Shown piece by piece: positions 1-64,000 of a DNA stretch of 64,000 nt. A model generated the notes under the pieces. That model did no database searches and was not told where the DNA came from. It saw only the letters and a list, made by a program, of their open reading frames with translations. Both the position numbers and the translations under genes were made by a program. Within the stretch, counting starts at the first letter, position 1. Each line of letters opens with the position of its first letter. The stretch covers positions 677 through 64,676 of the IMG/VR virus record IMGVR_UViG_3300028591_000212; one strand, 5' to 3'. This DNA comes from a virus (taxonomy: Duplodnaviria; Caudoviricetes).

Positions 1-195
1 TGCGATATAAATCATACCTTCTAAATAACTCTTATCTTGAATTTCATTTTTATAACGCTCATATTCGTCTGGGAAACTGTCATAACCAAAGCCACACTCT
101 TCCGCCCAAGTTAATAGAAGATATAATGCTTGTTCTCTTAAACTTGGCTTTTCTTTGCGTTCTAGTTCAACTATATCACAAATTGGTGACCACAT
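1..195 (-). CDS. hypothetical protein, runs off the window start
   Basis: ATG at 195, open frame MWSPICDIVELERKEKPS... to base 1. Confidence 0.6.
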   Translation of the reverse strand, partial: MWSPICDIVELERKEKPSLREQALYLLLTWAEECGFGYDSFPDEYERYKNEIQDKSYLEGMIYIA

Positions 196-200
196 GGCTA

Positions 201-401
201 TTACTCCTTTACTTTGAAAGTCATTTTATAATCATCTTGGTTTGCTAAATACCACCTATAAAAATCTTCAAACATAGTTTTATTTTTAACCATGTCGGTG
301 AAATAATCTCTTGCTGCTGAAGCCATAGAATCTTGTCCAGCTTTATAACAATCCGTAAGTATTTGCTCAACTGCTTTGTCTTGTGGTTTTTCCAATCTCA
401 T
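201..401 (-). CDS. hypothetical protein (66 aa)
   Basis: Likely start is ATG 401 (MRLEKPQDK...). The ORF-track extension to 557 overlaps tRNAs. Confidence 0.7.
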   Translation of the reverse strand: MRLEKPQDKAVEQILTDCYKAGQDSMASAARDYFTDMVKNKTMFEDFYRWYLANQDDYKMTFKVKE

Positions 402-424
402 ACAAAATTTCTCTTTCTCTTTAA

Positions 425-499
425 TGGAGTGGGCGGGGGGAATTGAACCCCTATATCCGCCTTGGCAAGGCGGCGCACTGACCGTTGTACTACGCCCAC
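425..499 (-). tRNA. trnG: tRNA-Gly(GCC)
   Basis: Cloverleaf; anticodon arm CCGCC-TTGCCAA-GGCGG; U73; encoded CCA. Confidence 0.95.
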
Positions 500-504
500 A
501 TTTT

Positions 505-581
505 TGGCAGTCCGTACCGGATTCGAACCGGCGGTCTCTTCCGTGACAGGGAAGCATGTTAGGCCACTACACCAACGGACT
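505..581 (-). tRNA. trnD: tRNA-Asp(GTC)
   Basis: Loop CTGTCAC, TTCGAAT T-loop, G73, CCA. Confidence 0.95.
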
Positions 582-585
582 ATCT

Positions 586-671
586 TGGTGCTCGAAGAGG
601 GACTTGAACCCTCACGCTATCGCTAGCAGCGGATTTTAAGTCCGCTTTGTCTACCATTCCAACATTCGAGC
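586..671 (-). tRNA. trnL: tRNA-Leu(TAA)
   Basis: Loop CTTAAAA, long variable arm, CCA. Confidence 0.95.
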
Positions 672-674
672 ATA

Positions 675-753
675 TGGGGTGCCTGACAGGATTCGAACCT
701 GCGAATACCAGAGCCACAATCTGGCGTGATAGGCCAACTACACCACAGACACC
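675..753 (-). tRNA. trnH: tRNA-His(GTG)
   Basis: Loop TTGTGGC, G-1 and C73, CCA. Confidence 0.93.
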
Positions 754-809
754 ATATTTCTTTCTTACCTTACATAATAATTATAACATAAATTTTGATA
801 TTTTTCAAA

Positions 810-885
810 TGGTAGCTCCATTCAGACTTGAACTGAAATTACAGGGATATGAATCCTGTGTACTGACCGTTTATACGATGGAGCT
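810..885 (-). tRNA. tRNA-Met or Ile2 (CAT)
   Basis: Acceptor AGCTCCA/TGGAGCT, loop TTCATAT, CCA. Met vs Ile2 cannot be resolved by eye. Confidence 0.88.
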
Positions 886-887
886 AT

Positions 888-964
888 TGGTGCGGATTGA
901 CGGGCTCGAACCGCCGACCTATTGCTTGTAAGGCAATTGCTCATCCCAACTGAGCTAAATCCGC
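888..964 (-). tRNA. trnV: tRNA-Val(TAC)
   Basis: Loop CTTACAA, canonical arms, CCA. Confidence 0.95.
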
Positions 965-966
965 AT

Positions 967-1040
967 TGGCTGCCACTAAGAGAGTTGAACTTCTATCACT
1001 TGGTTCAGAGCCAAGTATCCTACCATTAGACGAAGTGGCA
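967..1040 (-). tRNA. trnQ: tRNA-Gln(CTG)
   Basis: Loop CTCTGAA, U1-A72, G73, CCA. Confidence 0.93.
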
Positions 1041-1044
1041 ATCT

Positions 1045-1120
1045 TGGTGGGAGCTCCCAGGGTCGAACTGGGTTCCTCGGATTTTCAGTCCGTTGCTATG
1101 ACCGCATCAGCTAAACTCCC
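1045..1120 (-). tRNA. trnF: tRNA-Phe(GAA)
   Basis: Loop CTGAAAA, CCA; A27.A43 mismatch. Confidence 0.93.
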
Positions 1121-1130
1121 ATTAAATTAA

Positions 1131-1155
1131 AAGCCTTCTCATAGAGAGAAGGCTT
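1131..1155 (-). terminator. probable intrinsic terminator
   Basis: AAGCCTTCTC/GAGAAGGCTT 10-bp stem followed by T run on the minus strand. Confidence 0.6.
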
Positions 1156-1411
1156 AACTTGTTAAAATTCTTGTTAAAATAAGTCTAACTCTCTATACTA
1201 CTGGGCACAATAAAAGTATCTTCACCATCAAAGTGTTTAGGGTTTAAAATCATCGCATTCACTGTAATTTCAAATCGTTTCATACTTTTATTCCTTTCCT
1301 ATCTTTACAATTATATTATAATATAAATTTAATATAATTGCAAGTAGAGAGACTAGCTCACTACTTATATTAAATTGTCATACCAAAGAACATAACAATT
1401 TTGTCCTTAAA

Positions 1412-1496
1412 TGGCGCCGTGCACAGGATTCGAACCTGCAAGCCCTTTCAGACCAACGGTTTTCAAGACCGCTCCCTCACCACCCGGACACACGGC
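1412..1496 (-). tRNA. trnS: tRNA-Ser(TGA)
   Basis: Loop CTTGAAA, variable arm, G73, CCA. It reads UCN and is not a UGA suppressor. Confidence 0.93.
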
Positions 1497-1499
1497 ATT

Positions 1500-1574
1500 T
1501 GGCACCCTCGGTAGGATTTGAACCTACATCTGACGACTTAGAAGGTCGTTGCTCTTCCGTTAAGCTACGAGGGT
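1500..1574 (-). tRNA. trnR: tRNA-Arg(TCT)
   Basis: Loop CTTCTAA, CCA. Confidence 0.95.
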
Positions 1575-1578
1575 ATAT

Positions 1579-1658
1579 TGGTTCGCCTTCGTGTTAATTC
1601 ACGAAAATTATTTCGCTGCCTTTGAGCAGTCTTAGCATAGTCAATTCTATGCGGCGAC
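1579..1658 (-). ncRNA. non-canonical tRNA-like cloverleaf RNA ending in CCA
   Basis: TCGCC/GGCGA acceptor plus ACCA end; hairpins GCATAG/CTATGC, CTGC/GCAG and TTCGTG/CACGAA; no TTC T-loop; sits in the tRNA array. Confidence 0.6.
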
Positions 1659-1760
1659 TATGATACCTTTCGATAATAACCTTAAATTCTGATTAGGACT
1701 GGCTATTTTAATGTATTACTGAATACGTTATTATCGCAGTTACCAAGTATTTGTCATTAA

Positions 1761-1843
1761 TGGTGGGCGAAGTGGGACTCGAACCCACACGCTTTAGCAC
1801 TAGTTTCTAAGACTAGCTTGTCTACCAGTTTCAACATTCGCCC
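1761..1843 (-). tRNA. trnL: tRNA-Leu(TAG)
   Basis: Loop CTTAGAA, variable arm, CCA. Confidence 0.95.
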
Positions 1844-1845
1844 AT

Positions 1846-1922
1846 TGGAGGTACAGATGGGATTCGAACCCACGAATAATGGTGTTGCAGACCACTCCCT
1901 TAAGCCGCTTGGGTACCGTACC
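1846..1922 (-). tRNA. trnC: tRNA-Cys(GCA)
   Basis: Loop CTGCAAC, U73, CCA. Confidence 0.93.
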
Positions 1923-1930
1923 ATATATCT

Positions 1931-2216
1931 AAAGCCTTCCTTAAATCACTTCATTTAGCTATTAAGGTTCCCCTACCATAATTTGGGTTTCACACAAACC
2001 CGCTGTCACCCTTTTCACCCTCTTGGAATAACTGCGAATACTGCACAATTAAGGAGTATCCCAACACTTGCTATTCGGAGTTGTAGTCTCTGTTGTCGCG
2101 GTATCTTTTTACTAGCATCTCAGCTAATGCGTGCGTCGAACTTCCTCTACTTTCGTAGCGATAGATTCTGCGTAGCCGACGTTCTGTTTTTCAATCTATC
2201 ATTTATCTAAGGCTTT
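1931..2216 (-). ncRNA. rnpB: RNase P RNA, bacterial type B, circularly permuted (opened in P18/P15.2, P1 replaced by a 6-nt linker)
   Basis: 5'-3' order: P18' AAAGCCTT, CR-IV AGATAAATGA, P2' GATAGATT, CR-V ACAGAA-CGTCGGCT-A, linker, P2 AATCTATC, P3 CTAC-GAAA-GTAG, CR-I GAGGAAGTTCGACG, P5 CACGC, P5.1 GCTGAGATGC, S-domain, P5' GTGTG, P15 CCC-AAATTATGGTA-GGG, P15.1 CCTTAA/TTAAGG, P18 AAGGCTTT. P4 pairs 8 bp with a bulged U. Confidence 0.88.
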
Positions 2217-2225
2217 ATTTTCTTT

Positions 2226-2299
2226 TGGTGTGAGATGCGAGATTTGAACTCGTACCGTCAGTTTGGAGGACTGAAATGCTACCATTACACTAATCCCAC
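2226..2299 (-). tRNA. tRNA-Gly(TCC)-like, atypical (C33, A73)
   Basis: TCAGT-CCTCCAA-ACTGA anticodon arm, TTCAAAT T-loop, CCA. Confidence 0.8.
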
Positions 2300-2335
2300 A
2301 TTATTATTATAACATATTTTTTATAATTTTCAAAT

Positions 2336-2412
2336 TGGTGTGCCTAGTGAGATTCGAACTCACACTCTATAAGGTTTGAGCTTATTGCCTCTACCAGTTG
2401 GGCTATAGGCAC
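2336..2412 (-). tRNA. trnL: tRNA-Leu(CAA) with a short (class I) variable loop
   Basis: ATAAG-CTCAAAC-CTTAT, 5-nt variable region, A73, CCA. Confidence 0.88.
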
Positions 2413-2422
2413 ATTTGATGAA

Positions 2423-2608
2423 TTAGTATCTAAATTCATCAACTACCGCAATAATAATACAAACAATTATCACTATTGCGGTTAGGAAAACAGGAATAGT
2501 TACTATCCACCAACTATTCAAGATATTAAGAACTTTTAAAAGAGCTAAAATAGTTGTAATAACTATTCCTAACAATATAACATCAGATAATTCTACTTCT
2601 TTGTTCAT
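2423..2608 (-). CDS. small two-helix membrane protein
   Basis: 61 aa, two hydrophobic stretches, GGGG-A SD. Confidence 0.7.
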   Translation of the reverse strand: MNKEVELSDVILLGIVITTILALLKVLNILNSWWIVTIPVFLTAIVIIVCIIIAVVDEFRY

Positions 2609-2617
2609 ATATTTCCC

Positions 2618-3121
2618 CTATTTTGAATATTTATCTGCTACAAAAGAGGCGGCATATGAATTAGGTTTAATTTCATAATCATAACCTACTGCTGTAACCC
2701 AACCTTCAAGTTCTTTAATTAAATCTTTTGTCGGGCCAGAAGTGCCTATATCGAGATGGATTGAAAGATTTAGTTTATCTAAAATATTTTCATCTTTATC
2801 TAAGAGATTTGATACAAGTAAATCGGCAGTTTCAATAGATAGTTGGGTTTCTGTATATAATTTTGTGCGTAGGTCTCTAATGCCAGCATGGTCAAATTTT
2901 TTATAGAAATAAATTCCTCCATTACCTACTCTATGCAAAACGATGGCTAAAACAAAATGAGTATCTTTATATGTCATTGAATCTGTACCAATAGATAATT
3001 GATATTCTCTATCAGGTATCTCGTCAACAAAGCTAATTATCCTATTTAATACTTCGTCTAATGTCATCCGCTCATGTTTTGCATTTTGAAACCTTGTATT
3101 TTTATCTATTCTGAACTCCAT
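2618..3121 (-). CDS. RNase H-like YkuK/DUF458 family protein
   Basis: Motifs IGTDS, YTETQLS, IHLDIG, KPNSYAAS..AD; start moved to ATG 3121 behind a GAGGA SD. Confidence 0.8.
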   Translation of the reverse strand: MEFRIDKNTRFQNAKHERMTLDEVLNRIISFVDEIPDREYQLSIGTDSMTYKDTHFVLAIVLHRVGNGGIYFYKKFDHAGIRDLRTKLYTETQLSIETADLLVSNLLDKDENILDKLNLSIHLDIGTSGPTKDLIKELEGWVTAVGYDYEIKPNSYAASFVADKYSK

Positions 3122-3132
3122 ATATAATCCTC

Positions 3133-3546
3133 TTATTTTTCTTCTGAATACCAATCCCAACTTAAATGAATGTCAAAGCTCTTGTCGTCGTCACCCCAAC
3201 GGAAAATGTATTCAGTTTCTACATCATCACCATTGATAGTATTTAGGTTAGAATCAGCTTTCATGGTTCTTAACAAACCTTCTGGGTCACTTGTTGCTTT
3301 ATTAATGTAATAATCGTATGTTGATTTGTTCTTGCATTTAATGAGATAATCGGCAGAACGAATACCAAAAGTACGAATATCAAATCCAACCCAGTAAGTT
3401 GTGCCCGGGCCTTCGTCAAACCCATGGACATTTGCCCACATTGCTGCTTTGTTAGGCCAAAAGACAGACTCATCATAAATATGATTAACTCAATGAGTTT
3501 GTTCGCTTGAACCCAATATTTTCTTTTTAATCCATTTTAAACACAT
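3133..3546 (-). CDS. hypothetical protein (TGA=Trp at 3490-3492)
   Basis: AAGGAG SD before ATG 3546; MCLKWIKKKILGSSEQTH[W]VNHIYDESVFWPNKAAMWANV... is in frame with ORF 3133..3441. Confidence 0.75.
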
Positions 3547-3563
3547 ATATTTATCTCCTTATT

Positions 3564-3638
3564 TGGTAGAAGTATCTGGACTCGAACCAGAATCTAACGG
3601 TTATAAGCCATTTGTTCTGACCTTTAAACTATACTTCT
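3564..3638 (-). tRNA. trnI: tRNA-Ile(TAT)
   Basis: AATGG-CTTATAA-CCGTT, A73, CCA. Confidence 0.9.
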
Positions 3639-3671
3639 AGACTAAAGGGGATTTAAAATCCCCTTATAATA

Positions 3672-4190
3672 CTATTTGCAGTTGCAATTACAGTCTTTTT
3701 CAAATACTACATCTGTTGTGTAGAAAATGCCAGGTGTATCACTGAAAATATCTCTTGCAATATCTTCATACAATGTTGATTTATAGCCATTAGGGTTGTC
3801 CATCTGGTCATTATAGAACTGAACCACCTTATTAGCGAAAACAACATAGTTGAATGAGAATGCTGTAGTATCGCCTGCTGAAGCAATATAAGACAATGCT
3901 GAGTTGCCATCAAAAGCATCTTTTAATAATTCAAGTTTTGATGGAACACCATTTGTATCATTATCAGGGACTACTTTAATTTTTACTGTCACGTTACCGA
4001 AAACTTTTTGAGTTGGTAATAATTGAGTTAAAGCGTCTGCTTTTCTAGCACCGTGTACATATAATGCGATTTCTAATCCGTCATTGTCATCGGTATAAAC
4101 TACTTTAACATCTGGGTCGTTTTCAAATAACATTTCATACTCATGTAAATAAGTCATTCAAGGCGTTGATAATTTAAGATTGTTTGTCAT
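3672..4190 (-). CDS. conserved phage hypothetical protein (TGA=Trp at 4158-4160)
   Basis: GGAG SD before ATG 4190; MTNNLKLSTP[W]MTYLHEYEMLF... is in frame with ORF 3672..4157. Confidence 0.8.
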
Positions 4191-4214
4191 TGATTTCTCC
4201 TCTATACTAAAAAA

Positions 4215-4303
4215 TGGCGCTGCCTCCGGGACTCGAACCCAGACACCGCTAATCGCGATGGATGCCTTAGCAGGGCATTGAGATACCATTACTCCAAGGC
4301 AGC
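4215..4303 (-). tRNA. trnS: tRNA-Ser(GCT)
   Basis: Loop CTGCTAA, long variable arm, G73, CCA. Confidence 0.95.
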
Positions 4304-4426
4304 GTTTCATCGCCCTTTTTACAACGATTTACCTTTCGTTCGCAGCCAGCAAGGGCCACGGACGCTAGGTGGCGAAGCAAGGATAATCGTGAACCAATAT
4401 TAAAACACCAAAAGGTGTAATAATCA

Positions 4427-4502
4427 TGGCTGGGGTAGGTGGATTCGAACCACCGAAATGCAGGAGTCAAAGTCCTGTGCCTTACCGCTTGGCTATGCCC
4501 CA
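4427..4502 (-). tRNA. trnQ: tRNA-Gln(TTG)
   Basis: CAGGA-CTTTGAC-TCCTG, U1-A72, CCA. Confidence 0.95.
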
Positions 4503-4510
4503 ATTTTGAC

Positions 4511-4631
4511 AAGACGCCCTTATTAAATGCTCCACCTATTGAGCTACACGTGTTTATAACACCTGATAGGACTCGAACCTATAACCTTTGGTTTTGCAGA
4601 CCATAAAGAATATTTTTGCTGAAAGCGTCTT
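4511..4631 (-). tRNA. circularly permuted tRNA-Cys(GCA) gene (3' half precedes 5' half, break at 27/28) inside an outer helix
   Basis: Order: TGGT-CTGCAAA-ACCAA (pos 28-43), AGGTT, ATAGG-TTCGAGT-CCTAT, CAGGTGT-T (66-73), ATAA, ACACGTG-TA-GCTC-AATAGGTG-GAGC-A-T (1-27). Flanked by AAGACGC.../...GCGTCTT. Confidence 0.75.
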
Positions 4632-4647
4632 TAATATTTTTACTTAA

Positions 4648-4734
4648 TGGTGGGCCGAGGTGGAGTTGCACCACCGATGTTTCTCATGTCACAGTTTTAC
4701 AGACTGTTGCCCTCGCTACTAGGCATACCGACCC
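4648..4734 (-). tRNA. trnY: tRNA-Tyr(GTA)
   Basis: ACAGT-CTGTAAA-ACTGT, variable arm, CCA; T-loop TGCAACT. Confidence 0.92.
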
Positions 4735-4738
4735 ATTT

Positions 4739-4813
4739 TGGCACCAGTGCAAGGACTCGAACCCTGACCCGCGGTTTTGGAGACCGTCATGCTACCATTA
4801 ACACCACACTGAT
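4739..4813 (-). tRNA. trnW: tRNA-Trp(CCA)
   Basis: ACGGT-CTCCAAA-ACCGC (A27.C43 mismatch), U11-A24, G73, CCA. Confidence 0.93.
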
Positions 4814-4817
4814 ACGT

Positions 4818-4946
4818 TTATTTTTTATTCATATAAAAATCAATCTCTTCTTGCTCTATTGCTCTGCTATCTTTGCTAGCCGCAACACAACAAGCGTAAA
4901 GTAATACCATAATAAATGCTAATAATATAATTCCTAATACTACCAT
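4818..4946 (-). CDS. small membrane protein (42 aa)
   Basis: MVVLGIILLAFIMVLLYACCVAASKD..., directly behind a sigma70-type promoter and AAGG SD. Confidence 0.5.
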   Translation of the reverse strand: MVVLGIILLAFIMVLLYACCVAASKDSRAIEQEEIDFYMNKK

Positions 4947-5003
4947 TTTCTTTTCACCTTACATATATATTATAACATTTATTTTTTATTTTTTCAAATA
5001 AAA

Positions 5004-5028
5004 AGTCTCTCTAACGCGTAGAGAGACT
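5004..5028 (-). terminator. probable intrinsic terminator
   Basis: AGTCTCTCT/AGAGAGACT stem plus T run on the minus strand. Confidence 0.6.
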
Positions 5029-5286
5029 CCTTATAAGATTACTGATAAATTCTCTCTACAATTACACCTTTGTATACCAAAAATACCCTTGACAATTAAG
5101 AGTTATAACTGAACTATTTTGTAGTGATTGTAAATTAAATTTCTTCATACTTATATTATACAAAAGTTTTCTTACTTTTGTCAATTGTATTACGCTGCTG
5201 AACTATAATATGATGGGTTTTTGCCCTTGTCAAATAAAGATAATTATTATTAACCATAATTGATAAATAAAGAGAGGGCACGATAT

Positions 5287-5421
5287 ATGACAATTATTTC
5301 TTTAAGAATTTCAAAGGAAGATAAAAATAAATTGATGGAGTATGCTAAACAAAATGATTTAACAATTTCACAAGTCATTCGTAGAGCAATTCGTTTATTT
5401 TTTAAGCAAAATGCGGAGTAA
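5287..5421 (+). CDS. ribbon-helix-helix (CopG/Arc/MetJ-like) DNA-binding protein, 44 aa
   Basis: MTIISLRISKEDKNKLMEYAKQNDLTISQVIRRAIRLFFKQNAE: beta strand ISLRI, two helices, S-x-VIR-x-AI signature; GAGAGGG SD; below the ORF-track cutoff. Confidence 0.75.
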   Translation: MTIISLRISKEDKNKLMEYAKQNDLTISQVIRRAIRLFFKQNAE

Positions 5422-5532
5422 TCCGCCTTTTTTATTGAAAAATTCCCAAAGCACTTTTTGTTCCTATGTGTCTCGCTCGCCGGCGGCGCACTCAATCATT
5501 CAAATAAAAAAAGGGGTGATTATTCACCCCAT

Positions 5533-5814
5533 CTATTTTAGCACATCGCATTCTGTTGCGATGGCGAGTATCCTATCTTCAATATAATCATTTCCAAGGA
5601 ATTTTAAATCTTTACAAATTCCCCTTCCAAAGCGAGTCATTCCTGAGCCACTGTCCCAGATATCGTACACTTGACTTTTGGCATATCTAATGGCTTCATC
5701 TTCAGTGAAACGAGGATATTCTTCTTCACCATTGTCGCACATACCATTAGCATACATTCCAAAGATACAGTTTAGGTTGTTCTCTAATTGTCTTTGTCTT
5801 TTATTCAGTGTCAT
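5533..5814 (-). CDS. hypothetical protein
   Basis: 93-aa ORF, GAGG SD. Confidence 0.75.
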   Translation of the reverse strand: MTLNKRQRQLENNLNCIFGMYANGMCDNGEEEYPRFTEDEAIRYAKSQVYDIWDSGSGMTRFGRGICKDLKFLGNDYIEDRILAIATECDVLK

Positions 5815-5826
5815 ATTTTTACCTCG

Positions 5827-6237
5827 CTAATTTTCTTCTTCTTTTAATTTATATTTTGTAACAACAACCTTATCAAATTTATCTTCCAACTTATCCCAAT
5901 GACTCATATCGCCCCAACCATCTTCTCCAAGTTCCTTATAAACCCATTCTTTATCATAAAGATAGCAATATTCACACCAACTATCTTGTAATATTTCATT
6001 AAATTCATTGATATCAACGACTTTTAAATTTGTTTTAATATTTTCATAATAATCCGCACCATCTTTATCAAGAGAGGACATATCGCCGCCATCAACTAAT
6101 TTTATTGCACGGTCAGATGAGTTATAATAATTTAACAAGGTTTCGCCAACTCCTGCTAAATAACCATCAAAGTGACAATAAGAGAAATGAATTTTATTAT
6201 CTTTATCAACATATCCAATATAGCTTCTTGTACTCAT
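5827..6237 (-). CDS. conserved phage hypothetical protein (MSTRSYIG...YCHFDGY family)
   Basis: 136-aa ORF, GGAG SD, motif frequent in large phages (from memory). Confidence 0.75.
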   Translation of the reverse strand: MSTRSYIGYVDKDNKIHFSYCHFDGYLAGVGETLLNYYNSSDRAIKLVDGGDMSSLDKDGADYYENIKTNLKVVDINEFNEILQDSWCEYCYLYDKEWVYKELGEDGWGDMSHWDKLEDKFDKVVVTKYKLKEEEN

Positions 6238-6242
6238 GGTGG

Positions 6243-6437
6243 TTAATCTCCTATGCTCATAAATTCTGCATATCCATCTTCATATTCAATCCAATCGCCA
6301 TAAGCAGCTTCAATACAATCAAGGATTTCTCCGTGCTCACCATGTTTTGTTGGACCGAGTGCAGTATCTAATTCTTCTTCGCTCATTTCACCATTCCAAT
6401 AAGCGATTAACAAATCCATTACGTATTCTGGCAACAT
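6243..6437 (-). CDS. hypothetical acidic protein
   Basis: 64-aa ORF behind its own promoter and GAGG SD. Confidence 0.7.
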   Translation of the reverse strand: MLPEYVMDLLIAYWNGEMSEEELDTALGPTKHGEHGEILDCIEAAYGDWIEYEDGYAEFMSIGD

Positions 6438-6506
6438 ATTTTCTACCTCTTTTCTTATCTTACAAATATATTATATCATAAAAAAATATATTTGTAAAAT
6501 AAAAAA

Positions 6507-6522
6507 ACCATCTTTCGATGGT
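6507..6522 (-). terminator. terminator of the long ncRNA
   Basis: ACCATC-GAAA-GATGGT followed by T7 on the minus strand. Confidence 0.75.
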
Positions 6523-6535
6523 ATCTTGTTTTTAA

Positions 6536-7372
6536 ATAACCTGAGCGGGTGTTTTATTTTCACAAGGTATTTCCGATTTTGGTATCGGATTCCGCACACG
6601 CCCCATTTCTGAGGTCGTTCCCTGTGGCGAACAGTAGTTTTGTGAAAGCTACCAAACTCTTACTCTATCAACTTATAACCATTTTCATCATTAGTCTTGC
6701 TTGCGGCATTCACAGCTTGCGGGCTGCTAGATACTAATAACTACTTGCGGTTCGCATACACTCTTGCGGAGGATATGCGGGAGTATTTTTCAACTCTTAG
6801 GTTCGCTTGTATTGATAGGTGGGCTAGCACTTTTGCTTTTTCACAATATCATTTGATAAAGAAACTGTATTTTTCTTTAAATGTAATTTTCCTTCAAAAG
6901 TGTCATTGATATTCTTTTTTCGTAGACACGGCTGCCCTTTGGAACCAACTGGCTTTTGACCAGCCGCCATCCGGCGCCTACGTCTTTCCCTTGTCCTTGG
7001 TACTCGTCTCGTACTTTAGCCCTTCTTTTTCAAGTTTGGGGTTAATCATAGTTGTAAAGTTAGCATTTAGTCTGACAACATTCACACCAACAATCATATT
7101 TTCTCTATTGGCTCGTCACCTCACCCCAATGCATAGGGCTATGCCGCCGTGCTATCTGCCCGATACTTACGGCTCACTTGTGTGCTTAGTATAGGATACT
7201 CATATGGTTTTCCGTAGATAGCCTGCGATTTCAACTACTTGCGGCTCTTCGCCGTTTTAGTATCAACCATTATTGGCTACTGGGCAAAGCCGAATATCTA
7301 CGCTTTGTTCCCATTTATTCCCTCACGGGTTTATCCATTGTTGGGTACCGAAACCATACCCTTTGTGATTTC
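6536..7372 (-). ncRNA. large structured ncRNA, GOLLD-like (~840 nt)
   Basis: Own TTGCAA-N17-TATAAT promoter (7383-7411) and terminator; no credible ORF; raised GC; five CCGCAAG tetraloop caps (6700, 6716, 6744, 6763, 7238). 3' motifs GAGTAAGAGTTTGGT...CCTTGTGA...CTCAG resemble GOLLD as I recall it; family call unverified. Confidence 0.6.
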
Positions 7373-7493
7373 TCACAAATATATTATACCAAATTTTTTT
7401 AATAATTGCAAATTTTTGAGAAGGAGAATCTACAACGAAAGACTTGGTATAATGTATTAGTGAGTAAGTTTAATGGGGCTAGGAGGCCTCTCT

Positions 7494-7625
7494 ATGCCTA
7501 ACCGTCATATTACGCGGATAAACTTACAAATCCCTGTGCTTTCCTCGCTTTCGTATTGGGAAACTTTTAAGGTACGCCATTTCATTGCTTCCCCATCAGA
7601 GAAGCTGGAAAATGGTAAACCATAA
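7494..7625 (+). CDS. possible 43-aa peptide antisense to a leftward transcript
   Basis: TGG-TATAAT at 7445-7453, AGGAGG at 7481-7486, ORF MPNRHITRINLQIPVLSSLSYWETFKVRHF..., hairpin plus T run after the stop. Confidence 0.35.
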   Translation: MPNRHITRINLQIPVLSSLSYWETFKVRHFIASPSEKLENGKP

Positions 7626-7739
7626 GGAGAAAGTTGGGTTGGAATTGAGGTTACCTAAAACTCAACTCAACTGTTTTACAAAGGTTTTGTTTTAACCCTT
7701 TCCTTTCTTACCTTACATATATATTATACAATAATTTTT

Positions 7740-8033
7740 TTATTTTTTCAAATCGTCGTCATCTTTATACTCGGCTAATTTTTCTAATAACATTTGCCAA
7801 CCTTCATCGGTAAAACAAATCATCATTATAGCAAATCCAAGCATCCAATGAACCACAGGCACAAGGCCAGGTATGAACAATACCGCAGAATTTGAGCTCG
7901 GTCCTTGACTCATTATATCTGATGCTAACATCATAAATTCTGGGTCATTCTTCATTGCATAAGATACTCTCCAGAATAGACACAATATAGCAAGCCAGTA
8001 AAATACAACACCATAAATATATATCTTAGTCAT
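7740..8033 (-). CDS. membrane protein
   Basis: 97 aa, two hydrophobic segments. Confidence 0.75.
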   Translation of the reverse strand: MTKIYIYGVVFYWLAILCLFWRVSYAMKNDPEFMMLASDIMSQGPSSNSAVLFIPGLVPVVHWMLGFAIMMICFTDEGWQMLLEKLAEYKDDDDLKK

Positions 8034-8328
8034 CTAATTTCCACCCCATTTCATCTAAATATTCAGAATAATATTCTTCATCTTCCTCGTTTTCTATTTT
8101 TTCATGGATAAACATATTTTCTTCTTGCCAATCTCTTAAATATTCTTTTACCGATTCTTTGTTAGTACAAGGAATAGGTAAAGAACGCAATTTAATTCTT
8201 TCATTGGCGTGCTTTGGTAAATAATATATTTCCATAACTCCGCACATAAGTCTGCCATTATATTTATATGGGGCTAGGTCATACGTTTCTACACGTATTC
8301 TGTCCATAGGATAATCATTATTCAGCAT
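8026..8328 (-). CDS. hypothetical protein
   Basis: 100-aa ORF overlapping its neighbours (translational coupling). Confidence 0.75.
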   Translation of the reverse strand: MLNNDYPMDRIRVETYDLAPYKYNGRLMCGVMEIYYLPKHANERIKLRSLPIPCTNKESVKEYLRDWQEENMFIHEKIENEEDEEYYSEYLDEMGWKLDD

Positions 8329-8740
8329 TTAATAATTCCTCCACAATCGCCCATGCACCCGTTGGGATATTTAATTTATCATAAGCATACAAAGTATATA
8401 TGTCCACATCTGTATCGTCACTATAAGGTGGATTTTGCTTAAAGGCAGCAAACTCTTTATCATTCAATCTATAAATGATTTTATAATTCTTTAAAGTATC
8501 ACACAATGCTGGATTTGGTTTTGCTGGCTTAATAGTCTTAAAGCAAGAGTTATCTTGTACCCATTTATCTTGCCCAATTCTATACCACAATACATCGTTG
8601 CCATCTAAAGTTCTTTCATATACCTCATAAGCCATTTTGGGATTTGGCTTAATAACTTCTAAAGGTTCAGAAAATGAACTGGCTCGTCTATAAACTTTAA
8701 CTGGTTCTGCATCTTCTTTGAATTTAATCCAAACTAACAT
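8318..8740 (-). CDS. hypothetical protein, possible SH3b-like N-terminal domain
   Basis: 140 aa; VLWYRIGQDKWV resembles SH3b/SLAP beta hairpins. Confidence 0.65.
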   Translation of the reverse strand: MLVWIKFKEDAEPVKVYRRASSFSEPLEVIKPNPKMAYEVYERTLDGNDVLWYRIGQDKWVQDNSCFKTIKPAKPNPALCDTLKNYKIIYRLNDKEFAAFKQNPPYSDDTDVDIYTLYAYDKLNIPTGAWAIVEELLNAE

Positions 8741-9075
8741 TATTCCGCATCCTCGTAATTCTCTATAATTCCAAGCTCAAGCATTTTATCTAAAATGCTT
8801 TCTGCTTCTGCTACATCAGGGGTTAAAAAACGCATATTGATTGAATGATGATTGCCCTTAATATAAACTTGAGTTGTTATTTCAAAGTTGTCTGCTGGGT
8901 CTATATCTTTTTGATGTGGTAATGGTTTATATTCCTCAACATCAAGAAAATACTTTTTATTACCTTTTTTATCACGATAGCATTTTTGATATCGTGCTTT
9001 TAGCCATTCACTATCAATAGAAGTTGGCTTATATTTGGCATAGCCAGTATCTAACAATTTTTTAGTATCAATCAC
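8740..9075 (-). CDS. hypothetical protein
   Basis: 111-aa ORF with stop/start overlap. Confidence 0.75.
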   Translation of the reverse strand: MIDTKKLLDTGYAKYKPTSIDSEWLKARYQKCYRDKKGNKKYFLDVEEYKPLPHQKDIDPADNFEITTQVYIKGNHHSINMRFLTPDVAEAESILDKMLELGIIENYEDAE

Positions 9076-9076
9076 G

Positions 9077-9808
9077 CTAGTCTTCCTCCTCTTCTAACAC
9101 TAAAACATTTACTTTACCACTATGAGCGGTACAAGCGTCAATCGCAATAATACCGTCATCTTCAAAAATACCAAAGTTGGCATCTTCCCCAAACTCACTA
9201 CCTTGTTTGTGTAGGTAGTGGTGTCCCCAAGAAGTATGCCAGTGTCCGCAAACAATGGTTTTTGCATCACGATGACCATTTTTCCATCTAGCCATACCGT
9301 TAAACCATCTTGCTTCTTCCCACTCATACTTGTCAGCATTGCCAGGAACACGCCAATCTACTACATTTGGTATCCAGCCATGTACGAAAACATAATTTTT
9401 AGTTTCATAGTAATTGCGGCACTCTTTAAAGTATTCCATTAAATCTTGATTTTTGCTCAAAGAACGAGTGGCTATATCAACAGCAAACCATTCTTCAGAA
9501 GGTGATAAACGCTTTATAGTATCAATAGTACCATTTGAAACATCGTAACTAAAATACCCACGTTTTCCTCTAACTAATTCTTCAAGTAAATCTTCGTGAT
9601 TACCACGAATAAAAATTCTTCTATCTTCTGGTAGATTCATTACATATTCTAAGCACTCTGCTGGCTTAGTTCCTCTATCAAAAAGGTCGCCACAAAGTAT
9701 GAAAAAATGCTCTGGGTTTGATTTTTGATACCCAGCTTTATCTAAAGCTAGAAGCATTTCGTCATAGAATGAGTGAACATCACTTACTATAAAATATTTT
9801 CTTTTCAT
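9077..9808 (-). CDS. calcineurin-like metallophosphoesterase
   Basis: SDVH, GDLFDRG, GNHE, VHG, GHWH motifs. Confidence 0.9.
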   Translation of the reverse strand: MKRKYFIVSDVHSFYDEMLLALDKAGYQKSNPEHFFILCGDLFDRGTKPAECLEYVMNLPEDRRIFIRGNHEDLLEELVRGKRGYFSYDVSNGTIDTIKRLSPSEEWFAVDIATRSLSKNQDLMEYFKECRNYYETKNYVFVHGWIPNVVDWRVPGNADKYEWEEARWFNGMARWKNGHRDAKTIVCGHWHTSWGHHYLHKQGSEFGEDANFGIFEDDGIIAIDACTAHSGKVNVLVLEEEED

Positions 9809-9867
9809 ACATATATATTATAACATATTTTTTTATAAAATAAAAGAACTAGACTTTTTATCTAGTT

Positions 9868-10995
9868 CTAAGCCATCATACTAATTAGATTAGCATAAGG
9901 TAAAAATTCGTTTTCTGGTTTGATTATGAATTGAATTTGTTTTACGGAAGTCATTACATCTTCTTCTCTAATTGGAGTTACATCGCCATAATCATCTTCA
10001 TATAACTTATCAACTTTATCCAAGAAGAAGAACTTGCCGTTCTTATCATATTTAATATTGGCTATTGAGAAACCAAGACAGCATTCGCCATTATATAAGT
10101 TATTTCCACTATCCAAGAAAAGGCGGGATTGTGGGCGATACCAGTCTATTGTGTAATTATCAACGGTATCCTTTTTGCCATTTTCATAATAAACAACGGC
10201 TTTAAATTTGCTAGGCTGACTAAACTCAATATTCAAATCGTTTAATGAAGAGCCAATATCATAGCCTTTATTTAATTCAATCGCTAAAGCACGCAGATTA
10301 TCATAAGTAAAAGGATAGAAAGTATCTAGACTTAGAATCTGCTGAATCAAATTTTCTTTATTGTCAACTGTGAGGTGGTCATTTAGATATTCCTCAACAG
10401 AATCGGCATCTGGTTTTGTTAATCTAAAATGGTAATAAAATCTGCCCGGGCGGTTCAGCATATAATCATTTAGCATATGAGTTTTATTACAAGTTATAAT
10501 ATATAACTTATTACCGCCATCAACCCCATCAAGCAAAGATAAGAAATCTGCTTGAGGGTCAAACCCAGTTTCTCTATCTTCAGCAAATTTCTTTTCAAAT
10601 TCATCAAAGATAACTACAACTCTCTGGTCAATTGACGCAAGAAAATCTGTTAGACCGGGGGTGTATTCTGAACACGTAATAACGGGAATGTTATTTTCTA
10701 TTGCCTTAATACAAATAAGACGCATTAAAATTGATTTTCCCATTCCACTTTCGCCAGATATAATAACGCCGAAATTACGATTGCTGGTTGAATATCCTTC
10801 TAAAACTTTATCGGCTTTTTCAGTTAAGCCGCCATAGATTTTAGTTTCCTTTACCTCTAACGGCGCACGCATAACTAAAGAATATCCAGTCATTTTATTG
10901 AAGTCAATATCATAATACTGTGCTGGCAGGTTATCATACGTATTAAGTACGTTTGAATAAATTATAAACCTATCTCCCGAATTAACTATCCGCAT
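9868..10995 (-). CDS. AAA+ ATPase
   Basis: Walker A GESGMGKS, Walker B VVIFDE, sensor TCN, LNRPGRF arginine finger. Confidence 0.9.
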   Translation of the reverse strand: MRIVNSGDRFIIYSNVLNTYDNLPAQYYDIDFNKMTGYSLVMRAPLEVKETKIYGGLTEKADKVLEGYSTSNRNFGVIISGESGMGKSILMRLICIKAIENNIPVITCSEYTPGLTDFLASIDQRVVVIFDEFEKKFAEDRETGFDPQADFLSLLDGVDGGNKLYIITCNKTHMLNDYMLNRPGRFYYHFRLTKPDADSVEEYLNDHLTVDNKENLIQQILSLDTFYPFTYDNLRALAIELNKGYDIGSSLNDLNIEFSQPSKFKAVVYYENGKKDTVDNYTIDWYRPQSRLFLDSGNNLYNGECCLGFSIANIKYDKNGKFFFLDKVDKLYEDDYGDVTPIREEDVMTSVKQIQFIIKPENEFLPYANLISMMA

Positions 10996-11806
10996 TGTTA
11001 AGCTCCTCTTTCATATACGTTCTCATAATTTTATTTAATACATCATCTAAAAATTTATCTGTCTCTTGGTTTGGTTTAAGTGACTCCGCAGGAGCGAAGC
11101 TCTCATATTCTTTTTTTAAACTAACTGCTCTATCTAAATATTCTTGAGCAATTTGTTCTGCTACTTCTGGAGTATAAGAAATTTGACCTCTTTTTACTTT
11201 ATGAAGATAATCCACACTAAAAGGAATTAAACAATCTTCATAAGGCACACCTTTTGAGTACATTTTCATGAACTCATAAACCCTAATCAAATGAGATAAT
11301 TGCTTTGGGTCATATCCAAATTTATCAAGCCAATATTTTCTGCTAGGATATTCATGTAATAAAGCATGGAATTTTTCCGAGCACATGCCGCACATAGTCT
11401 TCATAGCTTGAAGAGGATTGTAGTGGGCAATTTCTTCTTTTCTGCTGATTAATAAATCCCAATATTGCTGATAAATTGGATTAACAATAACATACTTTGT
11501 GAAAAGAGTTTCAACAAAGTTGATGTTTTGTTTTCTATATTGGTTAAACATTAGACGGATATCTTTAATGTCGATATGCTCATCGTTAGCACGCACATGC
11601 GTGTAAGATTTTGCTTCGTGATTAAAGATAATATCATCTAAGCTTGGCAAAACAATGGCTTTGCTGTCGATATCACTATCTTTATCCGCCATATTATAAT
11701 TTTGTGAGCCTTGTAAACATAATGCAAAAACTTGCTTTTCTGGAATAATAGTAAGCAATTCTTGGTAATGTTCTGCTAATCTTTTTTCAATTTCTTTCTT
11801 TCTCAT
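10982..11806 (-). CDS. Pol-beta superfamily nucleotidyltransferase (RlaP/NrdC.11-like)
   Basis: QGSQNY...DSDID catalytic motif; K.LSHLIR helical C-domain. Confidence 0.8.
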   Translation of the reverse strand: MRKKEIEKRLAEHYQELLTIIPEKQVFALCLQGSQNYNMADKDSDIDSKAIVLPSLDDIIFNHEAKSYTHVRANDEHIDIKDIRLMFNQYRKQNINFVETLFTKYVIVNPIYQQYWDLLISRKEEIAHYNPLQAMKTMCGMCSEKFHALLHEYPSRKYWLDKFGYDPKQLSHLIRVYEFMKMYSKGVPYEDCLIPFSVDYLHKVKRGQISYTPEVAEQIAQEYLDRAVSLKKEYESFAPAESLKPNQETDKFLDDVLNKIMRTYMKEELNNADS

Positions 11807-11844
11807 GGTATTTATATTATATCATAAAATTTTATAAAAATCAA

Positions 11845-12857
11845 AAAAAAACGCACCATCGTTTAAACCTCAAAGAACCTTGAAATTGGAGGTGTCCATC
11901 CCCCTCTCCATTGGAGTTGCGGACATTTTTTTAAATTTCGCCTTTCTATATCAGTTTGATGTGCGTATGGCTATTTTTATAGGTAATAGCAATCACCATC
12001 GGAGTTAATCTCTATCGGCTCCTCAATGTAGGAATCTGTACAAACTCTCGTCCGAAACGTAGGTCTCCTCACCTCGCACTATGCTTTTTTATTTTAGGAC
12101 GCCTCACCTATGCGAGAATTTCAAGTAGAGGTACGCCAATGAGCCAACCAAGCAAATAGAAAAGTGGGACTTGCGTGTTGTAAAGAGGTAATAAGATTTA
12201 TCTTGATTGACTCATTGCTGTATCTCTACAGCATATACTAACTACTCTTCAACTCCTTTGCACCGCTCCCAATTACATAGCGGAAATTTTTGGTGGTATG
12301 GTCGTAACCATAACCAAAGGTATTGTTCTATCTGGTTTTTCACTTACCAGTCCACAGCCGTGTGGTGAGTATCTCGTCGGCAATTATTTATCACCGGTAG
12401 CCTCGTTGATATTGAGTAATTATTAACTTAGTTGCAAATTGGGGGAAGAGTTGCGGATGTACTGTCGGCCTCTTGCTTCAAGGATATGATGGTTCTGGTC
12501 TCGTGTCGCAGAACTTTTCAGCACATCATATTCTCTAAATACTGGGTCATCATTATGGACAGGTATCTAATCGCCGTAGAGCTTTTTTATGATTAGAATT
12601 CATGCTGCGTACACCTTATGTCCGCCAACCCCTTTTTTCTTCAATCACTTGCTTTTTATCGCTACACATTGAAGGTTTCTGGTTTTAAGGCTCCAGTAGT
12701 CATTACATCCGATTGCTTTTTTGGTCTGAGAGATGAACTCTGCGGTCTTTAAGGCAACGCCGTTTCCTTATGTAAGCTAGAAAGGTAAGGGGCGTATATC
12801 CATCAGCTCTCGCCTTTTTATTCTAATGTGGACATAAACCTTTCTTATTTATCTTAC
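11845..12857 (-). ncRNA. candidate ~1 kb structured ncRNA, unassigned
   Basis: TTGAAA-N17-TATAAT promoter (12864-12892); U-rich end at 11843-11864; no ORF >=60 aa in the track; raised GC; many hairpins and a long-range TTATGTCC/GGACATAA helix. Confidence 0.55.
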
Positions 12858-12901
12858 ATATATATTATATAATATTTTTTTTAAAATTTCAAGCGATGAC
12901 T

Positions 12902-13072
12902 CTAATTAACTAAGTCACTATCGACCATAAAATCAATTAACATGGCTTTTAAAGTGTCTTCATCGAGCCACACTAAAATATGGTCTAGTAACTCGCCATC
13001 TGATACAGTACCATCAAGTAAGCTCAAAATTTCATCAGAGCTCATTTCTTCTAATTCTTTTTTATCGTACAT
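12902..13072 (-). CDS. small acidic protein (56 aa)
   Basis: MYDKKELEEMSSDEILSLLDG..., GGAG SD overlapping the upstream stop. Confidence 0.6.
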   Translation of the reverse strand: MYDKKELEEMSSDEILSLLDGTVSDGELLDHILVWLDEDTLKAMLIDFMVDSDLVN

Positions 13073-13074
13073 TG

Positions 13075-13308
13075 TTAATTGCTCCCTTCAGTTACGATTA
13101 GCATATTTGCATCATAAACAGTAGTTAAAACGTCAAACGCACAATTTACTTGATGAGCTTTAACTGAATCACCTTTGTCATTTAAGATTTCATATGGTTC
13201 TAGCATATCTGCTGCTGTGCTAATAGAGTGTAAAACTTTTAAAGCTTCCCCTATTTTCTTATGGTCATCTTCGCTAAGAAAAATTGTTTTAGTATTTATT
13301 ATTTTCAT
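13075..13308 (-). CDS. hypothetical protein
   Basis: 77-aa ORF; weak similarity to 24347..24598 and 27369..27623. Confidence 0.7.
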   Translation of the reverse strand: MKIINTKTIFLSEDDHKKIGEALKVLHSISTAADMLEPYEILNDKGDSVKAHQVNCAFDVLTTVYDANMLIVTEGSN

Positions 13309-13474
13309 TCTTCATTATTCCTTTCCAAATTCTTCTGAAACGTCTACGATTACGAACTTTCCAAAATCTCCATGCCTTTGGTTCATTCTGAACCCAGCAG
13401 GCATATTTTCTATCAAATTTGTCTTCAAAAGTCATTTTTTTATGAATATTTCCCTTCATAAACAAGACCTCCTT

Positions 13475-13804
13475 TTAATAATTTAGTTGTTCACCAACCC
13501 AATTATATATTTTCTTAGCATTTTCACTTAAATCTAAGCAGAAAGCACCAAAAACGTCACACACGTTTTCCTCATTAAAGTTTTCAAACTGGTTGAAACC
13601 ATAAGTAAATAGGTACGCGTGAGTTAATTCATGGACGATAGTATCTTTCATGACGTCTTTATCTATTTCTTTATTAAGATAAATAGTAGCCTTAGCAAAC
13701 GAAGTAATTCCGCACACCTCTTCGCCTTCTTCGACGCAAAGGTATTTAGAATCTTCGGCTACCAATTTAACATTCCAATTTCTTTTATTTATCACAAATC
13801 TCAT
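13475..13804 (-). CDS. HExxH zincin-like metallopeptidase, paralog 1
   Basis: CGIT...TIVHELTHAYLF..EENVCD; start ATG 13804 behind a GAGG SD. Confidence 0.8.
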   Translation of the reverse strand: MRFVINKRNWNVKLVAEDSKYLCVEEGEEVCGITSFAKATIYLNKEIDKDVMKDTIVHELTHAYLFTYGFNQFENFNEENVCDVFGAFCLDLSENAKKIYNWVGEQLNY

Positions 13805-13871
13805 ACTCTTTACCTCTTTTTCTATATATATTATAACATAAAAAAATAAGATTGTCAATAGACAACCTTAT

Positions 13872-14102
13872 TTATATCAAGCCCTCATCCCTTAATTCAT
13901 CGTAGCGTCTATCCGCATAATCATCAGGGTCATAGGGGTCATAATATCTAAAGTTAGGGCAATCATCTAATGAGTCGTCATAGAAATGTTCATCGTCACA
14001 TTCGCACCAATATTCATCTGGGTCGCAATCCATTATGCCACGGCAAGCTCCTTTGAGGAATCTTTCGTGTATACATTCATTACATTTACTCATGATAGTC
14101 AA
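13872..14102 (-). CDS. small Cys/Asp-rich protein
   Basis: 76 aa, CxxC motif, acidic tail. Confidence 0.65.
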   Translation of the reverse strand: MTIMSKCNECIHERFLKGACRGIMDCDPDEYWCECDDEHFYDDSLDDCPNFRYYDPYDPDDYADRRYDELRDEGLI

Positions 14103-14403
14103 TATTTTTTAAGATGGCATGACCTGTGGAAATAATTCTACGTAGGTCGTCCCAATCAATATCTTCATCAAGTAATCTATTGTCAATTTCCACAAAATGC
14201 CAATATTCTTGCGACTTGTTATATTTGAATGAACCTATTGCATAACAACTTTTTCTATCTTTATCCCATTTAACGACTTCAAGTCCTCTGCTGAGAGGGC
14301 AAGTCGTTGAGGTTAGCCTCATTTCGCCATTTTCATCATAATAACATTTATCTAAAACAATAATATTGCATAAAGATAAATTACCAATGTCTGCGTAATT
14401 CAT
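14086..14403 (-). CDS. hypothetical protein
   Basis: 105-aa ORF in an operon. Confidence 0.7.
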   Translation of the reverse strand: MNYADIGNLSLCNIIVLDKCYYDENGEMRLTSTTCPLSRGLEVVKWDKDRKSCYAIGSFKYNKSQEYWHFVEIDNRLLDEDIDWDDLRRIISTGHAILKNIDYHE

Positions 14404-14774
14404 TAGTCCTCCTTGTAAGTAGCTAATTTATCGGTACGATATTTAAAATATCTAGTAATTACCATATCTACAATAAGAGGTAGATTAGGTAAAGCCTGCT
14501 TAAAGCAATCCCATTTCTCAAGTTTATTAGTATCGGTTTCGAAAGGAGCACCGACCGAAATTTCATACTCACATCTTGACCACTCTTCGTACATGATACT
14601 TTGTTTAATTCTATTGGTTAGGTCTTCACGAGTAATATTACCATCAAAAAACTCTTCTGCTGCTTCTAGGGTTCTATCATATACATAGGCATTGCTAAAA
14701 ATGTTAAAGCTATATACTTTCTTGCGGTTAAAGTCATGATTTAATACATAAAACTCAAAATTAGGTTCTCTCAT
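14403..14774 (-). CDS. conserved phage hypothetical protein (WSRCEYE motif)
   Basis: 123-aa ORF, GGAGGG SD. Confidence 0.75.
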   Translation of the reverse strand: MREPNFEFYVLNHDFNRKKVYSFNIFSNAYVYDRTLEAAEEFFDGNITREDLTNRIKQSIMYEEWSRCEYEISVGAPFETDTNKLEKWDCFKQALPNLPLIVDMVITRYFKYRTDKLATYKED

Positions 14775-14840
14775 AATCTATACTCCCTCCTTTTACAATA
14801 TAATTATATCATATAAAAAAAGTTTTGTCAAAAGACAAAA

Positions 14841-15092
14841 CTAGATTTCCCAGATAATAGTGTAACCTAAAGACTTAGCTCTGGAGATACGTTTAAGGAT
14901 TTCAAAGTGGATAAAATTTGGCTCATCAGAAAATTTAGATGGCACGCATTTAACACTAAGCTCCAAGCCATAATCCTTTGAAGTCGGGTACTCATTGGTG
15001 CCTGTGTAGATATAAGTTTCAAAGGCATCCCTTTCTTCGTTATAGGTAATCTTGTAATACTTATAATATTTCACAACATACCTCCTTATCAT
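14841..15092 (-). CDS. hypothetical protein
   Basis: 83-aa ORF, AGGAGG SD. Confidence 0.65.
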   Translation of the reverse strand: MIRRYVVKYYKYYKITYNEERDAFETYIYTGTNEYPTSKDYGLELSVKCVPSKFSDEPNFIHFEILKRISRAKSLGYTIIWEI

Positions 15093-15654
15093 TGTCGCAC
15101 ATACAGCAAGCCTTAATAGGTTTGTGGCAAACAGGACAGATTTGAGTTCTGTACTTGATTGCTTGAATTTCTACTTCTTGCTGGCAGTTGGGGCAATACT
15201 CAGTTACAGTCGGAAGAAGTAAGTTACTTAATACAATTACTTCTGCTGGGTGAGTATTTGCGTAGTTAATAGCCCATAAAGTAGCAGCTTTTTCCATAGC
15301 TAAACGGTGATAGATGAAGTATTTTGCTTTAACGGTTAAGTTAGTGTTTGGTACTTTTTCCATTAAGGTTTTGATAAATTCATCTCTATCTAATACCTCA
15401 TCATCAATAAAGTCTAAAGTATTGTAGTGTCCTAGCTCATGTAAAAAGGCTAAAACTTCAATAGGGGCGTTAATATAAAAGCCCAAAGACTTAGCGTATT
15501 TCATAAAAGGCTTTACGCTATTCTCTGCTAAAGTTCCTATATATATAGTTTCAGTAGAGTGGTCATAGCAAAAATCATCTTCGGGTTCACCCAATTCACA
15601 AGTACACTCAAAGTTATGAGATGCTAACCACTTGTTAATTTTCGTTATATTCAT
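15061..15654 (-). CDS. HExxH metallopeptidase-like protein with C-terminal Zn ribbon
   Basis: FLHELGHY...E..A; CPNC, CPVC and CCMC motifs. Confidence 0.7.
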   Translation of the reverse strand: MNITKINKWLASHNFECTCELGEPEDDFCYDHSTETIYIGTLAENSVKPFMKYAKSLGFYINAPIEVLAFLHELGHYNTLDFIDDEVLDRDEFIKTLMEKVPNTNLTVKAKYFIYHRLAMEKAATLWAINYANTHPAEVIVLSNLLLPTVTEYCPNCQQEVEIQAIKYRTQICPVCHKPIKACCMCDNDKEVCCEIL

Positions 15655-15726
15655 ATCCCTTTACCTCACTTTACAATATAATTATATCATAAAATAAAAT
15701 AATTGTCAATGAGTAGACTCTAGGGT

Positions 15727-15897
15727 ATACCTCAAATTTTGATACCTCAAAGTTTGATGCATCAACTTTTAATACCTCAAATTTTGAGGTATTAGATTAA
15801 GGGGTATACCTCAATTTTTAATACCTCAAATTTTGGGTATACCTCAACTTTTGAGGTATACTACCTCAAATTTTGATGTTTAATACCTCAAATTTTG
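15727..15897. repeat. iteron array, probable replication origin
   Basis: Nine copies of ~ATACCTCAAATTTTG (15727, 15742, 15757, 15772, 15806, 15821, 15839, 15861, 15883), two of them embedded in palindromes; AT-only tract at 15905-15935. Confidence 0.85.
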
Positions 15898-15949
15898 CGG
15901 CAGAAATATTATATATAATATAATTATAGTATATAGGATTTATTTCTCG

Positions 15950-16324
15950 CTAAAATTCGTATTCTATTACTACTTTAGGGGTGGGTTTTTCTTCTTTTTT
16001 TTCTATGGTATTCTCTACTGGTTTATCTAGGAAAATCCATCTATTTTGCTCTTGGACTAAATATCCTTTTTCAATTAAAGATTTAACGGCAGAACGATAC
16101 GTATTCTCTTGGCAATTAGCCCAAGCCATAAAATCCTTCTTGGAAAGCCCAAAAGCGTAACCATCTTGGTTACTTGCTAAATATATATAAAGTTTAAAAT
16201 CAGTAGCAGATAAATCTTTCGCCGCTATCTCCAAAGCCTCTGCATTCATCATACCATAGGCATGTTTCTTATCACAAGGTGATTTCATTATTTCTACTAA
16301 CTTTTGGTTAGGGTAAGTTTTCAT
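15950..16324 (-). CDS. winged-HTH protein, candidate replication initiator
   Basis: LSATDFKLYIYLAS...TYRSAVKSLIEKGYLVQ wHTH pattern; adjacent to the iterons. Confidence 0.7.
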   Translation of the reverse strand: MKTYPNQKLVEIMKSPCDKKHAYGMMNAEALEIAAKDLSATDFKLYIYLASNQDGYAFGLSKKDFMAWANCQENTYRSAVKSLIEKGYLVQEQNRWIFLDKPVENTIEKKEEKPTPKVVIEYEF

Positions 16325-16392
16325 ATAATAATATTATAATATATTTTTCTAATAAAAAAAACTTTTATCGGAAAAACCGATAAAAGTAAAGA

Positions 16393-16563
16393 CTAATCTA
16401 TTGCGTCTTTTGGACACATATTCAGACAGGCACAACAGTTTATACACATAGATGGCTCTATATAAACATGACCTTGCGAGTCACGTCGTATAGCATTGAG
16501 GTCGCAGACCGAAATGCAATTACCACACGAAGTGCATTTAGTAGTATCTATTAACATTATCAT
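16393..16563 (-). CDS. 2x[4Fe-4S] ferredoxin (56 aa)
   Basis: MIMLIDTTKCTSCGNCISVCDLNAI...CINCCACLNMCPKDAID, two CxxCxxCxxxC motifs; GAGGGG SD; below the ORF-track cutoff. Confidence 0.9.
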   Translation of the reverse strand: MIMLIDTTKCTSCGNCISVCDLNAIRRDSQGHVYIEPSMCINCCACLNMCPKDAID

Positions 16564-17369
16564 ATACCCCTCTTAGTTTTATAGAAAAGGGTATAGAAAT
16601 ACCCCCAAAATGCCCGTAGAATGAGCTGTAGTAAAGAAAAAAATGGTAAAATGAGTATATACTCATAAAATGGGATAAAAATGCTGTAGAAAGGCTAAAA
16701 ATGGGGTTTTAGCGTTTTTGGCTAGATTACGGTGGTAGAACGAGGCTAGGTCGGTACTTTTGGTGTAGTGGGTGTGGCCCTCGCCTCCACACCTGCTGGA
16801 CATGGTTGAGACCAAACGCTATTAACGCCCCTTAACCGCCTGGGCCCGAGCCACGCTCACTAGCCTCCAATGAACAAGCCTTGCTTGCTGAAAGAAAAAC
16901 CCCCGGCATTGATACCAGGGTTTCTCATAGGCCATCCTCTACGCACGCCTATTGTAAATTGGAAAAAATTGTGATATAATTATAATGGAAAGGAGGAAAA
17001 TATTTAAAAGTTATAAGGGGAATTATCCTGTCTATTGATATAGACAGTTTTTAGCGTGCGTGCCTCGTATATATATAATCCCTTCCCATTTTATTATACC
17101 ATAAAAATTTTTAAAAGTCAAATTTGACAGCAAACTTTTTTTATGATATAATAGAATTGTAAGGGTGGGAGGGAGGGTACAATAATTTTGTTAATTTAGG
17201 GGTAGACTCTACTTAGCAAACCTTGAATAAAAAAATCCGGGGTGCCATTTTATTTCCTGGGGGTTATTTTGCGCGCCCGGTGGCGCCCCGGCAAAGCTTC
17301 AAGGAACTTTTTGGATTTTCATTTGAAAATTTTCAAAGGAACACGCCAAAAATTCATTAAAAAACATCG

Positions 17370-17732
17370 CTATTTGCGATGTTTTGTTAAATTTATCGAG
17401 TAATTGGCGCCGTTTAGATTAAAATTGATAGTTTTTTCTGCGTTTTCTATCACTACTTCCTCTGCAACGCCCAGTAAAGCGGCGTAAATAGTGTTAATTA
17501 TAGCAGTTTTATCTGCGTCTGCTACTTTTTCTCTTGGTTTTCTCTCAGTTTTCTTGCGTTCTACCTTGAGTTTTGAGTTTTTACGCATTTCACGTTCTTC
17601 CTCAATAGATGGCTCCCAATCTGCCCTGCCACCCTTATCTATCAATTCATCGTCCTCTACCATCTTAATAGCATCGACTTTTGATATATTAAACAGACGC
17701 ATATACTTTGCTACTTTTTCATTTCTTTCCAT
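17370..17732 (-). CDS. early protein family B, copy 1
   Basis: Paralog of 20328..20699 (EDD..IDKG...WEP..EEE, Y...LTKHR). Confidence 0.85.
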   Translation of the reverse strand: MERNEKVAKYMRLFNISKVDAIKMVEDDELIDKGGRADWEPSIEEEREMRKNSKLKVERKKTERKPREKVADADKTAIINTIYAALLGVAEEVVIENAEKTINFNLNGANYSINLTKHRK

Positions 17733-17811
17733 ATCTTATTACCTCCACTTTACACACACGACTGGGGGACAGAGTCCTGCCCCCCTTAATATTCATCAGA
17801 TACCGAGTAGA

Positions 17812-18165
17812 CTAGGCTACAGTGTAGAAAGCCTTTCTCTTTTCAACAGTCTTTACAAGCTTGCCTGCATCAACAAGACCGTTCATGATTGGAGTAGCTT
17901 TCTGAGAGCTGATAGCGAAGTTGTCAGCTACATCCTTGATAGCAACCTTAGCACCTGCATTTGCTACGAAATCGTATACATCGTTAGCAAGAGCTTCGTT
18001 AGCAATCTGAGTCTTAGTTGGCTTACGAGTAGCGTTCTTTGCTCTCTCAGCTTTCTTGTCAAGCAGTTCAATCTCACGGTTGCAGAAAGCAACAACATCA
18101 GTGTTGTCTGCCATAGCAGTCTTAATCATCTCGAAGTAATCTCTTTTAGTAACCTTGTTAGCCAT
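17812..18165 (-). CDS. early protein family A, copy 1 (C-terminal wHTH)
   Basis: MANKVTK...EI.LL..KAERAKNA..KP.K.Q..NE...IKD....ISSQKATP.MN.LV..GKL.K.VEKR. Confidence 0.85.
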   Translation of the reverse strand: MANKVTKRDYFEMIKTAMADNTDVVAFCNREIELLDKKAERAKNATRKPTKTQIANEALANDVYDFVANAGAKVAIKDVADNFAISSQKATPIMNGLVDAGKLVKTVEKRKAFYTVA

Positions 18166-18638
18166 AATTCTTTTTTCCTCCTATTTATATGTTTAACGTA
18201 GTTGTGAAGGTCAGTTCCAGAATTTTTTATATCTTCCCTTACCTTACATATTTATTATATCATATTTTTTTGAAAATATCAATGAAAATTTTTTGAAAGT
18301 TTTTTCAGAGGCTAGCCACCTGCATTACCTCTTAGATATAATAGTGTAGGGCTTGTCTTTTTTATCCCTTCCCTTACCTTACATATTTATTATACTATAA
18401 ATTTTTGAAAAAATCAATGAAAATAATCTTGAAAATATTTTCAGGAAATCGACCGAGCCCTCCAAGCTAGCCTCGACCGCTGCTGGAAATGTGGAGACCA
18501 GTGACCGGCGCAACTCGGAGTTTTAGGAGCGCGACGAAAAGTCGCGAGGCCGCTAGAAGTAGCGAAAAAATCCTGCTGGACATGTGAAGGCGAAAAAACG
18601 GCGCAACCCCTGCGAGAACGCGCCGCCAATCCACGGAC

Positions 18639-18722
18639 CCAGGTGTGCCAAAATCATTTCCCAGCACACGAGTACAGGCGTGCCAAAAATATTTCCCAAC
18701 ACACAGAGTCAGGTGTGCCAAG
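18639..18722. repeat. ~35-bp tandem repeat, about 2.4 copies
   Basis: CAGGTGTGCCAAAATCATTTCCCAGCACACGAGTA / CAGGCGTGCCAAAAATATTTCCCAACACACAGAGT / CAGGTGTGCCAAG. Confidence 0.8.
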
Positions 18723-18765
18723 TCAGACCCAAATAAAAAGCACTGGTCTAGCCAGTGCCTTTACA

Positions 18766-19110
18766 CTATCCGATTGAATAGTGAGCCACACGCTTTTCAA
18801 CTGCCTTGATGAGTTTTCCCTCATCTACAAGAGCGTTAAGCAATGGGGTAGCCTTTTGTGAGGAGATATCGAATTTAGAAGCGATATCCTTAATCACTAC
18901 AGAGCCAACAGAGGCGATATAGTCGAGCATTTCTGCCTTTAAGCCCTCATTAGCGACCTGCACTTTAGAAGGCTTACGTGAGGCATTTTTAGCCCTCTCT
19001 GCCTTATTTGCAAGCAAGTCAATCTCATGATTGATGAAAGCGATTTCCTCAACATCAGTTAAGTGAGAAGCGATACGAGCGAACATTTCAGATTTAGTCA
19101 TTTTAGCCAT
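18766..19110 (-). CDS. early protein family A, copy 2
   Basis: Alignable over full length with 17812..18165. Confidence 0.85.
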   Translation of the reverse strand: MAKMTKSEMFARIASHLTDVEEIAFINHEIDLLANKAERAKNASRKPSKVQVANEGLKAEMLDYIASVGSVVIKDIASKFDISSQKATPLLNALVDEGKLIKAVEKRVAHYSIG

Positions 19111-19393
19111 AAATTTTTTACCTTACCTTTCTGTATATATTATAGCACATGATTTGAATATGGGTTGTCCGTTTTTTTGGACACCTTTTTTCAAAGAGCC
19201 ATAAGGGTTCAAGGTCTTACCTATCCCCCTTACATTATTTATTATACATCATGAAAATTTTCATGCACATGAAAGTGTTTTCAGAAAGCGTTTTCATAGC
19301 CTTTTTTATTTCCCAGAAAATATTTCCTATTTCCCTAGATATTGCCTGGGAAATTTGGGAAATAAACTTTTTTAATTTTTTTCGCAAAAACCC

Positions 19394-19457
19394 TTGACAA
19401 AAATGCGTGAAGGTGGTATAATGGTAATTTCGCGGCGTGGCATCCGCCTGCGCCGCG
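19394..19457 (+). promoter_or_regulatory. rightward sigma70-type promoter plus GC hairpin element (1 of >=7)
   Basis: TTGACA-N17-TATAAT then CGCGGCG...CGCCGCG; similar elements at 20239, 21547, 22828, 24257, 25227 and 27953. Confidence 0.7.
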
Positions 19458-19518
19458 TCAATTTTGTCAAGTACTTTTTTAGGCATAAAAAAAGGTACCC
19501 GTGCGGGTACCAGTACCA

Positions 19519-19866
19519 CTAGGCAACTGTGTAGATTGCCTTGCGCTTTTCAACTCTCTTGGCAAGTTTGCCGTCATCTACAAGCGCATTCATAAGTGGA
19601 GTTGCTTTCTGTGAAGTAATGTCAAACTTTTCAACAACGTCCTTGATGTAAGTATCGCCGTTAGTAGCAACGAAGTTAGCAATTTCAGACTTTAAAGTTT
19701 CGTTTTCAATCTGAACCTTTGAAGGTTTCTTTGTTGCGTTCTTGGCTCTCTCGGCCTTGTTAGCAAGTAATTCAATTTCGTGATTGATGAAGTTGATTTC
19801 ATCTACATCTGTAAGATGAGAAGCAATCTGTTTGAACATTTCGGATTTAGTGATTTTGTTAGCCAT
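19519..19866 (-). CDS. early protein family A, copy 3
   Basis: Alignable over full length with copies 1, 2 and 4. Confidence 0.85.
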   Translation of the reverse strand: MANKITKSEMFKQIASHLTDVDEINFINHEIELLANKAERAKNATKKPSKVQIENETLKSEIANFVATNGDTYIKDVVEKFDITSQKATPLMNALVDDGKLAKRVEKRKAIYTVA

Positions 19867-20327
19867 AATTTTTTTACCTTTTTTAACCTTTCTTTCTTTA
19901 CATTTATATTGTATCAGATTTTTTATTATCTGTCAATACCTTTTTTAATTTTTTTTGTAAGATTTTTTTTATATCCCTTTCCTTATCTTACATATTTATT
20001 TTATCATACTTTTTTAAATGTGTCAAGAGATTTTATAAACTTTTTTTATTTTTTAGTTTATAACCTTAAGCGTCCTCAAGTGATTTCAGGGTGGTGCCAA
20101 ATGGATTGTTCAGCCCGAACTCTTCATCTCTTGACATTATTATTATAGCATATCTAAAATATAAGTCAAGCATTTTTAGGAAAATTTTTAAATGTGTACA
20201 AAAAAAGCGCCACCCTTCAAAAAATTAGCCAGTGCCCCTTGACAAAAAAATCGCGTTGTGCCAGCCGAGCACAACGCGCCCGGTTTGTCAAGTATTTTTT
20301 TAAAAATAAAAAAAAGCACCGGTGCCC

Positions 20328-20699
20328 TTAGGCTTTCGGTGCCCTGTGTTTAGTGAGTTTAAGCGAGTACTCGCACCCGTTGAGGATAAAGTCCACTTGA
20401 CCTTCGGCTTTGGGTACTTGTATATTTTCGCAAGTGCCCTCAAGTGCTTTTTCAATCAAGTTGATTACAAGTACCTTGTCTTTGTCAAGTACCTTTTCTT
20501 TTTTCACTCTTGGTTTGCGTTCTCTATCCACTTTTAATTTTGTGGCTTTGCGTTGTGCCTTTTCTTCTTCAAGTGTCGGCTCCCACTCGCAACGCTCACC
20601 CTTATCAATTTTTTTATCATCTTCAAGTGCCTTTGCAATTTCATCTTCGCTCATGCCTAATTTTCGCATAGCGTTTTTTCTTTTTTCAAGTTCATTCAT
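20328..20699 (-). CDS. early protein family B, copy 2
   Basis: Paralog of 17370..17732. Confidence 0.85.
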   Translation of the reverse strand: MNELEKRKNAMRKLGMSEDEIAKALEDDKKIDKGERCEWEPTLEEEKAQRKATKLKVDRERKPRVKKEKVLDKDKVLVINLIEKALEGTCENIQVPKAEGQVDFILNGCEYSLKLTKHRAPKA

Positions 20700-20756
20700 A
20701 CAAGTACCTCTTTTCTATTTAGAGGGTAGGTTTTTTTCCTACCCTCTTTTATTATA

Positions 20757-21101
20757 CTACATCAAAGAATATTTTGCAACTCTTTTTTCAACGACTTTGT
20801 TAAGTTTACCATCTTCAACAAGTGCGTTCATAAGTGGTGTAGCCTTTTGAGATGAAATTTCAAATTTTGCGGATACATCTTTTATAGTTGCGTTGTCAAC
20901 AGTAGCCATAAAATCTAGGATTTCGGATTTCAAATTTTCATTTGCGACTTGAACCTTTGAAGGCTTTCTAGTAGCATTTTTTGCTCTTTCGGACTTTCTA
21001 TCAAGTAAAGCGATTTCGTTATTGATGAAATTAATTTCATCAACATCAGTTAAGCGAGCAACAATTCTTTCAAACATTTCTTTCTTAGTAATTTTAGCCA
21101 T
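20757..21101 (-). CDS. early protein family A, copy 4
   Basis: Alignable over full length with copies 1-3. Confidence 0.85.
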   Translation of the reverse strand: MAKITKKEMFERIVARLTDVDEINFINNEIALLDRKSERAKNATRKPSKVQVANENLKSEILDFMATVDNATIKDVSAKFEISSQKATPLMNALVEDGKLNKVVEKRVAKYSLM

Positions 21102-21688
21102 AATTTTTTTTTACCTTATTTAACCTTTCTTTGTAATTTTATTATACAACTTTTTGTGTAAGTTGTCAACACCTTTTTTTAATTTTCTTCTTTGAATGTG
21201 AAGTTTAAGACCTCACATTCATCAGTAACGATTGTTACATCACAAGCAACAACATCATCGCCACTTACATATTCTAATTCATCAAGTACTAATTTTACAA
21301 ATTCATTTTTAGTCATTTTATTTACCTCTTTCTTTTTACACCTTAATTATAACTCTTGTTTTTTTATTTGTCAATACTTTTTTTTAATTTTTTTAACTTT
21401 TTTTTGGTGTCCTTTCTATCTCTTTACATTATTATAATATCATATCCTTATTTTATTGTCAATATGAAAATGATGAAAATTTAATGAAAATGTTTTCACG
21501 AGTTTTAGGATTTTAATAAAAAAAGTTAAAAAAGCTCAAAAAACTCTTGACATTGCGTGGGTACTTGTGGTATAATTTTCGCCGCCAGGCACCCGTGAAC
21601 GCAAAAAATTTTTTAAAAAAAATAAAAAAAGTGTTGACAAACAACACCAAAAATGATATTATTATAGTGTAGAAAAGAGGTAAAAAGA

Positions 21689-21997
21689 ATGATTTATTTA
21701 GTAAGTGAAAAAAAACAACGTACAATTAAGATTGGTTACACCGACAACCCAGCAAAACGAATTAGCGAATATAAGACTTACAATCCTTCTATTCAGTTCA
21801 TAAGTTGGAAAGAAGGTGACAAATCCGAAGAAAAAAAGTGGCAGTTTTGGTTAGAGTTCATCGGTTGTGAAAAGGCAGATGAAGAATATAACACAGAGTG
21901 GTATATAATGCCTAACACGATTGATAAGAACAAATTAAGAGCCGAGGGCTTCGAGTACCTCGTAACCATACCGCCAGTAACAATGGGTACTCGTTAG
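21689..21997 (+). CDS. GIY-YIG superfamily (T5orf172/MUG113-like) protein
   Basis: MIYLVS...IKIGYTDNPAKRISEY.TYNP...TEWY; own rightward promoter and GAGG SD. Confidence 0.75.
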   Translation: MIYLVSEKKQRTIKIGYTDNPAKRISEYKTYNPSIQFISWKEGDKSEEKKWQFWLEFIGCEKADEEYNTEWYIMPNTIDKNKLRAEGFEYLVTIPPVTMGTR

Positions 21998-22190
21998 AGT
22001 TCTAGCGAGTACCGGTACCGGCTTTTAGGACACCGGTACCGGTACCAGTATCACCAGTACCCGAAGAAAAAAATTGGCACCGGTACCAGTACCCAAAATT
22101 CGGGCCGTCGCCTGCGACACCGGCCCGCCGGTACCCAAAAATAGATACCGGTACTTGAGGTTTGGGCACCGGTCTATTCACCGGTATCCA
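21985..22190. repeat. cluster of GTAC/ACCGGT palindromic motifs
   Basis: 10 GTAC in 21987-22154 and 7 ACCGGT in 22011-22185. Confidence 0.85.
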
Positions 22191-22512
22191 TTACCTCATT
22201 TTTATAAAAGTCAAGTACCTTTTTAGTTTGTTTCATAATTTTAGAACCAAAACTTTCCATAAAATCACAAACATTTTCTTCATTGAAATTTTCAAATTGC
22301 ATTAGACCATAAGACCAAATGTATGCGTGAGTTAACTCGTGAGCAATTGTTCTTTTCATTAAGTCAAGTGGCAAATTGTTATTTATGAAGATGTGACATT
22401 TAGTTCTATAAGTGATACCACAAACTTGTTCAGTACCCTCACAATCTAAAGTTGAAGAGTCTTGTTCAACCCAATCAATATTCCAATGTAAGTTATTAAT
22501 TAATAATTCCAT
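22174..22512 (-). CDS. HExxH zincin-like metallopeptidase, paralog 2
   Basis: VCGIT...TIAHELTHAYIWSYGL.QFENFNEENVCD, close to 13475..13804. Confidence 0.82.
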   Translation of the reverse strand: MELLINNLHWNIDWVEQDSSTLDCEGTEQVCGITYRTKCHIFINNNLPLDLMKRTIAHELTHAYIWSYGLMQFENFNEENVCDFMESFGSKIMKQTKKVLDFYKNEVMDTGE

Positions 22513-22919
22513 ATTTTTATTACCTCTCTTTACATTATTATAATATCATAGTTTGATGAAATTGTCAACTATATTTTAACAACTTCATCAAATTTTTCGT
22601 CATTTGTATTTCTTGCATAATTCTTAATCACAGTGATAATAATTCTAGCAAGGATAGACGGAAGAAAGCAACACACAACCTCACACACAAGGATTATTAC
22701 TTCTCTTTTGGTCATCTTCATTTCCGTTTACCTCCCTTTCTTTTTACACCTTTATTATAGCACCTATAAAGCGAATGTCAAGCCTTTTTGGGAAAATCAC
22801 ATAATTTCACATAATTTAAAAAAACACTTGACAAAATCTGGTACTTGTGGTATAATGCGAAAACGCGCCTCAACTGCAGTCCCCGGCGCGCGAAAAAAGG
22901 CACACCCATCTCCATGTGC

Positions 22920-23087
22920 CTAGTAGGTATCTAATCCTAGTATTTCGCCCTCTTCAGGTGTGAGAGTGTCAATCCATTTTGGTTTTTCAAAATTCCTTTT
23001 AGCAATGTCAAGTGCCTCTTTTAAAGTGTCAACCTCAACAAGAAATTCTTCACCAGTAACTTCATCATAGAATAAGTAATCGTTCAT
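22920..23087 (-). CDS. small hypothetical protein (55 aa)
   Basis: MNDYLFYDEVTGEEFLVE...LGLDTY behind the standard promoter/GAGAGGT leader. Confidence 0.65.
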   Translation of the reverse strand: MNDYLFYDEVTGEEFLVEVDTLKEALDIAKRNFEKPKWIDTLTPEEGEILGLDTY

Positions 23088-23388
23088 TTTTTATACCTCT
23101 CTTTACATTATTATAATAACATAAAAATAATTATTTGTCAATAGAAAAAAGCAACTTTTTTAAAAAGTTGCTTTTTCGGAAAAAAGATACGTTAAACATT
23201 TTGTAAGGTTTTTTATTTTTCCTTACATATATATTATAATAAATTTTTTTTATAAATGGAGTACCCTCGCACATACCCCAAATAAAAAGGCAATTCTTAA
23301 CGAATTGCCAAAGAGAGGGGTAATAAGTAAGCCTATTTCATCTTACATTTATATTATACAATATTTTTTATGTATTGTCAATACTTTT

Positions 23389-23739
23389 TTAATTTTTTTC
23401 GTTTATTAATTCTAATAATTCAGTATTTTCTTTAAGTGCATTTTTAACTTCTTTTGTTAATTTGCGTTTATATTCTTTAACTCGTTCATCAATTTTTTCA
23501 AGGGTTTCTTTATTGTTTTTAATTTCCTTTTTTAAATATGAGATAATCTCGTTTTTATCAATTTCATGCCAACTATCGCAAAAATGAGCGTCCCAGCTTT
23601 CTTCATATTCAAAGGCTTTTGGCCATTTGTTGTCTTTGAAATAAAAAACTCCTAAACTACCAAGACGTATTGCGTCTTCTTCTTCCCAAATAATTCCATT
23701 ATCTTTTATTAAATCGTTATAAGATTTTACAATTAACAT
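23389..23739 (-). CDS. hypothetical protein, coiled-coil C-terminus
   Basis: 116-aa ORF, AGAGGT SD. Confidence 0.75.
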   Translation of the reverse strand: MLIVKSYNDLIKDNGIIWEEEDAIRLGSLGVFYFKDNKWPKAFEYEESWDAHFCDSWHEIDKNEIISYLKKEIKNNKETLEKIDERVKEYKRKLTKEVKNALKENTELLELINEKN

Positions 23740-24346
23740 TTTATTACCTCTTTTCTATATTTATTATAACATAGACTTATTCGCAAGTCAAGTCTTTTTT
23801 GTGTTTTGGCTTGCGATTATAAGCCTTTTTGTTCTTTTGGTAGCCTGCACCATTGTATCTCCAAGTTTCAGGAATCCAAGTATCACGAGTTGATTTTTTC
23901 TTTTTAGCCATTTTGTTTACCTCTCTTTACAATATTATAATATCATAATATTTTTATCTTGTCAAGTATTTTTTAAAAAATTTTTTATTCTACAACAGAG
24001 AACCCGTCAGGTTCTACGATGTAGAAATCATCATCGCCATTAACGAATGCACGGCATTCATCAAGCGAACCAACAAATACTTCAACAGCGTCCATTACAC
24101 ATTCATCATATATCATTACAGCAAACATTTTACTTACCTCTTTCTTTCTATACTTAAATTATAAGCCCAAACCATATTTTATGTCAAGCGTTTTTAGGAA
24201 GATTTTTTAACCTGTCCGGTTTTTTGTACACCTTTAAAAAAATGCGTAAATAGTACTTGACAAAAATTTCGCGCCGTGTGAACTGACCACGGCGCACCGA
24301 ATTTGTCAAGTGTTTTTTTAAAAATAAAAAAAAGGCAAGTAGCCTT

Positions 24347-24598
24347 TTATTTATCAAACTCAATATTACAACTATCTTCAAAATAAAGTATAGCCTCTAA
24401 TGTATTACTTAACCCTCGTACATCATCATCATTTAAAAGGTCATCAGCATAATCATAAGTAACATACAAAGAAGCCTTATATTGTTCTAATTCATCAGCC
24501 AATTTATTTAAAATTGACATAACTCTTTTAATAGCCATTTCATCTTCTTTATCTAATTCAACATTCATTTCAATTTTACGTTCAACTTTTACTTCCAT
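24347..24598 (-). CDS. hypothetical protein (family shared with 27369..27623)
   Basis: 83-aa ORF, AGAGGT SD. Confidence 0.75.
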   Translation of the reverse strand: MEVKVERKIEMNVELDKEDEMAIKRVMSILNKLADELEQYKASLYVTYDYADDLLNDDDVRGLSNTLEAILYFEDSCNIEFDK

Positions 24599-24661
24599 TT
24601 TATTTTACCTCTCTTTACATAATTATAATATCATAGTACTTGATTTTTGTCAAGTATTTTT

Positions 24662-24901
24662 TTACCAATTACCGCAACCCGAGCAATCTTCACACATAAT
24701 AATTTTTACTCTTCTATCGTTTGCGATTTCTTTTAATGTTGGTGAATAATACTTTAATTCTTTTGGAGCGCTCTCTCCATAATCATAGAAATTATCACCG
24801 ATACTACAACAATTTACGCATACATATTGACCATTTTCAGTTCTATAATTTTCTATTTTGTTTTTAATTAAGTATTTTTCAATATCTTTTAATTTTCTCA
24901 T
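24662..24901 (-). CDS. hypothetical protein with Cys clusters
   Basis: Start MRKLKDIEK at 24901 behind a GAGGT SD. Confidence 0.7.
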   Translation of the reverse strand: MRKLKDIEKYLIKNKIENYRTENGQYVCVNCCSIGDNFYDYGESAPKELKYYSPTLKEIANDRRVKIIMCEDCSGCGNW

Positions 24902-24933
24902 TTTTTTACCTCTATTATATTGTAGCACAACGC

Positions 24934-25122
24934 TTAACTTCTGTCAAGCGTTTGTGCCATTTTTAATAAAGTTTCTACATCTTTCTTTAAGTATTCAACA
25001 GCAACCTTTAAGAAATAGTAGCCAGGTCTATTAGCGAATACATAATGAGCAAAACCCTTTTGGTCTTCAGTAAGTTCAGTGTTATTATCAATTTCATTCA
25101 TAATGGCTTTTAAGTTTAACAT
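24934..25122 (-). CDS. small protein family D, copy 1
   Basis: MLNLKAIMNEIDNNTELTEDQKGFA..., paralog of 26896..27090. Confidence 0.8.
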   Translation of the reverse strand: MLNLKAIMNEIDNNTELTEDQKGFAHYVFANRPGYYFLKVAVEYLKKDVETLLKMAQTLDRS

Positions 25123-25352
25123 TTTTATTACCTCTTTTCTTTTTACACCTTTATTATATATTGCCTATTTTAAAATGTCAAGAGGTTTTAGGAATTTCAC
25201 ATAATTTCACATATTTCAAAAAAGACTTGACAAAATTGCGTGGATGTGTTATAATGCGAATTTCGCGCCGGCGCCACTGACACCGGTGCGCCCGGGCGGG
25301 TACCGGTCAAAAAAAACCGGTGCCTTTTGGGCACCGGTACCAGTGCACTCAC

Positions 25353-25763
25353 TCAAGCCCAGAGGGTACTTGGGTTGAGTGCAAGTCCTTTGTAAGTGTT
25401 GCGGATTGGTTCGCTATCATCTACCAAAATCGCATTTTTAGAATTTTTTAAGTTTTTATTATTTCCGTATGGGAGATAAATTCTTTTTGTGAGTGATGGG
25501 AAATATTTATCAAGCCATTTATCTTTTACTTTTTCAACTCTCTTGCAATATTCACGAGTAGCATTTTTTGGTGTCATTGATAAGATTTTAATTTCGTATT
25601 TTTCTTTTGGGAAAGTTTCAAGTAAAGTTTTTTCAGAGATTAAAGGTTTAGCGTTCTCAAATGGTCTAGTATTTGAAGCCATTAAATCTTCAAGCCAATT
25701 TTTTTCGTTGTATAAGTCGGCGATAGTTCCGTCCATATCTAAGTAAACATTTGTTTTTTTCAT
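25353..25763 (-). CDS. HAD-family 5'(3')-deoxyribonucleotidase-like protein
   Basis: YLDMDGT motif I, K in motif III, ILVDD motif IV. Confidence 0.85.
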   Translation of the reverse strand: MKKTNVYLDMDGTIADLYNEKNWLEDLMASNTRPFENAKPLISEKTLLETFPKEKYEIKILSMTPKNATREYCKRVEKVKDKWLDKYFPSLTKRIYLPYGNNKNLKNSKNAILVDDSEPIRNTYKGLALNPSTLWA

Positions 25764-25858
25764 ATCTTATTACCTCTCTTTACACTATTATAATAACATA
25801 GTGTTTTTATTTTGTCAATACTTTTTTTAAAATTTTTTTATTTTTTTTTAACTCAAGG

Positions 25859-26542
25859 TTAGTTATTTTCTAACCTTGAGTTAGAGAAGAGCAATCTTCT
25901 CATTTTTTTGTGTTGTCTTAAACAAGCCAATAAAATTTCACTTTCGATTTTGGTATCTTCAAGACCTGTGTGGCTTTCTTTAAAATCTTCATTGTTTGTG
26001 ATGTATTTGTAAAGATTTTCAGCCGTTGCGGACTTGCGACCATTAGAAGTGTAATAATCATAAGTTTTATTTTTACAAATTGTATCACGAGCCATTTTCA
26101 TTGTATCATAGATTTTAATATCGTATGGGAAGAAATAAGCCTTATTTTCAAACAAATATTTAATAGTTGTAGCAAGTGAAGTGTAATCGAAGTAAGCGTT
26201 GTGAGCAGACACGATTTTACAATTACAATCTTTTAAATCTTCTCTAAAGATTTTCATAATTTCTTCAAATGATTTTCTAACACGAGTACCCTCTGCGATA
26301 TCTTTGAAGTATTGAGGAAGTTTATCGGCATAGTAGCAAGAAAGCATTTTTTTGTATTCGCCGAAGAAGATATCATCAACAACAAACGACCTTTCAAGAT
26401 AACAAGTACCCTTTTTATCAATGATACGATAACCGATATCATAGACAAGCATATTGTGTGGGTCTACCTTATCACTTGGAGTGATTGGGCAAGTTTCAGT
26501 ATCAAGTACGCAATAGTAAGTTTTTCTTAAATCTAATTTCAT
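25859..26542 (-). CDS. DEDDh 3'-5' exonuclease (DnaQ-like)
   Basis: ExoI LDTET, ExoII AHNAYFD, ExoIII HTGLED. Confidence 0.88.
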   Translation of the reverse strand: MKLDLRKTYYCVLDTETCPITPSDKVDPHNMLVYDIGYRIIDKKGTCYLERSFVVDDIFFGEYKKMLSCYYADKLPQYFKDIAEGTRVRKSFEEIMKIFREDLKDCNCKIVSAHNAYFDYTSLATTIKYLFENKAYFFPYDIKIYDTMKMARDTICKNKTYDYYTSNGRKSATAENLYKYITNNEDFKESHTGLEDTKIESEILLACLRQHKKMRRLLFSNSRLENN

Positions 26543-26895
26543 AATCTTTTAACCTCTTTTTCTTTACATTATTATAATAACATTTTTGTAAGTGATTGTC
26601 AACACTTTTTTGAAAATTTTTTATTTTTTTTTATTCAGTTTTCAAGGAGCAACTTGTAAGGCTTACCTTTACCTTACAATACTATTCTATCATATCTATT
26701 TTAAAAGTCAAGCACTTTTTAGCATTTCACATAATTTCACATAATTTAGCAAAAGGTACTTGTGAGTGCCAAAACAGGAAAAAAGGTACTTGCCCTTGCG
26801 AGCCAGTGCCCTTTTAAAAAATTACCGGTACCGGTACCCAACAAAAAAACGCGCCTGATGCCCTGTGGGCGGCGCGCCGGAGGGCATAAGCCCTC

Positions 26896-27090
26896 TTACA
26901 GTTTTATTATATCACTATTGGTAGCAAAAGTCAAGAGAATTTTAACATCTTTTTTCAAAAGTTTTGCCGCAACATCTAAGAAGTACTCACTAGAACGTCT
27001 AGAGAATACAAATTGAGCGAAGCCCTTTTCATTTTCAGTGAGTTCAGTATTAGCATTAATTTCATTCATAACTTTTCTTAAATCTAACAT
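26896..27090 (-). CDS. small protein family D, copy 2
   Basis: MLDLRKVMNEINANTELTENEKGFA... Confidence 0.8.
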   Translation of the reverse strand: MLDLRKVMNEINANTELTENEKGFAQFVFSRRSSEYFLDVAAKLLKKDVKILLTFATNSDIIKL

Positions 27091-27368
27091 TTTAATTACC
27101 TCTCTTTACACTTTTATTATACTACTTTTGGTTTTTTTGTCAATAGTTTTTTAAAAAATTTTTTTTCATTTCTTCATATTGTTTGAATGTGACTTCTTTT
27201 ATAATTGAATTATCATTACGTTCTTTTAAATAATTTTTAGCACGATTTAAATCTTTAAATCTTCCAACAATTTCATCAAATTCATTTATTACCAAGTACA
27301 ACATTTTTATTTACCTCTTTTACAACTTTATTTTATCATAGGACTTGGCTTTTGTCAAGCCCTATTTT

Positions 27369-27623
27369 TTAATATTCATCTAATTTTACTTCACTATCTA
27401 ATATAGCTTGAATTGTTTCTGTTGCCGTATTTATATCATAAGCAGAGAATATATCACCAGTAGATTTGTTTTGTAATAATACTTCAAAATCTTGTTCATC
27501 ATTAATGTTTTCCATTTTATTAGCGATTGCATTAATAATTTTATTCGCTTGTTCTAAAGTTGCAATTTCTTCTTTAGTTAATTCATATTGTTTTATTATA
27601 ACTCTTTCAACATTTAATGTCAT
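27369..27623 (-). CDS. hypothetical protein (family shared with 24347..24598)
   Basis: 84-aa ORF, GAGAGGT SD. Confidence 0.75.
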   Translation of the reverse strand: MTLNVERVIIKQYELTKEEIATLEQANKIINAIANKMENINDEQDFEVLLQNKSTGDIFSAYDINTATETIQAILDSEVKLDEY

Positions 27624-28037
27624 ATTTTTTTACCTCTCTTTACATTTTTATTATATCATGTTTAAAATTTTTGTCAAGTATTTTTTTAAAATATTTTTAT
27701 TTTAATCTTACTTCATAGTCATTTACTTTTTCAACTTTAAGAATTTCTTCATCGTGGTCACTATACCATCTATCTTCTTCAGTATTAAGTCTATAAACAT
27801 CAGCATCTTGTGGCATCTTTTTTAATTCTTCAATCAACTCTTTAACAGTCATATTTTTATACCTCTTTTTACATTATTATAATAACATATTTGTATAGGT
27901 TTGTCAACACTTTTTAGGAAAAAAAATAAAAAATTTTTTTTGCAAAAAACTCTTGACAAAATTGTGGTCTTATGATATAATGCGCGATTCGGCGCGCCAG
28001 ACCCGACGCCGCGCCGCCGAAAAAAAGGGTACTTGAT

Positions 28038-28226
28038 TTAGTCCCCTTCGTACTTGCCCCAGTTGACAAGTACCCAAGTGTTAAAAGCAAGTACCCCTAT
28101 TATTGCGACCAGTACCGGTGCAAAGGATAGAGAGAAGTCGACAAGCATGCACAAGAACCCAACACCACAGAAAGTAATAAGTTCTAATATAGTTTGAATA
28201 GATTTTCTTAAATGTCTTTGTTTCAT
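28038..28226 (-). CDS. small two-helix membrane protein
   Basis: 62 aa, hydrophobic, AGAGGT SD. Confidence 0.7.
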   Translation of the reverse strand: MKQRHLRKSIQTILELITFCGVGFLCMLVDFSLSFAPVLVAIIGVLAFNTWVLVNWGKYEGD

Positions 28227-28738
28227 ATGTTTTACCTCTTTACATTATTATAATAACATAAAGGCTTAGTCTTGTCAAGCCTTTATTACTTATTTGTAAT
28301 ATTATTTTTACTTATTGCAATTAATAATATAATCATTGATATAATTGAATATAAAGTTGAATTCATATTATTTACCTCTTTTAATCTACAACAATTAAGT
28401 TGTCAGTAAGTTTATTATATACATATTGTTTACCATTATATCTAAAGCCAATATACTTATCACTTTCAGTATAAGTAATTAAACCTTTAATATTTAACTT
28501 TTCACATAACATTTCAATTGTCATAACTCTTTACCTCTCTTTACATTATTAGTATAACATGTTTGTGTTATCTTGTCAACACCTTTTTACAACAAAGTTA
28601 CACAAAGTAATAAGTTTGTAAGTATAGTGTTGTCTTGTTAAGCGATGAAGCATCAACACTTATACACCATAGCACAACAACCTTTCTACCTTTTACAATA
28701 TTATAATATCATATAATAATATATTTGTCAATACCTTT

Positions 28739-29026
28739 TTATATTTTTTCAAATACATTATTATTGTAATAGTCTTCATTAAGTATGTACTTGCCACGAC
28801 CAACACGCACCAAGGCGCCACAAGAGTATACATAGTTAAAGTGTATACTAACAAAGTTCTTGTTATGTCTTAAACATTTATTGTTTAATTCTTCTTCAGT
28901 AAATAAATAGTTGTATGTCTCTCTTATGTGTGCATTAAGCAAAGCCCTAAAGCCTAGACGGTCAAAGGTCTCTTCGTGTAATGCGTCCCATACTATTTGT
29001 AATTTATACTTCTTAATATCTAACAT
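28739..29026 (-). CDS. hypothetical protein, possible wHTH-like fold
   Basis: 95 aa, LVRVGRGKYIL wing-like end. Confidence 0.7.
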   Translation of the reverse strand: MLDIKKYKLQIVWDALHEETFDRLGFRALLNAHIRETYNYLFTEEELNNKCLRHNKNFVSIHFNYVYSCGALVRVGRGKYILNEDYYNNNVFEKI

Positions 29027-29464
29027 ACTATATTACCTCTTTACAATATTATAATATCACACTCTATTGGTTTTGTCAACACCTTTTTACAAAAAAATAA
29101 AAAAGCTTCACGTCGATGTAAAGCTTTTATTTTATATAACATAGCATGGGTACTCGCACCAGTACCGGTACCCCAGAAGGTCTGGTACCCAACCCATATG
29201 GCATGGCTTTAGTAGTTTTCGGAAAAAATAAAAAAATAAAAATTTTTTGCTTTTACGCAGAAAAATTACTAAAGCCTTTCGCAAGCAAAAGCCGCTGCGT
29301 CGCACCCCTTGACGCAGCGATGTTTAGGGCGTTGTTAAAGGCGTCCCGAGGTGTTGCGATGATGCTCTCTTAAAAAATCTCTGTATAGGGGGATACATTT
29401 TGGGAGATTTTCTGGATTGTATTTAAAAAAAAGTTTTTCGTGGTACTTAGTCCCGCCCCAAGTT

Positions 29465-29596
29465 TTAATACTTCAGCGTATCATCTTCGTCCACCAAAAT
29501 ATCCGTTAGCATTAACTCTAACGTGCTTCCCAGCACTAGTACCGGTCCGCCCAATAGGCAGATTAAAAGTACTAATACCTTCTCTCATGGTGTCAA
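29465..29596 (-). CDS. possible small membrane protein (TGA=Trp at 29585-29587)
   Basis: TTG start, MTP[W]EKVLVLLICLLGGPVLVLGSTLELMLTDILVDEDDTLKY; weak SD. Confidence 0.35.
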
Positions 29597-29751
29597 TTGT
29601 CTATTACACAACTCTAGCCTAGTCACCAGTGTAGCTAGAGATAATATCATTCATAAAAGCGCGACTATCCAGCTCATACCTATACTATACGTCTTTTATT
29701 AGGATTTTGTCAAATTTGACTTTTTGCCCAGTAATAATGTATAGTATAAGT

Positions 29752-30834
29752 ATGAAATTAGACTATACTCTAAAAACTTTAGAAGAGCGTAAAGCTCTAG
29801 TAGAAAAAATCTTAGAGGAAGACCCTCATCCAAACCAAAAGTATTTAGAGATTCTTTCAGATTATTTGATTTTCTGTATGACAGACGAAGAAAAAGATAA
29901 AAAAGAAATCCTTACTACCAATCGTCTATCTACAGTGAATAAGCGAGAGACCTCTTATGAAGGGCTGGTAGACCAATTTGAAAATGGCGAGGATGGTGTC
30001 TATAACCTCATTAACAACGACAAATATATTATCTTCAGGCCTAAAAATCGCATTACCGAACAAGACCTAGAAGAGATACCCGAATTAAGGGAACAGCAGA
30101 AAACAATCGCATTCTGGGAGGAAGCAGTAAAAAAATGCGAGGGACGAGATAAGTTTATAGCCAAGTCCGCCCTCATCGAAGCGAGAAGAGAGCAATACAC
30201 AATCCGCAGCTTCAAAAAGCCAATCACCGGAATGTCGAACAAAGCCAATATGGCAAAATTCCCATACCATATTTCATTAGATGAAAACATCACATTTGAT
30301 GAAGATGGTTATTGTGTTCCTCATGGTGTTTCGCTCATCGACCCCGCAGTATGCTGCGCCATTATGTGCAATTACACCACTCTAACGCAAGCAACCCAAG
30401 GCGCAATGGATACCGACCTTTACTATCTCTTGGAAGAATTTAAAGACGTATCTAAAAGAGCACTTGCCGACTATCCTGTATATCAACTTATTATGAAAGA
30501 TAAAATAGCTGAAATGCAAAACATAGATATTCAGCAAGATTTAATGTCTACTTTTGGTGTATGCCATTCTTTAGAATATATTTCATCTTTATGGCGTAAA
30601 AAAATCCCAGCCATTATTGCCTCAAAAGCAGAAGATGATTATTTGGAATGATACTATACAGAAAAAGAATATGGCCATTGAAAAAAATGCTCTAAGTGCG
30701 GTAAAGTTAAACTTGCCCACAATAAGTATTTCTCAAAAAACTCAACTTCTAAAGATGGCTTTTATTCAATATGTAAAGAGTGCCGAAACGCCAAAACTAA
30801 GGAAAAAAACACTGCGTTGGACAAAAAAAGATAG
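29752..30834 (+). CDS. conserved packaging-region protein with C-terminal Zn finger (TGA=Trp at 30649 and 30679)
   Basis: Read-through gives DYLE[W]YYTEKEYGH[W]KKCSKCGKVKLAHNKYFSKNSTSKDGFYSICKECRN; ends TAG 30834. Confidence 0.8.
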
Positions 30835-30876
30835 CCTAGCTCGTTTTCTTTTGGTGTTTTAATACAGGAGGAAGTA

Positions 30877-32037
30877 ATGGAAGATAAATATTATTATTGC
30901 GAAAAATGTCATAGAACCTTAAAAGGTGATTCTTTCTATACTTCAAATGACTTTAAAAAATATCCAAACGATGGTAAACTTAATCTTTGCAAAGATTGTC
31001 TTACTATGCACGTGGATAATTGAGACCCAGAAACTTTTAAATGGATTTTACAAGAAGTAGATGTTCCTTATATTCCAGACGAATGGAATAAACTTCTTAC
31101 TAAATATGCAAATCGTCCAGAAAAAATTACAGGAGCAACAATTTTAGGCAGATACCTGTCTAAAATGCGTTGCGCTCAATATAAAAATTGAAGATGGAAA
31201 GATAATGAATTTATTCAAGAAATGGCTGATAACAAAGTGCGCCAGACTATGGAGCGTCAAGGTTATGAAGAAGCCCAAATCCAAAAGGCTTTACTCGAAG
31301 GGCATATTCCTGCGCCAGAAAAACCTCAGCTTGAATGGGAGACCCCTACACCAACTTCTAATTTTGTAGAAGAAGAATCACAAGATGATATAGAATTAAC
31401 CGATGAAGATAGACGATACTTACGTCTCAAATGGGGTAAAACTTACCGTCCAGAGGAATGGGTTCAACTTGAACAATTATATAATGATATGCTTGCGTCT
31501 TATGATATTCAGACAGCCGGACATAAAGATACTTTAAAAATGCTTTGTAAAACTTCTCTTAAAGCTAATCAACTTTTAGATTTAGGAGATGTAGATGGAT
31601 ATCAAAAAATGCAGAAAGCATATGATTCTTTAATGAAATCTGGAAAATTTACTGCCGTACAGAATAAAACTGAAAGTGGTGATTTTGTAGATTCTATAGC
31701 AGAGATTGTGGCAATCTGCGAAAAAGATGGTTTTATACCAAGATATTATGTAGAAGAACCAAAAGACAAAGTTGATAGAGTTTTACAAGACCTTCAAGCT
31801 TATACTCGTTCTTTAATCATGGATGAAATGAATTTGGGCGCTTTGATTGAGGGTGCTGTCAAATCTATTGAGGCCGATAAAGAAAAAGAAAATCGCCCTG
31901 ACGTCGATGATGAAGAAGCAAGTGAGGATTTTGAAGATAAGTTATTTGAAAACTTGGATAATCCAGACTATGTAGAAAATGAAGATTATGAAGAATTTAA
32001 TGAATTTTTAGATGCGCAAGAGGAGGCTGATAACTAA
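30877..32037 (+). CDS. CxxC protein upstream of TerL, candidate terminase small subunit (TGA=Trp at 31021 and 31189)
   Basis: AGGAGG SD, ATG 30877 in frame with ORF 31222..32037; CEKC...CKDC; stop overlaps the terL start. Confidence 0.72.
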
Positions 32038-33776
32038 TGGCTCTTCAAGAACTATTAGATTTAAATTCTTCTCATCAAAAGAAACTCGGTATATCAGAAG
32101 AGCGTCTTAATGAAATTAAGCCAGCTCTTCGACAGTATATCGCTTTTTGGCGTGAATACCCAGATATGTTTATTGATTTTTTACAAGATGGGGGAGATTC
32201 TAGCCGTAAAAAGGAATTAAATTTTTATTTTTATCAAAGAGTATTCTTGCGCGTGGCCATGCGTTATAAATATGTATATATGGTATTCCCACGTGCTTAT
32301 TCTAAATCTTTTTTATCTACTTTAGTTTTAATGTGCCGTTGTATTTTATATCCAAGATGTAAATTATTTGTTACCTCTGGAGGTAAAGAGCAATCAGCAC
32401 AAATTGTAAAAGAAAAAGTAAGTGAGCTTTGTACTTTAGTCCCCGCCTTAAATCGTGAGCTTGACCGCAGACCTGGCAAAACTCGTGAAGGTAAAGACTA
32501 TGTAAAATACGTTTTTAAAAATGGCTCTTATTTTGATAATGTTGCCGCTTCAGAACGTTCAAGAGGTCTTCGTCGTCAAGGTGGATTAATAGAAGAGTGC
32601 GTTGGCGTTGATGGCGATATTTTATCAACTGTCATTTTACCAATGATGAACGTATCTCGTAGATGTATGGATGGTACAACTCAAAAAGACGAGACCCTAA
32701 ATAAATCTCAAATTTATGTTACAACAGCTGGCTTCAAGGGTACTTTTAGTTACAAGAAATTAATTCAATTACTTGTGTGGATGGTTACCGAGCCAGAAAA
32801 AGCTTTTATCATGGGTGGAACATATCGTATTCCTGTTTTAGCAGGATTGCTCGACCAAGACTTCGTATCAGACCTTAAAAAAGATGATACTTTCAATGAA
32901 ATATCATTTGGTAGAGAATATGAATCTAAGTGGGCCGGCAGCTCCGATAAAGCTTTCTTTGATGGAGATGCGTTTGACCGCAATCGTATTCTTCAAAAAC
33001 CAGAATACGAAGAAAGTGGGCGCAATAGTACTTCTTGTTATTATGTAATCGCAGTCGATGTAGGACGTAAAGGATGCGCAACTGTAGCAGAAGTATTTAA
33101 AGTAATTCCTAGCTTTTTGGGAGATAGTCAAAAGAGTTTAGTTGGAATATTTGAATATGACGATGAACATTTTGAAGACCAAGCTATAAAACTTAAAACC
33201 TTATATTATAAGTATAATGCAAAAAAATTAATAATTGATGGCAATGGCTTAGGTATTGGCTTAATAGATTACATGGTAAAGCCGCAGGTTGATGTTGCCT
33301 CTGGGGCAAACTATCCAGACTTTGGTATAGACAATGATGATGAAGGTTTTTACAAAGCATTTAAAACTCCATACACTGAGCAAAATGCTATTTATATAAT
33401 GAAAGCGAATGCACCGATAAATTCAGAAGCTTATGCTAACGCACAAGTTCAATTATCTTCAGGCCATTTAAAGCTTTTAATAGATGAGCGTACTGCCAAA
33501 ACTAAACTTTTAGGTACTAAAATGGGGGCAAAAATGCTGCCAGAAGAAAGGGCAATGTATCTAAAACCTTACACCCTAACTTCTATACTTAAAGAAGAGT
33601 TAATGAACCTTCATGAAGAAAATGAAGGCATGAATATTATTTTAAAACAGTCGAATAAAGGTATTAGAAAAGATAAAGTTTCTGCCTTGATTTATGGACT
33701 TTATTATATTAAATTAACAGACAGCAAAAAGAAACATAAAAAGTTTAAAGCGTCTGATTGAGTTTTTATGAATTAA
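32037..33776 (+). CDS. terL: terminase large subunit (TGA=Trp at 33759)
   Basis: Walker A-like PRAYSKS, RGLRR..GLIEE, YVTTAG, nuclease AVDVGR, IIDGNGLG, KDKVSA; true end KASD[W]VFMN-TAA. Confidence 0.92.
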
Positions 33777-33786
33777 AGGAGAACAC

Positions 33787-34143
33787 GTGAGAGCATCGAG
33801 AATGGAAATATGCGTTGAAGAAATTCTTCAAGCAAATGATATAGTATTTAAAGAAGAATATAGCATAGAAGGACTTAATAGCTCTAACGGCAGACCTTTA
33901 AGATTTGATTTTGCGGTTTTTAATGATGATGGAAATATTGACTTCTTTATAGAATGTCAAGGCCGTCAACATTATGAGCCAGTAGGAAAATACGGCGGTA
34001 AAAAAGGTTTTTATCAACAGCAATTCAACGATAATAAAAAACGTAGATATTGCGCCATGCATGGTATTCCATTAGTTGAAATACCATATACAGATGAAGG
34101 CACAATAACCTATGATTATATTATGGAGAAAGCTGGCTATTAG
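33787..34143 (+). CDS. PD-(D/E)xK endonuclease-like protein (DUF2726/Vsr-like)
   Basis: LRFDFAV...IECQGRQH...DNKKRRYC..GIPLVEI. Confidence 0.78.
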   Translation: MRASRMEICVEEILQANDIVFKEEYSIEGLNSSNGRPLRFDFAVFNDDGNIDFFIECQGRQHYEPVGKYGGKKGFYQQQFNDNKKRRYCAMHGIPLVEIPYTDEGTITYDYIMEKAGY

Positions 34144-34151
34144 GAGGATGT

Positions 34152-35756
34152 ATGGAAGAAAATAAAAATTTAAAACAAGAAAACATCCACGAAAAAGGCT
34201 TCGAGCTTTATAACAAAATTAAAGTAGGTAAGAAAACTTTAACTGACGCTATTGCCGATTTGGAAAATATCAAATGCGGCACATATGAAAGATATGGGCG
34301 TCCAGAATTTGTAAGAAAGAGCGAAATTTTAAGAGCTTTAGCTGAAAACGATGGCGAAAAAATTCGTGCTATTTCTAACTATTTTTATAGAACAAATGGT
34401 ATATACCAAAAGGTATGTAATTATATAGCTACTTTATATAGATATGATTGGTATGTAGTTCCAGAAATATATAAAGATGTAGAAGAACTAAATACAGAAA
34501 AGATTATAAATGAATTTAGTAAAGTATTAAATTATTTAGATAATACTTATATTACTAAATTGTGCGGCGAGTTAGCTTTAAAGGTAATTCTTAATGGCTG
34601 TTATTATGGTTATATTATAAAAACTAAAACCGGCTTATCAATTCAAGAATTACCAATAAAATACTGTCGTGTAAGATATTTTGTCGGCAATAAACCAGCA
34701 GTAGAATTTAATATGTCATATTTTGATGCTAAATTCCCTGACCCAAAATATCGTATGAAAGTCTTAAAGTTATTCCCAAAAGAATTTGCGGAAGGCTATG
34801 TATTATATAAACAAGGTAAATTAGAGCCGGAATATATTGGTAGTGATTTTATTGCCGGAGGTTGGTATTTACTTGACCCAGACAGTACAATCAGATTTAC
34901 ATTATCTCCAAGTGGGGCAGGCCTACCTTTATTTATAAATGCTATTCCATCTCTTTTAGACCTAGATGAAATGCAAGGTATTAATCGTCGTAAGCAATTA
35001 CAGAACTTAGCAAAGATTATAGTTCAAAAATTACCTATGGATAAAAATGGCGATTTAATCTTTGACGTAGATGAAGCAGCAGATATACATGAAAATGCTG
35101 TTAAAATGTTAAGTCAGATTGTTGGTGCAGATGTACTGACCACATTTACTGACGTAGACGATATTGACCTATCTGATACTTCTAACGTTTCAGATAATAG
35201 CCTTGAAAATTCAGAACGTGGTGTTTATAATGCATTAGGCGTTACTAAGAATTTATTTAACTCAGATGGTAATTTATCTACTGAAAAATCAATTCAAACA
35301 GATGCCGGAGCCATTAGAGGATTATTACTTCAATTTGAAGTTTTCTTTAATGAAGCTATACAACATTTAAACGCTAGTCCTAAAAAATATAAATTCAAAT
35401 TCTATATGTTAGAAACTACACAGTATAACTATATGGAATTATCTAAAATGTACAAAGAGCAAGTACAAATTGGTTACTCAAAGATGTTGCCTCAAATTGC
35501 TATGGGACATTCTCAAAGTTCTATACTTAATGCGGCTTACTTTGAAAACGATATACTTGGTTTGAGTAATATTATGATACCACCACTAATGTCTAGCGTT
35601 ATGAACGCGGATACTATTGCGGCAGTGGGTAAAAAAGGTAAAACACAAGACGCTGACGCTCAGAAAAATGTAGAAGGAGGCCAAGTTGGTCGTCCTGAAA
35701 AAGCTGAAAGCGAAAAGAGCGATAAAACTATCGCTAATGAAGAATCGCAAAAATAG
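34152..35756 (+). CDS. portal protein
   Basis: 534 aa, directly after terL; C-terminal GRP..K motif typical of portals. Confidence 0.82.
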   Translation: MEENKNLKQENIHEKGFELYNKIKVGKKTLTDAIADLENIKCGTYERYGRPEFVRKSEILRALAENDGEKIRAISNYFYRTNGIYQKVCNYIATLYRYDWYVVPEIYKDVEELNTEKIINEFSKVLNYLDNTYITKLCGELALKVILNGCYYGYIIKTKTGLSIQELPIKYCRVRYFVGNKPAVEFNMSYFDAKFPDPKYRMKVLKLFPKEFAEGYVLYKQGKLEPEYIGSDFIAGGWYLLDPDSTIRFTLSPSGAGLPLFINAIPSLLDLDEMQGINRRKQLQNLAKIIVQKLPMDKNGDLIFDVDEAADIHENAVKMLSQIVGADVLTTFTDVDDIDLSDTSNVSDNSLENSERGVYNALGVTKNLFNSDGNLSTEKSIQTDAGAIRGLLLQFEVFFNEAIQHLNASPKKYKFKFYMLETTQYNYMELSKMYKEQVQIGYSKMLPQIAMGHSQSSILNAAYFENDILGLSNIMIPPLMSSVMNADTIAAVGKKGKTQDADAQKNVEGGQVGRPEKAESEKSDKTIANEESQK

Positions 35757-35769
35757 GGAGGATTATTAA

Positions 35770-37020
35770 ATGCATTCAAGCGTAAAAACAAACTCTCCTA
35801 TTGAAATACTGAATATAACTCCAGTAAATCCATTGATTTCTAAATGTCAAATTAAGGTATGCTATGTAGGAGAACAACCAAATAGAAATGGCTCTGTTAT
35901 CACTAAGGAAGTTGCTACAGAAATGGCAGCAAGCTTACCTGGTTCTCCTATTGTAGGATATTTTAATAAAGACACAGGTGATTTCGAAGGGCATAATCGT
36001 GAGCTAGTAGTTGAAGAAGATAATTTCTACTTCAAAGATACTACTCGTCCTTATGGCTTTGTAGATTTAACAGCTCCTGTTTGGTTCGAAAAATTTTTAG
36101 ACGATGGAGTAGAACACGAATATTTATGTACTGAAGGTTATTTGTGGACTGGGCAATATCCAGAAACGAGTAGGGTACTAACTAGAGGAAATAATCAATC
36201 TATGGAATTAGACGAAAGCCTAACTCATGGAGATTGGTCAATTGATGATAATGGTAATCTTGAATTTTTTATTATCAACGAAGCTATTATTTCAAAGTTA
36301 TGTATTTTAGGAGAAGACGTTGAACCTTGCTTCGAAGGGGCTTCCGTCTCTAAGATACAATATTCATTTGATGACAATTTCAGAAATGAATTATTTACTT
36401 TAGTAGAGCAAATGAAAAAAATCTTACAAGAAGGAGGAACGTCTGTGAAGGATGAACTAGAAAAAGAAGTTCTTGATTCTGAAGAAGAAGTTAAAGACGA
36501 AGAAAATTCTAATCCTGAAGAAGAAGTTAAAGATGAAGAAGAAAATAACGAATCTCCAGAAGAAGAAGATAAGAATGAAGAACCAGAAGCACCAGCACAA
36601 TATAACTTAGATGATGTTGTAGAATATGCTGAATTAAGTGCTCAGTATTCTGCCCTTGAAGCAGAAAAAAATTCTCTTGAAGCTTCACTTAATGCCGCTA
36701 ACCAACAGTTAGCTGAATTACTAGAATTCAAAAAAGGTATTGAGAGAAAAGAGAAAGAAACTATGATTAATAGTTTCTACATGCTTTCTGATGAAGATAA
36801 GAAAGATGTTGTTGAAAATATCGACAATTATTCTTTAGAAGAAATTGAAGCTAAATTATCAGTTATTTGCGTTCGCAACAAGGTTAGTTTTGACCTTGAA
36901 GAAAATAAAGAGGATGCAGCTCACGCTTCTACTGTATTCAATCTAAACGAAGAAGAAGAAGACGTTAGCACACCAGCTTGGGTAAAGGCAGTTCAGTCTG
37001 TTGCGAAAAATACAAAATAA
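35770..37020 (+). CDS. prohead protease / scaffold fusion
   Basis: N-terminal SLPGSPIVG..F.GH, QSME, LCILG....PCF; acidic coiled-coil C-terminus. Confidence 0.8.
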   Translation: MHSSVKTNSPIEILNITPVNPLISKCQIKVCYVGEQPNRNGSVITKEVATEMAASLPGSPIVGYFNKDTGDFEGHNRELVVEEDNFYFKDTTRPYGFVDLTAPVWFEKFLDDGVEHEYLCTEGYLWTGQYPETSRVLTRGNNQSMELDESLTHGDWSIDDNGNLEFFIINEAIISKLCILGEDVEPCFEGASVSKIQYSFDDNFRNELFTLVEQMKKILQEGGTSVKDELEKEVLDSEEEVKDEENSNPEEEVKDEEENNESPEEEDKNEEPEAPAQYNLDDVVEYAELSAQYSALEAEKNSLEASLNAANQQLAELLEFKKGIERKEKETMINSFYMLSDEDKKDVVENIDNYSLEEIEAKLSVICVRNKVSFDLEENKEDAAHASTVFNLNEEEEDVSTPAWVKAVQSVAKNTK

Positions 37021-37042
37021 GTCAAGGAGGAAATATTAACAA

Positions 37043-37738
37043 ATGGCTAAGACAAGATTAAGCGCAGCTAAATATGTTGATAAAGGTTACGGACAAGTAG
37101 AACCTAACCACCTTTCTGCTCAATTAACTGGACAGATTTGGGCTCAACTACCAGCTGATGCCGCTATTGAAAAATTAGAAAACGGCCAGTTCGTCAAATA
37201 TGACTATGAAAAAGGTTTAGTTAATTTTGAAGGACCAGGCGAATGGATGTTAGTATTCAACGAAATTAAGATTTACCGTGATGAATTGGCAGACCAAGAT
37301 TTCGCTATGATTAAAGGCGATTATCAAGCACGTGTTTATTCTCCAGTAGATGCAGGTTCTTGGAACTATGACAAGCAATCTAGATTCTACGGTGGTGTTG
37401 ACGCTGCTGGTAAACCTTTTGAAAAAGTTACTGCTCCAGAAGATGCTTTAGAGTTACATTACAATGAAGACCCATTCCATATCGAAAGCAAACACTCATT
37501 TGCTAAGATGCCAGCAGGCACTACAATGGTTCCAAGAGTATTTAAGACTAATGTTGGTGATATCTTTACAACTAACATGGTTGATGAAGAAGAACTAGAA
37601 TTAGGTAATATTCTTTCACCAAGAGATGCTGATGGTATCCTTGTAAAGAATGACAACGGTGATATGAAGTGGCAAGTTGTTAAAGTTTATGATTTACCAG
37701 ACAGAAATAAAGCTGTCAAGATTATGAGAATTGCGTAA
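37043..37738 (+). CDS. capsid accessory/decoration protein
   Basis: Between scaffold and MCP; GQVEPNHLS, ENG, GDIFTTN motifs. Confidence 0.65.
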   Translation: MAKTRLSAAKYVDKGYGQVEPNHLSAQLTGQIWAQLPADAAIEKLENGQFVKYDYEKGLVNFEGPGEWMLVFNEIKIYRDELADQDFAMIKGDYQARVYSPVDAGSWNYDKQSRFYGGVDAAGKPFEKVTAPEDALELHYNEDPFHIESKHSFAKMPAGTTMVPRVFKTNVGDIFTTNMVDEEELELGNILSPRDADGILVKNDNGDMKWQVVKVYDLPDRNKAVKIMRIA

Positions 37739-37757
37739 GGAAAGGGGTTAAATTAGA

Positions 37758-38843
37758 ATGTTAGATAATAAGAATTTATTAGCTCTTATGAAAGTCGTTG
37801 CTAAAGCAGACGCCTCTAAACCTACAGCATACAGCTTTAACGGCGAGAACTTCACATATGAAGCATTAAATGAAACATTAAGAAAAGAATTAAACGAATT
37901 AGTTGGTACAAATGCTCTTTATAGAGAAAACAAAAACCAATTATTCTCATTAATTGAACAAACAATTGATGAAGTATTACCAGCAAAAGTAAGCGCTGCT
38001 TATGACCAATTTGCTGAAACTAGACAATTTGCTCAAGGCGATAAACCAATCTTCAAGAGAAAAATGAGCTCAAGAACTCGTGCAAAACAGTTCGTTACAA
38101 GAGTAGGTTTAGCAGGTAGATACGAAGTATTCAAACTTGCTAAGTTCGAAGAGAGCTTCGAAGTTCCAACTAGCGCTATTGGTGCTGCTGGACAAATCGG
38201 TTTTGAAGAATTCCTAGATGGTAGAGTTGATTTCGCTGAAATCATTGATATCATCATGGAAGGTATGGATGAATTAATCTATAATGAAATCGCTGAAGCA
38301 TTAAAGGCTTCTATCAACCAATTACCAGCTGCTAATAGAGTAGTTTCTAATGGTTTCGATGAAGCAGAAATGGATAGATTACTTACTGTAGCTTCTGCTT
38401 ATGGTAACCCAACTATCTATTGTACATATGAATTTGCAGTTAGAATGATTCCTCAAGAAGCTTGGAGATATACAGAAGCTATGAAGGATGAACTTTACAG
38501 AACTGGCAAACTTGCTGGTTATAAAGGTCATAACGTAGTTATCTTACCTCAAGGTTTCGAAGATGAAACTAACTCTACTAAGGTTATCGACCCAGGTTAT
38601 GCATTTATTATTCCTGCCGGCGCTGATACTAAACCAGTTAAAGTTGCTTTCGAAGGTGGCTTACAAACTAGAGAAGTTGAAGGCGAAGATTGGAGCAGAA
38701 CTATTCAATGCTACCAGAAGGTTGGTGTATCTTGTATGTTAGCTAACAACATCTGTATCTTCGTTGATTCTAGCTTATTAGGCAAGATGACTGATTGGTA
38801 TTTAGAAGATACAGTTACAAATACTGTACATACAACTGCATAA
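37758..38843 (+). CDS. major capsid protein
   Basis: 361 aa, position in head operon, biased high-expression codons, followed by a terminator. Confidence 0.85.
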   Translation: MLDNKNLLALMKVVAKADASKPTAYSFNGENFTYEALNETLRKELNELVGTNALYRENKNQLFSLIEQTIDEVLPAKVSAAYDQFAETRQFAQGDKPIFKRKMSSRTRAKQFVTRVGLAGRYEVFKLAKFEESFEVPTSAIGAAGQIGFEEFLDGRVDFAEIIDIIMEGMDELIYNEIAEALKASINQLPAANRVVSNGFDEAEMDRLLTVASAYGNPTIYCTYEFAVRMIPQEAWRYTEAMKDELYRTGKLAGYKGHNVVILPQGFEDETNSTKVIDPGYAFIIPAGADTKPVKVAFEGGLQTREVEGEDWSRTIQCYQKVGVSCMLANNICIFVDSSLLGKMTDWYLEDTVTNTVHTTA

Positions 38844-38872
38844 TTACTAAATAATATAGTATAATATTAACA

Positions 38873-38904
38873 AGGGAGTGGGGATTAGTTCCCTGCTCCT
38901 TTTT
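38873..38904 (+). terminator. terminator after the major capsid gene
   Basis: GGGAGTGGGGA/TCCCTGCTCC hairpin plus T run. Confidence 0.65.
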
Positions 38905-38933
38905 AAAAATAGGAGAAAAAGGAGAAAACAAAA

Positions 38934-39512
38934 ATGAATGAAAACAAAAATTACAAAGTCACTAATCGTAGTGCAGGCAGGGTAGTTTATAAAATCCCTG
39001 AAGATGGTATTCGTAGAGAATTCCAACCAAGAGAAGTCAAGTATCTTCCTTATGACGAACTTGCTAAATTAACAATGCAACCTGGCGGAAGAATGTTGAT
39101 GGAAAATTATTTACTTATTGAAGCAGAAGAAATTACTTCAGAATTAAATATCCACACAGAACCAGAGTATTATCTAAAAGATGAAGAAATTATTGAGTTA
39201 ATTAAGCATGGTAGTCAAGATGAATGGCTTGATATGTTAGACTTCGCACCAGAAGGAGTATTAGATTTAGTTAAAGCTTATTCAGTATCAATTCCATTAA
39301 ACGATGTAGCTAAGAGAGAAGCATTATTTAATAAGACAGGATTTAGTGTAGATAGTGCTTTAGCTAATTTAAGGGCTGAAAAGGAAGAAGAAGGAACACC
39401 TGCTCCTACAAAAGCTCAAGGTAGAAGAGTACATAAAGATGCTCCTGCCGCTACTCCAGGTAGACGCACTAGTGGTGAAAAATATAAAGTAATTGCTGAA
39501 AAAGACGAGTAA
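38934..39512 (+). CDS. hypothetical structural-region protein
   Basis: 192-aa ORF, GGAG SD. Confidence 0.75.
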   Translation: MNENKNYKVTNRSAGRVVYKIPEDGIRREFQPREVKYLPYDELAKLTMQPGGRMLMENYLLIEAEEITSELNIHTEPEYYLKDEEIIELIKHGSQDEWLDMLDFAPEGVLDLVKAYSVSIPLNDVAKREALFNKTGFSVDSALANLRAEKEEEGTPAPTKAQGRRVHKDAPAATPGRRTSGEKYKVIAEKDE

Positions 39513-39533
39513 GAGAAAGGAGAAAATATACAC

Positions 39534-40124
39534 ATGACAAAATTCAGTGACGTGTATAATCGTTTCCTTGATAAAATTACTGATGATATGTATATGGTGT
39601 TAACACCAGAAGATACAGTAAAGGATTTACAACATTTATTAATCAATGCAATTCCAGGATTTGAATTTCCTCGTAAGAGGTTGGACGAATATCGTATTGA
39701 TGTAGAAGAAAAATATAATCATGAAGTTGAAGATGGTGAAATGATTATTGGCTATGTCTGGAACGATTTGGAAACTGACCAATATCCAGATGAAGCTCCT
39801 TCTCAGAAAGTCATCGTTGACCATTCTTATTTTGAAGCAGATTTAACTGCCGAGGAAATCAACATTTTGGCAATTTTGATGTTAGAAGGTTGGGTTCAAA
39901 GACAGGTTACTTCAATTGAAAATACTAGAATGAAATATTCTGGTACCGATTTTAAGATGACTTCTCAAGCCAATCATTTAGCTAAATTATTAGCCTTGCT
40001 TTCAGAGATACAGCGCCAATCTCTACATATGCAGCGTTTATACAAACGTAGAAGAACAAACGATGAAGGTCAGATTGAATCCAATTGGGATGTTCTTCGA
40101 CATGGAGTATATGATGCTAACTAA
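39534..40124 (+). CDS. putative head-tail connector/adaptor
   Basis: MTKFSDVYNRFLDKITD, F..DL..EEINILA.LM, FKMTSQANHL; synteny. Confidence 0.6.
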   Translation: MTKFSDVYNRFLDKITDDMYMVLTPEDTVKDLQHLLINAIPGFEFPRKRLDEYRIDVEEKYNHEVEDGEMIIGYVWNDLETDQYPDEAPSQKVIVDHSYFEADLTAEEINILAILMLEGWVQRQVTSIENTRMKYSGTDFKMTSQANHLAKLLALLSEIQRQSLHMQRLYKRRRTNDEGQIESNWDVLRHGVYDAN

Positions 40125-40422
40125 ATATGGATTTAATTTAGATAGAAAAGATGTTGTTAAGAATTTAGACAGATTAACTAATCAATTGTGAAAATTAATA
40201 CCTATGCGCGAAAACAATGAAGATTGACATAAACAACTTCAAACTGTATTAGTAGAAATTGTTGGTTTAAATGAAGTTTTTGAATTTGATGGCGACCAAT
40301 ATTTAGTTCTATTAACTAAGCTAGAAGGGATGCAAAAAGTCGATTTAGAATTTATTGATTATCGCCGCATGGTATTTGAATCAATTTCTTCTTTGAGGAA
40401 TTTATTTAAACACAATGGCTAA
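40111..40422 (+). CDS. hypothetical neck-region protein, missed by the ORF track (TGA=Trp at 40189 and 40225)
   Basis: MMLTKYGF...LTNQL[W]KLIPMRENNED[W]HKQLQ...; 103 aa under code 4. Confidence 0.75.
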
Positions 40423-41386
40423 AGGACATGTTATACTTGGCGGTTTAAGAAATTTAGAAAATCGCATAAATATTCGTGGCGGTCGCTTTCAACAAGACCG
40501 TATGATAGAAGATAAGTTATGAAGTCTAAACCACGCTATCAAATATTCTTATCAAGGCGCAAAAGTTAAACTTGTAGATGCAGAACAGGATAGTCGTCCT
40601 TGTCCTGCGTTAATTAATCCTAATAAATTAAAACCAAATTATGATGATAAGGTTATTTCAATACCTTTTGATTTTGGCTTTAAAGCAGGTGATGTATTCG
40701 ATTGGTGTAATACAGATACTAAGTGATTAATTTATTTACAAGATTTAACAGAGTTGGCATATTTTAGAGCTGAAATTAGAAGATGTAGATATGAACTTCG
40801 TTTTATAAATGATGAGGGAGAAACTGAAACTGTTTATGCGGCTGTAAGAGGTCCAGTAGAAACAGCTATTCCTTCAGTTCAAAAAAATAAAACGAGTGTT
40901 GATATGCCTAATTTTAGTTTAAATATTTTAATGCCAAAGACTGAAAGTACAATAAAATATTTTAAAAGATACGCAAAGTTTTATATGCGTGGATTTGATG
41001 ATTTAGATACTCTTGTCTGTTGGCGTGTTGAGGCGGTAGATAGCATTAGCATGCGTGGAATTATTGAAATTTCTGCGGAAGAGTACTATATTAATAAAGA
41101 CCAAGATGACGTTGAAGAAAGAGTTGCAGATGCTGTAATTTTAGAACCAATTATACCTGAGCCAAGTCTTATCAAAGGGCCAGAAAGTGTGAAGCCTAAA
41201 CAAAAAGCTAGTTTCACTTTTGTTGGTTCAAAACCTGGGCATTGGGAATGGGATGAAAAATTACCACTTGAAGTGGAAATTTCTGGTAGACAAGCAACAG
41301 TTTGTTGAACTAAAAATTATAGTGGGCAGTTTACTCTTAAATGCGGCGATGTGGAAAAAACCATAATTGTTGAGTCTTTGTTTTAG
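40415..41386 (+). CDS. putative head-closure/neck protein (TGA=Trp at 40520, 40724 and 41306)
   Basis: ATG 40415 in frame with ORF 40754..41308; GDVFDW..T.TK[W]LIY pattern; ends TAG 41386. Confidence 0.72.
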
Positions 41387-41404
41387 AGTTAAAGGAGATT
41401 TGTT

Positions 41405-42001
41405 ATGAAAATAGAAAGTTATAAAGAACCAAAATCTAGCTTTTTGTCTTTAGAAAAAGATTTAGATATTTTGGTTAGTTATATGTTACAAGATGAGCGA
41501 TTAAAAAAGCTATTATGGTATAGCACAAGAGATGCTCTTAAAAAACCAAATCTAACCGAAGATGAGACTTATGGGCTTCTTGGAAATTATATTAGAATTG
41601 TTCCTAAAATGGAAGTTATGCCAAATGTACAGGCTTATGTAGTAATATCATTTGATGGTTTTACTACAAATTCAAACAATCCAGAATTTAGAGATAATTC
41701 AATTATATTCGATATCGTTTGTCATTATGACCAATGGCAATTACAAGATTTTGAATTAAGACCATATAAAATAGCTGCTCAAATTGATACAATTATGAAA
41801 AATGTGAAATTAACCAATATGGGTAAAGCTTATTTTGCTGGTGGTAATCAAGTTTTAATAAATAGTGAGTTTGCCGGCTTTAGCTTAATGTATAATGTAA
41901 TCCATGGTGGTGAAGACCAGTATGGTTCACCATCAGGAAACGAGGTTGATGAACAAGCTTTCATAACTCAGTTTAATAAATTATTTAATAACAAGTCTTA
42001 A
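41405..42001 (+). CDS. putative tail terminator/completion protein
   Basis: 198 aa; FDIVCH..QW...RPY.IA..ID; synteny before the tail tube gene. Confidence 0.6.
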   Translation: MKIESYKEPKSSFLSLEKDLDILVSYMLQDERLKKLLWYSTRDALKKPNLTEDETYGLLGNYIRIVPKMEVMPNVQAYVVISFDGFTTNSNNPEFRDNSIIFDIVCHYDQWQLQDFELRPYKIAAQIDTIMKNVKLTNMGKAYFAGGNQVLINSEFAGFSLMYNVIHGGEDQYGSPSGNEVDEQAFITQFNKLFNNKS

Positions 42002-42714
42002 TGAATCGTATTGATTTAGGGCTAATGACTGGTATAGATTTGCCTATTCCGGAATGCCGTTTAACGATTCATCAACCTACAATCAAGGAAATTAGTTATT
42101 TGGGTGAGGCAGAATATATGGAAGGAATACAGACCATATGTATCGAAAAAGATTTGGACGACACTGCCTTATCCGACATTAACAATTTTCAAATACTTAT
42201 GACAATTTTAACCAAAGAGGGGATGGGTGATAGAAAAAATAAGGTGTTGGATGCCTTTAAACTTCTATTTCCTAAATACACTGTCACTTTTACCCCTCGG
42301 TCATTATTGTTTAATTTAAATGACGAGATTATTATTATAGATGAGGATAATTTTGAACAATTACAAGCGATTATAAGGCAAATTTGTTGTCTAAGCGGCA
42401 CAGACGGAGATACGTTTAATCCTGCTAATGAAGCTGCGGCAGAAATTGCCAAGAAGTTAATGCGTGGTCGTAAAAGAGTAGCGGCTATAAAGGCTAGCGA
42501 AAATAAAGGTTCTATCCTCGGGTTGTATATTTCTATAGTGACAGTAGCGTTGCATATATCGGTTCAAGATTTAATTAATTGAACCGTATATCAGTTATAT
42601 GACATAGTAGAAAGATATTCTTTATATACATCTTGAGATATAGATTTAAGAGCACGTTTAGCAGGTGGAAAGCCTGACTCTGAGCCTGATAATTGGATGA
42701 AAGTTATTCATTAA
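42001..42714 (+). CDS. hypothetical tail-region protein (TGA=Trp at 42580 and 42634)
   Basis: Read-through gives LIN[W]TVYQLYD..ERY...[W]DIDLRARLAGG...DNWMK; ends TAA 42714. Confidence 0.78.
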
Positions 42715-42748
42715 AAATTCTATATAATTACATTAAGGAGGAAATTTA

Positions 42749-43732
42749 ATGAAATTTGGTGTACGTGAGATTTGTGATGTTACATTAAGAGCAAAAGCTA
42801 ACATCAAAATCGGAAACAAAGTATTCTATAAGAATGAGCCTGTTCTTTTCTTTGACACCTTAAAAACTTCTACTTTAGAAGGCGCTTCTACTGTTGTATA
42901 TGCCACTGGTGGTAAAGGCAACGCTAGATTAGTCGCTTGGGAAGGTGAAAGAACTGTTACATTTACTATGGAAGATGCTCTAATTTCACCAGAGAGCTTT
43001 ATGGTATTAACAGGTGCTGGATTAATTGAACCAACAGAAGGCAAACCTATTTATCAACATATGACTGAAAATACTGATGACTTCGAAGTTCAAGAAAATG
43101 GTGACGTATATGTTTGGGTTAAAGAAAAACCATATATGCCAAGTGATAACAAAGACAACTATGCTTATATTATGGCATTTAACAAGGAAGGCGCAGCTTT
43201 CACTGAGCCATTTATCCCTACACATTACTCAGCAGATGAATTAGCTGCTATGGAACCAGATGCTGAGCATGGCGATGGCAAGAAGTATAGAATGGTTATT
43301 ACTTCTGATGGTCATGAAGATTATGTAGATAATGATGGTGATTACATTCCTTCAGCAATTTCTCAATTCGCTGATTGCAGACATATCATTGTTGATTACT
43401 ACACAGCTAAGTCTTCTAATATTTCTCAAATCGAAATTACAGCTGATAAATTCGGTGGAAACTACTACTTAGAAGCTTCTACTTTATTCAGAGACCAAAA
43501 TGGTGTTGACCTTCCTGCAGAATTTGTAATTCCAAACTGCAAGATTCAGTCTAACTTCAATTTCTCAATGGCTGCTACTGGTGACCCATCTACATTCACT
43601 TTCACAATGGATGCTTTCCCAGATTATACTAGATTTGATTATTCAAAGAAAGTATTATGCGCTATTCAAATTATTACACCAGAGGCTGAAACATTCACTA
43701 ACCACAGAGAATTCACACCTCACGCTGAATAA
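42749..43732 (+). CDS. major tail (tube) protein
   Basis: KFGVREICDV...GGKGNARLVAW...FTMED, F.M.ATGDPSTF.FTMD; followed by a terminator. Confidence 0.78.
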   Translation: MKFGVREICDVTLRAKANIKIGNKVFYKNEPVLFFDTLKTSTLEGASTVVYATGGKGNARLVAWEGERTVTFTMEDALISPESFMVLTGAGLIEPTEGKPIYQHMTENTDDFEVQENGDVYVWVKEKPYMPSDNKDNYAYIMAFNKEGAAFTEPFIPTHYSADELAAMEPDAEHGDGKKYRMVITSDGHEDYVDNDGDYIPSAISQFADCRHIIVDYYTAKSSNISQIEITADKFGGNYYLEASTLFRDQNGVDLPAEFVIPNCKIQSNFNFSMAATGDPSTFTFTMDAFPDYTRFDYSKKVLCAIQIITPEAETFTNHREFTPHAE

Positions 43733-43756
43733 TTTAAAAATAATAAGTAAATTATA

Positions 43757-43783
43757 AGGAGAGGAAAACCTCTCCTTATTTTT
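43757..43783 (+). terminator. terminator after the tail tube gene
   Basis: AAGGAGAGG-AAAA-CCTCTCCTT plus T run. Confidence 0.75.
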
Positions 43784-43797
43784 TTAGGAGGTAAAGG

Positions 43798-44949
43798 ATG
43801 CCTAACTTAGCAACTGCACGTATGGCTCAAACCAATATCCATGGTTTTATGTCAAATGTTCATTCAGTTATGAAAGGAAAATATGGCAAAGACCCAACAG
43901 AAAAAAGGGAACAATCTAAAAAATTAAGTAGATATTTTAGTAGAATGAAAAACTACTTAAGCCAGCAAAAAGATGCCATAAACGATGAAGTAAAAGCAAT
44001 TCATGCTTTGAATAATGAAGCATTAACTGGAGACCAAAAAGTTTTAGCTCAATTAGAAAAATTAGGAATATATAAGACTAGATATGGCGCAGTAGGTGGT
44101 AATTTTATGCAATCTGGAGGGCCAGAAGCTGGTATTTTGTTTGAAAAACATTTTGGTATGTTGGTAGAAGGTATTCAGCATGCGGTATATGAAGAACTTG
44201 GAAGAACTTTACCTGCTTCTTTAGACTGAAGTGGTACTAGTAATTCTATCTGAACTGGTGCTTCTACTGGTACAGTTACAAATACATTAGCAAAACAACT
44301 ATTTGGAGAAGCATCTAAAAGTTTAGAAAGAAGCATTAAAGAAGTTAATGCTAGCTCTAAAGATTTAATTTTATCTAATGTAGCTGTAAAACCGGATATT
44401 GATTTAGGAACATGAAATGCTAAAATAATTTTGCAACCAAAAGATGAATTACAAGAAATTTATCAATTAATTGCTGGCCATTCTTTTTCGTTAAAATCTT
44501 ACTTAGCAGATGATGATAATGCTACTGCTCATGATTTACGCCTTGGTAATAGTAATGTCTATCGTGCATATTTTGGTACTTTAAGTTATATGGGGTATGA
44601 CTCATCGGCTATAATTTCAAGCTTTTATCATGCTTATAATGATTATAATGATGAGCATTGTGAAAATGTGGGGCCTCATATGTATCATATAAGATTTATT
44701 TATGAATTAACTGGTGCAGGAGTTGAATATAGTAAAAATAGCGGTAGAGGTGGTAATAAAGCATTTGCTGATTTTTTTGTATATAATGCTCGTCGTTCTA
44801 ATTTAAACGAAAGTATATTTGTTAGGTCTACCGATGAAATTATATATGATATGATTTTTGGCACTAATCGAGGTACTCAAGTTAGTATAATGGGCAGCCC
44901 TTTTAAAGAAGTACGATTAGCAAAATCTTATATGAGAAGTGTTATATAA
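43798..44949 (+). CDS. hypothetical protein (TGA=Trp at 44227, 44251 and 44413)
   Basis: ORFs 43798..44229 and 44431..44949 share a frame with only TGA stops between them; 383 aa. Confidence 0.72.
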
Positions 44950-44958
44950 AATTATTAT

Positions 44959-44990
44959 TTGACATTATCCAAAAATTTTGGGTATATTAT
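44959..44990 (+). promoter_or_regulatory. sigma70-type promoter before the chaperone/TMP genes
   Basis: TTGACA...TGGG-TATATT; a similar TTGACA-N17-TAAAAT lies at ~53545 before the next tail gene. Confidence 0.55.
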
Positions 44991-45010
44991 AAGAGATAAA
45001 GGAGAACAAA

Positions 45011-45535
45011 ATGGCAAAACTTTCTTATTCAAAATTAAAATTAAAAACAAAAACTGAAATTAAAACAATTAAATATAATGATTGTGAGATTGAGGTTAAA
45101 ACATATTTACCAATAGCAGAGAAAATGGTACTTATTGCTAATGTAGTTCAATCTACTATTGATAATCCTAAATTTATAAATCCTATTAAACAAGATGTTT
45201 GTTTAAAAGTTGAAATAGTAAAACAATATACTAATATTAATTTTACTGAAAAACAATTAGAGGATGCTGGAATTTTGTATGATGAACTACTAGCAAGCGG
45301 TTTATTAAGTCAAATTCTAGAGATAGTTGGAGAAGCAGAATTTAATTATTTAGTTATTGCTTTAAATAAAGTGGTAGATGATATTTGGAAATATAATAAT
45401 TCTGCTCTTGGTATTATGGAAGAATTAATTAATCAAGCACAGAATTTAAATATGGATGTAGAAAAACTTCAAAAGACAGTAAGCAATCCAGAAAATTTGC
45501 AAACCATTAAAAACGTTTTAACCAAGTTAAGTTAA
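45011..45535 (+). CDS. putative tail assembly chaperone
   Basis: 174 aa between tail tube and TMP; EVKTYLPI.EK, YTNINFT..Q motifs. Confidence 0.6.
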   Translation: MAKLSYSKLKLKTKTEIKTIKYNDCEIEVKTYLPIAEKMVLIANVVQSTIDNPKFINPIKQDVCLKVEIVKQYTNINFTEKQLEDAGILYDELLASGLLSQILEIVGEAEFNYLVIALNKVVDDIWKYNNSALGIMEELINQAQNLNMDVEKLQKTVSNPENLQTIKNVLTKLS

Positions 45536-45618
45536 TTAAATTAGGACAAAGTTAAAGATAAATAGATATATAAGCAACTATCAAGTTGCTTTTTTAATAG
45601 GAGAGAAAGGAGTTTTTA

Positions 45619-48600
45619 ATGGCTAATAATAACTTCCAATATAATATTGGTATTAATGTTAATGCCGATACAAAACAAGCTGAGCAGCAATTTAGTAATT
45701 TAAAAACTCGTTTGACAGAATTATCTGCCCAAGTTATGGGGCAAAAGATGGATTTGTCAAAAGGATTAAATGCTGATAAAGCTGCACAAGATGTTATTAA
45801 ATTAACTTCTATTGTAAATAATTCTACTGATGTATTTGGTAAATTAGATTTAGGCAAATTTACTCAATCTTTAAATGCATCACATCGTACATTACATGAT
45901 TATGCAGCTAGTTTTAAAACTCTCGGTGTTGAAGGACAAAAAGCATTTTTACAAATAAATGCTGCTGTTGCTTCTGCGGAAAAACCATTAATTCGTGCCA
46001 AAGGTCTATTGCAAGATTTTGTAGACCAAATGGCAAGAACCACTAGTATTCAATTATCATATGGTATTTTAAATAGTTTCGTAGATATATATCGAAATGG
46101 TATTTCATATGCTCAAAAGCTAGATAAATCATTAACAGATATTCAAATTGTTACAAAACAAAATACAGCAGAAATTACAAAATTTGCTGAGAGAGCCAAT
46201 AGGGCAGCTAAAGAATTATCTGTTAGTACAACAGAGTATACAGATGCTGCTTTAATTTTCTATCAGCAAGGTCTTGATGATGAAGCAGTTAAAGAAAGAA
46301 CAGATGTAACTATTAAAATGGCTAATGCTTCTGGTGAAGCAGCTAAAGACATTTCGTCTTATATGACAGCCATTTGGAATAATTTTGATGATGGTTCAAA
46401 ATCATTAGAATATTATGCGGATGTAATTGCTAAACTTGGTGCTGATACAGCTGCTAGTAATGCTGATATCGCAGAAGGTATGCAAGACTTCGCAGCAGTG
46501 GCAGACACAGTAGGTCTGTCTTTTGAGTATGCTTCAAGTGCACTAGCTCTTTTGGTTGATAAAACACAACAAAGTGCAAATGTTATTGGTAACTCATTAA
46601 AAACTATTTTTGCTCGTTTAGAAAGTGTATCTCTTGGAGATACTTTAGAAGATGATACTAACTTAACTAAATATACTAAAGCTTTAGCTGTAGCTGGTGT
46701 TGATATCAAAGAGGCTAATGGTAGTCTTAAAGATATGGATACTATTTTAGATGAATTAGGAGCAAAATGGCAAGGTTTAAATGAACAACAGAAAATGGGT
46801 ATTGCTTATACTGTAGCTGGTGTTCGTCAATATAATAATTTTATTTCATTAATGGATAGTTATGATGATTATCTTGATTTAATTGAAAAAGCTCGTAATT
46901 CTACTGGTGAGTTAAATAAGGAGCAAGAAATATATGCTAAATCTTGGGAAGCTGCTCGTGACCAAGTTCAAGCAGCAGCTCAAGGCATTTATCAATCTAT
47001 TCTAGATGATGAATTCTTTAAATCATTAACACGAGCTACAGCTACTGTGTTAAATATGATAGAAAAAATTATAGACGGCTTTGGTGGTATAAGGGGAGCT
47101 ATGCTTTTAATTGGCTCTGTCGCTTCTACTGTATTAAAAGATAAAATTGCTAACGGCTTAAGAGTAATAGGTCAAGAAGTATATAATTTAACTCCACAAG
47201 GCCAAAAGCAAATGGCGCAAATGCAAAAACAGGCTTGGGATGATTTAACTAATCCATCTGGCATTAATATGAATGAATTAAATGCTACAGAACAAGCAAA
47301 AGTTGAAACAATGCGTCAAGAAATTAAATTCCAAAAGGAAATTGAGAAGTATCAAGATAGACTAACTCAGCAACAAAAAGAAGAATTGGCTACGCGTCAA
47401 AGTATTTTGCATACTTTAAGTGAAGAAGTTATAAAATCACAGGAAATATTACAAAAATCACAAGAAGTAACTAAAACAACAAAAAATAAAGTTACTCATG
47501 GTATTACAGATATTTTTGTTAAAAGTAATGAAAATGATATAGAAAGTATAGACCAAGCTCGTACTGCATATTCTCAAATGGCAAAGGTACAAGGACTTGG
47601 TGACTATATCAATGAAAAAGATGATGCTTCATATGAACAACAGGCCTTTAAAGATTTTATAGCAGAAGCTCAGAGAATGGCCGAGCAATCTAGTGATATT
47701 GTTAAGCAGAAAGTTGAAAAAGATATACATTCAATAGATGCTGCATTTACTTCTTCACAATTAGCTTTAATTGAATATGAGAAAAAATTAAAAGAAGTAG
47801 AAGAATTACGTTCAAGTGGTGCTAGTAAAGATAGAATTGATGAGGCTCTTGAAGAAGCCAATGAATTACACGCTGAAGCAGAAAATTTTGCCGCATCGTA
47901 TGCTAAAAAAGTTAATGACGTAACAACAGCTTTAACACAAGAAAGTAATATACTTTATATTGCAGATAAAGCAAAATTAAAATTAATAGGCGATGAACAA
48001 GAACAAATAAATCAAGCGTCTGAAATTAAAAATCTCGTAAGACAAGAAGCTCAAGCATTAGAAGATGAACGAGCTGCGATGGAAGATGTTAATGATGCGC
48101 AAGAAAGATTAAATACTGGCGCATTAAAATTAAAACAAACATTGCAAGATTTTTTAAATACATCTTTATCAATGTCTCAAATTTTAACTAATATTACTCA
48201 ACTAGCAACCCAATTTGGATTACTAGTATCTTCTGGTGTAGCAATAAAAAATACATTAAATAATGATGATTTAAGTGGCTGAGAAAAATTTACTACTATT
48301 TTAGGAAGTTTAGTTACAATATTACCTACTGCTATAAGCTTATATAAAGCTTTGTTTATAGCCAGAGAAGGACATACAGCGTCTATGGTGGCTGAAACTG
48401 CTGCTAGTTTGGCAAACGTTATAGGTGCTAAAACACAAGGTCAAGCTGCAATGAAATTAACTGCGCAAAAAATAGCAGAAGCTGCTGCACATACAACAAA
48501 CGCAGCCGCAGAAGGTACAGAAACTGCTGCCACTCTTGGCTTGGCTGGCGCATTTAAATTATTAAATTTTGCTATTGGCCCACTTTTACCGGGATTAATA

Positions 48601-51600
48601 TTGTTGGGTAGTGTTTTAGGTATAGCTGCAGCAGCATTTAAAGTATGGTATGATTCAACTCCAGAAGGCAAAATAAAAACTTTATCTAAAGAAAATGAGC
48701 GTTTAACATCAGTAGTCGAGGAGACCACTACTGCTTATGAAAAGTTAAATGATACAATTAAAGGATTAGATGATGCTTATACAACAATTGATAAATTAAC
48801 AAAAGGAACTTATGAATGAGCTGAAGCGGCTCGCCAAGTTAATAATGATATTAAAGATATAGTTGATAAGTATGGATTAGAGTATGGTAAAGATTGAGAA
48901 TATATTGATGGCGTAGCGCATTTAACAAAGCGAGGAGAAACCACTGCTAAGAATAAGGCAAAAGAGGACATGGAAACTCAAGAAAGAGCTAAAATTGCCT
49001 CTGATATTGCTATCAATACTCAAGAAGTTAAAAAATATGATGATTGGAAAAAAAGTAATGTAGTTCAAGAATTACAACGTAGAGGTTTAGATATTAATGA
49101 TAATTCTATAGATTGAAGTAATCCTCAATCTATAGTTGGAGCCTTACAAAAATTAGTAGATGAAGGAAAATTAGATAAAAATTATTATACTAAAGAATAT
49201 TTAGATGGTTTGGCAAAATCTAATACTTTAAATAATATTGTATCACAAGAAGATTATCAGAAATATTTAGACAGCAATAATAAATTATTTAATAATTATA
49301 TTCAATATGCTGCTCAAGGTTTAGGATTAGAAGATGATTACGCTGCAGCTTGAGCTTATAAAGCAATGAATAGTGGAATTGATTTGTTTGGTGGCTCATT
49401 AACAAATCAAGATTATAAAGATTATGCAGAACAACATGGGTTAACTTATCAAGAAAATTCTTATGGTAAAGCTATTTTAAAAGATGAGAATGGTGAGAAT
49501 GTCCAAATTTCTGCAGATGATGTTAAATCATTTAAAAATTTACATTTAATTGCTGAATCAATTGGTCAAGTTACGGACGAGGATGTAGAACAATATAAAG
49601 ATAAACAACCTTCTGCGTTAACCGATTATAATGAATCTGAAAGACAACGTTCAGCTGACCATGAAGCTTTTAGTAAGGATGATATAGAATTATTAGAAAA
49701 ATATAAGCAATATTTAATAGACACTTATGACATTGAAGAAGAAATGGCTGACCGTATTGCTTCTGCTAATATGCGTTATAATCGTGGTCTTGAAGATATT
49801 ATTAAAAACTATGAAGATTATGTAGAAGCATTAAAAGAAGCTAATAAAGGCTCAGAAGATTATGTAAATGCTTTAGATAATGTCCGTAAAGATTTTGCTT
49901 ATATGATGGATTTAGACCCATCTGTATTAGATGAAGCTTTTGTAACTAGTGCTAATAATTTAAAATTATTAAAAGAAGCTGCTAATGGTAGTTATGAGGC
50001 TATAACTCAATTACAAGAAAATATGGCTAATTCTGTTACTGAAACGGCCAAAAACAATGCTGTATTAACTGAAGATATGATTAATGATTTTCAACAATTG
50101 AAATCTATAATTGATAATTCTGAATTGTTTGAAAAGAATTATGAAATTGGTATGACATTAGATGATGACCCTATTGTTCAGGTTTTAAATGATTTAGTAG
50201 CTAATGCTGGTATGAGCGTTGAAGAAGCTCAAAAGATTTTAAATAGTTTAGGATTTGAGCCAGATGTAGAATGAAAAGAAGTTCCAATGGACGAATGGGC
50301 CAGCATCCAAAACAATACTAAAATTAAATATAAAGACAGCGAAGGTAATGAGCATGAAGCCACTATGAGCGCTGATTTAGATACAAGTGCATTTTCTGCG
50401 ATGTATGTTCCAATTATTAATGGTTCAAAAACAACTTATCGTGGTAGTCCACAAGCTAAAACTTCTGCGGGTAATAAACAAGGTATGGCTAAAAACGCCA
50501 AGGGCGGTGGAGGTTCAAAAGCTAAAACCAAAAAATTAGACGATGAAAGAGAACGTTATCATGTTATTAATAAGCAATTAACAGCCATTAATAAAGAACT
50601 TGATAATATTTCAAAAGCAAAAGACCGTGCATTTGGCCAGAAACATCTTGACTATCTTGATGCCGAAATTAAAAAGTATGAAGAATTAGCTAAGACTCAA
50701 CAGCAATACATAGATGAAATTCAAAGTTATTGAAATAGTGATGCCGCCAAGATGAAAGGTTATGGCGCGCAGATTGACCCAGTAACTGGTACAATTCTAA
50801 ACTACGACCAATTAATGGCAAATGCAGTTGCTCAATATAATGCAGCTGGTGGCAGTGAGGGCGCCGAAGAATGGTATAATACATTCAAAAAGAATTTATC
50901 TAATTATGAAGATTCTGTAGCTAAGATGCAAGAAGCTAATGCTCAATTAACAGATTATCTAAATGCTATTTATGATGCTCGATTAGAGAAGATTAAATAT
51001 AGATTAGAATTAAAGCTTGATATGGCTGAAGATACTGTTAAGTATTTAGACTTCTTAATGAATTTATTAGAAGATGATACTTATGATGTAGCTGATAGAA
51101 TGAATCTTATTGCCGGTCAAGGTGAGCAAGCTTTAAATAAAATTGATGCTATCAATGATAGCTTATTAGAATTATTCCAAACTCGTTTAGGCAAAGACAC
51201 TGGTTTGGAAGCATATAATCAATTAATAACAGGTCAAGCAAATCTTGAAGAAATCGCTCAAAAATTGAATCTTACTGCTGATGAAGTAGACTTCTTAAGA
51301 GAGTGTGTAGAAAAGCTTGAAACTGAAACAGTCAACTTTAAAGAAACATTTGATAAGTTGAATCAAGAACTTATTAATTCAATGCAGAAGTTCGGCGAGA
51401 AAATTGACGAACAAGTTAATAAGGTTGAACATTTAAATAATGTATTAGAAAAATTCAAAGATATTACTAATTTAATTGGTAAACGTAGATTAGGTTCTGA
51501 TACATTTAATGATTTATTATCTAATATAAATGCCAATAGTATGAACTTGGCTATTAAAGAACTTGGTATGCGCCAAAAGGAATATCAAGCTGCTAAGAAA

Positions 51601-53505
51601 GCGTATGAAGATGCTGTTGCTGCTGGTATTGACGCAGATACTTTAAGTAAATTAGAAGATGAGCTAAATCAAATTGAAGAAACTTTTATGGAAAGTTGGG
51701 AAGCAGCTTTACAAAAATCTTTAGATTTACTAACAGAAGGTTTAGAGCAAGCAACTACTAAATTTGGTGATGCTGTCTCTGGTTTAGCAGGTAGTCTTGA
51801 TGAGTTATCATTCTGATATAATAAAGCACAAGAAGCTGGAGATAATTATTTAGATAAATATGAAAGAGTTTATAATTTAAATAAATTAATTAGAGATATA
51901 ACTAACTCTATGGATAATACGGATGATTTAGCTGGTAAAAAACAGTTAAAGAGTTTGATGGAAGAAATAGAGGAATTAAATGAAAAAGATGCTAATGTAA
52001 GTGCTTATCAGCTAGATACATTACAGAAACGTTATGAGTTATATCAAGCAGAAATTGCTTTAAGAGAAGCAGAAAATGCTAAATCACAGGTACGTATGGT
52101 TGCAGATGCTGAAGGCAATTATAACTATATGTATACTGCCGATGAGAATAATATCGCTGAAGCACAAGGCAATTATGAAGATAAATTATTTGCTTATGCA
52201 CAAGCCAATACTCAACAAATCGAAGAGTTACAGCAACGTCTAATAGAAAATAGACGTAAGTTATCTGAAGAACTTGCTGCTCTTGGTGAGGGAGACCAAG
52301 AGAAGGCTCAAGAGTTAATTGATTGGTATACTGAGCAAGAAGCTTATTTAGAAGAGCAGATGCAATTAGCTCTAGATTGTAATGTTGAGGTTAATGAATA
52401 TGCGATTGCTTCTGATTGGGATGTGGCTGATAATTTTGCAGAAACTGTATATTCTCAAATTACTGGTTATGAAACACTTGAAGAAGTACAGCAGAATTGG
52501 CAAGATGCTGTAACGCAAATGGCAGAAGATGTAGCTTCACAATTTGAAATCTTTGATATGAGATACGAAGCTGCTATGGCGGCTGCCGGAACTTCAACTA
52601 TGGAATTTGCTAATGTGGTTGATGGTTCATTAGCTTATGTACAACAGAGGTCAGATGAAGCAGCCCAAAGTGCGCAACAAATGTCAGATGATTTTGTAAA
52701 TTCATATGGCCAAGCATTGAGTGCGGCTTCTCAATTTGCACAACAATACGCTAATGTAGCACAAAGCGTTATTAGTAATAATGTTCAGATGATTAAGTCT
52801 ATTGGTGATTTAATTAGACAGTTAGCTGCTATTGGCGGACCAAGTTATAGTGGAATTAGTAATTATGTTACTAGTGCTATTGCACCAGCAGGAATTGCCG
52901 GCATTGATAAGTTGAATAATGAAATAGAAGGTCAAAAAGCTTTAAATGCTCAAAGAGCAAATAATAACAATGATAATAAAAATAACCAAACTTATACTAT
53001 TTCATTAAATAATAAAGTTGTAGCAACTAATGTTACTGGCGGCAATTTATCATCATGGTTGAATGGCGCTTTAAGAGATTCTAATGGTTCAATTAGAGTA
53101 AGTAAAGATGGCACTTATGGATTGCGTGAATCTGTAAGCGTAAAGGAATATTTAAAATATTTTGGTAGTGGAGCTTTTGATACTGGTGGTTATACTGGTG
53201 AATGGGGCACTGATGGTAGATGGGCTTTACTTCATCAGAAAGAACTTGTCCTTAATCAAGAAGATACAGAAAATATGCTTGCTGCGGTTAATGCAGTGCG
53301 TAGAATCGCTGAGTTATCTAATGGATTAAGTTATGCTTCACGAGCTGATTTATCTGGTAAGTTTGATTTCTTATTAGATAATCAAGGATTGAATCAAAAT
53401 GTTACTATCCAAGCAGAGTTCCCTAACGCTGTTGACCATTCTGAAATTGAAATGGCATTTAATGATTTACTTAACAGAGCAAGTCAATATGCTAATAGAC
53501 ATTAA
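45619..53505 (+). CDS. tape measure protein, 2628 aa (TGA=Trp at 48280, 48817, 48895, 49114, 49351, 50272, 50731 and 51814)
   Basis: Six track ORFs share one frame and the gaps contain only TGA stops; TP901-type TMP core, long helical body, C-terminal FDTGGYTG...LHQKELVLN. Confidence 0.88.
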
Positions 53506-53530
53506 AAAGGTTCTCAGATGAGAACCTTTT
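53506..53530. terminator. terminator after the TMP gene
   Basis: AAAAGGTTCTC-AGAT-GAGAACCTTTT. Confidence 0.7.
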
Positions 53531-53607
53531 ACTTTGGTCTATTCTTGACAAAATAGAAAGAATTATCTTAAAATATATAAAGAAGAGGAGTACAAGGAGA
53601 ATTAGAG

Positions 53608-56600
53608 ATGCCAAAAGATTACGCAGAGAATTTTTTGGAAGCAATGGATTTAATAGTCCAAAAGCGTCTAGAAAATCTTAAATATGATAAAACAATATTA
53701 TGTGAAGTAATTGAAGTCCTTGATGATGAACAAAGAGTTTATCGTGTAAGTGATGGCTCCAATACTTTTATTGCGTACGCTATTAGTTCTCAATTCGTTT
53801 TTGAGGAAGGGGATAGTGTATATGTTAATGTTCCTAACGGGGATTATAATCAACAAAAATACATTCTTGGAAGAGAAGTAACAGACAAGAGTAAAGATTA
53901 TACCTATCTTAACCCAATGGAACAATTTTTTGATATGACTGGAAATCTATTAGAAAGTGAAGATACTGAATTAATAGATGAAGATGGTCAAAAAATTCCT
54001 GGCTCAATAAGCCTTTCAAGTTCTTTACTGGCTAATAATAGTAATGTAAATGCTAGTAATTATCAACAGCAAGAAGGTTATTTATATAAAACTCTTGGCA
54101 CTATAAGGGTGGCTGATGGCGCAGCTTATAATCGTTTAGCGATTCAAGCTGATTTTATGTCGCATATACCACAAGCATTAAATGGTAATTATGGATTATT
54201 ATTTAAGTTTAATTCACAGAATAAAGCTAAAGCGAGCGAAGAAACTGAAAATATAACTCCTAATAGTATTTTATTTGATAGCTCTGATATGTGGGGCAAC
54301 CCATACGATTTTGAAAATTATTATACTCAATCTTTAGTATATGATATTACAGATTGAGAAGATATAGAAACAGTACAAATAATTTTCTATCAAACTGCGA
54401 ATTTTTATAGTAGAGAAGATAGAACTGTTTTAATTGACCATACAATTCCAGGCACTGATGAATTATTACCAGATAATTTGTTTGTAGATAATATAAAGTT
54501 AATGCTTGGTTATGAAGCAAGTAACGAAGAAAAGATTGTTATTTATACAAAAGACAGTTTAACTTATAGCAGTAGCTTAACAGATGAACAAAATAAGAAA
54601 ACAGTTAATCTACGTTGGTCACATGTATTAAAAGACCCATTGGCTAGAAGTGTTGCTTTAATTAATTGGGAAAAAGTACAAGAGCATGTTGATTTAGAAA
54701 ATTATACAGTTAAGATTCATTGGTATAGATTTGATAGAGATTCTAATGATGAACTTGCAGGCACCTATTGAAAAGAAGTAAGTAATGATGAAGTTGATAG
54801 TGTTGATTATCAACATTTATTCAATTATATATTTATTCCACAATCAAATCTAAATAATGAATATATTAAATGTATTGTAGAAATTATAGATAATAAATCG
54901 TTAGATGAAATTAATGATGAATATGAAGATAAAAAAAGTGAAATTGAATCAGAATTACAAGCATTACAAAATGATATTGATTCATTAAACGCTCATTTAG
55001 AATTTTTGAAATTATCTAATGTTTCTACTTCTGGTAGTATTATAGGTCTTTATGATAATGATATAACAACAACAGAAACTTTAATAGCTGAGAAACAAGA
55101 TGAATATGAAAAAACTAATAAAAGATTAAATAGATTAAAGTTAGATGTAAGTTCTTGCTACACTTATTTAAAATCTGATATTTTAACTTTTACTAGTGAA
55201 ATCAATAAAGAAGATGAGAGCGCAATTGATTATGTTCAAGGTCTTGGATTAAGTTGTGATGATGATGGCGTATATCGTATTTATGACACACTTACTAATG
55301 ATTTAATTTCATCTTCTCAACAACACAAAGATAGAATAATTAGACTTAATTTTAAGTCATTATTAACACAAGACCAAAATGCTGGGATTACTCAAGTAAG
55401 GTGGTACATACCTCGTGGTAATACTATGATACAAGAGCCAATAGCTGGCATTAATTATACAGAACAACATACCGATGAGTATGATGAAAGAATTGAAATT
55501 ACAGATGATTATTATATAATTGTTAGAAGTAATCCAAAGATAATATCACACTCTTCTGGTACTTATTCTACAAAAGATTGTGTTGTTGAACAAACATATA
55601 GAATTAAACCTCATTTATTACAAAGTGATTGTAATAATGTTATTAAGTGCGAGGTTGTTAGAAATAATATTACATACGGCCCATCAGAGAAAGAATTAAT
55701 TTTTGGTGTTGTAGGTTCTAATGGAACTAATAACACATTAATTATTAGTATGGGTAGTGAATATAATAAAACTACTAATGAGTTAGTTGAAGCAGCTCCT
55801 CCAGCTTGGACTTTAGGAGAAAATAATAATTATATTCAATTACATCACTATTTATATGATGAAGATAATAAGTTAGTAAATGACTTAATTAAGTCAATTG
55901 AATATAGTGTTGTTTATGGTCCTGGCTTTAGTGTTGATAATTCAACCGAAAGATTAACATTATCTGGTCAAGGTGACAGAGGATGTATTATCAAATGTAA
56001 AGTTAGACTTGAAGATGGTATTACAAACGCTGAAAAAGATACAGAAGACCAAACAGTAAGTTATGAATTTGTTAGAGGATATACTGCTTACTTAGTAGTA
56101 GCTTGTCGTGCTGATAGAACTATTAAATGGTTTGATGGCGCAGATAGAGTTGTATATTCTTCTGCTGGTGGTTCACCAAGTTATTATAAAGCAACTTATA
56201 AAGTTAATGATGTAGAAGTTGGTAATGCCATTGCTCTTGATGGAAGTAATAATTTAATTGAATTAAGAAATATATTACATCCAGGCAATAACTATTTACC
56301 TTATGTAAGAAATTTAATGCTTTCACCACGTTCTATGTATTTAGCTGATGTAGAATATGATGTATGTGTTAAATGTTATAATGGAGATAATTTTGTATTA
56401 GGAGTTCCAATTCTTGTATTACAAAATCAGTGAGCTTCTTCAGTATTAAATGATTGAGATGGCTCATTTTATACCAATGAGGAAAAAGGTTTAGTACTTG
56501 GTACTATGCTTGGCGCCGGTAAAAAAGAACCTGCAGGAGACCATGCCAATACTTTTAGTGGAGTATTAATGGGTAATGTTAGTGCCGGAGCTAAAGATAC

Positions 56601-57609
56601 AGCGAGTGGCATTGGATTGTATGGATATCAATATGGTATTCAAAGTTTTGGTTTTAACGTAAATGGTAAAGCATTTATAGGTAAGCAACAAAAATCCCAA
56701 ATATTATTCGATGGTAATAATGGTACTATTAAGAATTATGCGTTTGACCATGGTAATAATACTGGTATCCAGTTAAATATGAATGGTGATGATGATTCAG
56801 ACCAAACATTTATTATTCGTAAAAATGGTACTGATATTGTTAAGCTTTCTTCTGGTTCTCCTTACTTAACGATTAGGGGCACTGATAAAAAAGTAAGGAT
56901 GAAAGTTGATGATAGTGGTGCTACAATTGGAGCTTGAAAATTAAATGAAACTACATTAACAGCTGGTAATATTACATTAAATAGTAATGGTAGTATGTAC
57001 GGTGGAAATAGTGGAAGAACTTGAAAAATTGATACAGATGGCACGGCTACTTTTAATTATTTAGTTGCCAATGGCGGAGGCTATATAGCCGGATGGGAAA
57101 TTAGCTCAGATACTTTATCTGGTGGCGACACTACAATTTGTAGCGATGGAACTATTACTTGTCGTAATTTAATTGCTACTAACACTGGTTCCATTGGACC
57201 ATATAAAATTAGTAGTAGTAGTTTATCTGGTAATGGTATTTCATTAAATGGTAGTACTATAAAAGTTGGGAATAATTTAATATTAACATCTGAAGAAAAT
57301 GCTGGTTCTATTACATTAGGTAGTGCAAAGATTAGAGCAGGAGATAAAGTTCAAACAGTATCTATTAATAAAGATTTAATATTGTTAGGTAGTTTAAATG
57401 CTAATAACAACGTATCAGCACAACAAGGTAATTTTGATAGAATAACTATGTATCAAAATGGCGGTGAAACACAAGCATCGTTTGACGCAGGCTTAATAAT
57501 TAATATAAAATCTATAGTTAATGCTTTAATTAACAGATTAGATGAAATAGCTTTTAAAGGTGATAGTGTTACTGTTAATATGCTTACCGGCAAAGGCTCA
57601 ATAGATTAG
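53608..57609 (+). CDS. large minor tail/baseplate protein, 1333 aa (TGA=Trp at 54355, 54769, 56431, 56455, 56935 and 57022)
   Basis: Five track ORFs in one frame with only TGA stops between; Gly/Ser/Thr-rich beta-type C-terminus (IGA[W]K.., IAGWEI, IGPYKI). Confidence 0.8.
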
Positions 57610-57628
57610 AGAAAAAGGAGAAAATAAA

Positions 57629-57808
57629 ATGAATAGTCAAGTAAAAGAAATGCTAACAAGAATTTATAACACGTTGGCCCTAATTTCCACAAAAGGTGAG
57701 GACACAATGGTGATGGCAGATTGCCTTAGAGCCATTCAGAATTTAGTAGAGAAAACACCTGTTATTGAAGATAATGTGGGAATGGAAAAACCTGCTATCG
57801 AAGAATAA
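57629..57808 (+). CDS. small protein (59 aa), possible tail-fibre chaperone
   Basis: MNSQVKEMLTRIYNTLALISTKGEDTMVMADCL..., GGAG SD. Confidence 0.65.
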   Translation: MNSQVKEMLTRIYNTLALISTKGEDTMVMADCLRAIQNLVEKTPVIEDNVGMEKPAIEE

Positions 57809-57836
57809 TAGGTTTGAGTAAGAGGAGGGAGTATTT

Positions 57837-60800
57837 ATGGCAAAATTATATCCACCAGAAATACAAGGTACACTTCCAGCTTTTACAGGCGCAACTATTG
57901 TTGTGCCTTTTAACATGAATAAAGCAGTAAGTTTAACTTCGGATGTAAATACTGATGGTGGTTTTGAATTAAAAATTAAAACAGCGCAAAATGATAAGTT
58001 TATCTGTACTATAAGAAGTAATGAAAATATACCAGAAGGTGAACAAGAACGTTATGACAATCATTCTGTAACTTTTCATTTAACAGAAGACCAATTGGCG
58101 CAATTAACCATAGGTATTTCCTATAAATTACAATTAGCGTATGTTGATAAGCAAGGTTTTGTAGGATATTATTCTACTGTTGGTGTAGCTAAATATACTA
58201 CAAGACCTAACTTATCTATCAGCGGATTAAGTGGGGTTTCAACAAATGCGGCTTTATTCGAATATGTTGGAGTTTATAATCAACGTTCTGATGATAATAA
58301 AATAAAAGACGCTACAGAAAAGGTATATTCATATCGTTTTCAATTAATGGATGAGAATGAAGAAGTAATTGAAGATACTGGTGTCTTACTTCATAACTCT
58401 CAAAATGATGTTTATGGCTATGAAAGTCATGATGTTTTTAGACCGCTTACAAATATTGAAGAAGGTAAAACTTATTATATTAAATATTATGTAACGACTA
58501 GAAATGGTTTAGAAGCAAGCACTCCAATTTATAGAATTATAGCGATTGCTACAATAGAGCCTGAAAGTAAACCTTATTTACACGCTGAAGCAAATAATGA
58601 AGAAGGATACATTCATCTTTGGATGGATGATGAAATAAATAGAGTAGATGGTCTAGCTAAAACCGCGCATGGTATTTTTGAAGTATCACGTAAGAAAGAC
58701 AATGAAGGTTGGGTACCTATTACAACATTATCGTTGCAAGGTAATAAACCATCAGATTGAGAATTTTATGATTTTGTTGTAGAGCATGGATGTACTTATC
58801 AGTATTCTATGCGTCAATATAGTAAAGTTACAGGTTTATATTCTAGTAGAGAATATATTATGACCGATGAACTTTCTATTGATTTTGAAGATGCTTTCTT
58901 ATATGATGGAGAAAGACAACTTAAAATTAGATTTAATCCAAAAGTATCTACATTTAAAAATGATATTTTAGAAAGTAAGATGGATACTATTGGTGGTAAA
59001 TATCCTTACATTTTTAGGAATGGGTATACTCATTATAAAGAGTTCCCTATTTCTGGTTTAATTTCTTATCAAGAAGATAATGCAGAATTATTTATGAAGA
59101 AAGAAGATTATAAGTATGCGCTTGGTGAGAAATTACATAGACCTACTACAAAATCAAAAGGCACAGGAATTAAAGGATTTTTAGATACTGATTTAGTATC
59201 TGAAACAATTAATTCAGAAAGATTATTTAAACTTGAAGTTTTAGAGTGGCTTAATGATGGTAATCCTAAATTATTTAAGTCACCAACAGAAGGTAATTAT
59301 ATAGTAAGATTATTAAATGTCTCACTTACACCTACCGATTCTTTAGGTAGAATGTTACATACATTCAACGCAATAGCTTATGAAGTAGCAGAATGTAATT
59401 TTGCTAATTTAAATAAATACGGTTTTACAGAAACTGGTGATGTTGATACCACTCAAAGAATGGTAAAGACAATTAAATTATCAGATTATAAGGATGGTAA
59501 ATTTTCTGTTACTTATGGTGAATTAATTAAAGGTATTAGTAATGTTGGCTTTGTAGAATTCCATGACATGTTACCAGGCACAAAAGTATGGGTTAATGGA
59601 ATGGATTTCTTAATTGGCACTACTGGTACTTTAATGTTAAATGATATTGGTACTATATTCTCTGTTGCTGTTGAAGAGCCAAAATATTTAACTGAAAATG
59701 GGTATTGACTTAAATCATCTAATGTTGTTCCAGATGAACAAGGTAGATATGATGAAATGGTTACAGCCACTTTAGATGGCAGTGATGCTAATATTTTAGC
59801 TTTGAATGATTTAGGTTCTGTTGTTGTTAGTTTTGAAGGAGAAGGTACAACATACTTTGATATGATTACTTCTGCTGATATTGTCGATGTGCCTATTCAA
59901 CAATTTATCAATAGACAACAAGAGCCTGGTGGTGATGACGTAGATGAGGATATTGTAAGTAAGTATATTCTTAATATTAAAGATGAAATATTAAAATATA
60001 ATACTTTAAGATTTACTAAAAGAAATATAATGTATTTATACTGTAAAAAGCCAGAAGCTTTATACAGTAATTATACATTTAATAGTTTTACATATGAAGA
60101 AGATGGAAAAACTTTACCTATTTTCTATACAGACAGTTCATGTGCTGATGTATCTATGGGTATTATGGGGCCAGAAGATTTAGACCCTTGGTACTTATAT
60201 GAAATTAAAGGTTATGCTCAACCAATAGATTTGAAACAAGAAATACAAATCTTTGGTGAACGTAGAGAAGATGATACAGTTATATTTACAGATTATGGCA
60301 TGCCTGTTCTTAATACAGAAAAGGTAGATTTGTTCTTAAATAATAGAGATGCTTTATTAGAGGCAATTAGAAATCATGAAGTTAATCTTAATGCAGTTAA
60401 TTGAAAAGAACAAATTAAGAAATTAAAATCTAGATTTGTAGATGTAGATAAGTTTATTGAATTGTTGGAATCTGGTGCTTTAACCGAAGAAGGCTCTAGA
60501 GAATTTAGACAAATGATTCAAAGAGACGCGGATGATTTCCATCTATTTGAAGGATATTATAGAGATAGAAATTATATTACATGGCAATATACTGACGAAG
60601 AAGGTGACAGTCATGTTATTACAGATGCAAGATATTTACCATATCTTGGATGCTATTATGACCCAGTAGCACAAAGATTTTTACAAGATAGTCAATGTCA
60701 TTTTTACGTTGTGTTTAATGACGGTGTAAATCATACTACTAGTGCAGATATGGAAGGTATAAAAAAACATGCTCGTTTAAATTTCCCAGAAATAGTAGAC

Positions 60801-61799
60801 GGTGAAGAAGTAATAAGAGACCTTGAATATTGGCCTGTATGTAAAGCTGATAATTTAGCTGCACAACATAGTCAAGCAGAAATTATATTGGATTATTATA
60901 GATATACTGATTTTTATCAATATAATGAAACAGACAAAGAATTTATAAAAGTTCCATGGGCAACTGCTTCTGAGTATAATTTGGTTGATGGTAAATATTA
61001 TACTTTAATTTCAACTAAATTTATTGTTGATGAAAAGTATAATAATAAAGCTGATTATTATGTACGTAATAATTATCAAGAAGCACATGCAGGAGAATAT
61101 CAAGAAGATATTGAAAAATTCTATGACCATGTAGGTCAAGTAAGCTATAAAGATTATTGCGCTCAAGAGCATTTCTTAAGACAAGACTTATACGCTAAGT
61201 TATTAGACTCAATGGATGTATATGGAGTAAAATATTGCCCTTATTGTGGTCATAAAGAGGTATTGAATTTCTCTAATGCGGTTGCGATGCAGGAAGCTGT
61301 TCAGTGTCCTCATTGCGGAGAAGCTTGGAATATTGCCAGATACGAATTAGACGCTAGTGGTCAGTATGTGGCTGTTCCTAACTTGCCTATTAAGAATACA
61401 ACTCCTATTCGTATAGATTTAGATAATAATTATGGAGAAGATAAAACTTATGTAGATGATACAATTATCTTTGAAGTTAAAGATTTATCGTTTGAAGATA
61501 TACAGTCTATTAGAGTTGGTTCTGGTGTTATTTTAGATGCTTCGTATTTATTACTTAGAAAAACTTATAGTTTTGAACCAGAAAATTTATTAGAAGAATA
61601 TAACACAGCCAAAGAAAATTATGAAAGTTTATTCACTAAGCAATGGGCTGAAGATATGGATAGTGATGAAGAAAAGCGTACTGAATGGAACACACTTAGA
61701 AATGAATATGCAGCAACTTTTGTTGAAGCGTGGAATAATTTATTAGAACAAACTGAAATAAACAAAGCTCAATATTTAAGAGCGCATGGATTAGACTAA
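57837..61799 (+). CDS. large minor tail protein (distal-tail-like), 1320 aa (TGA=Trp at 58758, 59706 and 60402)
   Basis: Four track ORFs in one frame; IRFNPKVS.FK...DTIGGKYP..F.ISGLIS; internal CPYC...CPHC Zn ribbon. Confidence 0.78.
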
Positions 61800-64000
61800 T
61801 GAATACATATTTACTAGATAAAGATTTTTTAGCAACATTGGATTTACAAAATGAAAAAGAAGTATTTGCTAAACTTATTTCTTTAGATTTTGAAGAAAAT
61901 CCAATAGAAGAAATACAAGGAACAGTAACCGGAGGCTCAATAAATGTAGATGGGTCTTCGGCTGTTCGTCGTACTTGCAGTCTTACTCTAGTAGCAAAAG
62001 ATATAACTCTTAATGATTACTATTGGGGGTTAAATACCAAATTTAAGGTAGAGATTGGAGTACGTAATAAAATAAATAAAGAATACCCTGAGATTTTATG
62101 GTTTCCTCATGGTACTTTCATAATTTCATCTTTTAGTGAGTCATTATCTGTTAATACTTATACGATTAATATAAGTGGTAAAGATAAAATGGTTTTACTT
62201 AACGGAGAAGTTGGCGGCACAATAACTGCTTCTTCTTGGGATTTTGGTACACGAGATGAAATAGATGAAAATGGAATGATTAGTAATGTAGACATTCCAG
62301 TTAAAACAATAATTCGAGATGCTGTTCATGAATTTGCCAAAGAGCCATTTGCCAATATCGTTATTAATGATTTGGATACTCTTGGTATTGAATTAATGGA
62401 ATATAGAGGTAATAAACCTTTATATATGTTTATTGATAATAATTCAAGAGAATGTAGAAATGTTACTCTTAATGAAAATCAAACTATTTATATTAAAGAT
62501 TTAGATTATAAGCAAACTACTGTTGGCACTGGTGATTTCAATTATGATAAGTGTGTAGAATTAAATTTAGAGAATCCTAAATTTGCTACACCATCTGAAA
62601 TTACTTTTTCAGCAGATGATGACGCAAACCCTTATACAGTTGCCAAGATAGAGGAATATCAAACTGCTGGTTATAGAACAACAGAAATTACTTATGCTGG
62701 TGATTTAACTATTGCGGTTGGTGGAACTGTAACTCAAATGCTTGATAAGCTTGTTGCTATGCTTGGTGAGTTTGAATATTATTATGATGTTGATGGAAGA
62801 TTTATTTTCCAGAAGAAGAGAAATTGAATTCAAACATCATTTAATAATATTGTAGATACAAGAGACCAAACTTATGTGGCAAATGCAAAAGATACTTCTG
62901 CTGTATCTTATACTTTTGAAGGTGACAACTTATTATCCGTAGTACAAAATACTCCTAATTTAGCTAATTTACGTAATGACTTTAGCTTATGGGGAACAAA
63001 GAAATCTGTTACTGGTCAAGAGTTACCAGTACATATGAGATATGCTATTGATAAAAAGCCAGATATTTATAAAGATTTTGATGGGAATATTTGGTGTGCT
63101 AATATAGACTTTTTAGGTTTATATGTAGATGGCAAGCAGACTACAAAGAGTTTAGATGAAATAAAACAAGAAACAAAAGTAAAAATAGAAAACGAAATTA
63201 AGAAAAAATTAGTTAAATATACTAAAACAAAAAATACAGTTAAATTATCTGAAGATTGGTGAGATGTATTAGATTGAGCAAATTATTATTCTATTCTAAC
63301 TGGGGAATATCCATCTGGTAAAATGTCATTATATGCTGATAAAGTTGGTAATGGTGAAGGTGTAAGATTCGAAAACTTAAATGATATAATACCAGAGCCA
63401 ATAGTTGGAAAAGTTTATTACATTCGTTTAGCCAACGGAATAAAAGAATTTGTATATGATGGTACTCCGGCATATTGATTTGGTAAATTTATACAACCAT
63501 TTAATCTTTATGTAATAGACGTAAATGAAGATGGCACATTGGGATATTATGGTCATGAAACTCAATGTAATCATTCGTATCAATATTTTTTAGATAATAA
63601 AGAATATGGTATTACCAGCTATATTTATAGACCAGAAATACCAACACAAGTTTTTGAAGAAGTTACTGCTGAACAAGTTGAAGAATATTTACTTCAACAT
63701 TTAAGTCTTGTTGTTGATTCAAAAAATCCGCAAGCTATAGTTGACAAATATGATTTAAATGATGTAGAAATAAAATATGTAAATGTTTGTGATTGGCGTG
63801 AATTAATTTATCGTATGGCGCTAGATTATAACAAACATCATATGGAAGAAAATTTTGTCGCTGATATTATAAAAAATAATAGTAATGTTTTAGGTGAAAG
63901 TTATTATTCTACTGGTTTAACTGGGTATGAACAATATTATGTTGATATTCAAGGTTTCTGACGTCAATTATACTGTTGGGATGATTATGTTAAAATAGAT
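61799..64000 (+). CDS. baseplate hub/tail tip protein, runs off the window end (TGA=Trp at 62825, 63260, 63275, 63476 and 63959)
   Basis: GGSINVDGSSAVRRTCSL, GKDKM..LNG..GG, FEYYYDVDGRFIFQKK; three track ORFs in one frame. Confidence 0.8.

Follow-up and report, generated by a model that had tools for sequence, protein, structure and literature searches.

A putative circularly permuted RNase P RNA of type B ancestry in the tRNA array of a large rumen phage

RNase P RNA is one of two ribozymes common to nearly all cells, and the order of its chain, with helix P1 joining both ends, is to our knowledge treated as invariant. The locus described here raises the question of whether viruses carry a natural version in which this order is rotated. 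It lies in a 64,000-nt stretch of DNA (the window, whose numbering is used for all positions) that makes up nearly all of a 64.7-kb IMG/VR virus record, 36% complete by CheckV estimate, and that was found in sheep-gut metagenome runs; the phage is a large rumen phage. The first 5 kb of the window hold 19 tRNA genes, all on the minus strand. Between two of them and on the same strand, an earlier note had read a type B RNase P RNA that lacks P1 and has its 3'-most conserved elements placed first. The upstream neighbour, tRNA-Gly(tcc) with an encoded CCA (2226-2299), is separated from the RNA by 8 nt, and the downstream neighbour, tRNA-Cys (1846-1922), lies 7-8 nt beyond the 3' end of the RNA, which a cut at the 5' end of this tRNA would set.

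The whole RNA spans 1930-2217 (288 nt, minus strand), and similarity to a homologue (contig L137, below) is bounded exactly by these ends. In the RNA sense, it opens with the 5' strand of a terminal stem (2209-2217), which the Rfam alignment assigns to the 3' strand of P18. CR-IV/J18-2 follows (AGAUAAAU, 2201-2208; first read as AGATAAATGA, 2208-2199) and matches near-invariant positions of 104 bacterial RNAs; behind it come the P2 strand that is 3'-proximal in canonical RNAs (GATAGATT, GAUAGAUU; 2193-2200) and CR-V (2173-2187), which contains the 3' strand of P4 (2174-2181). A linker at 2168-2172 (ACGCAG, 2173-2168) stands in the place of P1 and leads to the P2 strand that is 5'-proximal in canonical RNAs (AATCTATC, AAUCUAUC; 2160-2167), which forms 8 bp with 2193-2200. 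The P3 hairpin CUAC-GAAA-GUAG (2147-2158) is followed by CR-I (GAGGAAGTTCGACG, 2134-2147), with the 5' strand of P4 at 2134-2142 and a bulged U2139, and then by the 5' strand of P5 (2133-2129) and the P5.1 hairpin (2128-2111), which together occupy 2111-2133. A reduced specificity domain (1996-2105) holds a P7-like stem, a P10/11-like stack and P12 (2076-2026). The segment 1971-1995 comprises the 3' strand of P5, the J5/15 sequence AAA and P15/L15 with its GGU (1977-1975); the P15.1 hairpin (1939-1967) comes directly after L15, and directly after P15.1 comes the 3' strand of the terminal stem (1930-1938), equivalent to the 5' strand of P18. Every motif listed in the earlier note was found on the minus strand at the coordinates that it had given.

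The Rfam model of type B RNase P RNA (RF00011) matches 2163-1919 with 58.8 bits (E 1.3e-15; model positions 11-317), a score in native order that does not reach the gathering score of 97 bits. The alignment takes in P3, P5, P5.1, P15/L15 and P15.1 and skips the specificity domain by local ends; the last model positions (CR-IV and the 3' strand of P2) are forced onto the spacer and the first bases of tRNA-Cys, and CR-V is absent downstream of the match. The sequence after the 3' end of the RNA that Rfam used as CR-IV, AGATATAT, was rejected as such: a variant has ATGAGCCT there, and the likeness is therefore taken as chance. The 5' 49 nt of the RNA alone (2216-2168) gave a sole minus-strand match, to model positions 298-365, with 9.1 bits (E 0.46), a score that is low because the pairing partners are missing from the piece. 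Within this match the model order is the 3' strand of P18, CR-IV, the 3' strand of P2 and CR-V, with no P19. As had been foreseen, a standard covariance-model scan finds the RNA only in fragments, the sub-threshold match at 2163-1919 and, separately, the upstream 49 nt. The assignment to type B is likewise upheld: P5.1, P15.1 and the L15 GGU are aligned by RF00011, P5.1 and P15.1 pair, the helices are backed by compensatory changes, and there is no P6, P16 or P17.

We assembled a bacterial reference set of 114 type B genes sharing the window's 25-nt L15 block, identical in all of them, of which 104 have complete flanks. The canonical order CR-I, L15, CR-IV, CR-V was present in 104 of these 104 genes; in the window and in L137, CR-IV and CR-V precede CR-I by ~40-60 nt. 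Against a profile of the 104 bacterial RNAs the native sequence produced three separate matches, and upon rearrangement the L15 and CR-IV/CR-V matches merged and became colinear, the score going from 32.7 plus 0.6 bits to 48.5 bits. CR-I, CR-IV and CR-V are thus all present, CR-I and CR-V with paired substitutions at three near-invariant pairs, as is the L15 GGU that pairs with the tRNA 3' CCA, but the colinear order P1...P1' of bacterial RNase P RNA (clan CL00002) is not; instead, CR-IV, P2' and CR-V come first. The permuted order claimed at first reading is borne out by these covariance-model alignments and by identical ends in two homologues, L137 and a bovine contig.

The three substituted pairs belong to P4 and sit in the metal-binding heart of the ribozyme. 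A gapless alignment to the bacterial consensus gives a P4 of eight pairs plus the bulged U2139, formed by 2142-2134 with 2174-2181. The earlier note had drawn attention to a GAGGAAG variant of CR-I; this variant is present, but it does not reflect a missing A or a deletion. Without any gap, CR-I carries A>G and G>U, and CR-V answers with U>C and C>G, such that an A-U and a G-C pair are replaced by G-C and U.G. These two CR-I positions are A and G in 103 of 104 bacterial RNAs, and the replacement pairs were seen in one of the 104: the sole exception, the canonical rnpB of a Mycoplasmataceae genome (L209), has exactly the phage variant (GAGGAAGUUC / GGGCUA), so two of the changed P4 pairs are also borne by a bacterial canonical rnpB. 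The further pair is C-G in all 104 bacterial RNAs and G-C in the phage, a replacement that none of the 104 shows. A comparison of eight phage RNase P-like RNAs showed five combinations of bases at the three distal P4 pairs; pairing is maintained in each, and P2 covaries too. The P4 pseudoknot described earlier, with 8 bp, a bulged U and a sequence that compensates relative to Bacillus, is thereby supported by both the gapless alignment and the covariation in phage relatives.

At the position of P1, no terminal helix is found. An unpaired linker of 5-9 nt and variable sequence stands in its place, with 5-6 unpaired bases in the window and, in L137, a linker that is 3 nt longer and of other sequence; the loss of P1 is thus confirmed. 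P1 lies between CR-V and the P2 strand in five of six distinct canonical phage relatives, as judged by eye. The actual ends of the chain (AAAGCCTT, 2216-2209, and AAGGCTTT, 1938-1931) belong to a terminal stem of 9 bp (2217-2209 with 1938-1930). In type B RNAs of bacteria, P15.1 and CR-IV are separated by a short P18 hairpin, and relatives of the phage RNA show a closed hairpin at this place: a phage RNA, L253, has AAGUC-GAAA-GACUU immediately before CR-IV, and in a variant from a sheep RNA library (run X2) nine base pairs closed by a GUAA loop occupy the P18 spot. Together with the stem-bounded similarity to L137, these closed hairpins agree with the proposal that the new ends pair where P18 stands. 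Since the P18 strands lie at the chain ends and the hairpin is closed in relatives, the breakpoint is placed in the P18 loop, and since the first nine bases pair with the last strand and all core parts are present, the topology of the core is ordinary and only the ends have moved.

Homologues were sought with a pattern demanding CR-IV, CR-V and CR-I in permuted order. This search found nothing in 185,579 species genomes and one JGI metagenome contig, L137, whose positions 1143-1432 are 91-93% identical to the window RNA and whose flanks are unrelated; the two strands of the terminal stem, 5' and 3', mark the exact limits of the similarity. The two RNAs differ by 32 substitutions, 23 of which fall in paired columns, and no pair is broken. 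Ten pairs, located in the terminal stem, P2, P5.1 and P12, have both bases exchanged; they include the outermost pair of the terminal stem (U-A in the window, A-U in L137), an A-U pair of P2 that is G-C in L137 and four of the six pairs of P5.1. Three more pairs are changed on one side, to or from G.U, and all eight indel columns are unpaired, in the linker or in loops. When partner columns were slid by 1-3 positions, 35-48% pairing and no compensatory pairs were obtained, and one of 500 shuffles reached the observed values of pairing and compensation. The structure was derived from the window and L137 themselves, which inflates the paired percentage but does not create compensatory changes. 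A third homologue, a contig of a bovine run (X4), aligns to 1932-2215, from which it differs by 20 substitutions and 8 gap positions; P2, linker and P3 are the same as in the window, P5.1 and P12 are close to those of L137, and three private substitutions at paired positions turn G-C into G.U or G.U into A-U. The covariation that the earlier note had proposed to look for in homologues was thus found, as compensatory changes in the terminal stem and P2 and, across phage relatives, in P4. The RNA is at most ~55% identical to any of the 104 bacterial RNAs and is thus no recent capture from one of them. Judged from its sequence, 2217-1930 (minus strand) is a genuine gene under selection that encodes a phage RNase P RNA of type B ancestry in circularly permuted form.

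We also searched for the gene among other viruses. A loose permuted-order pattern gave more than 117 matches in IMG/VR, which we attribute to chance because none was homologous by nhmmer, and block searches of IMG/VR with the L15 block, the specificity-domain block and the closed-P18 sequence gave no matches; nor did blastn against INPHARED at E 1e-5, and the alignment of the L137 neighbour protein as query found no loci. Nine related phage records, found via neighbouring proteins and 93-96% complete in four cases, had no RF00011 match, and the CR-I 11-mer was absent from all five of the related records tested for it. The permuted RNA gene is accessory and sporadic among related phages. Two of the related records lacking the gene have a tmRNA in their tRNA array. 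When bacterial rnpB was compared with phages, four records named Staphylococcus, Enterococcus and Listeria phages matched; these matches are suspected to be bacterial DNA and were not used in the analysis.

When blastn against INPHARED was relaxed to E 1, it led to two RNase P-like RNAs (L252, L253), to which a later pattern search added seven (L254-L260), all in huge or large phages on contigs of 50-735 kb. Rfam gave no RNase P match to L252 and L253 even at E 10, and their putative assignment as RNase P-like draws on motifs and pairings read by eye. These miniature RNAs share with the window RNA the P4 signature GAGGAAGUUCG ... CGGCUAC and a short CR-IV-P2-CR-V block without P19, and some of them adjoin tRNA genes, as it does. 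However, all of them have the canonical order, whereas the window and L137 RNAs are permuted, and they have almost no specificity domain and mostly lack P15.1 or P18, whereas the window RNA retains P7, P10/11 and P12. Our literature search found these miniature phage RNAs in no paper.

The specificity domain of the window RNA is itself reduced. Only ~14 nt separate P5.1 from the conserved P10/11 strand ACAACAGAGAC, which leaves P8, P9 and P10.1 absent; accordingly, neither the P7-P8-P9-P10 cruciform nor the P10.1 of type B RNAs is found, and a P7-like stem, a P10/11-like stack and P12 are what is retained. In a variant from the sheep DNA runs X1 and X3 even P12 is gone, the whole 54-nt hairpin being replaced by three bases. 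Reading of the tRNA elbow may be impaired by the absence of P8, P9 and P10.1. P8 is the usual docking site of the P18 loop in type A RNAs, and with P8 absent the P18 loop would be a harmless place to open the chain, which may be why the permutation was tolerated. The minimum-free-energy fold of the window RNA did not differ from shuffles (z -1.23), and fold energy alone is therefore no evidence here.

To exclude that the arrangement is a product of assembly, as the earlier note had cautioned, we analyzed contigs from independent runs. Contigs of X1 identical to the window cover 1700-2023, 2082-2228 and 2199-2450, and an identical contig of X3, from another study, covers 2080-2330; the sheep-gut metatranscriptome X2 adds contigs that match the window exactly over 2082-2200 and 2171-2281, alongside other variants that are deeper than the window's. 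The linker and both tRNA junctions are thus bridged independently, by contigs of two DNA studies and one RNA library, and an assembly artefact can be set aside. The X2 contigs further suggest that the permuted RNA is transcribed in the sheep gut, a reading kept at this strength since the library may contain DNA. Near-zero X2 cover at 2298-2349 was considered as the mark of a transcription start and discarded, because an uncovered stretch in contig data proves nothing.

A promoter-like site (TTGAAA, 16 nt, TG-TATAAT; 11 of 12 matches with an extended -10, by consensus match only) lies at 2306-2333 on the minus strand, directly upstream of tRNA-Gly, and no terminator-like site follows until past the next tRNAs. 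CCA is encoded by all 19 phage tRNAs, and 17 of the 19 have U at -1; both are features read by bacterial RNase P RNA. RnpA (PF00825) was not found in the 64.7-kb record, which says little because the record is only ~36% complete. With regard to how the RNA would be released, the proposal that it is freed from a polycistronic tRNA transcript fits the window and one variant, in X3, where tRNA-Leu(tag) follows the 3' end of the RNA by 8 nt and tRNA-Cys is absent. It does not extend to L137 and the bovine X4 variant, where downstream of the RNA comes a protein gene with its ribosome-binding site and ATG, and no tRNA; release by tRNA processing therefore cannot be general.

From these features we infer that the RNA is a working RNase P RNA that uses host RnpA: the core, the J5/15 adenosines, the L15 GGU, P5.1 and P15.1 are all kept, and the phage's own tRNAs carry CCA and U(-1). 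In the mechanism that we propose, the promoter-like site at 2333-2306 would drive a joint transcript of the RNA, tRNA-Gly, tRNA-Cys and tRNA-Leu, from which the enzymes that process the neighbouring tRNAs would free the RNA. It would then bind host RnpA and cut the 5' leaders of the phage's tRNA precursors, and this cleavage would raise or secure tRNA maturation during infection. The permutation itself most likely would go back to a tandem duplication from which the outer parts were later lost. Taken as a whole, with the proposed processing, RnpA use and pre-tRNA cleavage included, this is the best explanation and one that we regard as probable.

Given the changed P4 pairs and the loss of P8 and P9, the RNA might instead be a non-catalytic derivative, a descendant of RNase P RNA that no longer cuts tRNA and acts as a decoy or regulator by soaking up RnpA or pre-tRNA or by competing with the host RNA. 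Such a role would sit well with changes at near-invariant positions of P4, a specificity domain devoid of P8, P9 and P10.1, a gene that is accessory among related phages and a leader-like position ahead of a protein gene in two contexts. However, each P4 change is compensated, and the RNA retains the bulged U, CR-IV, CR-V, J5/15 and the L15 GGU; a bacterial genome has this P4 variant in its canonical rnpB, and a decoy for RnpA only would need neither the CCA-binding site of L15 nor the geometry of P4. We thus consider loss of catalysis unlikely, though it is the strongest competitor of a working ribozyme.

Another reading takes the permuted gene as a precursor or a part, the working molecule being circular or made from a tandem or partly duplicated gene, with P18 closed. 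It derives from the closed-P18 contig of a variant in X2 (198 nt, depth 8), which in the RNA sense joins 2001-1936, 15 nt and 2211-2157: the 15 nt complete the 9-bp GUAA hairpin, yet the linker and the P2 strand still come after CR-V. The contig could stem from a relative whose gene is duplicated in tandem or in part, as expected midway through a permutation by duplication; alternatively, it could reflect a circular RNA or an assembly chimera. Genes for an RNA-repair-type nucleotidyltransferase (a weak RlaP match) and a phosphoesterase ~7 kb away would suit a closed molecule, but no RNA ligase was identified, and the 15 nt are absent from the window's flanks, which means that the joint is no ligation product of the window's own transcript. 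Moreover, the evidence is a single contig of depth 8 from a k-mer assembly of a multi-variant sample, which could be chimeric, and in DNA contigs of the window's own variant the arrangement is open; we hold a circular or tandem working form to be improbable. If the open RNA is a working ribozyme, the X2 contig may be a surviving intermediate of tandem duplication or a circular form. Finally, a decaying, rearranged fragment of host rnpB or an assembly artefact might be suspected from the sub-gathering Rfam score, the abnormal order and the absence from related phages, but this is very improbable given the same ends and order in the independent assemblies L137 and X4 and in the exact X1 and X3 contigs, the 23 stem substitutions without a broken pair and an identity of at most ~55% to the 104 bacterial RNAs.

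Altogether, the sequence data raise the prospect that phages may have evolved working circularly permuted RNase P ribozymes that have lost P1 and hold their ends together in P18. A full-text literature search found no described natural permuted RNase P RNA, in line with the statement of the earlier note, nor any RNase P RNA encoded by a phage; in a 2024 review, permutation is mentioned for tRNA probes only. If the working-ribozyme reading is true, the RNAs described here would be the first permuted RNase P RNAs from nature and would count among the earliest viral examples of a ribozyme subunit that belongs to a universal cellular enzyme, adding a ribozyme to the translation-related gene set of large phages. 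A natural and conserved rotated version would mean that selection keeps the fold and not the connectivity, and would be a natural counterpart to the engineered permutants of folding studies. It would also allow testing whether a large tRNA array makes a phage depend on additional or host-independent capacity for tRNA processing, and the natural variants, without P8 and P9, with or without P12 and with changed P4 pairs, would form a deletion series for a minimal enzyme. Standard covariance-model annotation overlooks such genes or flags them only as a sub-threshold fragment.

How does the phage RNA compare with known systems? With type B RNase P RNA of the B. subtilis rnpB kind it shares CR-I, CR-IV, CR-V, P2, P3, P4 with its bulged U, P5, P5.1, P15 with the GGU loop, P15.1 and a stem equivalent to P18. 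However, type B RNAs, typically ~330-400 nt long, end in P1, whereas the 288-nt phage RNA ends in the P18 loop and has a linker instead of P1; it also lacks P19, P8, P9 and P10.1, has three changed P4 pairs and is encoded by a phage. Naturally reduced RNase P RNAs are known from CPR bacteria (PMC8172020). In these, as in the RNA of Mycoplasma fermentans, which lacks P12, and in type T of Thermoproteaceae, peripheral helices are lost and the catalytic core is kept, as in the phage RNA, whose X1 and X3 variants lack even P12; in contrast to the phage RNA, all of them retain the canonical order and P1.

Circularly permuted RNase P RNAs were engineered in the Pace, Harris and Pan laboratories in the 1990s, with the native ends joined and new ends placed in a peripheral loop, and reportedly stay active. 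The phage RNA is rotated in the same manner, but those permutants were laboratory constructs for cross-linking or folding, while the phage RNA is natural, conserved and part of a tRNA operon. Natural RNAs with permuted or split genes include two-piece tmRNA, the SRP RNA of Thermoproteus and the permuted tRNA genes of Cyanidioschyzon, in all of which the gene order is rotated and the fold is kept, as in the phage RNA. To regain the canonical chain, the SRP RNA and the permuted tRNAs must be cut and ligated; the phage RNA, by comparison, needs no re-joining because its 9-bp stem holds the ends together, as in two-piece tmRNA.

We examined natural variants of the circularly permuted type-B-like RNase P RNA (window 2217-1930, minus strand) in sequencing runs from sheep gut. 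In DNA runs of two studies (X1 and X3), a variant had the whole P12 hairpin, all 54 nt, replaced by three bases (window 2023-2078). The metatranscriptome run X2, whose library can also contain DNA, yielded a variant contig in which, at a joint of window 2211/1936, the P18 hairpin is closed, with 9 bp and a GUAA loop. After the closed P18 come CR-IV and CR-V, and then the linker with the P2 strand behind it. This contig may stem from an intermediate with tandem copies, from a circular RNA or from chimeric assembly.

In the surrounding tRNA array (window 425-4813, minus strand), neighbouring tRNAs are often just 2-5 nt apart. The 3' CCA is encoded in all 19 of its tRNA genes, of which 17 carry T at position -1. 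Two gaps on the same strand, 1121-1411 (291 nt) and 1575-1760 (186 nt), contained no tRNA gene or Rfam match; promoter-like sites were found at 1343-1315 and 1757-1730 and a terminator-like hairpin at 1155-1131, and the gaps may offer room for other small RNAs or short genes. Between tRNA-Gln and tRNA-Tyr, the stretch 4522-4590 (minus strand) weakly matched the Y RNA-like YrlA (RF02553; 32.4 bits, E 3e-4), under the gathering score.

Protein genes also lie in or near the array. An ORF of 180 aa (2618-3160, minus strand) strongly matched PF04308 (RNaseH_like; 159.6 bits), and its homologues, with 39-71% identity in nine IMG/VR phages, adjoin tRNA arrays across the phage group. In a trio at 9077-11806 (minus strand), one gene encodes a calcineurin-like phosphoesterase, another an AAA/STAND-type ATPase (phrog_2376), and the third a nucleotidyltransferase weakly matching the RNA-repair family RlaP; the trio may constitute a module for tRNA or RNA repair. 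The tRNA arrays of related 160-176 kb phages contain or adjoin a tmRNA gene (L128, 10831-11185; L136, 5727-6076), which in L128 lies immediately downstream of the homologue of the 180-aa ORF. L125, a distantly related phage contig, contained two group I introns (RF00028) at 5225-5526 and 6069-6313 (82 and 75 bits).

Uncultured huge and large phages, on contigs of 50-735 kb that include LR756511.1 and LR756501.1, encode canonical-order RNase P-like RNAs with lengths of roughly 190-320 nt. They were located at about 1340-1540 in L252 and about 1335-1550 in L253 (both plus strand), where Rfam gave no RNase P match even at E 10, and at pattern matches in L254, L255/L256, L257, L258, L259 and L260. 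These RNAs have CR-I as GAGGAAGTTCG, CR-IV, and a CR-V reading ...CGGCTAC; P2 and P4 covary among them, five of the six distinct RNAs have P1 as read by eye, and tRNAs adjoin some of them.

Among bacteria, the sequence around the L15 match in the Mycoplasmataceae MAG Cc175_bin115 (L209) holds a type B RNase P RNA in canonical order, lacking P19. It carries the otherwise unique P4 variant GAGGAAGTTCC / GTGGGCTA, and is the one of 104 bacterial RNAs that shares the changed P4 pairs of the phage RNA.

What the first reader, a model, noticed from the sequence alone, without database searches (positions are those of the whole stretch)
4511..4631. Circularly permuted tRNA-Cys gene with a 27/28 break, clamped by an outer helix
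Seen: the 3' half (anticodon arm from position 28 at 4603, GCA anticodon at 4597-4595, variable loop, perfect T-arm, acceptor 3' strand, U73 at 4558) precedes the 5' half (position 1 at 4553, D-arm GCTC/GAGC, A26, U27 at 4527). Only ATAA lies between U73 and position 1. Joining U27 to U28 gives UUGGU, which pairs perfectly with ACCAA. Both halves are enclosed by AAGACGC-TTTCAGCAA.../...GGGCGTCTT. It is the only tRNA here without an encoded CCA. Known: U73 plus GCA are the main CysRS identity elements. Permuted tRNA genes, including a 27/28 class, are known from red/green algae and some crenarchaea, where they mature through a circular intermediate cut at BHB motifs. Inference: this would be a phage/bacterial counterpart with a different junction (no canonical 3-4-3 BHB visible). 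It could be a matured tRNA, or an end-protected decoy against anticodon nucleases.
Basis: partly seen in the sequence, partly recalled or inferred. Interest (0 to 1): 0.9.

Follow-up and report, generated by a model that had tools for sequence, protein, structure and literature searches.

The report
Phage tRNA-Cys mimic on Y-like handle
Between two tRNA genes of a sheep-gut phage lies a real small RNA gene that holds every part of a cysteine tRNA in rotated order, mounted on a conserved "handle" that in related phages travels with a Ro60-shaped protein, so it is most likely that protein's tRNA look-alike partner RNA and not a tRNA gene that is cut and re-joined.

Summary
On the minus strand, 4511-4631 carries tRNA positions 28-73, then ATAA, then positions 1-27. 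A 7-bp helix AAGACGC/GCGTCTT encloses it all. After an in-silico swap, ARAGORN calls tRNA-Cys(GCA).

It is not a one-off. The closing helix, 3 nt and CAGCAA form a conserved handle. This handle recurs on the tRNA-coding strand of many uncultured phages and encloses varied cargo: permuted tRNA bodies, normal tRNAs, or bare hairpins. In the permuted class, all helices covary.

The handle co-occurs with a DUF2828 gene whose predicted fold matches Ro60. A related phage carries an ortholog of this element, with no anticodon hairpin, 5.7 kb upstream of that gene. Another near-complete relative lacks both handle and gene.

The closest known RNA is YrlA, the tRNA-like Y RNA. Rfam's YrlA model hits the T arm, acceptor hairpin and D arm at 32 bits, below its cut-off of 69.

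My reading is a Y-like partner RNA that displays a tRNA-Cys mimic. It is possibly opened by RNase P and given CCA, but not circularised or ligated.

Two gaps remain. The DUF2828 gene is not on this contig, which is 36% complete. Binding and RNA ends are untested.

Earlier agents of this scan reached the same reading on other genomes. I found the family in neither Rfam 15 nor the papers searched.

The parts
4625..4631 (-). Handle, 5' strand of the closing helix (AAGACGC). The family consensus is (A/T)AG(A/G)CNC.
   Evidence: Read. Consensus of 152 unique handles. Covariation (helix 1: 99% paired, 6 of 7 pairs changed on both sides).
4622..4624 (-). 3-nt spacer UUU between helix and motif. It can extend the helix by pairing with AGG at 4518-4520.
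   Evidence: MFE fold gives a 10-bp outer helix. The third spacer base is A in 83% of the family and U here.
4616..4621 (-). CAGCAA, the motif used to define the handle family. It is predicted to be largely unpaired.
   Evidence: The same motif ends the 11-nt box of Dictyostelium Class I RNAs (PMC5054030, PMC7919456).
4604..4615 (-). Leader linker AAAUAUUCUUUA. The part AUUCUUUA is shared with the ortholog in the related phage G009.
4588..4603 (-). Anticodon hairpin: U28-U31, loop CUGCAAA (GCA at 4595-4597), A39-A43. It matches the anticodon arm of the phage's own tRNA-Cys except for one loop base.
4583..4587 (-). Variable loop AGGUU. U48 can form the Levitt pair with A15.
   Evidence: Read.
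4566..4582 (-). T arm AUAGG-UUCGAGU-CCUAU.
   Evidence: The Rfam YrlA alignment covers it. Helix 3 is 100% paired.
4554..4565 (-). Acceptor 3' strand CAGGUGU, then U73, then the sealing loop AUAA. No CCA is encoded.
4545..4553 (-). Acceptor 5' strand ACACGUG (G5.G68 mismatch), then U8 A9. The predicted RNase P site lies between 4554 and 4553.
   Evidence: The cleavage is inferred from M. smegmatis YrlA (PMC4201824).
4527..4544 (-). D arm GCUC-AAUAGGUG-GAGC, A26, and U27, which can pair with A43.
4518..4526 (-). Trailer linker UUAAUAAGG.
   Evidence: It is similar in the G009 ortholog.
4510..4517 (-). Handle, 3' strand GCGUCUU, plus the conserved unpaired G (87% of the family).
4969..4997 (-). 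Sigma-70-like promoter (TTGAAA, 17 nt, TG-TATAAT) upstream of tRNA-Trp, tRNA-Tyr, the element and tRNA-Gln.
   Evidence: 11 of 12 matches, extended -10. Consensus match only.
4405..4418 (-). Terminator-like hairpin plus U run just after tRNA-Gln. It may end the four-gene RNA unit.
   Evidence: Consensus match only.
1846..1922 (-). Ordinary tRNA-Cys(GCA) of the same phage, with encoded CCA. It makes a second decoding tRNA-Cys unnecessary.

Best explanation
The element is a stable small RNA of a Y-RNA-like family that I found neither in Rfam nor in the papers searched. It has two modules.

The first is a handle: a 7-bp closing helix that starts AAG and ends CUU-G, then 3 nt, then unpaired CAGCAA. 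In related phages this handle travels with a Ro60-fold DUF2828 protein. It is inferred to be that protein's binding site.

The second is the cargo: a complete tRNA-Cys look-alike in rotated order. Its acceptor stem is sealed by U73-AUAA, and its chain ends leave the body at 27/28 to form the handle.

The element is transcribed with tRNA-Trp, tRNA-Tyr and tRNA-Gln, and tRNA processing of its neighbours releases it.

Inferred from M. smegmatis YrlA: RNase P may cut the sealed 7-bp acceptor at position 1, and CCA may then be added. That would give a two-piece tRNA-shaped RNA held together by the acceptor stem, the split anticodon stem and the handle. No circularisation or ligation is needed.

Its role is unproven. 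It is most likely a bait or adaptor that presents a tRNA-Cys shape and anticodon loop to tRNA-directed enzymes during infection.

Shown: the anatomy, the family, the covariation, the co-occurrence with DUF2828, and the Ro60-like fold. Inferred: protein binding, the RNA ends, RNase P and CCA processing, and the role.
For: 1. Anatomy and swap test.
2. Handle family:
- The same module encloses many kinds of cargo in L003-L010.
- In 84 phage loci, 102 unique WAGNCNN-NNN-CAGCAA sites lie on the coding strand and 3 on the other strand.
- 90 of the 102 have a perfect 7-bp partner downstream. Reversed and shuffled clamp controls give 2 and 5.
- The window fits the consensus of 152 handles at all conserved positions but one.
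3. Covariation in 14 permuted members:
- 94.4% of cells are paired, against 64.9% in shuffles.
- 21 of 27 pairs changed on both sides.
- The covariation score is 0.746, against 0.205 in shuffles and at most 0.148 when slid.
4. Likeness to YrlA: RF02553 aligns to 4522-4590 (T arm, acceptor hairpin, D arm) at 32.4 bits, E 2e-5.
5. Partner protein:
- DUF2828 is present in every handle-bearing relative tested (G002-G004, G006-G010).
- It is absent, together with handles, from the 93%-complete relative G001.
- 50 of 75 DUF2828 loci have a same-strand handle within 5 kb, with 127 handles on the same strand and 4 on the opposite strand.
- The G009 protein folds with pLDDT 84, and its top 12 PDB matches are all Ro60/TROVE.
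6. Ortholog: G009 (portal 57% identical) has the same handle, leader and trailer 5.7 kb upstream of DUF2828. It has a T/acceptor/D body but no anticodon hairpin.
7. Precedent: YrlA with a 7-bp acceptor is cut by RNase P and gains CCA in vivo, and both halves stay on Ro60 (PMC4201824).
8. About 4 of 12 permuted lineages encode N73-CCA inside the sealed loop.
9. An ordinary tRNA-Cys is present, and all ordinary tRNAs encode CCA.
10. Contigs of two RNA libraries cover 4499-4649 in genomic order without differences.
Against: - No DUF2828 or TROVE gene lies on this 64.7-kb contig. The contig is only 36% complete and ends 5.2 kb downstream of the element.
- Binding of the handle to DUF2828 rests on co-occurrence alone.
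- The YrlA match is far below Rfam's cut-off, and the GNCGAA Ro60-binding motif of YrlA is absent.
- This member keeps a canonical 7-nt anticodon loop, U73 and an anticodon stem split exactly so that U27 completes it. L003, L004 and L010 are built the same way. That is what a working tRNA would need.
- The members used for the covariation count were picked by a scan that required pairing, so part of that signal is circular.
- The RNA-library contigs may derive from contaminating DNA, and they cannot show RNA ends.
Confidence: 0.7

Rival explanations
1. It is a true permuted tRNA-Cys gene. The precursor is cut at both sides of the clamp, the ends are joined at 27/28 (through a circle or directly), the ATAA spacer is removed by RNase P and a 3' nuclease, and CCA is added. 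The product is a decoding tRNA.
For: - The swapped sequence is a good cloverleaf with U73 and GCA.
- The anticodon stem is partitioned exactly between the two ends here and in L003, L004 and L010.
- A metallophosphoesterase, an AAA ATPase and a nucleotidyltransferase (weak RlaP match) lie 4.5-7 kb upstream on the same strand.
Against: - There is no bulge-helix-bulge motif.
- No RNA ligase was found in the parts of the window scanned.
- The handle is sequence-conserved and also encloses cargo that could never become a tRNA.
- The ortholog and other members lack an anticodon loop.
- An ordinary tRNA-Cys is already present.
- In Dictyostelium Class I RNAs, the like-built stem and motif are part of the mature RNA (PMC7919456).
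Confidence: 0.06
2. It is an unligated two-piece tRNA that works in translation. RNase P and CCA addition open the acceptor, CysRS charges it, and the ribosome tolerates the handle projecting from the anticodon stem.
For: - The acceptor has 7 pairs, and U73 and GCA are present.
- N73-CCA is encoded in the sealed loop of several lineages.
- M. smegmatis YrlA is cut by RNase P and gains CCA (PMC4201824).
Against: - A 7-10-bp helix plus about 20 nt of linkers would leave the anticodon stem at 27/28. No such tRNA is known.
- The acceptor stem has a G5.G68 mismatch.
- Relatives without an anticodon loop cannot decode.
- It is redundant with the ordinary tRNA-Cys.
Confidence: 0.07
3. The handle is only an RNA-processing or stability signal, for example for a phage or host nuclease such as the neighbouring PF04308 RNase H-like protein. 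The DUF2828 link would then be incidental.
For: - Handles sit in polycistronic tRNA transcripts and in 5' UTRs just before ribosome-binding sites.
- A PF04308 gene lies in the tRNA cluster of the window and of L002-L010.
Against: - G001 has the PF04308 gene but no handle and no DUF2828.
- Handles cluster on the DUF2828 strand next to that gene in many unrelated phages.
Confidence: 0.12
4. It is a decaying remnant of a tandem tRNA-Cys duplication, with no function.
For: A tandem duplication followed by two deletions yields exactly this order. The anticodon arm is almost identical to that of the phage's tRNA-Cys.
Against: - All helices are intact.
- The same architecture is kept with compensatory changes across many lineages.
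- The handle fits a 152-member consensus.
- Apart from the anticodon arm, the body is only about 61% identical to the phage tRNA-Cys.
Confidence: 0.03

Closest known systems
YrlA, the tRNA-like Y RNA bound by bacterial and mycobacteriophage Ro60/Rsr (Rfam RF02553; Chen et al. 2014, PMC4201824)
   Same: - The chain ends form a closing stem.
- Inside lie a T arm, a loop-sealed acceptor stem and a D arm, in that rotated order, with the nucleotides for tRNA tertiary contacts.
- The gene family travels with a ring-shaped Ro60-fold protein that has a vWA domain.
- A member with a 7-bp acceptor is cut by RNase P and gains CCA.
   Different: - The score is 32.4 bits against a gathering score of 69.
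- There is no GNCGAA motif. The handle is AAG-stem + NNN + CAGCAA ... CUU-G.
- The partner family in relatives is DUF2828/DUF7788 (PF11443/PF25043), not TROVE PF05731.
- This member adds a full anticodon hairpin with a canonical Cys loop.
- The same handle also carries non-tRNA cargo.
Class I RNAs of dictyostelid social amoebae (Aspegren 2004; Kjellin et al. 2021, PMC7919456; search pattern GTTGRCCTTACAGCAA...GTCAACTG in PMC5054030)
   Same: - A short stem of 6-7 bp joins the 5' and 3' ends. Its sequence varies but its pairing is kept.
- The RNA starts AAG.
- A conserved unpaired motif ending CAGCAA lies directly 3' of the 5' stem strand. Several phage handles read TTACAGCAA.
- The interior is variable.
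   Different: - Class I RNAs are eukaryotic, 42-65 nt long, end CUGU, and have no tRNA-like cargo.
- They were reported as unique to Dictyostelia.
- Homology to the phage handle is not shown. I compared published motifs only.
Circularly permuted tRNA genes of Cyanidioschyzon merolae, green algae and Thermofilum pendens (from my own knowledge: Soma et al. 2007; Maruyama et al. 2010; Chan et al. 2011)
   Same: The 3' half precedes the 5' half. A short spacer lies between position 73 and position 1. Leader and trailer pair.
   Different: Those genes need a bulge-helix-bulge motif, the splicing endonuclease and a ligase, and they pass through a circular intermediate. None of this is seen here, and bacteria lack that endonuclease.
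Two-piece tmRNA from permuted ssrA genes (from my own knowledge: Keiler, Shapiro and Williams 2000)
   Same: It is a bacterial example of a permuted tRNA-like RNA gene. Its product stays in two base-paired pieces after the CCA-to-5' spacer is removed.
   Different: The element has no tag reading frame, no G3:U70 and no pseudoknots, and it is only 121 nt long. Relatives (L002, L004, L010) carry ordinary one-piece tmRNA genes elsewhere.

Membership tests
CAGCAA-handle RNAs of DUF2828-encoding phages (not found in Rfam or the papers searched) | A 7-bp closing helix joins the two ends. The 5' strand starts WAG and the 3' strand ends CUU/CUA followed by G. | tested here: met
   AAGACGC/GCGTCTT plus G at 4510. 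It fits the 152-member consensus.
CAGCAA-handle RNAs of DUF2828-encoding phages (not found in Rfam or the papers searched) | CAGCAA lies 2-4 nt (mostly 3) after the 5' strand. | tested here: met
   4616-4621, 3 nt after the helix.
CAGCAA-handle RNAs of DUF2828-encoding phages (not found in Rfam or the papers searched) | It lies on the coding strand of a phage tRNA or small-RNA cluster. | tested here: met
   It lies between tRNA-Tyr and tRNA-Gln on the same strand, downstream of a promoter-like site.
CAGCAA-handle RNAs of DUF2828-encoding phages (not found in Rfam or the papers searched) | A DUF2828 (Ro60-fold) gene is in the same genome. | tested here: inconclusive
   None on the 64.7-kb contig, which is 36% complete. 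It is present in the relative G009, which carries the orthologous element.
YrlA (Rfam RF02553) | The score reaches Rfam's gathering threshold. | tested here: not met
   32.4 bits against 69. Only model positions 23-88 of 114 align.
YrlA (Rfam RF02553) | A GNCGAA(N)G Ro60-binding motif near the 5' end (PMC4201824). | tested here: not met
   Absent from 4604-4631 by reading.
YrlA (Rfam RF02553) | A T arm, sealed acceptor stem and D arm in rotated order, with tRNA tertiary nucleotides. | tested here: met
   and reading.
YrlA (Rfam RF02553) | It is encoded within about 4 kb of a TROVE (PF05731) Ro60 gene on the same strand. | tested here: not met
   No PF05731 match in the own contig or in five relatives.
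Permuted tRNA genes (algal/archaeal type) | A complete cloverleaf after swapping the halves. | tested here: met
   ARAGORN calls tRNA-Cys(GCA), with one G.G mismatch.
Permuted tRNA genes (algal/archaeal type) | A bulge-helix-bulge motif at the junction of leader and trailer. | tested here: not met
   The 12-nt leader and 9-nt trailer linkers form no 3-4-3 motif.
Permuted tRNA genes (algal/archaeal type) | A circular intermediate and a ligated mature tRNA. | not testable with these tools
   Only assembled contigs of RNA libraries were on hand.
Dictyostelium Class I RNAs | AAG start, a 6-bp terminal stem, an 11-nt motif ending CAGCAA, a CUGU end, and a length of 42-65 nt. | tested here: inconclusive
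   AAG, the stem and CAGCAA are met. The end is CUUG and the length is 121 nt. I compared with published text only.

The most novel reading that the evidence does not exclude
The RNA is opened by RNase P in its sealed acceptor loop, receives CCA and is charged with cysteine while its handle is held on a Ro60-like ring. The phage would then make a tethered, two-piece aminoacyl-tRNA look-alike. This would serve as bait or sensor for host anticodon nucleases and other tRNA-directed defences, with different handle RNAs displaying different anticodons. The shared AAG-stem-CAGCAA handle would also mean that the unexplained Class I RNAs of social amoebae are Y-like partners of DUF2828 proteins.
Probability: 0.15. 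Interest if true: 0.9.

Novelty: new variant of a known kind. Interest (0 to 1): 0.72.

Why it matters
Y RNAs and Ro60 are a classic ribonucleoprotein whose roles in bacteria and phages are still poorly understood. The evidence here points to a second, widespread branch.
- It has a different protein family (DUF2828).
- It has a different RNA handle.
- It has modular cargo, ranging from bare anticodon-like loops to whole tRNA bodies.

This member is the most tRNA-like kind: a full tRNA-Cys with anticodon arm, rotated and sealed. It gives a concrete, testable case for how phages might display tRNA shapes in the conflict over tRNAs.

Three further points follow.
- A natural circular permutation of tRNA exists in bacterial viruses without the archaeal/eukaryal splicing machinery.
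- Such elements are missed by tRNA finders.
- The handle's likeness to Dictyostelium Class I RNAs offers a lead on a 20-year-old unexplained RNA class.

Tried and rejected
- The search for related loci with the neighbouring 161-aa ORF found no relatives.
- An exact 18-mer of the anticodon region in viral contigs gave one chance match inside a coding region, L011.
- A 20-mer in metagenome contigs gave no match.
- TROVE PF05731 has no match in the own contig or in five relatives.
- The DUF2828 profile finds nothing in PDB by sequence. Only the fold comparison showed Ro60.
- Pfam and PHROGs scans of the larger window ORFs found no RNA ligase, no Ro60-like protein and no class II CCA-adding enzyme.
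- RNA libraries: no contig with a back-joint at 27/28 and no cover of 5007-5600. Assembled contigs cannot show rare forms or RNA ends, so this counts neither way.
- The PF04308 RNase H-like protein is present in G001, which has no handle. I rejected it as the obligatory partner.
- A DNA-level reading, with inverted repeats of a mobile cassette, is rejected. The sites are strand-specific (102 against 3) and the helix tolerates G-U pairs.
- I rejected a self-cleaving ribozyme because the conserved part is too small. This rests on my judgement only.
- Local gene order around the element is not shared with G009. The guess that DUF2828 lies just beyond the contig end therefore rests on distance alone.
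- The MFE fold does not form the anticodon hairpin: -30.1 kcal/mol against -25.1 for the tRNA-like fold. This is common for tRNAs and does not decide anything.

Full report
OBSERVATION

The minus strand of 4511-4631 reads as follows: AAGACGC-UUU-CAGCAA, a 12-nt leader, a UGGU/CUGCAAA/ACCA hairpin, A43, a 5-nt variable loop, a perfect T arm, the acceptor 3' strand, U73, AUAA, the acceptor 5' strand, U8 A9, a GCUC/GAGC D arm, A26, U27, a 9-nt trailer, GCGUCUU, then G.

Joining 4553-4527 to 4603-4558 in silico gives a 73-nt sequence that ARAGORN calls tRNA-Cys(GCA). ARAGORN and Rfam at gathering threshold call nothing in the native order.

The nucleotides for the tRNA tertiary contacts are all in place: U8, A14, A15:U48, G18G19, G53:C61 and T54-T55-C56.

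All 19 ordinary tRNAs of the window encode CCA and this element does not.

CONTEXT

The window is almost the whole of a 64.7-kb IMG/VR phage contig rated 36% complete. It has no close relative among GenBank phages. Public runs place it in sheep gut samples.

The element lies in a minus-strand tRNA cluster (425-4813). It sits between tRNA-Tyr and tRNA-Gln, downstream of a strong promoter-like site at 4997-4969. A terminator-like hairpin at 4418-4405 follows tRNA-Gln.

An ordinary tRNA-Cys(GCA) lies at 1846-1922. Its anticodon arm is the same as the element's except for one loop base, while the rest of the body is only about 61% identical.

THE ELEMENT BELONGS TO A FAMILY

Loci fetched through the RNase H-like gene of the tRNA cluster were scanned with a script. 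The script looked for a T arm, then an acceptor hairpin, then a D arm.

Seven loci (L003-L008 and L010, of which L005-L008 form one lineage) carry the same rotated tRNA body inside the same frame. That frame is a 7-bp closing helix, 3 nt, CAGCAA, the cargo, the complementary strand, and G. The helix sequence differs between members while pairing is kept: GACGC/GCGTC, GGCAC/GTGCC, GACAC/GTGTC, GACCC/GGGTC.

The frame is a module of its own. In these loci it also encloses other cargo (Rfam scores):
- short AT-rich stretches
- anticodon-like hairpins
- ordinary high-scoring tRNAs, such as L004 7633-7732 (Rfam tRNA, 64.7 bits)
- larger RNAs

L006 6476-6860 holds four such cassettes in a row.

I then ran a test that does not presuppose pairing, on 84 loci (853 kb).
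- 102 unique WAGNCNN-NNN-CAGCAA sites lie on the coding strand and 3 on the other strand.
- 90 of the 102 have a perfect 7-bp partner within 300 nt.
- Reversed and shuffled clamp controls give 2 and 5.

The consensus of 152 unique handles is (A/T)AG(A/G)CNC-NNA-CAGCAA ... GNG(T/C)CTT-G. The window fits it everywhere except the base before CAGCAA.

STRUCTURE IS CONSERVED

I aligned 14 non-redundant permuted members and counted pairs in the clamp, anticodon hairpin, T stem, acceptor stem and D stem.
- 94.4% of cells are paired, against 64.9% in shuffles.
- 21 of 27 pairs changed on both sides.
- The covariation score is 0.746, against 0.205 in shuffles and at most 0.148 when partners are slid.

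One caveat applies. The members were found with a scan that demanded pairing, so the percentage paired is partly built in. The many pair types per position are not.

THE ANTICODON PART IS VARIABLE

| Member | Anticodon part |
|---|---|
| Window | GCA |
| L003 | UGU |
| L004 | UUU |
| L010 | UUG |
| L025 and L035 groups | GUA |
| L005 | GAAA tetraloop |
| L006-L008 | 5-nt loop |
| L059, L076 | nothing |

The point where the chain leaves the anticodon stem also differs: 27/28 in the window, 28/29 in L003 and L004, 29/30 in L010. In these four, the 5' strand of the stem is shared exactly between the two ends. In the L006-8, L025 and L035 groups, both ends carry a copy.

About 4 of 12 lineages encode N73-CCA inside the sealed acceptor loop.

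WHAT IS IT LIKE?

Up to this point I read the handle as an RNA-processing module. A look-up of earlier notes of this scan showed that agents working on at least 16 other genomes had read the same handle differently. They took it as the mark of Y-RNA-like partners of a DUF2828 protein. They named YrlA as the closest known RNA and noted a likeness to Dictyostelium Class I RNAs. I treated these notes as leads and tested them here.

1. Rfam with permissive thresholds: the YrlA model aligns to 4522-4590 (T arm, acceptor hairpin, D arm) at 32.4 bits, E 2e-5. That is well below the gathering score of 69.

2. TROVE PF05731 is absent from the own contig and from five relatives. DUF2828 PF11443, or a profile of it, is present in G002, G003, G004, G006, G007 and G008, all of which carry handles.
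- G001 is the 93%-complete contig behind L002. Its RNase H-like protein is the closest to the window's (71% identical), and it has neither DUF2828 nor handles.
- In L005-L009 the permuted cassette lies directly upstream of the DUF2828 start codon.
- Of 75 further DUF2828 loci, 50 have at least one same-strand handle within 5 kb, with 127 handles on the same strand and 4 on the opposite strand.

3. The DUF2828 protein of G009 folds with mean pLDDT 84 and pTM 0.83. Its 12 best PDB matches are all Ro60/TROVE proteins over the full length, with E from 4e-8 to 1e-5 and TM 0.42-0.59.

4. Class I RNAs are described with an AAG start, a 6-bp terminal stem with compensatory changes, an adjacent 11-nt motif and a CUGU end (PMC7919456). 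The published search pattern is GTTGRCCTTACAGCAA...GTCAACTG (PMC5054030). Several phage handles read AAGTCGC-TTACAGCAA...GCGACTTG.

AN ORTHOLOG

A scan for the window's own handle sequence found contig G009. It is 168.7 kb and 88% complete, its portal is 57% identical to the window's, and it uses TAG as a sense codon.

Its element (L115 7723-7842, minus strand) shares several parts with the window's:
- the handle
- the leader part AUUCUUUA
- the trailer
- a T arm, a 6/7 acceptor hairpin with an entirely different sequence, and a D arm

It has no anticodon hairpin. It lies 5.7 kb upstream of DUF2828 on the same strand.

The window's contig ends 5.2 kb downstream of the element, and its last 1.3 kb holds only small ORFs. 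The partner gene could therefore lie just beyond the end. Local gene order is not shared with G009, so this stays a guess.

MECHANISM

Shown:
- a conserved, structured, strand-specific RNA module placed inside a tRNA transcription unit
- membership of a family that co-occurs with a Ro60-fold protein
- a cargo that is a full tRNA-Cys fold with a sealed acceptor stem

Inferred:
- The handle is the protein's binding site, as the terminal stem of Y RNAs is for Ro60.
- The RNA is freed by RNase P and 3' processing of its tRNA neighbours.
- RNase P may also cut at position 1, because the acceptor stem has 7 pairs. CCA may then be added, as shown for M. smegmatis YrlA, whose two halves stay bound to Ro60 (PMC4201824).

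Nothing requires ligation at 27/28.

The role is open. A bait or adaptor that presents the tRNA-Cys shape and anticodon loop to tRNA-directed enzymes is the reading I favour. It fits three facts: the anticodon part is the variable, exchangeable piece; the phages already carry ordinary tRNAs with the same anticodons; and some handles carry bare anticodon-like loops.

Contigs from two RNA libraries of different studies cover 4499-4649 in genomic order without differences. This shows only that the colinear form is in those libraries.

COMPARISON AND NOVELTY

The element works like YrlA but fails YrlA's membership tests on score, the GNCGAA motif and a TROVE neighbour. It is not a permuted tRNA gene of the algal/archaeal kind, because it has no BHB motif.

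Full-text searches found no paper on phage CAGCAA RNAs, on DUF2828 with RNA, or on permuted tRNA genes in phages. Known phage Ro60 systems use TROVE proteins and CGAA-type Y RNAs (PMC12135203; PMC7824862).

I therefore class it as a new variant of a known kind.

This scan has found the family before on other DNA. This window adds three things:
- a member with a canonical Cys anticodon arm
- an ortholog pair that differs in exactly that arm
- a close relative that lacks both the RNA and the protein

Noticed in passing
window 2618-3160 (-): A PF04308 'RNase H-like' (YkuK-type) gene sits inside the tRNA cluster here and in all nine related loci L002-L010. Its role next to tRNAs is unknown. It also occurs in G001, which has no handle RNAs.
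   Followed up: partly
window 9077-11806 (-): Three adjacent genes lie upstream of the tRNA cluster: a calcineurin-like metallophosphoesterase, an AAA ATPase (phrog_2376) and a nucleotidyltransferase (phrog_388, with a weak match to RlaP of RNA-repair systems). They may form an RNA end-healing or repair set. No ligase was seen.
   Followed up: partly
window 756-810, 2282-2336, 4945-4999 (read on the minus strand): A repeated stretch of about 55 nt carries a near-consensus sigma-70 promoter with an extended -10. It stands upstream of three sub-clusters of tRNA genes, so the tRNA region seems to be split into several transcription units.
   Followed up: partly
L006 845-1455: A full-length ROOL RNA (Rfam RF03087, 302 bits) lies in a related phage, directly after a CAGCAA-handle cassette (L006 578-704) and among tRNA genes.
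   Followed up: no
L002 6831-7185; L004 2276-2715; L010 1727-2078: Phage-encoded one-piece tmRNA genes, with tag peptides ending ...APSYQV(T/A)(F/L)AC in L002 and L010, lie in the tRNA clusters of relatives. None was found in the window.
   Followed up: no
L006-L009, L101, L109 (tRNA with anticodon CTA); G009:C1:80184-81680: Several related phages carry a suppressor tRNA(CUA). The G009 portal gene has 6 in-frame TAG codons, so these phages read TAG as a sense codon. The window itself has no tRNA(CUA), and its long ORFs are open under table 11.
   Followed up: partly
L006-L008, L025-L029, L035 group (tails after the D arm): In these permuted members, the 5' strand of the anticodon stem is present twice: once next to the loop and once in the tail after A26. 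Either copy can pair with positions 39-43. This suggests two alternative folds or a strand-swap switch.
   Followed up: no
L109 9314-9426; L106: The window's exact handle sequence (AAGACGC-TTT-CAGCAA...GCGTCTT) recurs in a 174-kb DUF2828 phage. There it surrounds a quite different cargo, a normal-order tRNA-Gly(UCC)-like body with a weak acceptor stem. Handles and cargos therefore seem to recombine.
   Followed up: no

Follow-up and report, generated by a model that had tools for sequence, protein, structure and literature searches.

The stretch considered here (positions 11845-12857, hereafter the unit) lies in a 64,000-nucleotide window, the whole piece of DNA that was analysed, which makes up most of a 64.7-kb IMG/VR phage contig with an estimated completeness of 36%. 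From position 1 to about 29 kb of the window every gene is carried by the minus strand. The unit occupies most of a 1,095-nt gap that contains no ORF of at least 60 aa and extends from the stop codon of a 56-aa ORF (12902) to the start of a 274-aa nucleotidyltransferase gene (11806). The features of the locus are collected in Table 1.

Table 1. Features of the unit and of the genes behind it, in window coordinates
Feature	Position	Strand	Evidence or remark
Early promoter, TTGAAA-17-TATAAT	12892..12864	-	11/12 consensus matches; predicted start near 12857
5′ leader, standard early-gene (protein-gene) type	12774..12857	-	direct sequence reading
Five-helix RNA module (tRNA-leader motif)	12634..12773	-	only conserved part of the unit; absent from Rfam 15
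Lineage-specific remainder, ~790 nt, GC 0.42	11845..12633	-	no ORF, tRNA, terminator or detectable homolog
11-bp hairpin, UACG (UNCG-type) tetraloop	12290..12318	-	z -2.85; anecdotal
Alternative 7-bp hairpin, GAGA (GNRA) cap	12215-12233	-	neighbour of the hairpin at 12290..12318; anecdotal
Long hairpin, 6+3+16 bp (25-bp interrupted), ~40-nt loop	12229-12125	-	pair probabilities 0.97-0.99
Second promoter, TTGATT-17-TATAAT with TG extension	11844..11816	-	right after the U-run of the unit; serves the nucleotidyltransferase gene
Pol-beta-type nucleotidyltransferase gene, weakly RlaP-like	10982..11806	-	phrog_388, 1.1e-16
ATPase gene, downstream of the nucleotidyltransferase	9868-10995		phrog_2376, 2.9e-89
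Metallophosphoesterase gene, after the ATPase	9077-9808		phrog_246, 1.4e-33

The initial annotation, made from the letters alone, had described the unit as free of ORFs of 60 aa or more, richer in GC than its surroundings and preceded by a consensus promoter, and these three observations hold. The six-frame scan under genetic code 4 that it had called for agrees with the first of them: TAA and TAG codons break all frames of 11845-12857, the longest of which spans 80 codons. Indeed, TAA, TAG and TGA are each present in 6/6 frames, and no credible ORF appears there, whether code 11 or code 4 is used or any one stop codon is reassigned. Furthermore, six-frame tblastn, run with the unit on 80 related loci and on the window itself, yielded no protein similarity, and a PHROGs scan of its longest frames returned a single marginal match on the plus strand (E 0.0088), which was taken as noise. 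With its frames interrupted, and neither tblastn nor PHROGs giving a credible match, the unit is therefore noncoding.

As for composition, GC amounts to 0.40-0.43 in the unit against about 0.30-0.34 in the flanks, and the remainder, at 0.42, stands above the coding DNA of the phage at 0.33. The ordinary ORF-free gaps of the window range from 0.21 to 0.32, and the gaps holding the tRNA array and the GOLLD-like RNA from 0.37 to 0.40. The unit thus resembles the RNA genes of this phage and not its spacers, so that its composition points towards RNA. A second ORF-free stretch with the same compositional signature is found at 16564-17369 (806 nt, GC 0.40); Rfam returned there, at E<=1, only a 30-nt noise match, and nhmmer a weak match in the related genome G054 (E 0.028).

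The two promoters of Table 1 are the only sigma-70-like sites on the minus strand within 11500-13300. The first one, together with about 30 nt of leader (~50 nt in all), exists in seven near-identical copies in the genome, six besides that of the unit, and the same promoter-plus-leader type is also present in related phages; judged by these repeats, the predicted promoter of the unit is a member of a repeated early-promoter family. The leader itself carries an SD-like motif, AAGAAAGG (12846-12839), followed by a mini-ORF of 5 codons, ATG..TAA (12835-12818), and is predicted to be foldable into a hairpin that would sequester the SD-like motif (fold z -1.9). Homologs of the leader (12774-12857) were sought and none was found past the promoter-proximal ~30 nt. 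At the opposite end, the U-rich tract that had been noted is indeed there as a T-run, but it lacks a preceding stem and shares sequence with the -35/UP region of the following promoter, and so does not qualify as a terminator. A search of the unit for minus-strand terminators gave none, and read-through into the nucleotidyltransferase operon would therefore be the default expectation. On the plus strand, a terminator-like but wrong-facing element is present at 11890-11935, namely a TGTCC...GGACA hairpin around CTCC-ATT-GGAG followed by seven T; no plus-strand gene or promoter was found near it.

The unit had also been said to match no catalogued RNA, and the cmscan-type check, now run, found nothing in Rfam 15: over 11700-13000 and at E<=10, only three noise matches of 16-24 bits were returned, and nothing places the unit among group I/II introns, tmRNA, OLE, HEARO, raiA or any of the other families. 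The GOLLD model (RF02032, conserved 3′ domain) has no match in 11845-12857. The ROOL model (RF03087, 574 positions) reaches 6.6 bits (E 4) at 11801-11914 on the plus strand, i.e., on the wrong strand, against 283-350 bits for the same model in six related phages. The Intron_gpI model has no match in the unit region, although Rfam intron negatives must be read with the caveat that, at E<=0.1, Rfam also missed the tRNA-Leu intron of contig L188 described below. Finally, ARAGORN, with introns of up to 900 nt allowed, detected no tRNA or tmRNA in the unit.

The neighbouring RNA, some 5 kb away, proved to be GOLLD-like, as had been proposed, and the unit itself is not. This RNA, at 6538-6982 on the minus strand, scores 71.3 bits (E 4e-20; gathering score 150) and is the only GOLLD match of the genome. 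The nearest copy of the repeated promoter upstream of it (~7751-7693) lies ~700 nt before the matched domain, so that the RNA may exceed 840 nt. GOLLD-like RNAs below threshold are likewise present in the related genomes G091 (83.9 bits) and G054 (79.8 bits), both of which lack a counterpart of the unit and leave no gap in front of the nucleotidyltransferase gene. Among 50 relatives bearing the nucleotidyltransferase gene, ROOL occurs in 6 and GOLLD-like RNA in 2. In two loci, L032 (4317-4885) and L055 (4315-4884), a tRNA-flanked ROOL RNA of 284-288 bits precedes the homologous nucleotidyltransferase gene by ~1.1 kb and shares its strand. The complete 140-kb genome G049 carries both RNAs on the minus strand, ROOL at 96296-96930 (318.6 bits) and GOLLD-like RNA at 97477-97998 (149.1 bits), ~550 nt apart.

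Other structured RNAs were observed in tRNA arrays. In the window, the model of bacterial RNase P class B is partially matched within the tRNA array, at 1919-2163 on the minus strand (58.8 bits, E 1e-13, model positions 11-317, gathering score 97), and a weak match to YrlA, a Y RNA-like family, lies at the edge of the array at 4522-4590, on the same strand (32.4 bits, E 0.002). Inside the tRNA array of L040, from a related phage, a skipping-rope RNA (RF02924) at 2593-2662 scores 41.4 bits, above the gathering score.

Relatives of the unit exist for one part of it. When the unit was compared by BLAST with 96 whole related records, the module alone was matched, and in G091 alone, where positions 165624-165763 align at 86% identity with query positions 80-214 (window 12771-12637); this genome was found among 46 whole records of relatives picked through a late protein of 574 aa at about 70% identity. 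A covariance model built from the module then recovered a diverged copy in G093, and a pattern made of its invariant stretches led to three IMG/VR and seven metagenome contigs. Altogether, model and pattern scan bring the number of copies to 11, from about six lineages. Along the whole length of the model the window copy obtains 149.7 bits, and 10 other phage or metagenome contigs score 96-175 bits. The same pattern was absent from 185,579 bacterial and archaeal species genomes, and an Rfam search with five diverse copies assigned them to no family. The novelty of the module is thus stated with respect to Rfam 15; a catalogue of 10,006 viral candidate RNAs is reported in Fremin 2023 (PMC10690425).

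The module comprises a helix P1, a helix P2 with a 22-nt loop, a helix P3 capped by AGCCUUAAA, a helix P4 with a GUGUAG/AUGUG internal loop, and an apical stem. The P3 hairpin, absent from the automatic structure, was added to it: below the loop AGCCUUAAA, its strands read CUGG/CCAG, UACA/UGUA, CACA/UGUG, UUCC/GGAA or CGCA/UGCG in different copies. In the refined structure, 95.4% of the cells are paired, against 36-44% with slid partners, and double-sided changes affect 20/31 pairs, values that none of 500 shuffles reached. Fitting the alignment to the model biases it towards pairing; the P3 hairpin, however, lay outside that model, and the exchanges in P3 and P4 are plain in the raw alignment rows. 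Pairing of the P3 loop with the 5′ strand of P1 as a pseudoknot was considered and rejected, as it is not kept in the G091-type copies.

Dozens of nucleotides of the module are unpaired and near-invariant. The conserved stretches AAAGAC, AAAAGCAAA, GUAAUGACUA and GAACCU are all found in the aligned window copy, which is intact, retaining nearly all positions conserved in the others. Furthermore, homology ends sharply at the module boundaries, and the 86% identity of the module contrasts with 30-40% amino-acid identity in the adjacent gene family. The search for homologs and covariation over the entire ~1 kb, on which the initial annotation had staked its claim, came out against it: relatives and covariation are confined to 12773-12634. 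On this comparative evidence, the putative RNA module is a member of an uncatalogued tRNA-leader RNA family and the only part of the unit under demonstrable selection.

The name of tRNA leader comes from its contexts. In 7/10 other copies, the 3′ end of the module lies 0-2 nt from position +1 of a tRNA. The abutting gene encodes tRNA-Asn in L183, L189 and L191, tRNA-Met in L187, and an intron-less tRNA-Leu(UAA) in L190. In L188 (187-620), a tRNA-Leu(UAA) directly behind the module contains an intron of 351 nt, placed by ARAGORN -i behind anticodon position 36, the classical anticodon-loop site, and in L186 a tRNA-Leu(UAA)-type start follows the module from position 4147, the gene being cut by the contig end 84 nt on. 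In L187, moreover, the module starts ~15 nt past the -10 hexamer of a promoter, so that it can be the 5′ end of the primary transcript. Given that its 3′ end lies so close to the first tRNA nucleotide, cleavage of the pre-tRNA by RNase P would be expected to release a discrete module RNA.

In L183 (277-2915), L189 and L191, whose arrays are of the G093 type, every tRNA is set apart by a GC-rich spacer of 285-490 nt with no Rfam match, elements of which the module is just one. The arrays of L189 and L191 also include a tmRNA gene, with the tag ANYEYRMAA. Outside the arrays, the module of G091, G097 and L185 lies between the stop codon of a gene and the next promoter, with no abutting tRNA. In the window, it stands 85 nt behind the promoter, and a tRNA sought after 12634 with introns of up to 900 nt and lowered thresholds was not found; RNase P release, as envisaged for the other phages, therefore cannot apply to this copy. 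A degenerate tRNA directly after it was also considered and rejected, since the stems do not fit and ARAGORN was negative.

The remainder has a very different distribution. No homolog of it was detected in ~120 related phage records by BLAST, nhmmer or tblastn, a set that includes three complete genomes bearing the module or a GOLLD-like RNA. Searches by nhmmer with the leader, the remainder and 250-nt tiles found nothing in the complete genomes G091, G093, G054, G055 and G097 or in metagenome contigs; with filters off, the best E in the complete G091, G093 and G054 was 38. A single-sequence covariance model of 12120-12325 was run on 0.76 Mb from the nearest relatives and on 50 additional records and matched nothing, blastn in ‘distant’ mode with the whole unit had no match among GenBank phages, and the pattern GGTTACGACC...GTAGAGATAC gave three chance matches in IMG/VR. 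Relatives were also approached through the nucleotidyltransferase, whose homologs number thousands, the closest being P0002 (64% identity) and P0003 (57%) in Logan. A single-protein scan of IMG/VR with it did not find a close relative, and comparison of the unit by BLAST and nhmmer with 80 IMG/VR loci bearing this gene at 41-51% identity gave promoter matches only.

These negative results must be weighed against the reach of the methods. Used as an nhmmer query, the GOLLD-like RNA of the window attains E 0.05-0.08 in G054 and misses the homolog of G091 altogether, both being detectable by covariance model. Since true GOLLD-like homologs are nearly missed, the negative homology searches with the unit are weak evidence, and a strongly diverged homolog of the remainder may have escaped them. 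With the module of the window as query, nhmmer recovers every other copy, at E 1e-26 to 5e-7.

The hairpins listed in the initial annotation do exist, but they are not in excess: inverted repeats are no more numerous than in dinucleotide shuffles, and the observed count of 5-8-nt stems, local or long-range, is reached by 15-40% of shuffles. The long-range 8-bp helix that had been proposed is a chance-level feature, the 10 complements of 8 nt found comparing with 8.6 expected. In 200-nt windows, the folding z of the unit (mean about -0.8) resembles that of the coding flanks; values just as ordinary are obtained for the GOLLD-like RNA, and the covarying module gives +0.3, so that the test, blind to both, has no power here. 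No tandem repeats were found in the unit, and its predicted fold breaks into stem-closed domains.

One element stands out in the remainder. The long hairpin at 12229-12125 has a z of -5.08 on the minus strand (0/200 shuffles) against -3.05 on the plus strand; its 15-bp run includes two G-U pairs and is hence perfect on the minus strand only. Other sub-blocks of the unit have z near 0. Searched in 229 loci with 2 mismatches allowed, the stem was found at the window's own locus only. It could be regarded as a candidate processing or stability element of the RNase III type, i.e., double-strand-specific. Moreover, the two strongest tetraloop hairpins, with UACG and GAGA loops, have these special loops on the minus strand only, a post hoc observation that is suggestive.

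Taken as a whole, the stretch could be understood as a composite early noncoding transcript and not as one conserved giant RNA, a reading in which we place about even confidence. Transcription is predicted to start at the early promoter (12892-12864) and to produce an mRNA-type leader, the ORF of which would be reduced to 5 codons, and next the ~140-nt five-helix module (12773-12634). In related phages, cleavage by RNase P at the tRNA 5′ end, an established maturation pathway, would free the module. It might be a platform on which the tRNA precursor is protected or processed, or else an RNA with its own job, and the latter option would fit the window copy better, as this copy is devoid of a tRNA. 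Within the ~790-nt lineage-specific stretch that follows, the 25-bp hairpin would act in processing or stability, as the target of a double-strand-specific RNase, and the transcript would most likely extend into the nucleotidyltransferase-ATPase-phosphoesterase operon, for which it would form a long structured leader. The GC of 0.42, like that of the RNA genes, hints at more function in the remainder than the word leader implies.

The initial annotation had gone further, postulating a new class of giant RNA. That the stretch is noncoding, promoter-led and outside the catalogued families has stood; that it forms a single class of ~1,000 nt is not supported, conservation and covariation being those of 140 nt only. 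We consider it unlikely that the whole ~1,013 nt nonetheless makes up a single large, ornate ncRNA, representing a new class, in which the module would be one domain among others. Such an RNA would fill the niche of the GOLLD-like RNA 5 kb away and of the ROOL RNAs of related phages, as would be in keeping with an ORF-free, promoter-led stretch whose GC enrichment is as uniform as in the other RNA genes of the phage, with ROOL lying, in L032 and L055, ~1.1 kb ahead of the homolog of the nucleotidyltransferase gene, and with the adjacency of ROOL and GOLLD-like RNA in G049. The strand-specific GNRA and UNCG loops and the hairpin of z -5.1 point the same way, and at such divergence even true GOLLD-like homologs are nearly invisible to sequence searches. 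Nevertheless, nothing outside the module is conserved in the ~120 related records searched by BLAST, nhmmer and tblastn, the model of 12120-12325 has no matches, and the module is self-contained and sharply bounded in its other contexts. Moreover, G091 and G054 have a GOLLD-like RNA without a counterpart of the unit, hairpin counts are at chance level, and the terminator is absent; neither the defined 3′ end nor the whole-length conservation of a stand-alone large ncRNA gene was found.

A related and more ambitious proposal sees the module as a new functional class of phage RNA, released by RNase P in arrays and embedded here in an ornate RNA of ~1 kb beside the GOLLD-like RNA. It draws on the many near-invariant unpaired nucleotides, as in ribozymes and in ligand- or protein-binding RNAs, and if true it would add a third kind of giant tRNA-island RNA, but we regard it as quite improbable.

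We would give only a small chance to a third possibility, in which the unit is a string of independent small structured RNAs (the module, the long hairpin, a UACG three-way junction) cut apart after transcription, as it were a tRNA array without its tRNAs. The G093-type arrays, with the module among their GC-rich, 285-490-nt spacers lacking Rfam matches, offer a precedent, and the predicted fold splits into stem-closed domains; nevertheless, one element alone is conserved, the other blocks have z near 0 and no relatives, and tRNA-like processing signals were not found.

Rather doubtful, too, is a decaying cassette, in which an early gene would have lost its ORF, the module would be a recombination passenger and the ~790 nt would be acquired DNA, without function and gradually being lost: the protein-gene type of leader with its 5-codon stub, the position of the module just after a protein gene in G091, G097 and L185, the lack of relatives and the mostly unremarkable folding of the remainder, and the absence of a unit counterpart from the nearest relatives all agree with it, but no protein remnant was found (tblastn with the G091 neighbour proteins left the target unmatched and hit only window paralogs at 17815-21041), the GC of 0.42 exceeds both the 0.33 of coding DNA and the 0.21-0.32 of true spacers in an AT-rich phage, the module copy is intact, and the z -5.1 hairpin is perfect on the transcribed strand only.

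The idea of a record-size RNA class is thus corrected, as the data support 140 conserved nucleotides and not 1,000. The tRNA islands of large phages are crowded with large RNAs, GOLLD and ROOL among them, the structures of which are solved and the functions unknown; the family described here, which is smaller and covaries strongly, joins them and is physically attached to the 5′ ends of tRNAs of three identities, its proposed link to RNase P processing being directly testable. In turn, the tRNA-less copy upstream of the nucleotidyltransferase-ATPase-phosphoesterase operon offers a means of telling a role in cis, in the maturation of tRNA, from one in trans.

Several known systems offer points of comparison. 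RNase III processing hairpins are present in phage early transcripts, for example between the T7 early genes. The hairpin at 12229-12125 resembles them in its interrupted stem of ~25 bp, in its place on a predicted early transcript of the polycistronic type and in lying upstream of a gene with its own promoter; unlike the classical sites, it is not conserved and its apical loop of ~40 nt is larger. Pre-tRNA 5′ leaders and transcribed spacers are released by RNase P, and small RNAs derived from spacers exist, but ordinary leaders are short and unconserved. The module, in contrast, measures 140-160 nt, has five helices, is kept before three tRNA identities and also occurs away from tRNAs, in the G091-type phages and in the window. 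Skipping-rope RNAs (RF02924) and YrlA-like Y RNAs (RF02553) share its genomic niche, the phage tRNA arrays, and the module differs from them in having no match to their models, another architecture and no likeness to a tRNA.

Finally, ROOL (RF03087) and GOLLD (RF02032) are phage-borne, ORF-free, GC-enriched structured RNAs located near tRNA genes (PMC5737381), and the unit is, as they are, phage-borne, ORF-free and enriched in GC. Both form multimeric cages (bioRxiv 10.1101/2024.12.08.627333). They are also larger, ROOL having ~580 nt and GOLLD ~800 nt against the conserved ~140 nt of the module, and they are merely nearby where the module directly abuts the tRNA 5′ ends.

Follow-up and report, generated by a model that had tools for sequence, protein, structure and literature searches.

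Late-gene reading of TGA as tryptophan in a gut phage fragment, and its exclusion from abundant virion proteins

Late recoding of TGA next to early genes in the standard code is an already known type of phage recoding (Borges et al.; Yutin et al., PMC7886860). The Agate, Jade and Sapphire clades, which are code 4 phages of gut Firmicutes (Borges et al., bioRxiv 10.1101/2021.08.26.457843), have large genomes, read TGA as Trp in structural genes, keep early and replication genes in the standard code and have dropped TGA as a stop, and the clades mix codes 11, 15 and 4. The same study detected a tRNA(UCA) in just 35% of TGA-recoded phage genomes. The crAss-like zeta, beta and delta phages (Yutin et al. 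2021, PMC7886860) reassign TAG or TGA in late genes only, change code between near branches, and show an imperfect match between recoding and suppressor tRNAs. The DNA analysed here, a window of 64,000 nt (positions 677 to 64,676 of IMG/VR record IMGVR_UViG_3300028591_000212), is like both groups in these respects, its own clade also mixing codes, and the likeness to the Agate, Jade and Sapphire clades is one of traits.

The window represents a piece of about 65 kb of a large gut phage (33.5% GC), with an early block on the minus strand and a late block on the plus strand. Judged from sequence, the phage would be a siphophage of Bacillota-type gut bacteria with an SPbeta-like YonB/YonF head module, and the window about one third of a 130–240 kb genome; its cultured kin are phages of Enterococcus, Bacillus and Geobacillus. 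We compared it with 160 relatives, of which 112 are TAG-to-Gln recoded, as is most of the clade, while only one besides the window is TGA-recoded (L325, a divergent relative). The window has no TAG-joined ORF across its late block, and TAG terminates five late genes. The relatives have 3786 in-frame TGGs, and TGA does not occur inside any of their genes; its use in the window lineage is therefore derived. We give a probability of roughly 75% to the reading that this is a TGA-to-Trp late-recoded phage on a standard-code host, with TGA purged from the most abundant virion proteins by selection for efficiency. The late features are as follows; the functions of 37043 and 38934 come from position and codon bias only, a Pfam search having given no match.

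29707..64000, plus strand: late (virion) block, TGA read as Trp; 21 ORFs, 37–38 in-frame TGA, 82 TGG, all stops TAA or TAG; homologue columns agree
29707..30834, plus: sigma-factor-like protein (phrog_5767) whose C-terminal part is Zn-ribbon/HNH-like; two TGAs (30649, 30679)
30877..32037, plus: phrog_3314 protein, its gene preceding TerL; two TGAs (31021, 31189)
32037..33776, plus: large terminase TerL (YonF-like); one TGA, 33759, codon 575 of 579
34152..35756, plus: portal (phrog_2739); no TGA, 2 TGG; homologues in relatives do contain the recoded codon
37043..37738, plus: head protein adjoining the MCP, candidate decoration or scaffold protein; no TGA, 4 TGG; recoded-codon share in relatives 0.011
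37758..38843, plus: putative major capsid protein (MCP, YonB family); no TGA, 3 TGG; share in relatives 0.009
38934..39512, plus: head-module protein (phrog_30998); no TGA, 1 TGG; share in relatives 0.076
40063..42714, plus: neck/connector-region genes 40063, 40355, 41405 and 42001; 7–8 TGA (40189, 40225, 40520, 40724, 41306, 42580, 42634; 40394 doubtful)
42749..43732, plus: tail tube/major tail protein; no TGA, 2 TGG; share in relatives 0.032
43798..44949, plus: 383-aa ORF lying between the tube and tape measure genes; 3 Trp codons, all TGA
45619..53505, plus: tape measure protein, 2628 aa in a single frame; 8 TGA
53608..64000, plus: three large distal tail proteins (1333 aa, 1320 aa and >733 aa); 14 TGA together, of which 6 in 53608–57609, 3 in 57837–61799 and 5 from 61799 to beyond 64000

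That TGA stands for Trp in these late genes is confirmed. Reading the plus strand from 29.7 to 64 kb under code 4 fuses code-11 ORF fragments, and our recount gave 38 in-frame TGAs against 82 TGGs in 21 ORFs, with TGA present in 11 genes (the total is 37 if gene 40355 begins after 40394, where L325 has TAA), in agreement with the roughly 37 TGAs in 11 late genes of a preliminary description of this DNA, which had also correctly placed the single TerL TGA close to its stop. Every complete late ORF (20/20) ends in TAA or TAG, as claimed there; 14% of the orthologues in relatives terminate in TGA, those of the window never. Homologue alignment likewise bears out Trp at the TGA positions: 15 alignable columns are TGG in relatives, eight of them (30649, 31021, 33759, 40189, 40225, 40724, 41306 and 42634) in 37–74 relatives and the others at 54769, 56455, 57022, 58758, 63260, 63275 and 63959, while four to five are Tyr or Phe (30679, 31189, 56431, 62825). 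No alignable TGA column holds a conserved Gly, alignments with relatives continue uninterrupted across the TGAs, no in-frame TAA or TAG accompanies them over the 34 kb late block, and four TGA positions are held in common with L325. At the same time, TGA is under-used in late genes, since 80–82% of Lys, Glu and Gln codons end in A while TGA makes up just 32% of Trp codons.

How TGA is distributed among the late genes is less clear-cut in the window than first described. The term "strongly non-random" overstates the case for the window alone, where the tests mostly fall at p of about 0.03–0.06: an omnibus permutation test over late genes gave p=0.059, a permutation test of whether TGA-free genes would hold 22 or more Trp codons gave p=0.051, and the comparison of four abundant genes (MCP, 37043, 38934 and tube) with the other late genes (TGA 0/10 vs 37/108) gave p=0.03, with a lower value for the head block, portal through 39534 (0/17 Trp codons TGA, p=0.0013). 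The nine TGA-free genes do contain 22 TGGs, the very number counted earlier, but their p=9e-5 is invalid as a test because the group was chosen post hoc. Relatives rescue part of the claim. In 104 TAG-recoded relatives, TAG accounts for 1–8% of Gln codons (0.009–0.076) in the MCP, 37043, 38934 and tube, and for 25–49% in most of the remaining late genes; in 35/35 TAG-recoded lineages these four genes are almost free of the recoded codon (3% vs 35% of Gln codons, in relatives that are not phylogenetically independent). This conserved exclusion is a direct observation. L325 carries TGA in neck genes only, with none in the MCP, 38934, 39534 or 41405. The portal (0.33), protease/scaffold (0.25), 39534 (0.34) and 41405 (0.33) have ordinary recoded-codon shares in relatives, while 45011, with one Trp codon in the window, is intermediate (0.164). 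The idea that the abundant shell proteins are code-neutral thus holds for the four spared genes and fails for the portal, protease/scaffold, 39534 and 41405, whose TGA-free state in the window (2–4 Trp codons each) looks like small numbers.

In relatives, the same four genes favour G-ending codons (AAG 59% vs 21%, CAG 55% vs 13%, GAG also enriched). The window's copies show the shift for AAG (37% vs 21%, p=0.003) and none for Glu or Gln, a codon bias weaker than that of the relatives. Because the spared genes share this G-ending bias, the pattern reads as expression-level codon selection, and selection for translation efficiency is the likely cause of the sparing.

The preliminary description had instead suggested regulatory gating, in which TGAs would be adaptively placed in low-copy packaging, neck and tail genes, holding these back until UGA can be decoded, with shell proteins made under either code. 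Several features fit such an arrangement: the standard code would cost TerL just 5 residues and leave the portal, protease, MCP and tube complete, while truncating the neck genes, tape measure and distal tail proteins early; the neck genes have the top recoded-codon share in relatives (0.45–0.49); and timing control of this sort was proposed by Borges et al. (bioRxiv 10.1101/2021.08.26.457843). However, the portal, TerL and protease are recoded at ordinary frequency in relatives (0.25–0.33), so there is no conserved code-neutral head set, the spared genes are exactly those with a general expression-type codon bias, and the sigma-like gene that opens the late block itself requires TGA decoding. 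We consider gating unlikely.

Somewhat less probable still, as an account of the whole within-late pattern, is chance, since nine TGA-free genes would be expected occasionally when each has 1–4 Trp codons. The two borderline permutation results are compatible with it, and so is the lack of sparing in relatives for five of the nine genes (45011 being intermediate). Yet the other four are spared in every TAG-recoded lineage and in the second TGA-recoded relative, a comparison that refutes chance for the MCP, 37043, 38934 and tube and leaves it standing for the portal, protease, 39534 and 41405.

The early strand keeps the standard code, and its relevant features are these:

1..29305, minus strand: early block, standard code; 19 tRNAs, about 56 ORFs, 80 TGG, at most one in-frame TGA, many 12/12 sigma-70 promoters
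3133..3546, minus: ORF with a probable in-frame TGA at 3490–3492
4739..4813, minus: tRNA-Trp(CCA), a candidate for reading UGA; A27.C43, leaving a 4-bp anticodon stem, and U11-A24
25353..25763, minus: early gene, deoxyribonucleotidase-like, 136 aa, TGA stop at 25353–25355
25316..25338, minus: intrinsic terminator, 9-bp stem and T7, 15 nt past that TGA stop, followed by a 12/12 promoter at 25181–25153

With 80 TGGs in 56 ORFs, the early strand has a TGA share of Trp codons of at most 1/81, against 38/120 in late genes (Fisher p=7e-9). Two early TGAs had been described as confident. The one at 3490 is plausible, as a strong AAGGAG ribosome-binding site precedes the ATG at 3546, and no homologue support for it was found; the one at 4158 we reject, as it lies immediately 5' of an ATG at 4157 and the extension would overlap tRNA-Ser (4215–4303). 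Only one early gene has a robust TGA stop, the one at 25353–25355 with its terminator 15 nt on; the other TGA-ending candidates are five short ORFs, and three of their TGAs lie within TTGACA -35 boxes. The near-absence of early TGA and the TGA stop with its terminator suggest that the host is probably standard-code and that the code switches late. The late enrichment and late switch of UGA decoding put forward earlier are thus supported by homologue columns, the early/late asymmetry and the early stop.

A host that itself uses code 4 (Mycoplasma-like or some other bacterium with UGA=Trp), with gene differences reduced to codon preference, would be in keeping with the low GC of the phage, and UGA=Trp bacteria are known in several phyla, gut Eggerthellaceae included; but at most one TGA per ~81 early Trp codons despite a 4:1 preference for A-ending codons, an early gene that stops at TGA shortly before a terminator, relatives that use TGA as a stop and have cultured kin on hosts of the genera named above, and a phage tRNA-Trp that is CCA and not UCA make it very improbable. 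That the TGAs are not Trp at all, being Gly (code 25) or arising from sequencing error or from the decay of a dead element, finds a hint in variable column 48280 (Gly in 5 relatives, Trp in 3) and can practically be dismissed given the TGG columns, the frames free of TAA and TAG, and the positions common to L325.

In the late-recoding reading that we prefer, the window lineage reassigned TGA to Trp within a clade mostly recoding TAG to Gln. Early genes would be expressed from consensus sigma-70 promoters in the host's standard code, with TGA still a stop; a phage-supplied UGA decoder would then build up, and late mRNAs with TGA would become readable. TGG-to-TGA changes would have arisen under AT pressure and been tolerated in most late genes, while selection would purge them from the MCP, 37043, 38934 and tube, perhaps because each suppressed codon costs yield in the most-made proteins. 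We infer the timing, the nature of the decoder and the efficiency selection.

By precedent, the decoder would most likely be a tRNA(UCA) encoded in that portion of the tRNA array which the contig lacks. The contig, about one third of the genome, has none among its 23 tRNAs even with relaxed ARAGORN settings, and the Glu, Thr and Asn tRNAs present in relatives are missing from its array. RF1 and TrpRS are likewise not found on the contig, where the only early ORFs long enough encode an ATPase and a nucleotidyltransferase. The window's tRNA-Trp(CCA) has an unpaired A27.C43, a 7-nt loop and A24 (ARAGORN), features shared with the 4-bp-stem tRNA-Trp of Zinderia and E. coli C27A (PMC13092985) and with the Hirsh G24A suppressor, and by analogy it might function similarly. 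In E. coli tRNA-Trp, C27A raises UGA readthrough about 2.5-fold (Fakih et al. 2026, PMC13092985), and the 4-bp-stem type is common, making up 8.9% of bacterial tRNA-Trp (same paper). Among relatives, four have a 5-bp anticodon stem and one, TAG-recoded, has U27.U43 and A24. A 27:43 mismatch occurs in 23/118 viral tRNA-Trp (about 20% of the sample). A crude recoding score showed no link between the trait and recoding. It is a doubtful possibility that the phage's own tRNA-Trp(CCA), with open 27:43 and A24, is supplied early by the tRNA array and decodes UGA, with no need for a dedicated opal suppressor. UGA decoding by such a tRNA has just been shown in bacteria and protists and is undescribed for any phage; Fakih et al. 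mention no phage, and their definition excludes A24 tRNAs, hence this one, from the "Blastocrithidia-like" type. If true, such decoding could account for the ~65% of TGA-recoded phage genomes with no detectable tRNA(UCA); TGA recoding occurs on this fragment together with a tRNA-Trp(CCA) of a type for which UGA reading was lately demonstrated, which bears on decoding in suppressor-less recoded phages.

Compared with known systems, the fragment differs from the Agate, Jade and Sapphire clades in having no code-change module (RF1, TrpRS, suppressor tRNA), and Borges et al. describe genes that prefer the recoded codon rather than the capsid and tube exclusion seen here, the word "capsid" being absent from their text. 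The crAss-like phages are an unrelated podovirus lineage on Bacteroidota, and their MCP contains in-frame stops that serve as a recoding marker (PMC7886860), whereas the window MCP has no TGA. The Enterococcus phages EF1, EF5, H1 and VRE9_1-4 (134–142 kb; TerL 49%, MCP 41% identical) are syntenic with the window over TerL, a homing endonuclease, the portal and phrogs 34215, 35301, 4088, 30998, 3853, 29637, 31155, 6123, 4051 and 2729, to the point that the window's gene order is that of VRE9_4; unlike the window, these phages use the standard code, and they are cultured on Enterococcus. Phassvirus phAss-1 (OQ749652; Babkin et al. 2023, PMC10607447; NCBI "Caudoviricetes code 15 clade") has a related head module (TerL 44%, MCP 50%) and, like the window, is a siphovirus with a ~3000-aa tape measure and numerous tRNAs, comes from the human gut and is predicted to infect Bacillota (PMC10607447), but it reads TAG as Gln with three tRNA-Sup(CTA), while the window reads TGA as Trp and keeps TAG as a stop. 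The window adds to this large clade of gut siphophages, otherwise mostly TAG-to-Gln, a TGA-to-Trp lineage with two or more members, and two code changes on one genome architecture provide a natural side-by-side comparison. Either reassigned stop codon avoids the most abundant virion proteins, an argument for a cost of suppression and for translation efficiency weighing no less than regulatory timing in where the codons are placed.

Under the standard code (code 11) the late block on the plus strand falls into 40-odd pieces, whereas code 4, in which TGA is read as Trp, gives 21 ORFs that take up 96% of it. We counted 38 TGA and 82 TGG codons in frame there; the TGA at 40394 probably lies upstream of the true gene start, which leaves the 37 given in the preliminary description. 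TGA occurs in 11 late genes, one late gene has no Trp codon, and the nine said to use TGG for all of about 22 Trp codons do so with exactly 22. As had also been stated, every complete late ORF ends in TAA or TAG, and the one TGA of TerL lies close to the stop, at codon 575 of 579.

We compared the TGA columns with homologs in 80 IMG/VR relatives and, further downstream, in five additional relatives. The 80 relatives have TGG at the columns of TGAs 30649, 31021, 33759, 40189, 40225, 40724, 41306 and 42634 (37–74 sequences each) and Tyr at 30679 and 31189, while the five downstream relatives have TGG at 54769, 56455, 57022, 58758, 63260, 63275 and 63959 and Tyr or Phe at 56431 and 62825, with several TGAs crossed by single alignments. 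Altogether, TGG was found at 15 columns and an aromatic residue other than Trp at four. Other TGA columns are variable, as are the TGG columns of those regions, and no conserved Gly was seen among the columns compared. With homolog columns that are TGG or aromatic and never a conserved Gly, the reading of TGA as Trp can be regarded as established within the limits of sequence evidence.

The window spans bases 677–64676 of the virus record (64,676 bp, 33.5% GC), which has no terminal repeat; since relatives matched by capsid protein measure 120–240 kb, several with terminal repeats, the record represents about one third of a genome. Its genes diverge at about 29.5 kb, with the following features.

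1–29.3 kb, minus strand: early block, with 19 of the 23 tRNAs of the whole record, an RNase H-like protein, a phosphoesterase, an ATPase, a nucleotidyltransferase and many small ORFs
29.7–64 kb, plus strand: late block, with a sigma-like protein, a YonF-like terminase, a homing endonuclease, portal, protease/scaffold, small head protein, capsid protein, neck genes, tail tube, a 2628-aa tape measure and three large tail proteins
29707–30834, plus strand: first late-strand gene, sigma-factor-like (phrog_5767); of its 375 residues, 315 and 325 are encoded by TGA, shortly ahead of a Zn-ribbon/HNH-like C-terminal part, and the standard code would give a truncated form of 314 aa
33787–34143, plus strand: HNH homing endonuclease between TerL and portal, a position that it also has in Enterococcus phage VRE9_4, with no Trp codons
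1919–2163, minus strand: within the tRNA array, below-threshold match to the Rfam family bacterial RNase P class B (58.8 bits against a gathering score of 97; E=2e-14), which may be a phage RNase P RNA in reduced form
3564–3638, minus strand: tRNA-Ile with a genomic UAU anticodon, which several relatives also have
4522–4590, minus strand: between tRNA-Gln and tRNA-Tyr, match to YrlA (Y RNA-like) below threshold, 32.4 bits
4558–4628, minus strand: weak tRNA match between the same two tRNAs, 23.6 bits

The late genes follow the order seen in the standard-code Enterococcus phage VRE9_4. The capsid protein (MCP) matches the YonB family in the ESM Atlas (score 0.99); because its AlphaFold model is poor (pLDDT 48.6) and sequence and profile searches of the PDB gave no match, its identity rests on this match together with synteny. 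A Pfam search returned no match for any late protein, and the best identity to the MCP in IMG/VR and metagenome contigs was 74%.

TGA had been described as placed strongly non-randomly among the late genes. The evidence for this within the window alone is weak: permutation across all late genes yields p=0.059, and 22 or more Trp codons would fall in TGA-free genes with a probability of 0.051. The contiguous head block has 0/17 TGA (p=0.0013), and the nine-gene contrast reaches p=9e-5 for a group picked after looking. A general preference for G-ending codons is absent from the nine TGA-free genes, in which Lys, Glu and Gln codons end in A at a share of 0.80, vs 0.82 in TGA-carrying genes; as these shares far exceed the TGA share of 0.32, TGA is under-used everywhere.

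An independent test came from 160 relatives (L001–L080 and L324–L403, from IMG/VR and metagenomes). Interior in-frame TAG codons were found in 112 of them, up to 97 per 21-kb locus, and because these align mainly to Gln we assign the 112 to code 15 (TAG to Gln); three of five inspected relatives have a tRNA-Sup(CTA). Only one relative, L325 (a 5.2-kb contig, GC 33%), has TGA at Trp positions. The clade mixes code 15 with code 4, and probably with code 11 too.

Fraction of Gln codons that are TAG, for 104 TAG-recoded relatives (numbers are gene starts in the window)
MCP (37758): 0.009
37043: 0.011
Tail tube (42749): 0.032
38934: 0.076
45011 (one Trp codon in the window): 0.164, intermediate
Protease/scaffold: 0.25
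Portal: 0.33
TerL: 0.33
41405: 0.33
39534: 0.34
Tape measure: 0.42
Neck genes 40063, 40355 and 42001: 0.45–0.49

The sparing of the first four genes takes the same direction in 35/35 lineages (clustered at 90% MCP DNA identity), with mean shares of 0.03 vs 0.35. In relatives these genes are also richer in AAG (59% vs 21%), GAG (35% vs 18%) and CAG (55% vs 13%), and in the window the same four have TGA at 0/10 vs 37/108 Trp codons (p=0.03) and AAG at 37% vs 21% (p=0.003). The TGAs of L325 are confined to the three neck genes, four of them at positions shared with the window, and its MCP, 38934, 39534 and 41405 are TGA-free. Taken together, the TAG shares, the window counts and L325 indicate genuine TGA sparing in the virion proteins of highest abundance. 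The original claims of non-random placement and of TGA-free shell proteins thus hold for MCP, 37043, 38934 and tail tube, while the TGA-free state of portal, protease, 39534 and 41405 is probably due to chance.

It had further been proposed that UGA decoding gates packaging, neck and tail proteins while shell proteins stay code-neutral. That the neck genes are the most recoded fits such gating, but portal, TerL and protease of relatives carry recoded codons and so are not code-neutral, and two TGAs lie inside the late sigma-like gene itself. As an explanation of the sparing, we prefer that selection for yield would purge the recoded codon from the genes of highest expression.

No tRNA(UCA) was found on the record, even with relaxed ARAGORN settings (introns, mitochondrial mode, low thresholds). 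The tRNA array extends off the contig end and is without the Glu, Thr and Asn tRNAs found in relatives, and since it is incomplete there, a suppressor tRNA may sit just outside the contig. Another candidate decoder is the window's own tRNA-Trp(CCA), with A27.C43 and U11-A24: an opened 27:43 pair increases UGA readthrough in E. coli, and such tRNAs occur in 35% of UGA=Trp bacteria vs 8.9% of bacterial tRNA-Trp(CCA) genes overall, in a 2026 study from which phages were absent (Fakih et al., PMC13092985). We nevertheless consider this tRNA a doubtful UGA decoder. A 27:43 mismatch is present in 2/23 tRNAs of the record and in about 20% of the viral tRNA-Trp sampled, more than 116 viral contigs contain the exact A.C arm, and one TAG-recoded relative combines U27.U43 with A24 while four have 5-bp stems. 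Of 118 sampled anticodon arms of viral tRNA-Trp that share the core CGGU/ACCG (L092–L322), 23 have 27:43 unpaired; at 19.5% against the published bacterial figure, phage tRNA-Trp may be enriched for 4-bp anticodon stems. Comparison of contigs bearing the A27.C43 variant with TGA recoding gave no signal, both scores being confounded by GC content and tRNA-array sampling. Finally, a tRNA-sized cloverleaf RNA at 1576–1660 on the minus strand (5-bp acceptor-like stem, ACCA end, two 6-bp arms) folds stably (MFE -26.2 kcal/mol, z=-4.8) and was called by neither ARAGORN nor Rfam; it is unlikely to read UGA, because its central 'anticodon' hairpin closes on a CAAA tetraloop or a 6-nt loop.

The early strand is nearly free of TGA, as first described, with 80 TGG in 56 non-overlapping minus-strand ORFs (early vs late TGA/TGG, Fisher p=7e-9). 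Of its two supposed coding TGAs, that at 4158 is non-coding, lying directly 5' of the ATG of ORF 3672–4157 in an extension that runs into tRNA-Ser. The one at 3490 (ORF 3133–3546) is plausible from its sequence context, as the longer ORF that includes it starts with an ATG after AAGGAG, immediately behind tRNA-Ile; its protein has no homologs in five relatives. N-terminal code-4 extensions of 2618–3199, 5827–6399 and 10982–11992 were rejected, the domain matches beginning within the code-11 ORFs. Early ORFs are preceded by unusually many perfect TTGACA-17-TATAAT promoters. These are very dense at 9800–29750 on the minus strand, where TTGACA/TATAAT is matched 12/12 at 17 sites, many of which have an extended -10 TG (140 sites vs 80 expected); the TGA 'ends' of three short ORFs (27143, 24187 and 22781) lie within TTGACA -35 boxes.

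The deoxyribonucleotidase-like early gene at 25356–25763 (minus strand) has TGA as its stop codon. Fifteen bases past it stands a GC-rich hairpin (9 bp, T7 tail), followed by a 12/12 promoter and the RBS of the next gene, and TGA must be a stop here because reading it as Trp would drive ribosomes into the terminator. Cultured kin infect Enterococcus, Bacillus and Geobacillus. Both observations speak against a host that itself uses code 4, and point to a standard-code host with the code switched during infection. In such a switch the host code would govern early translation, the phage would supply a UGA decoder, and TGA would then be read as Trp in late translation. This stepwise model is that of Borges et al. 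(bioRxiv 10.1101/2021.08.26.457843) and Yutin et al. (PMC7886860); the efficiency gradient, described by neither, is an addition. We see here a well-supported TGA-recoded phage of a kind already known, which brings a comparative addition and one testable decoding lead.
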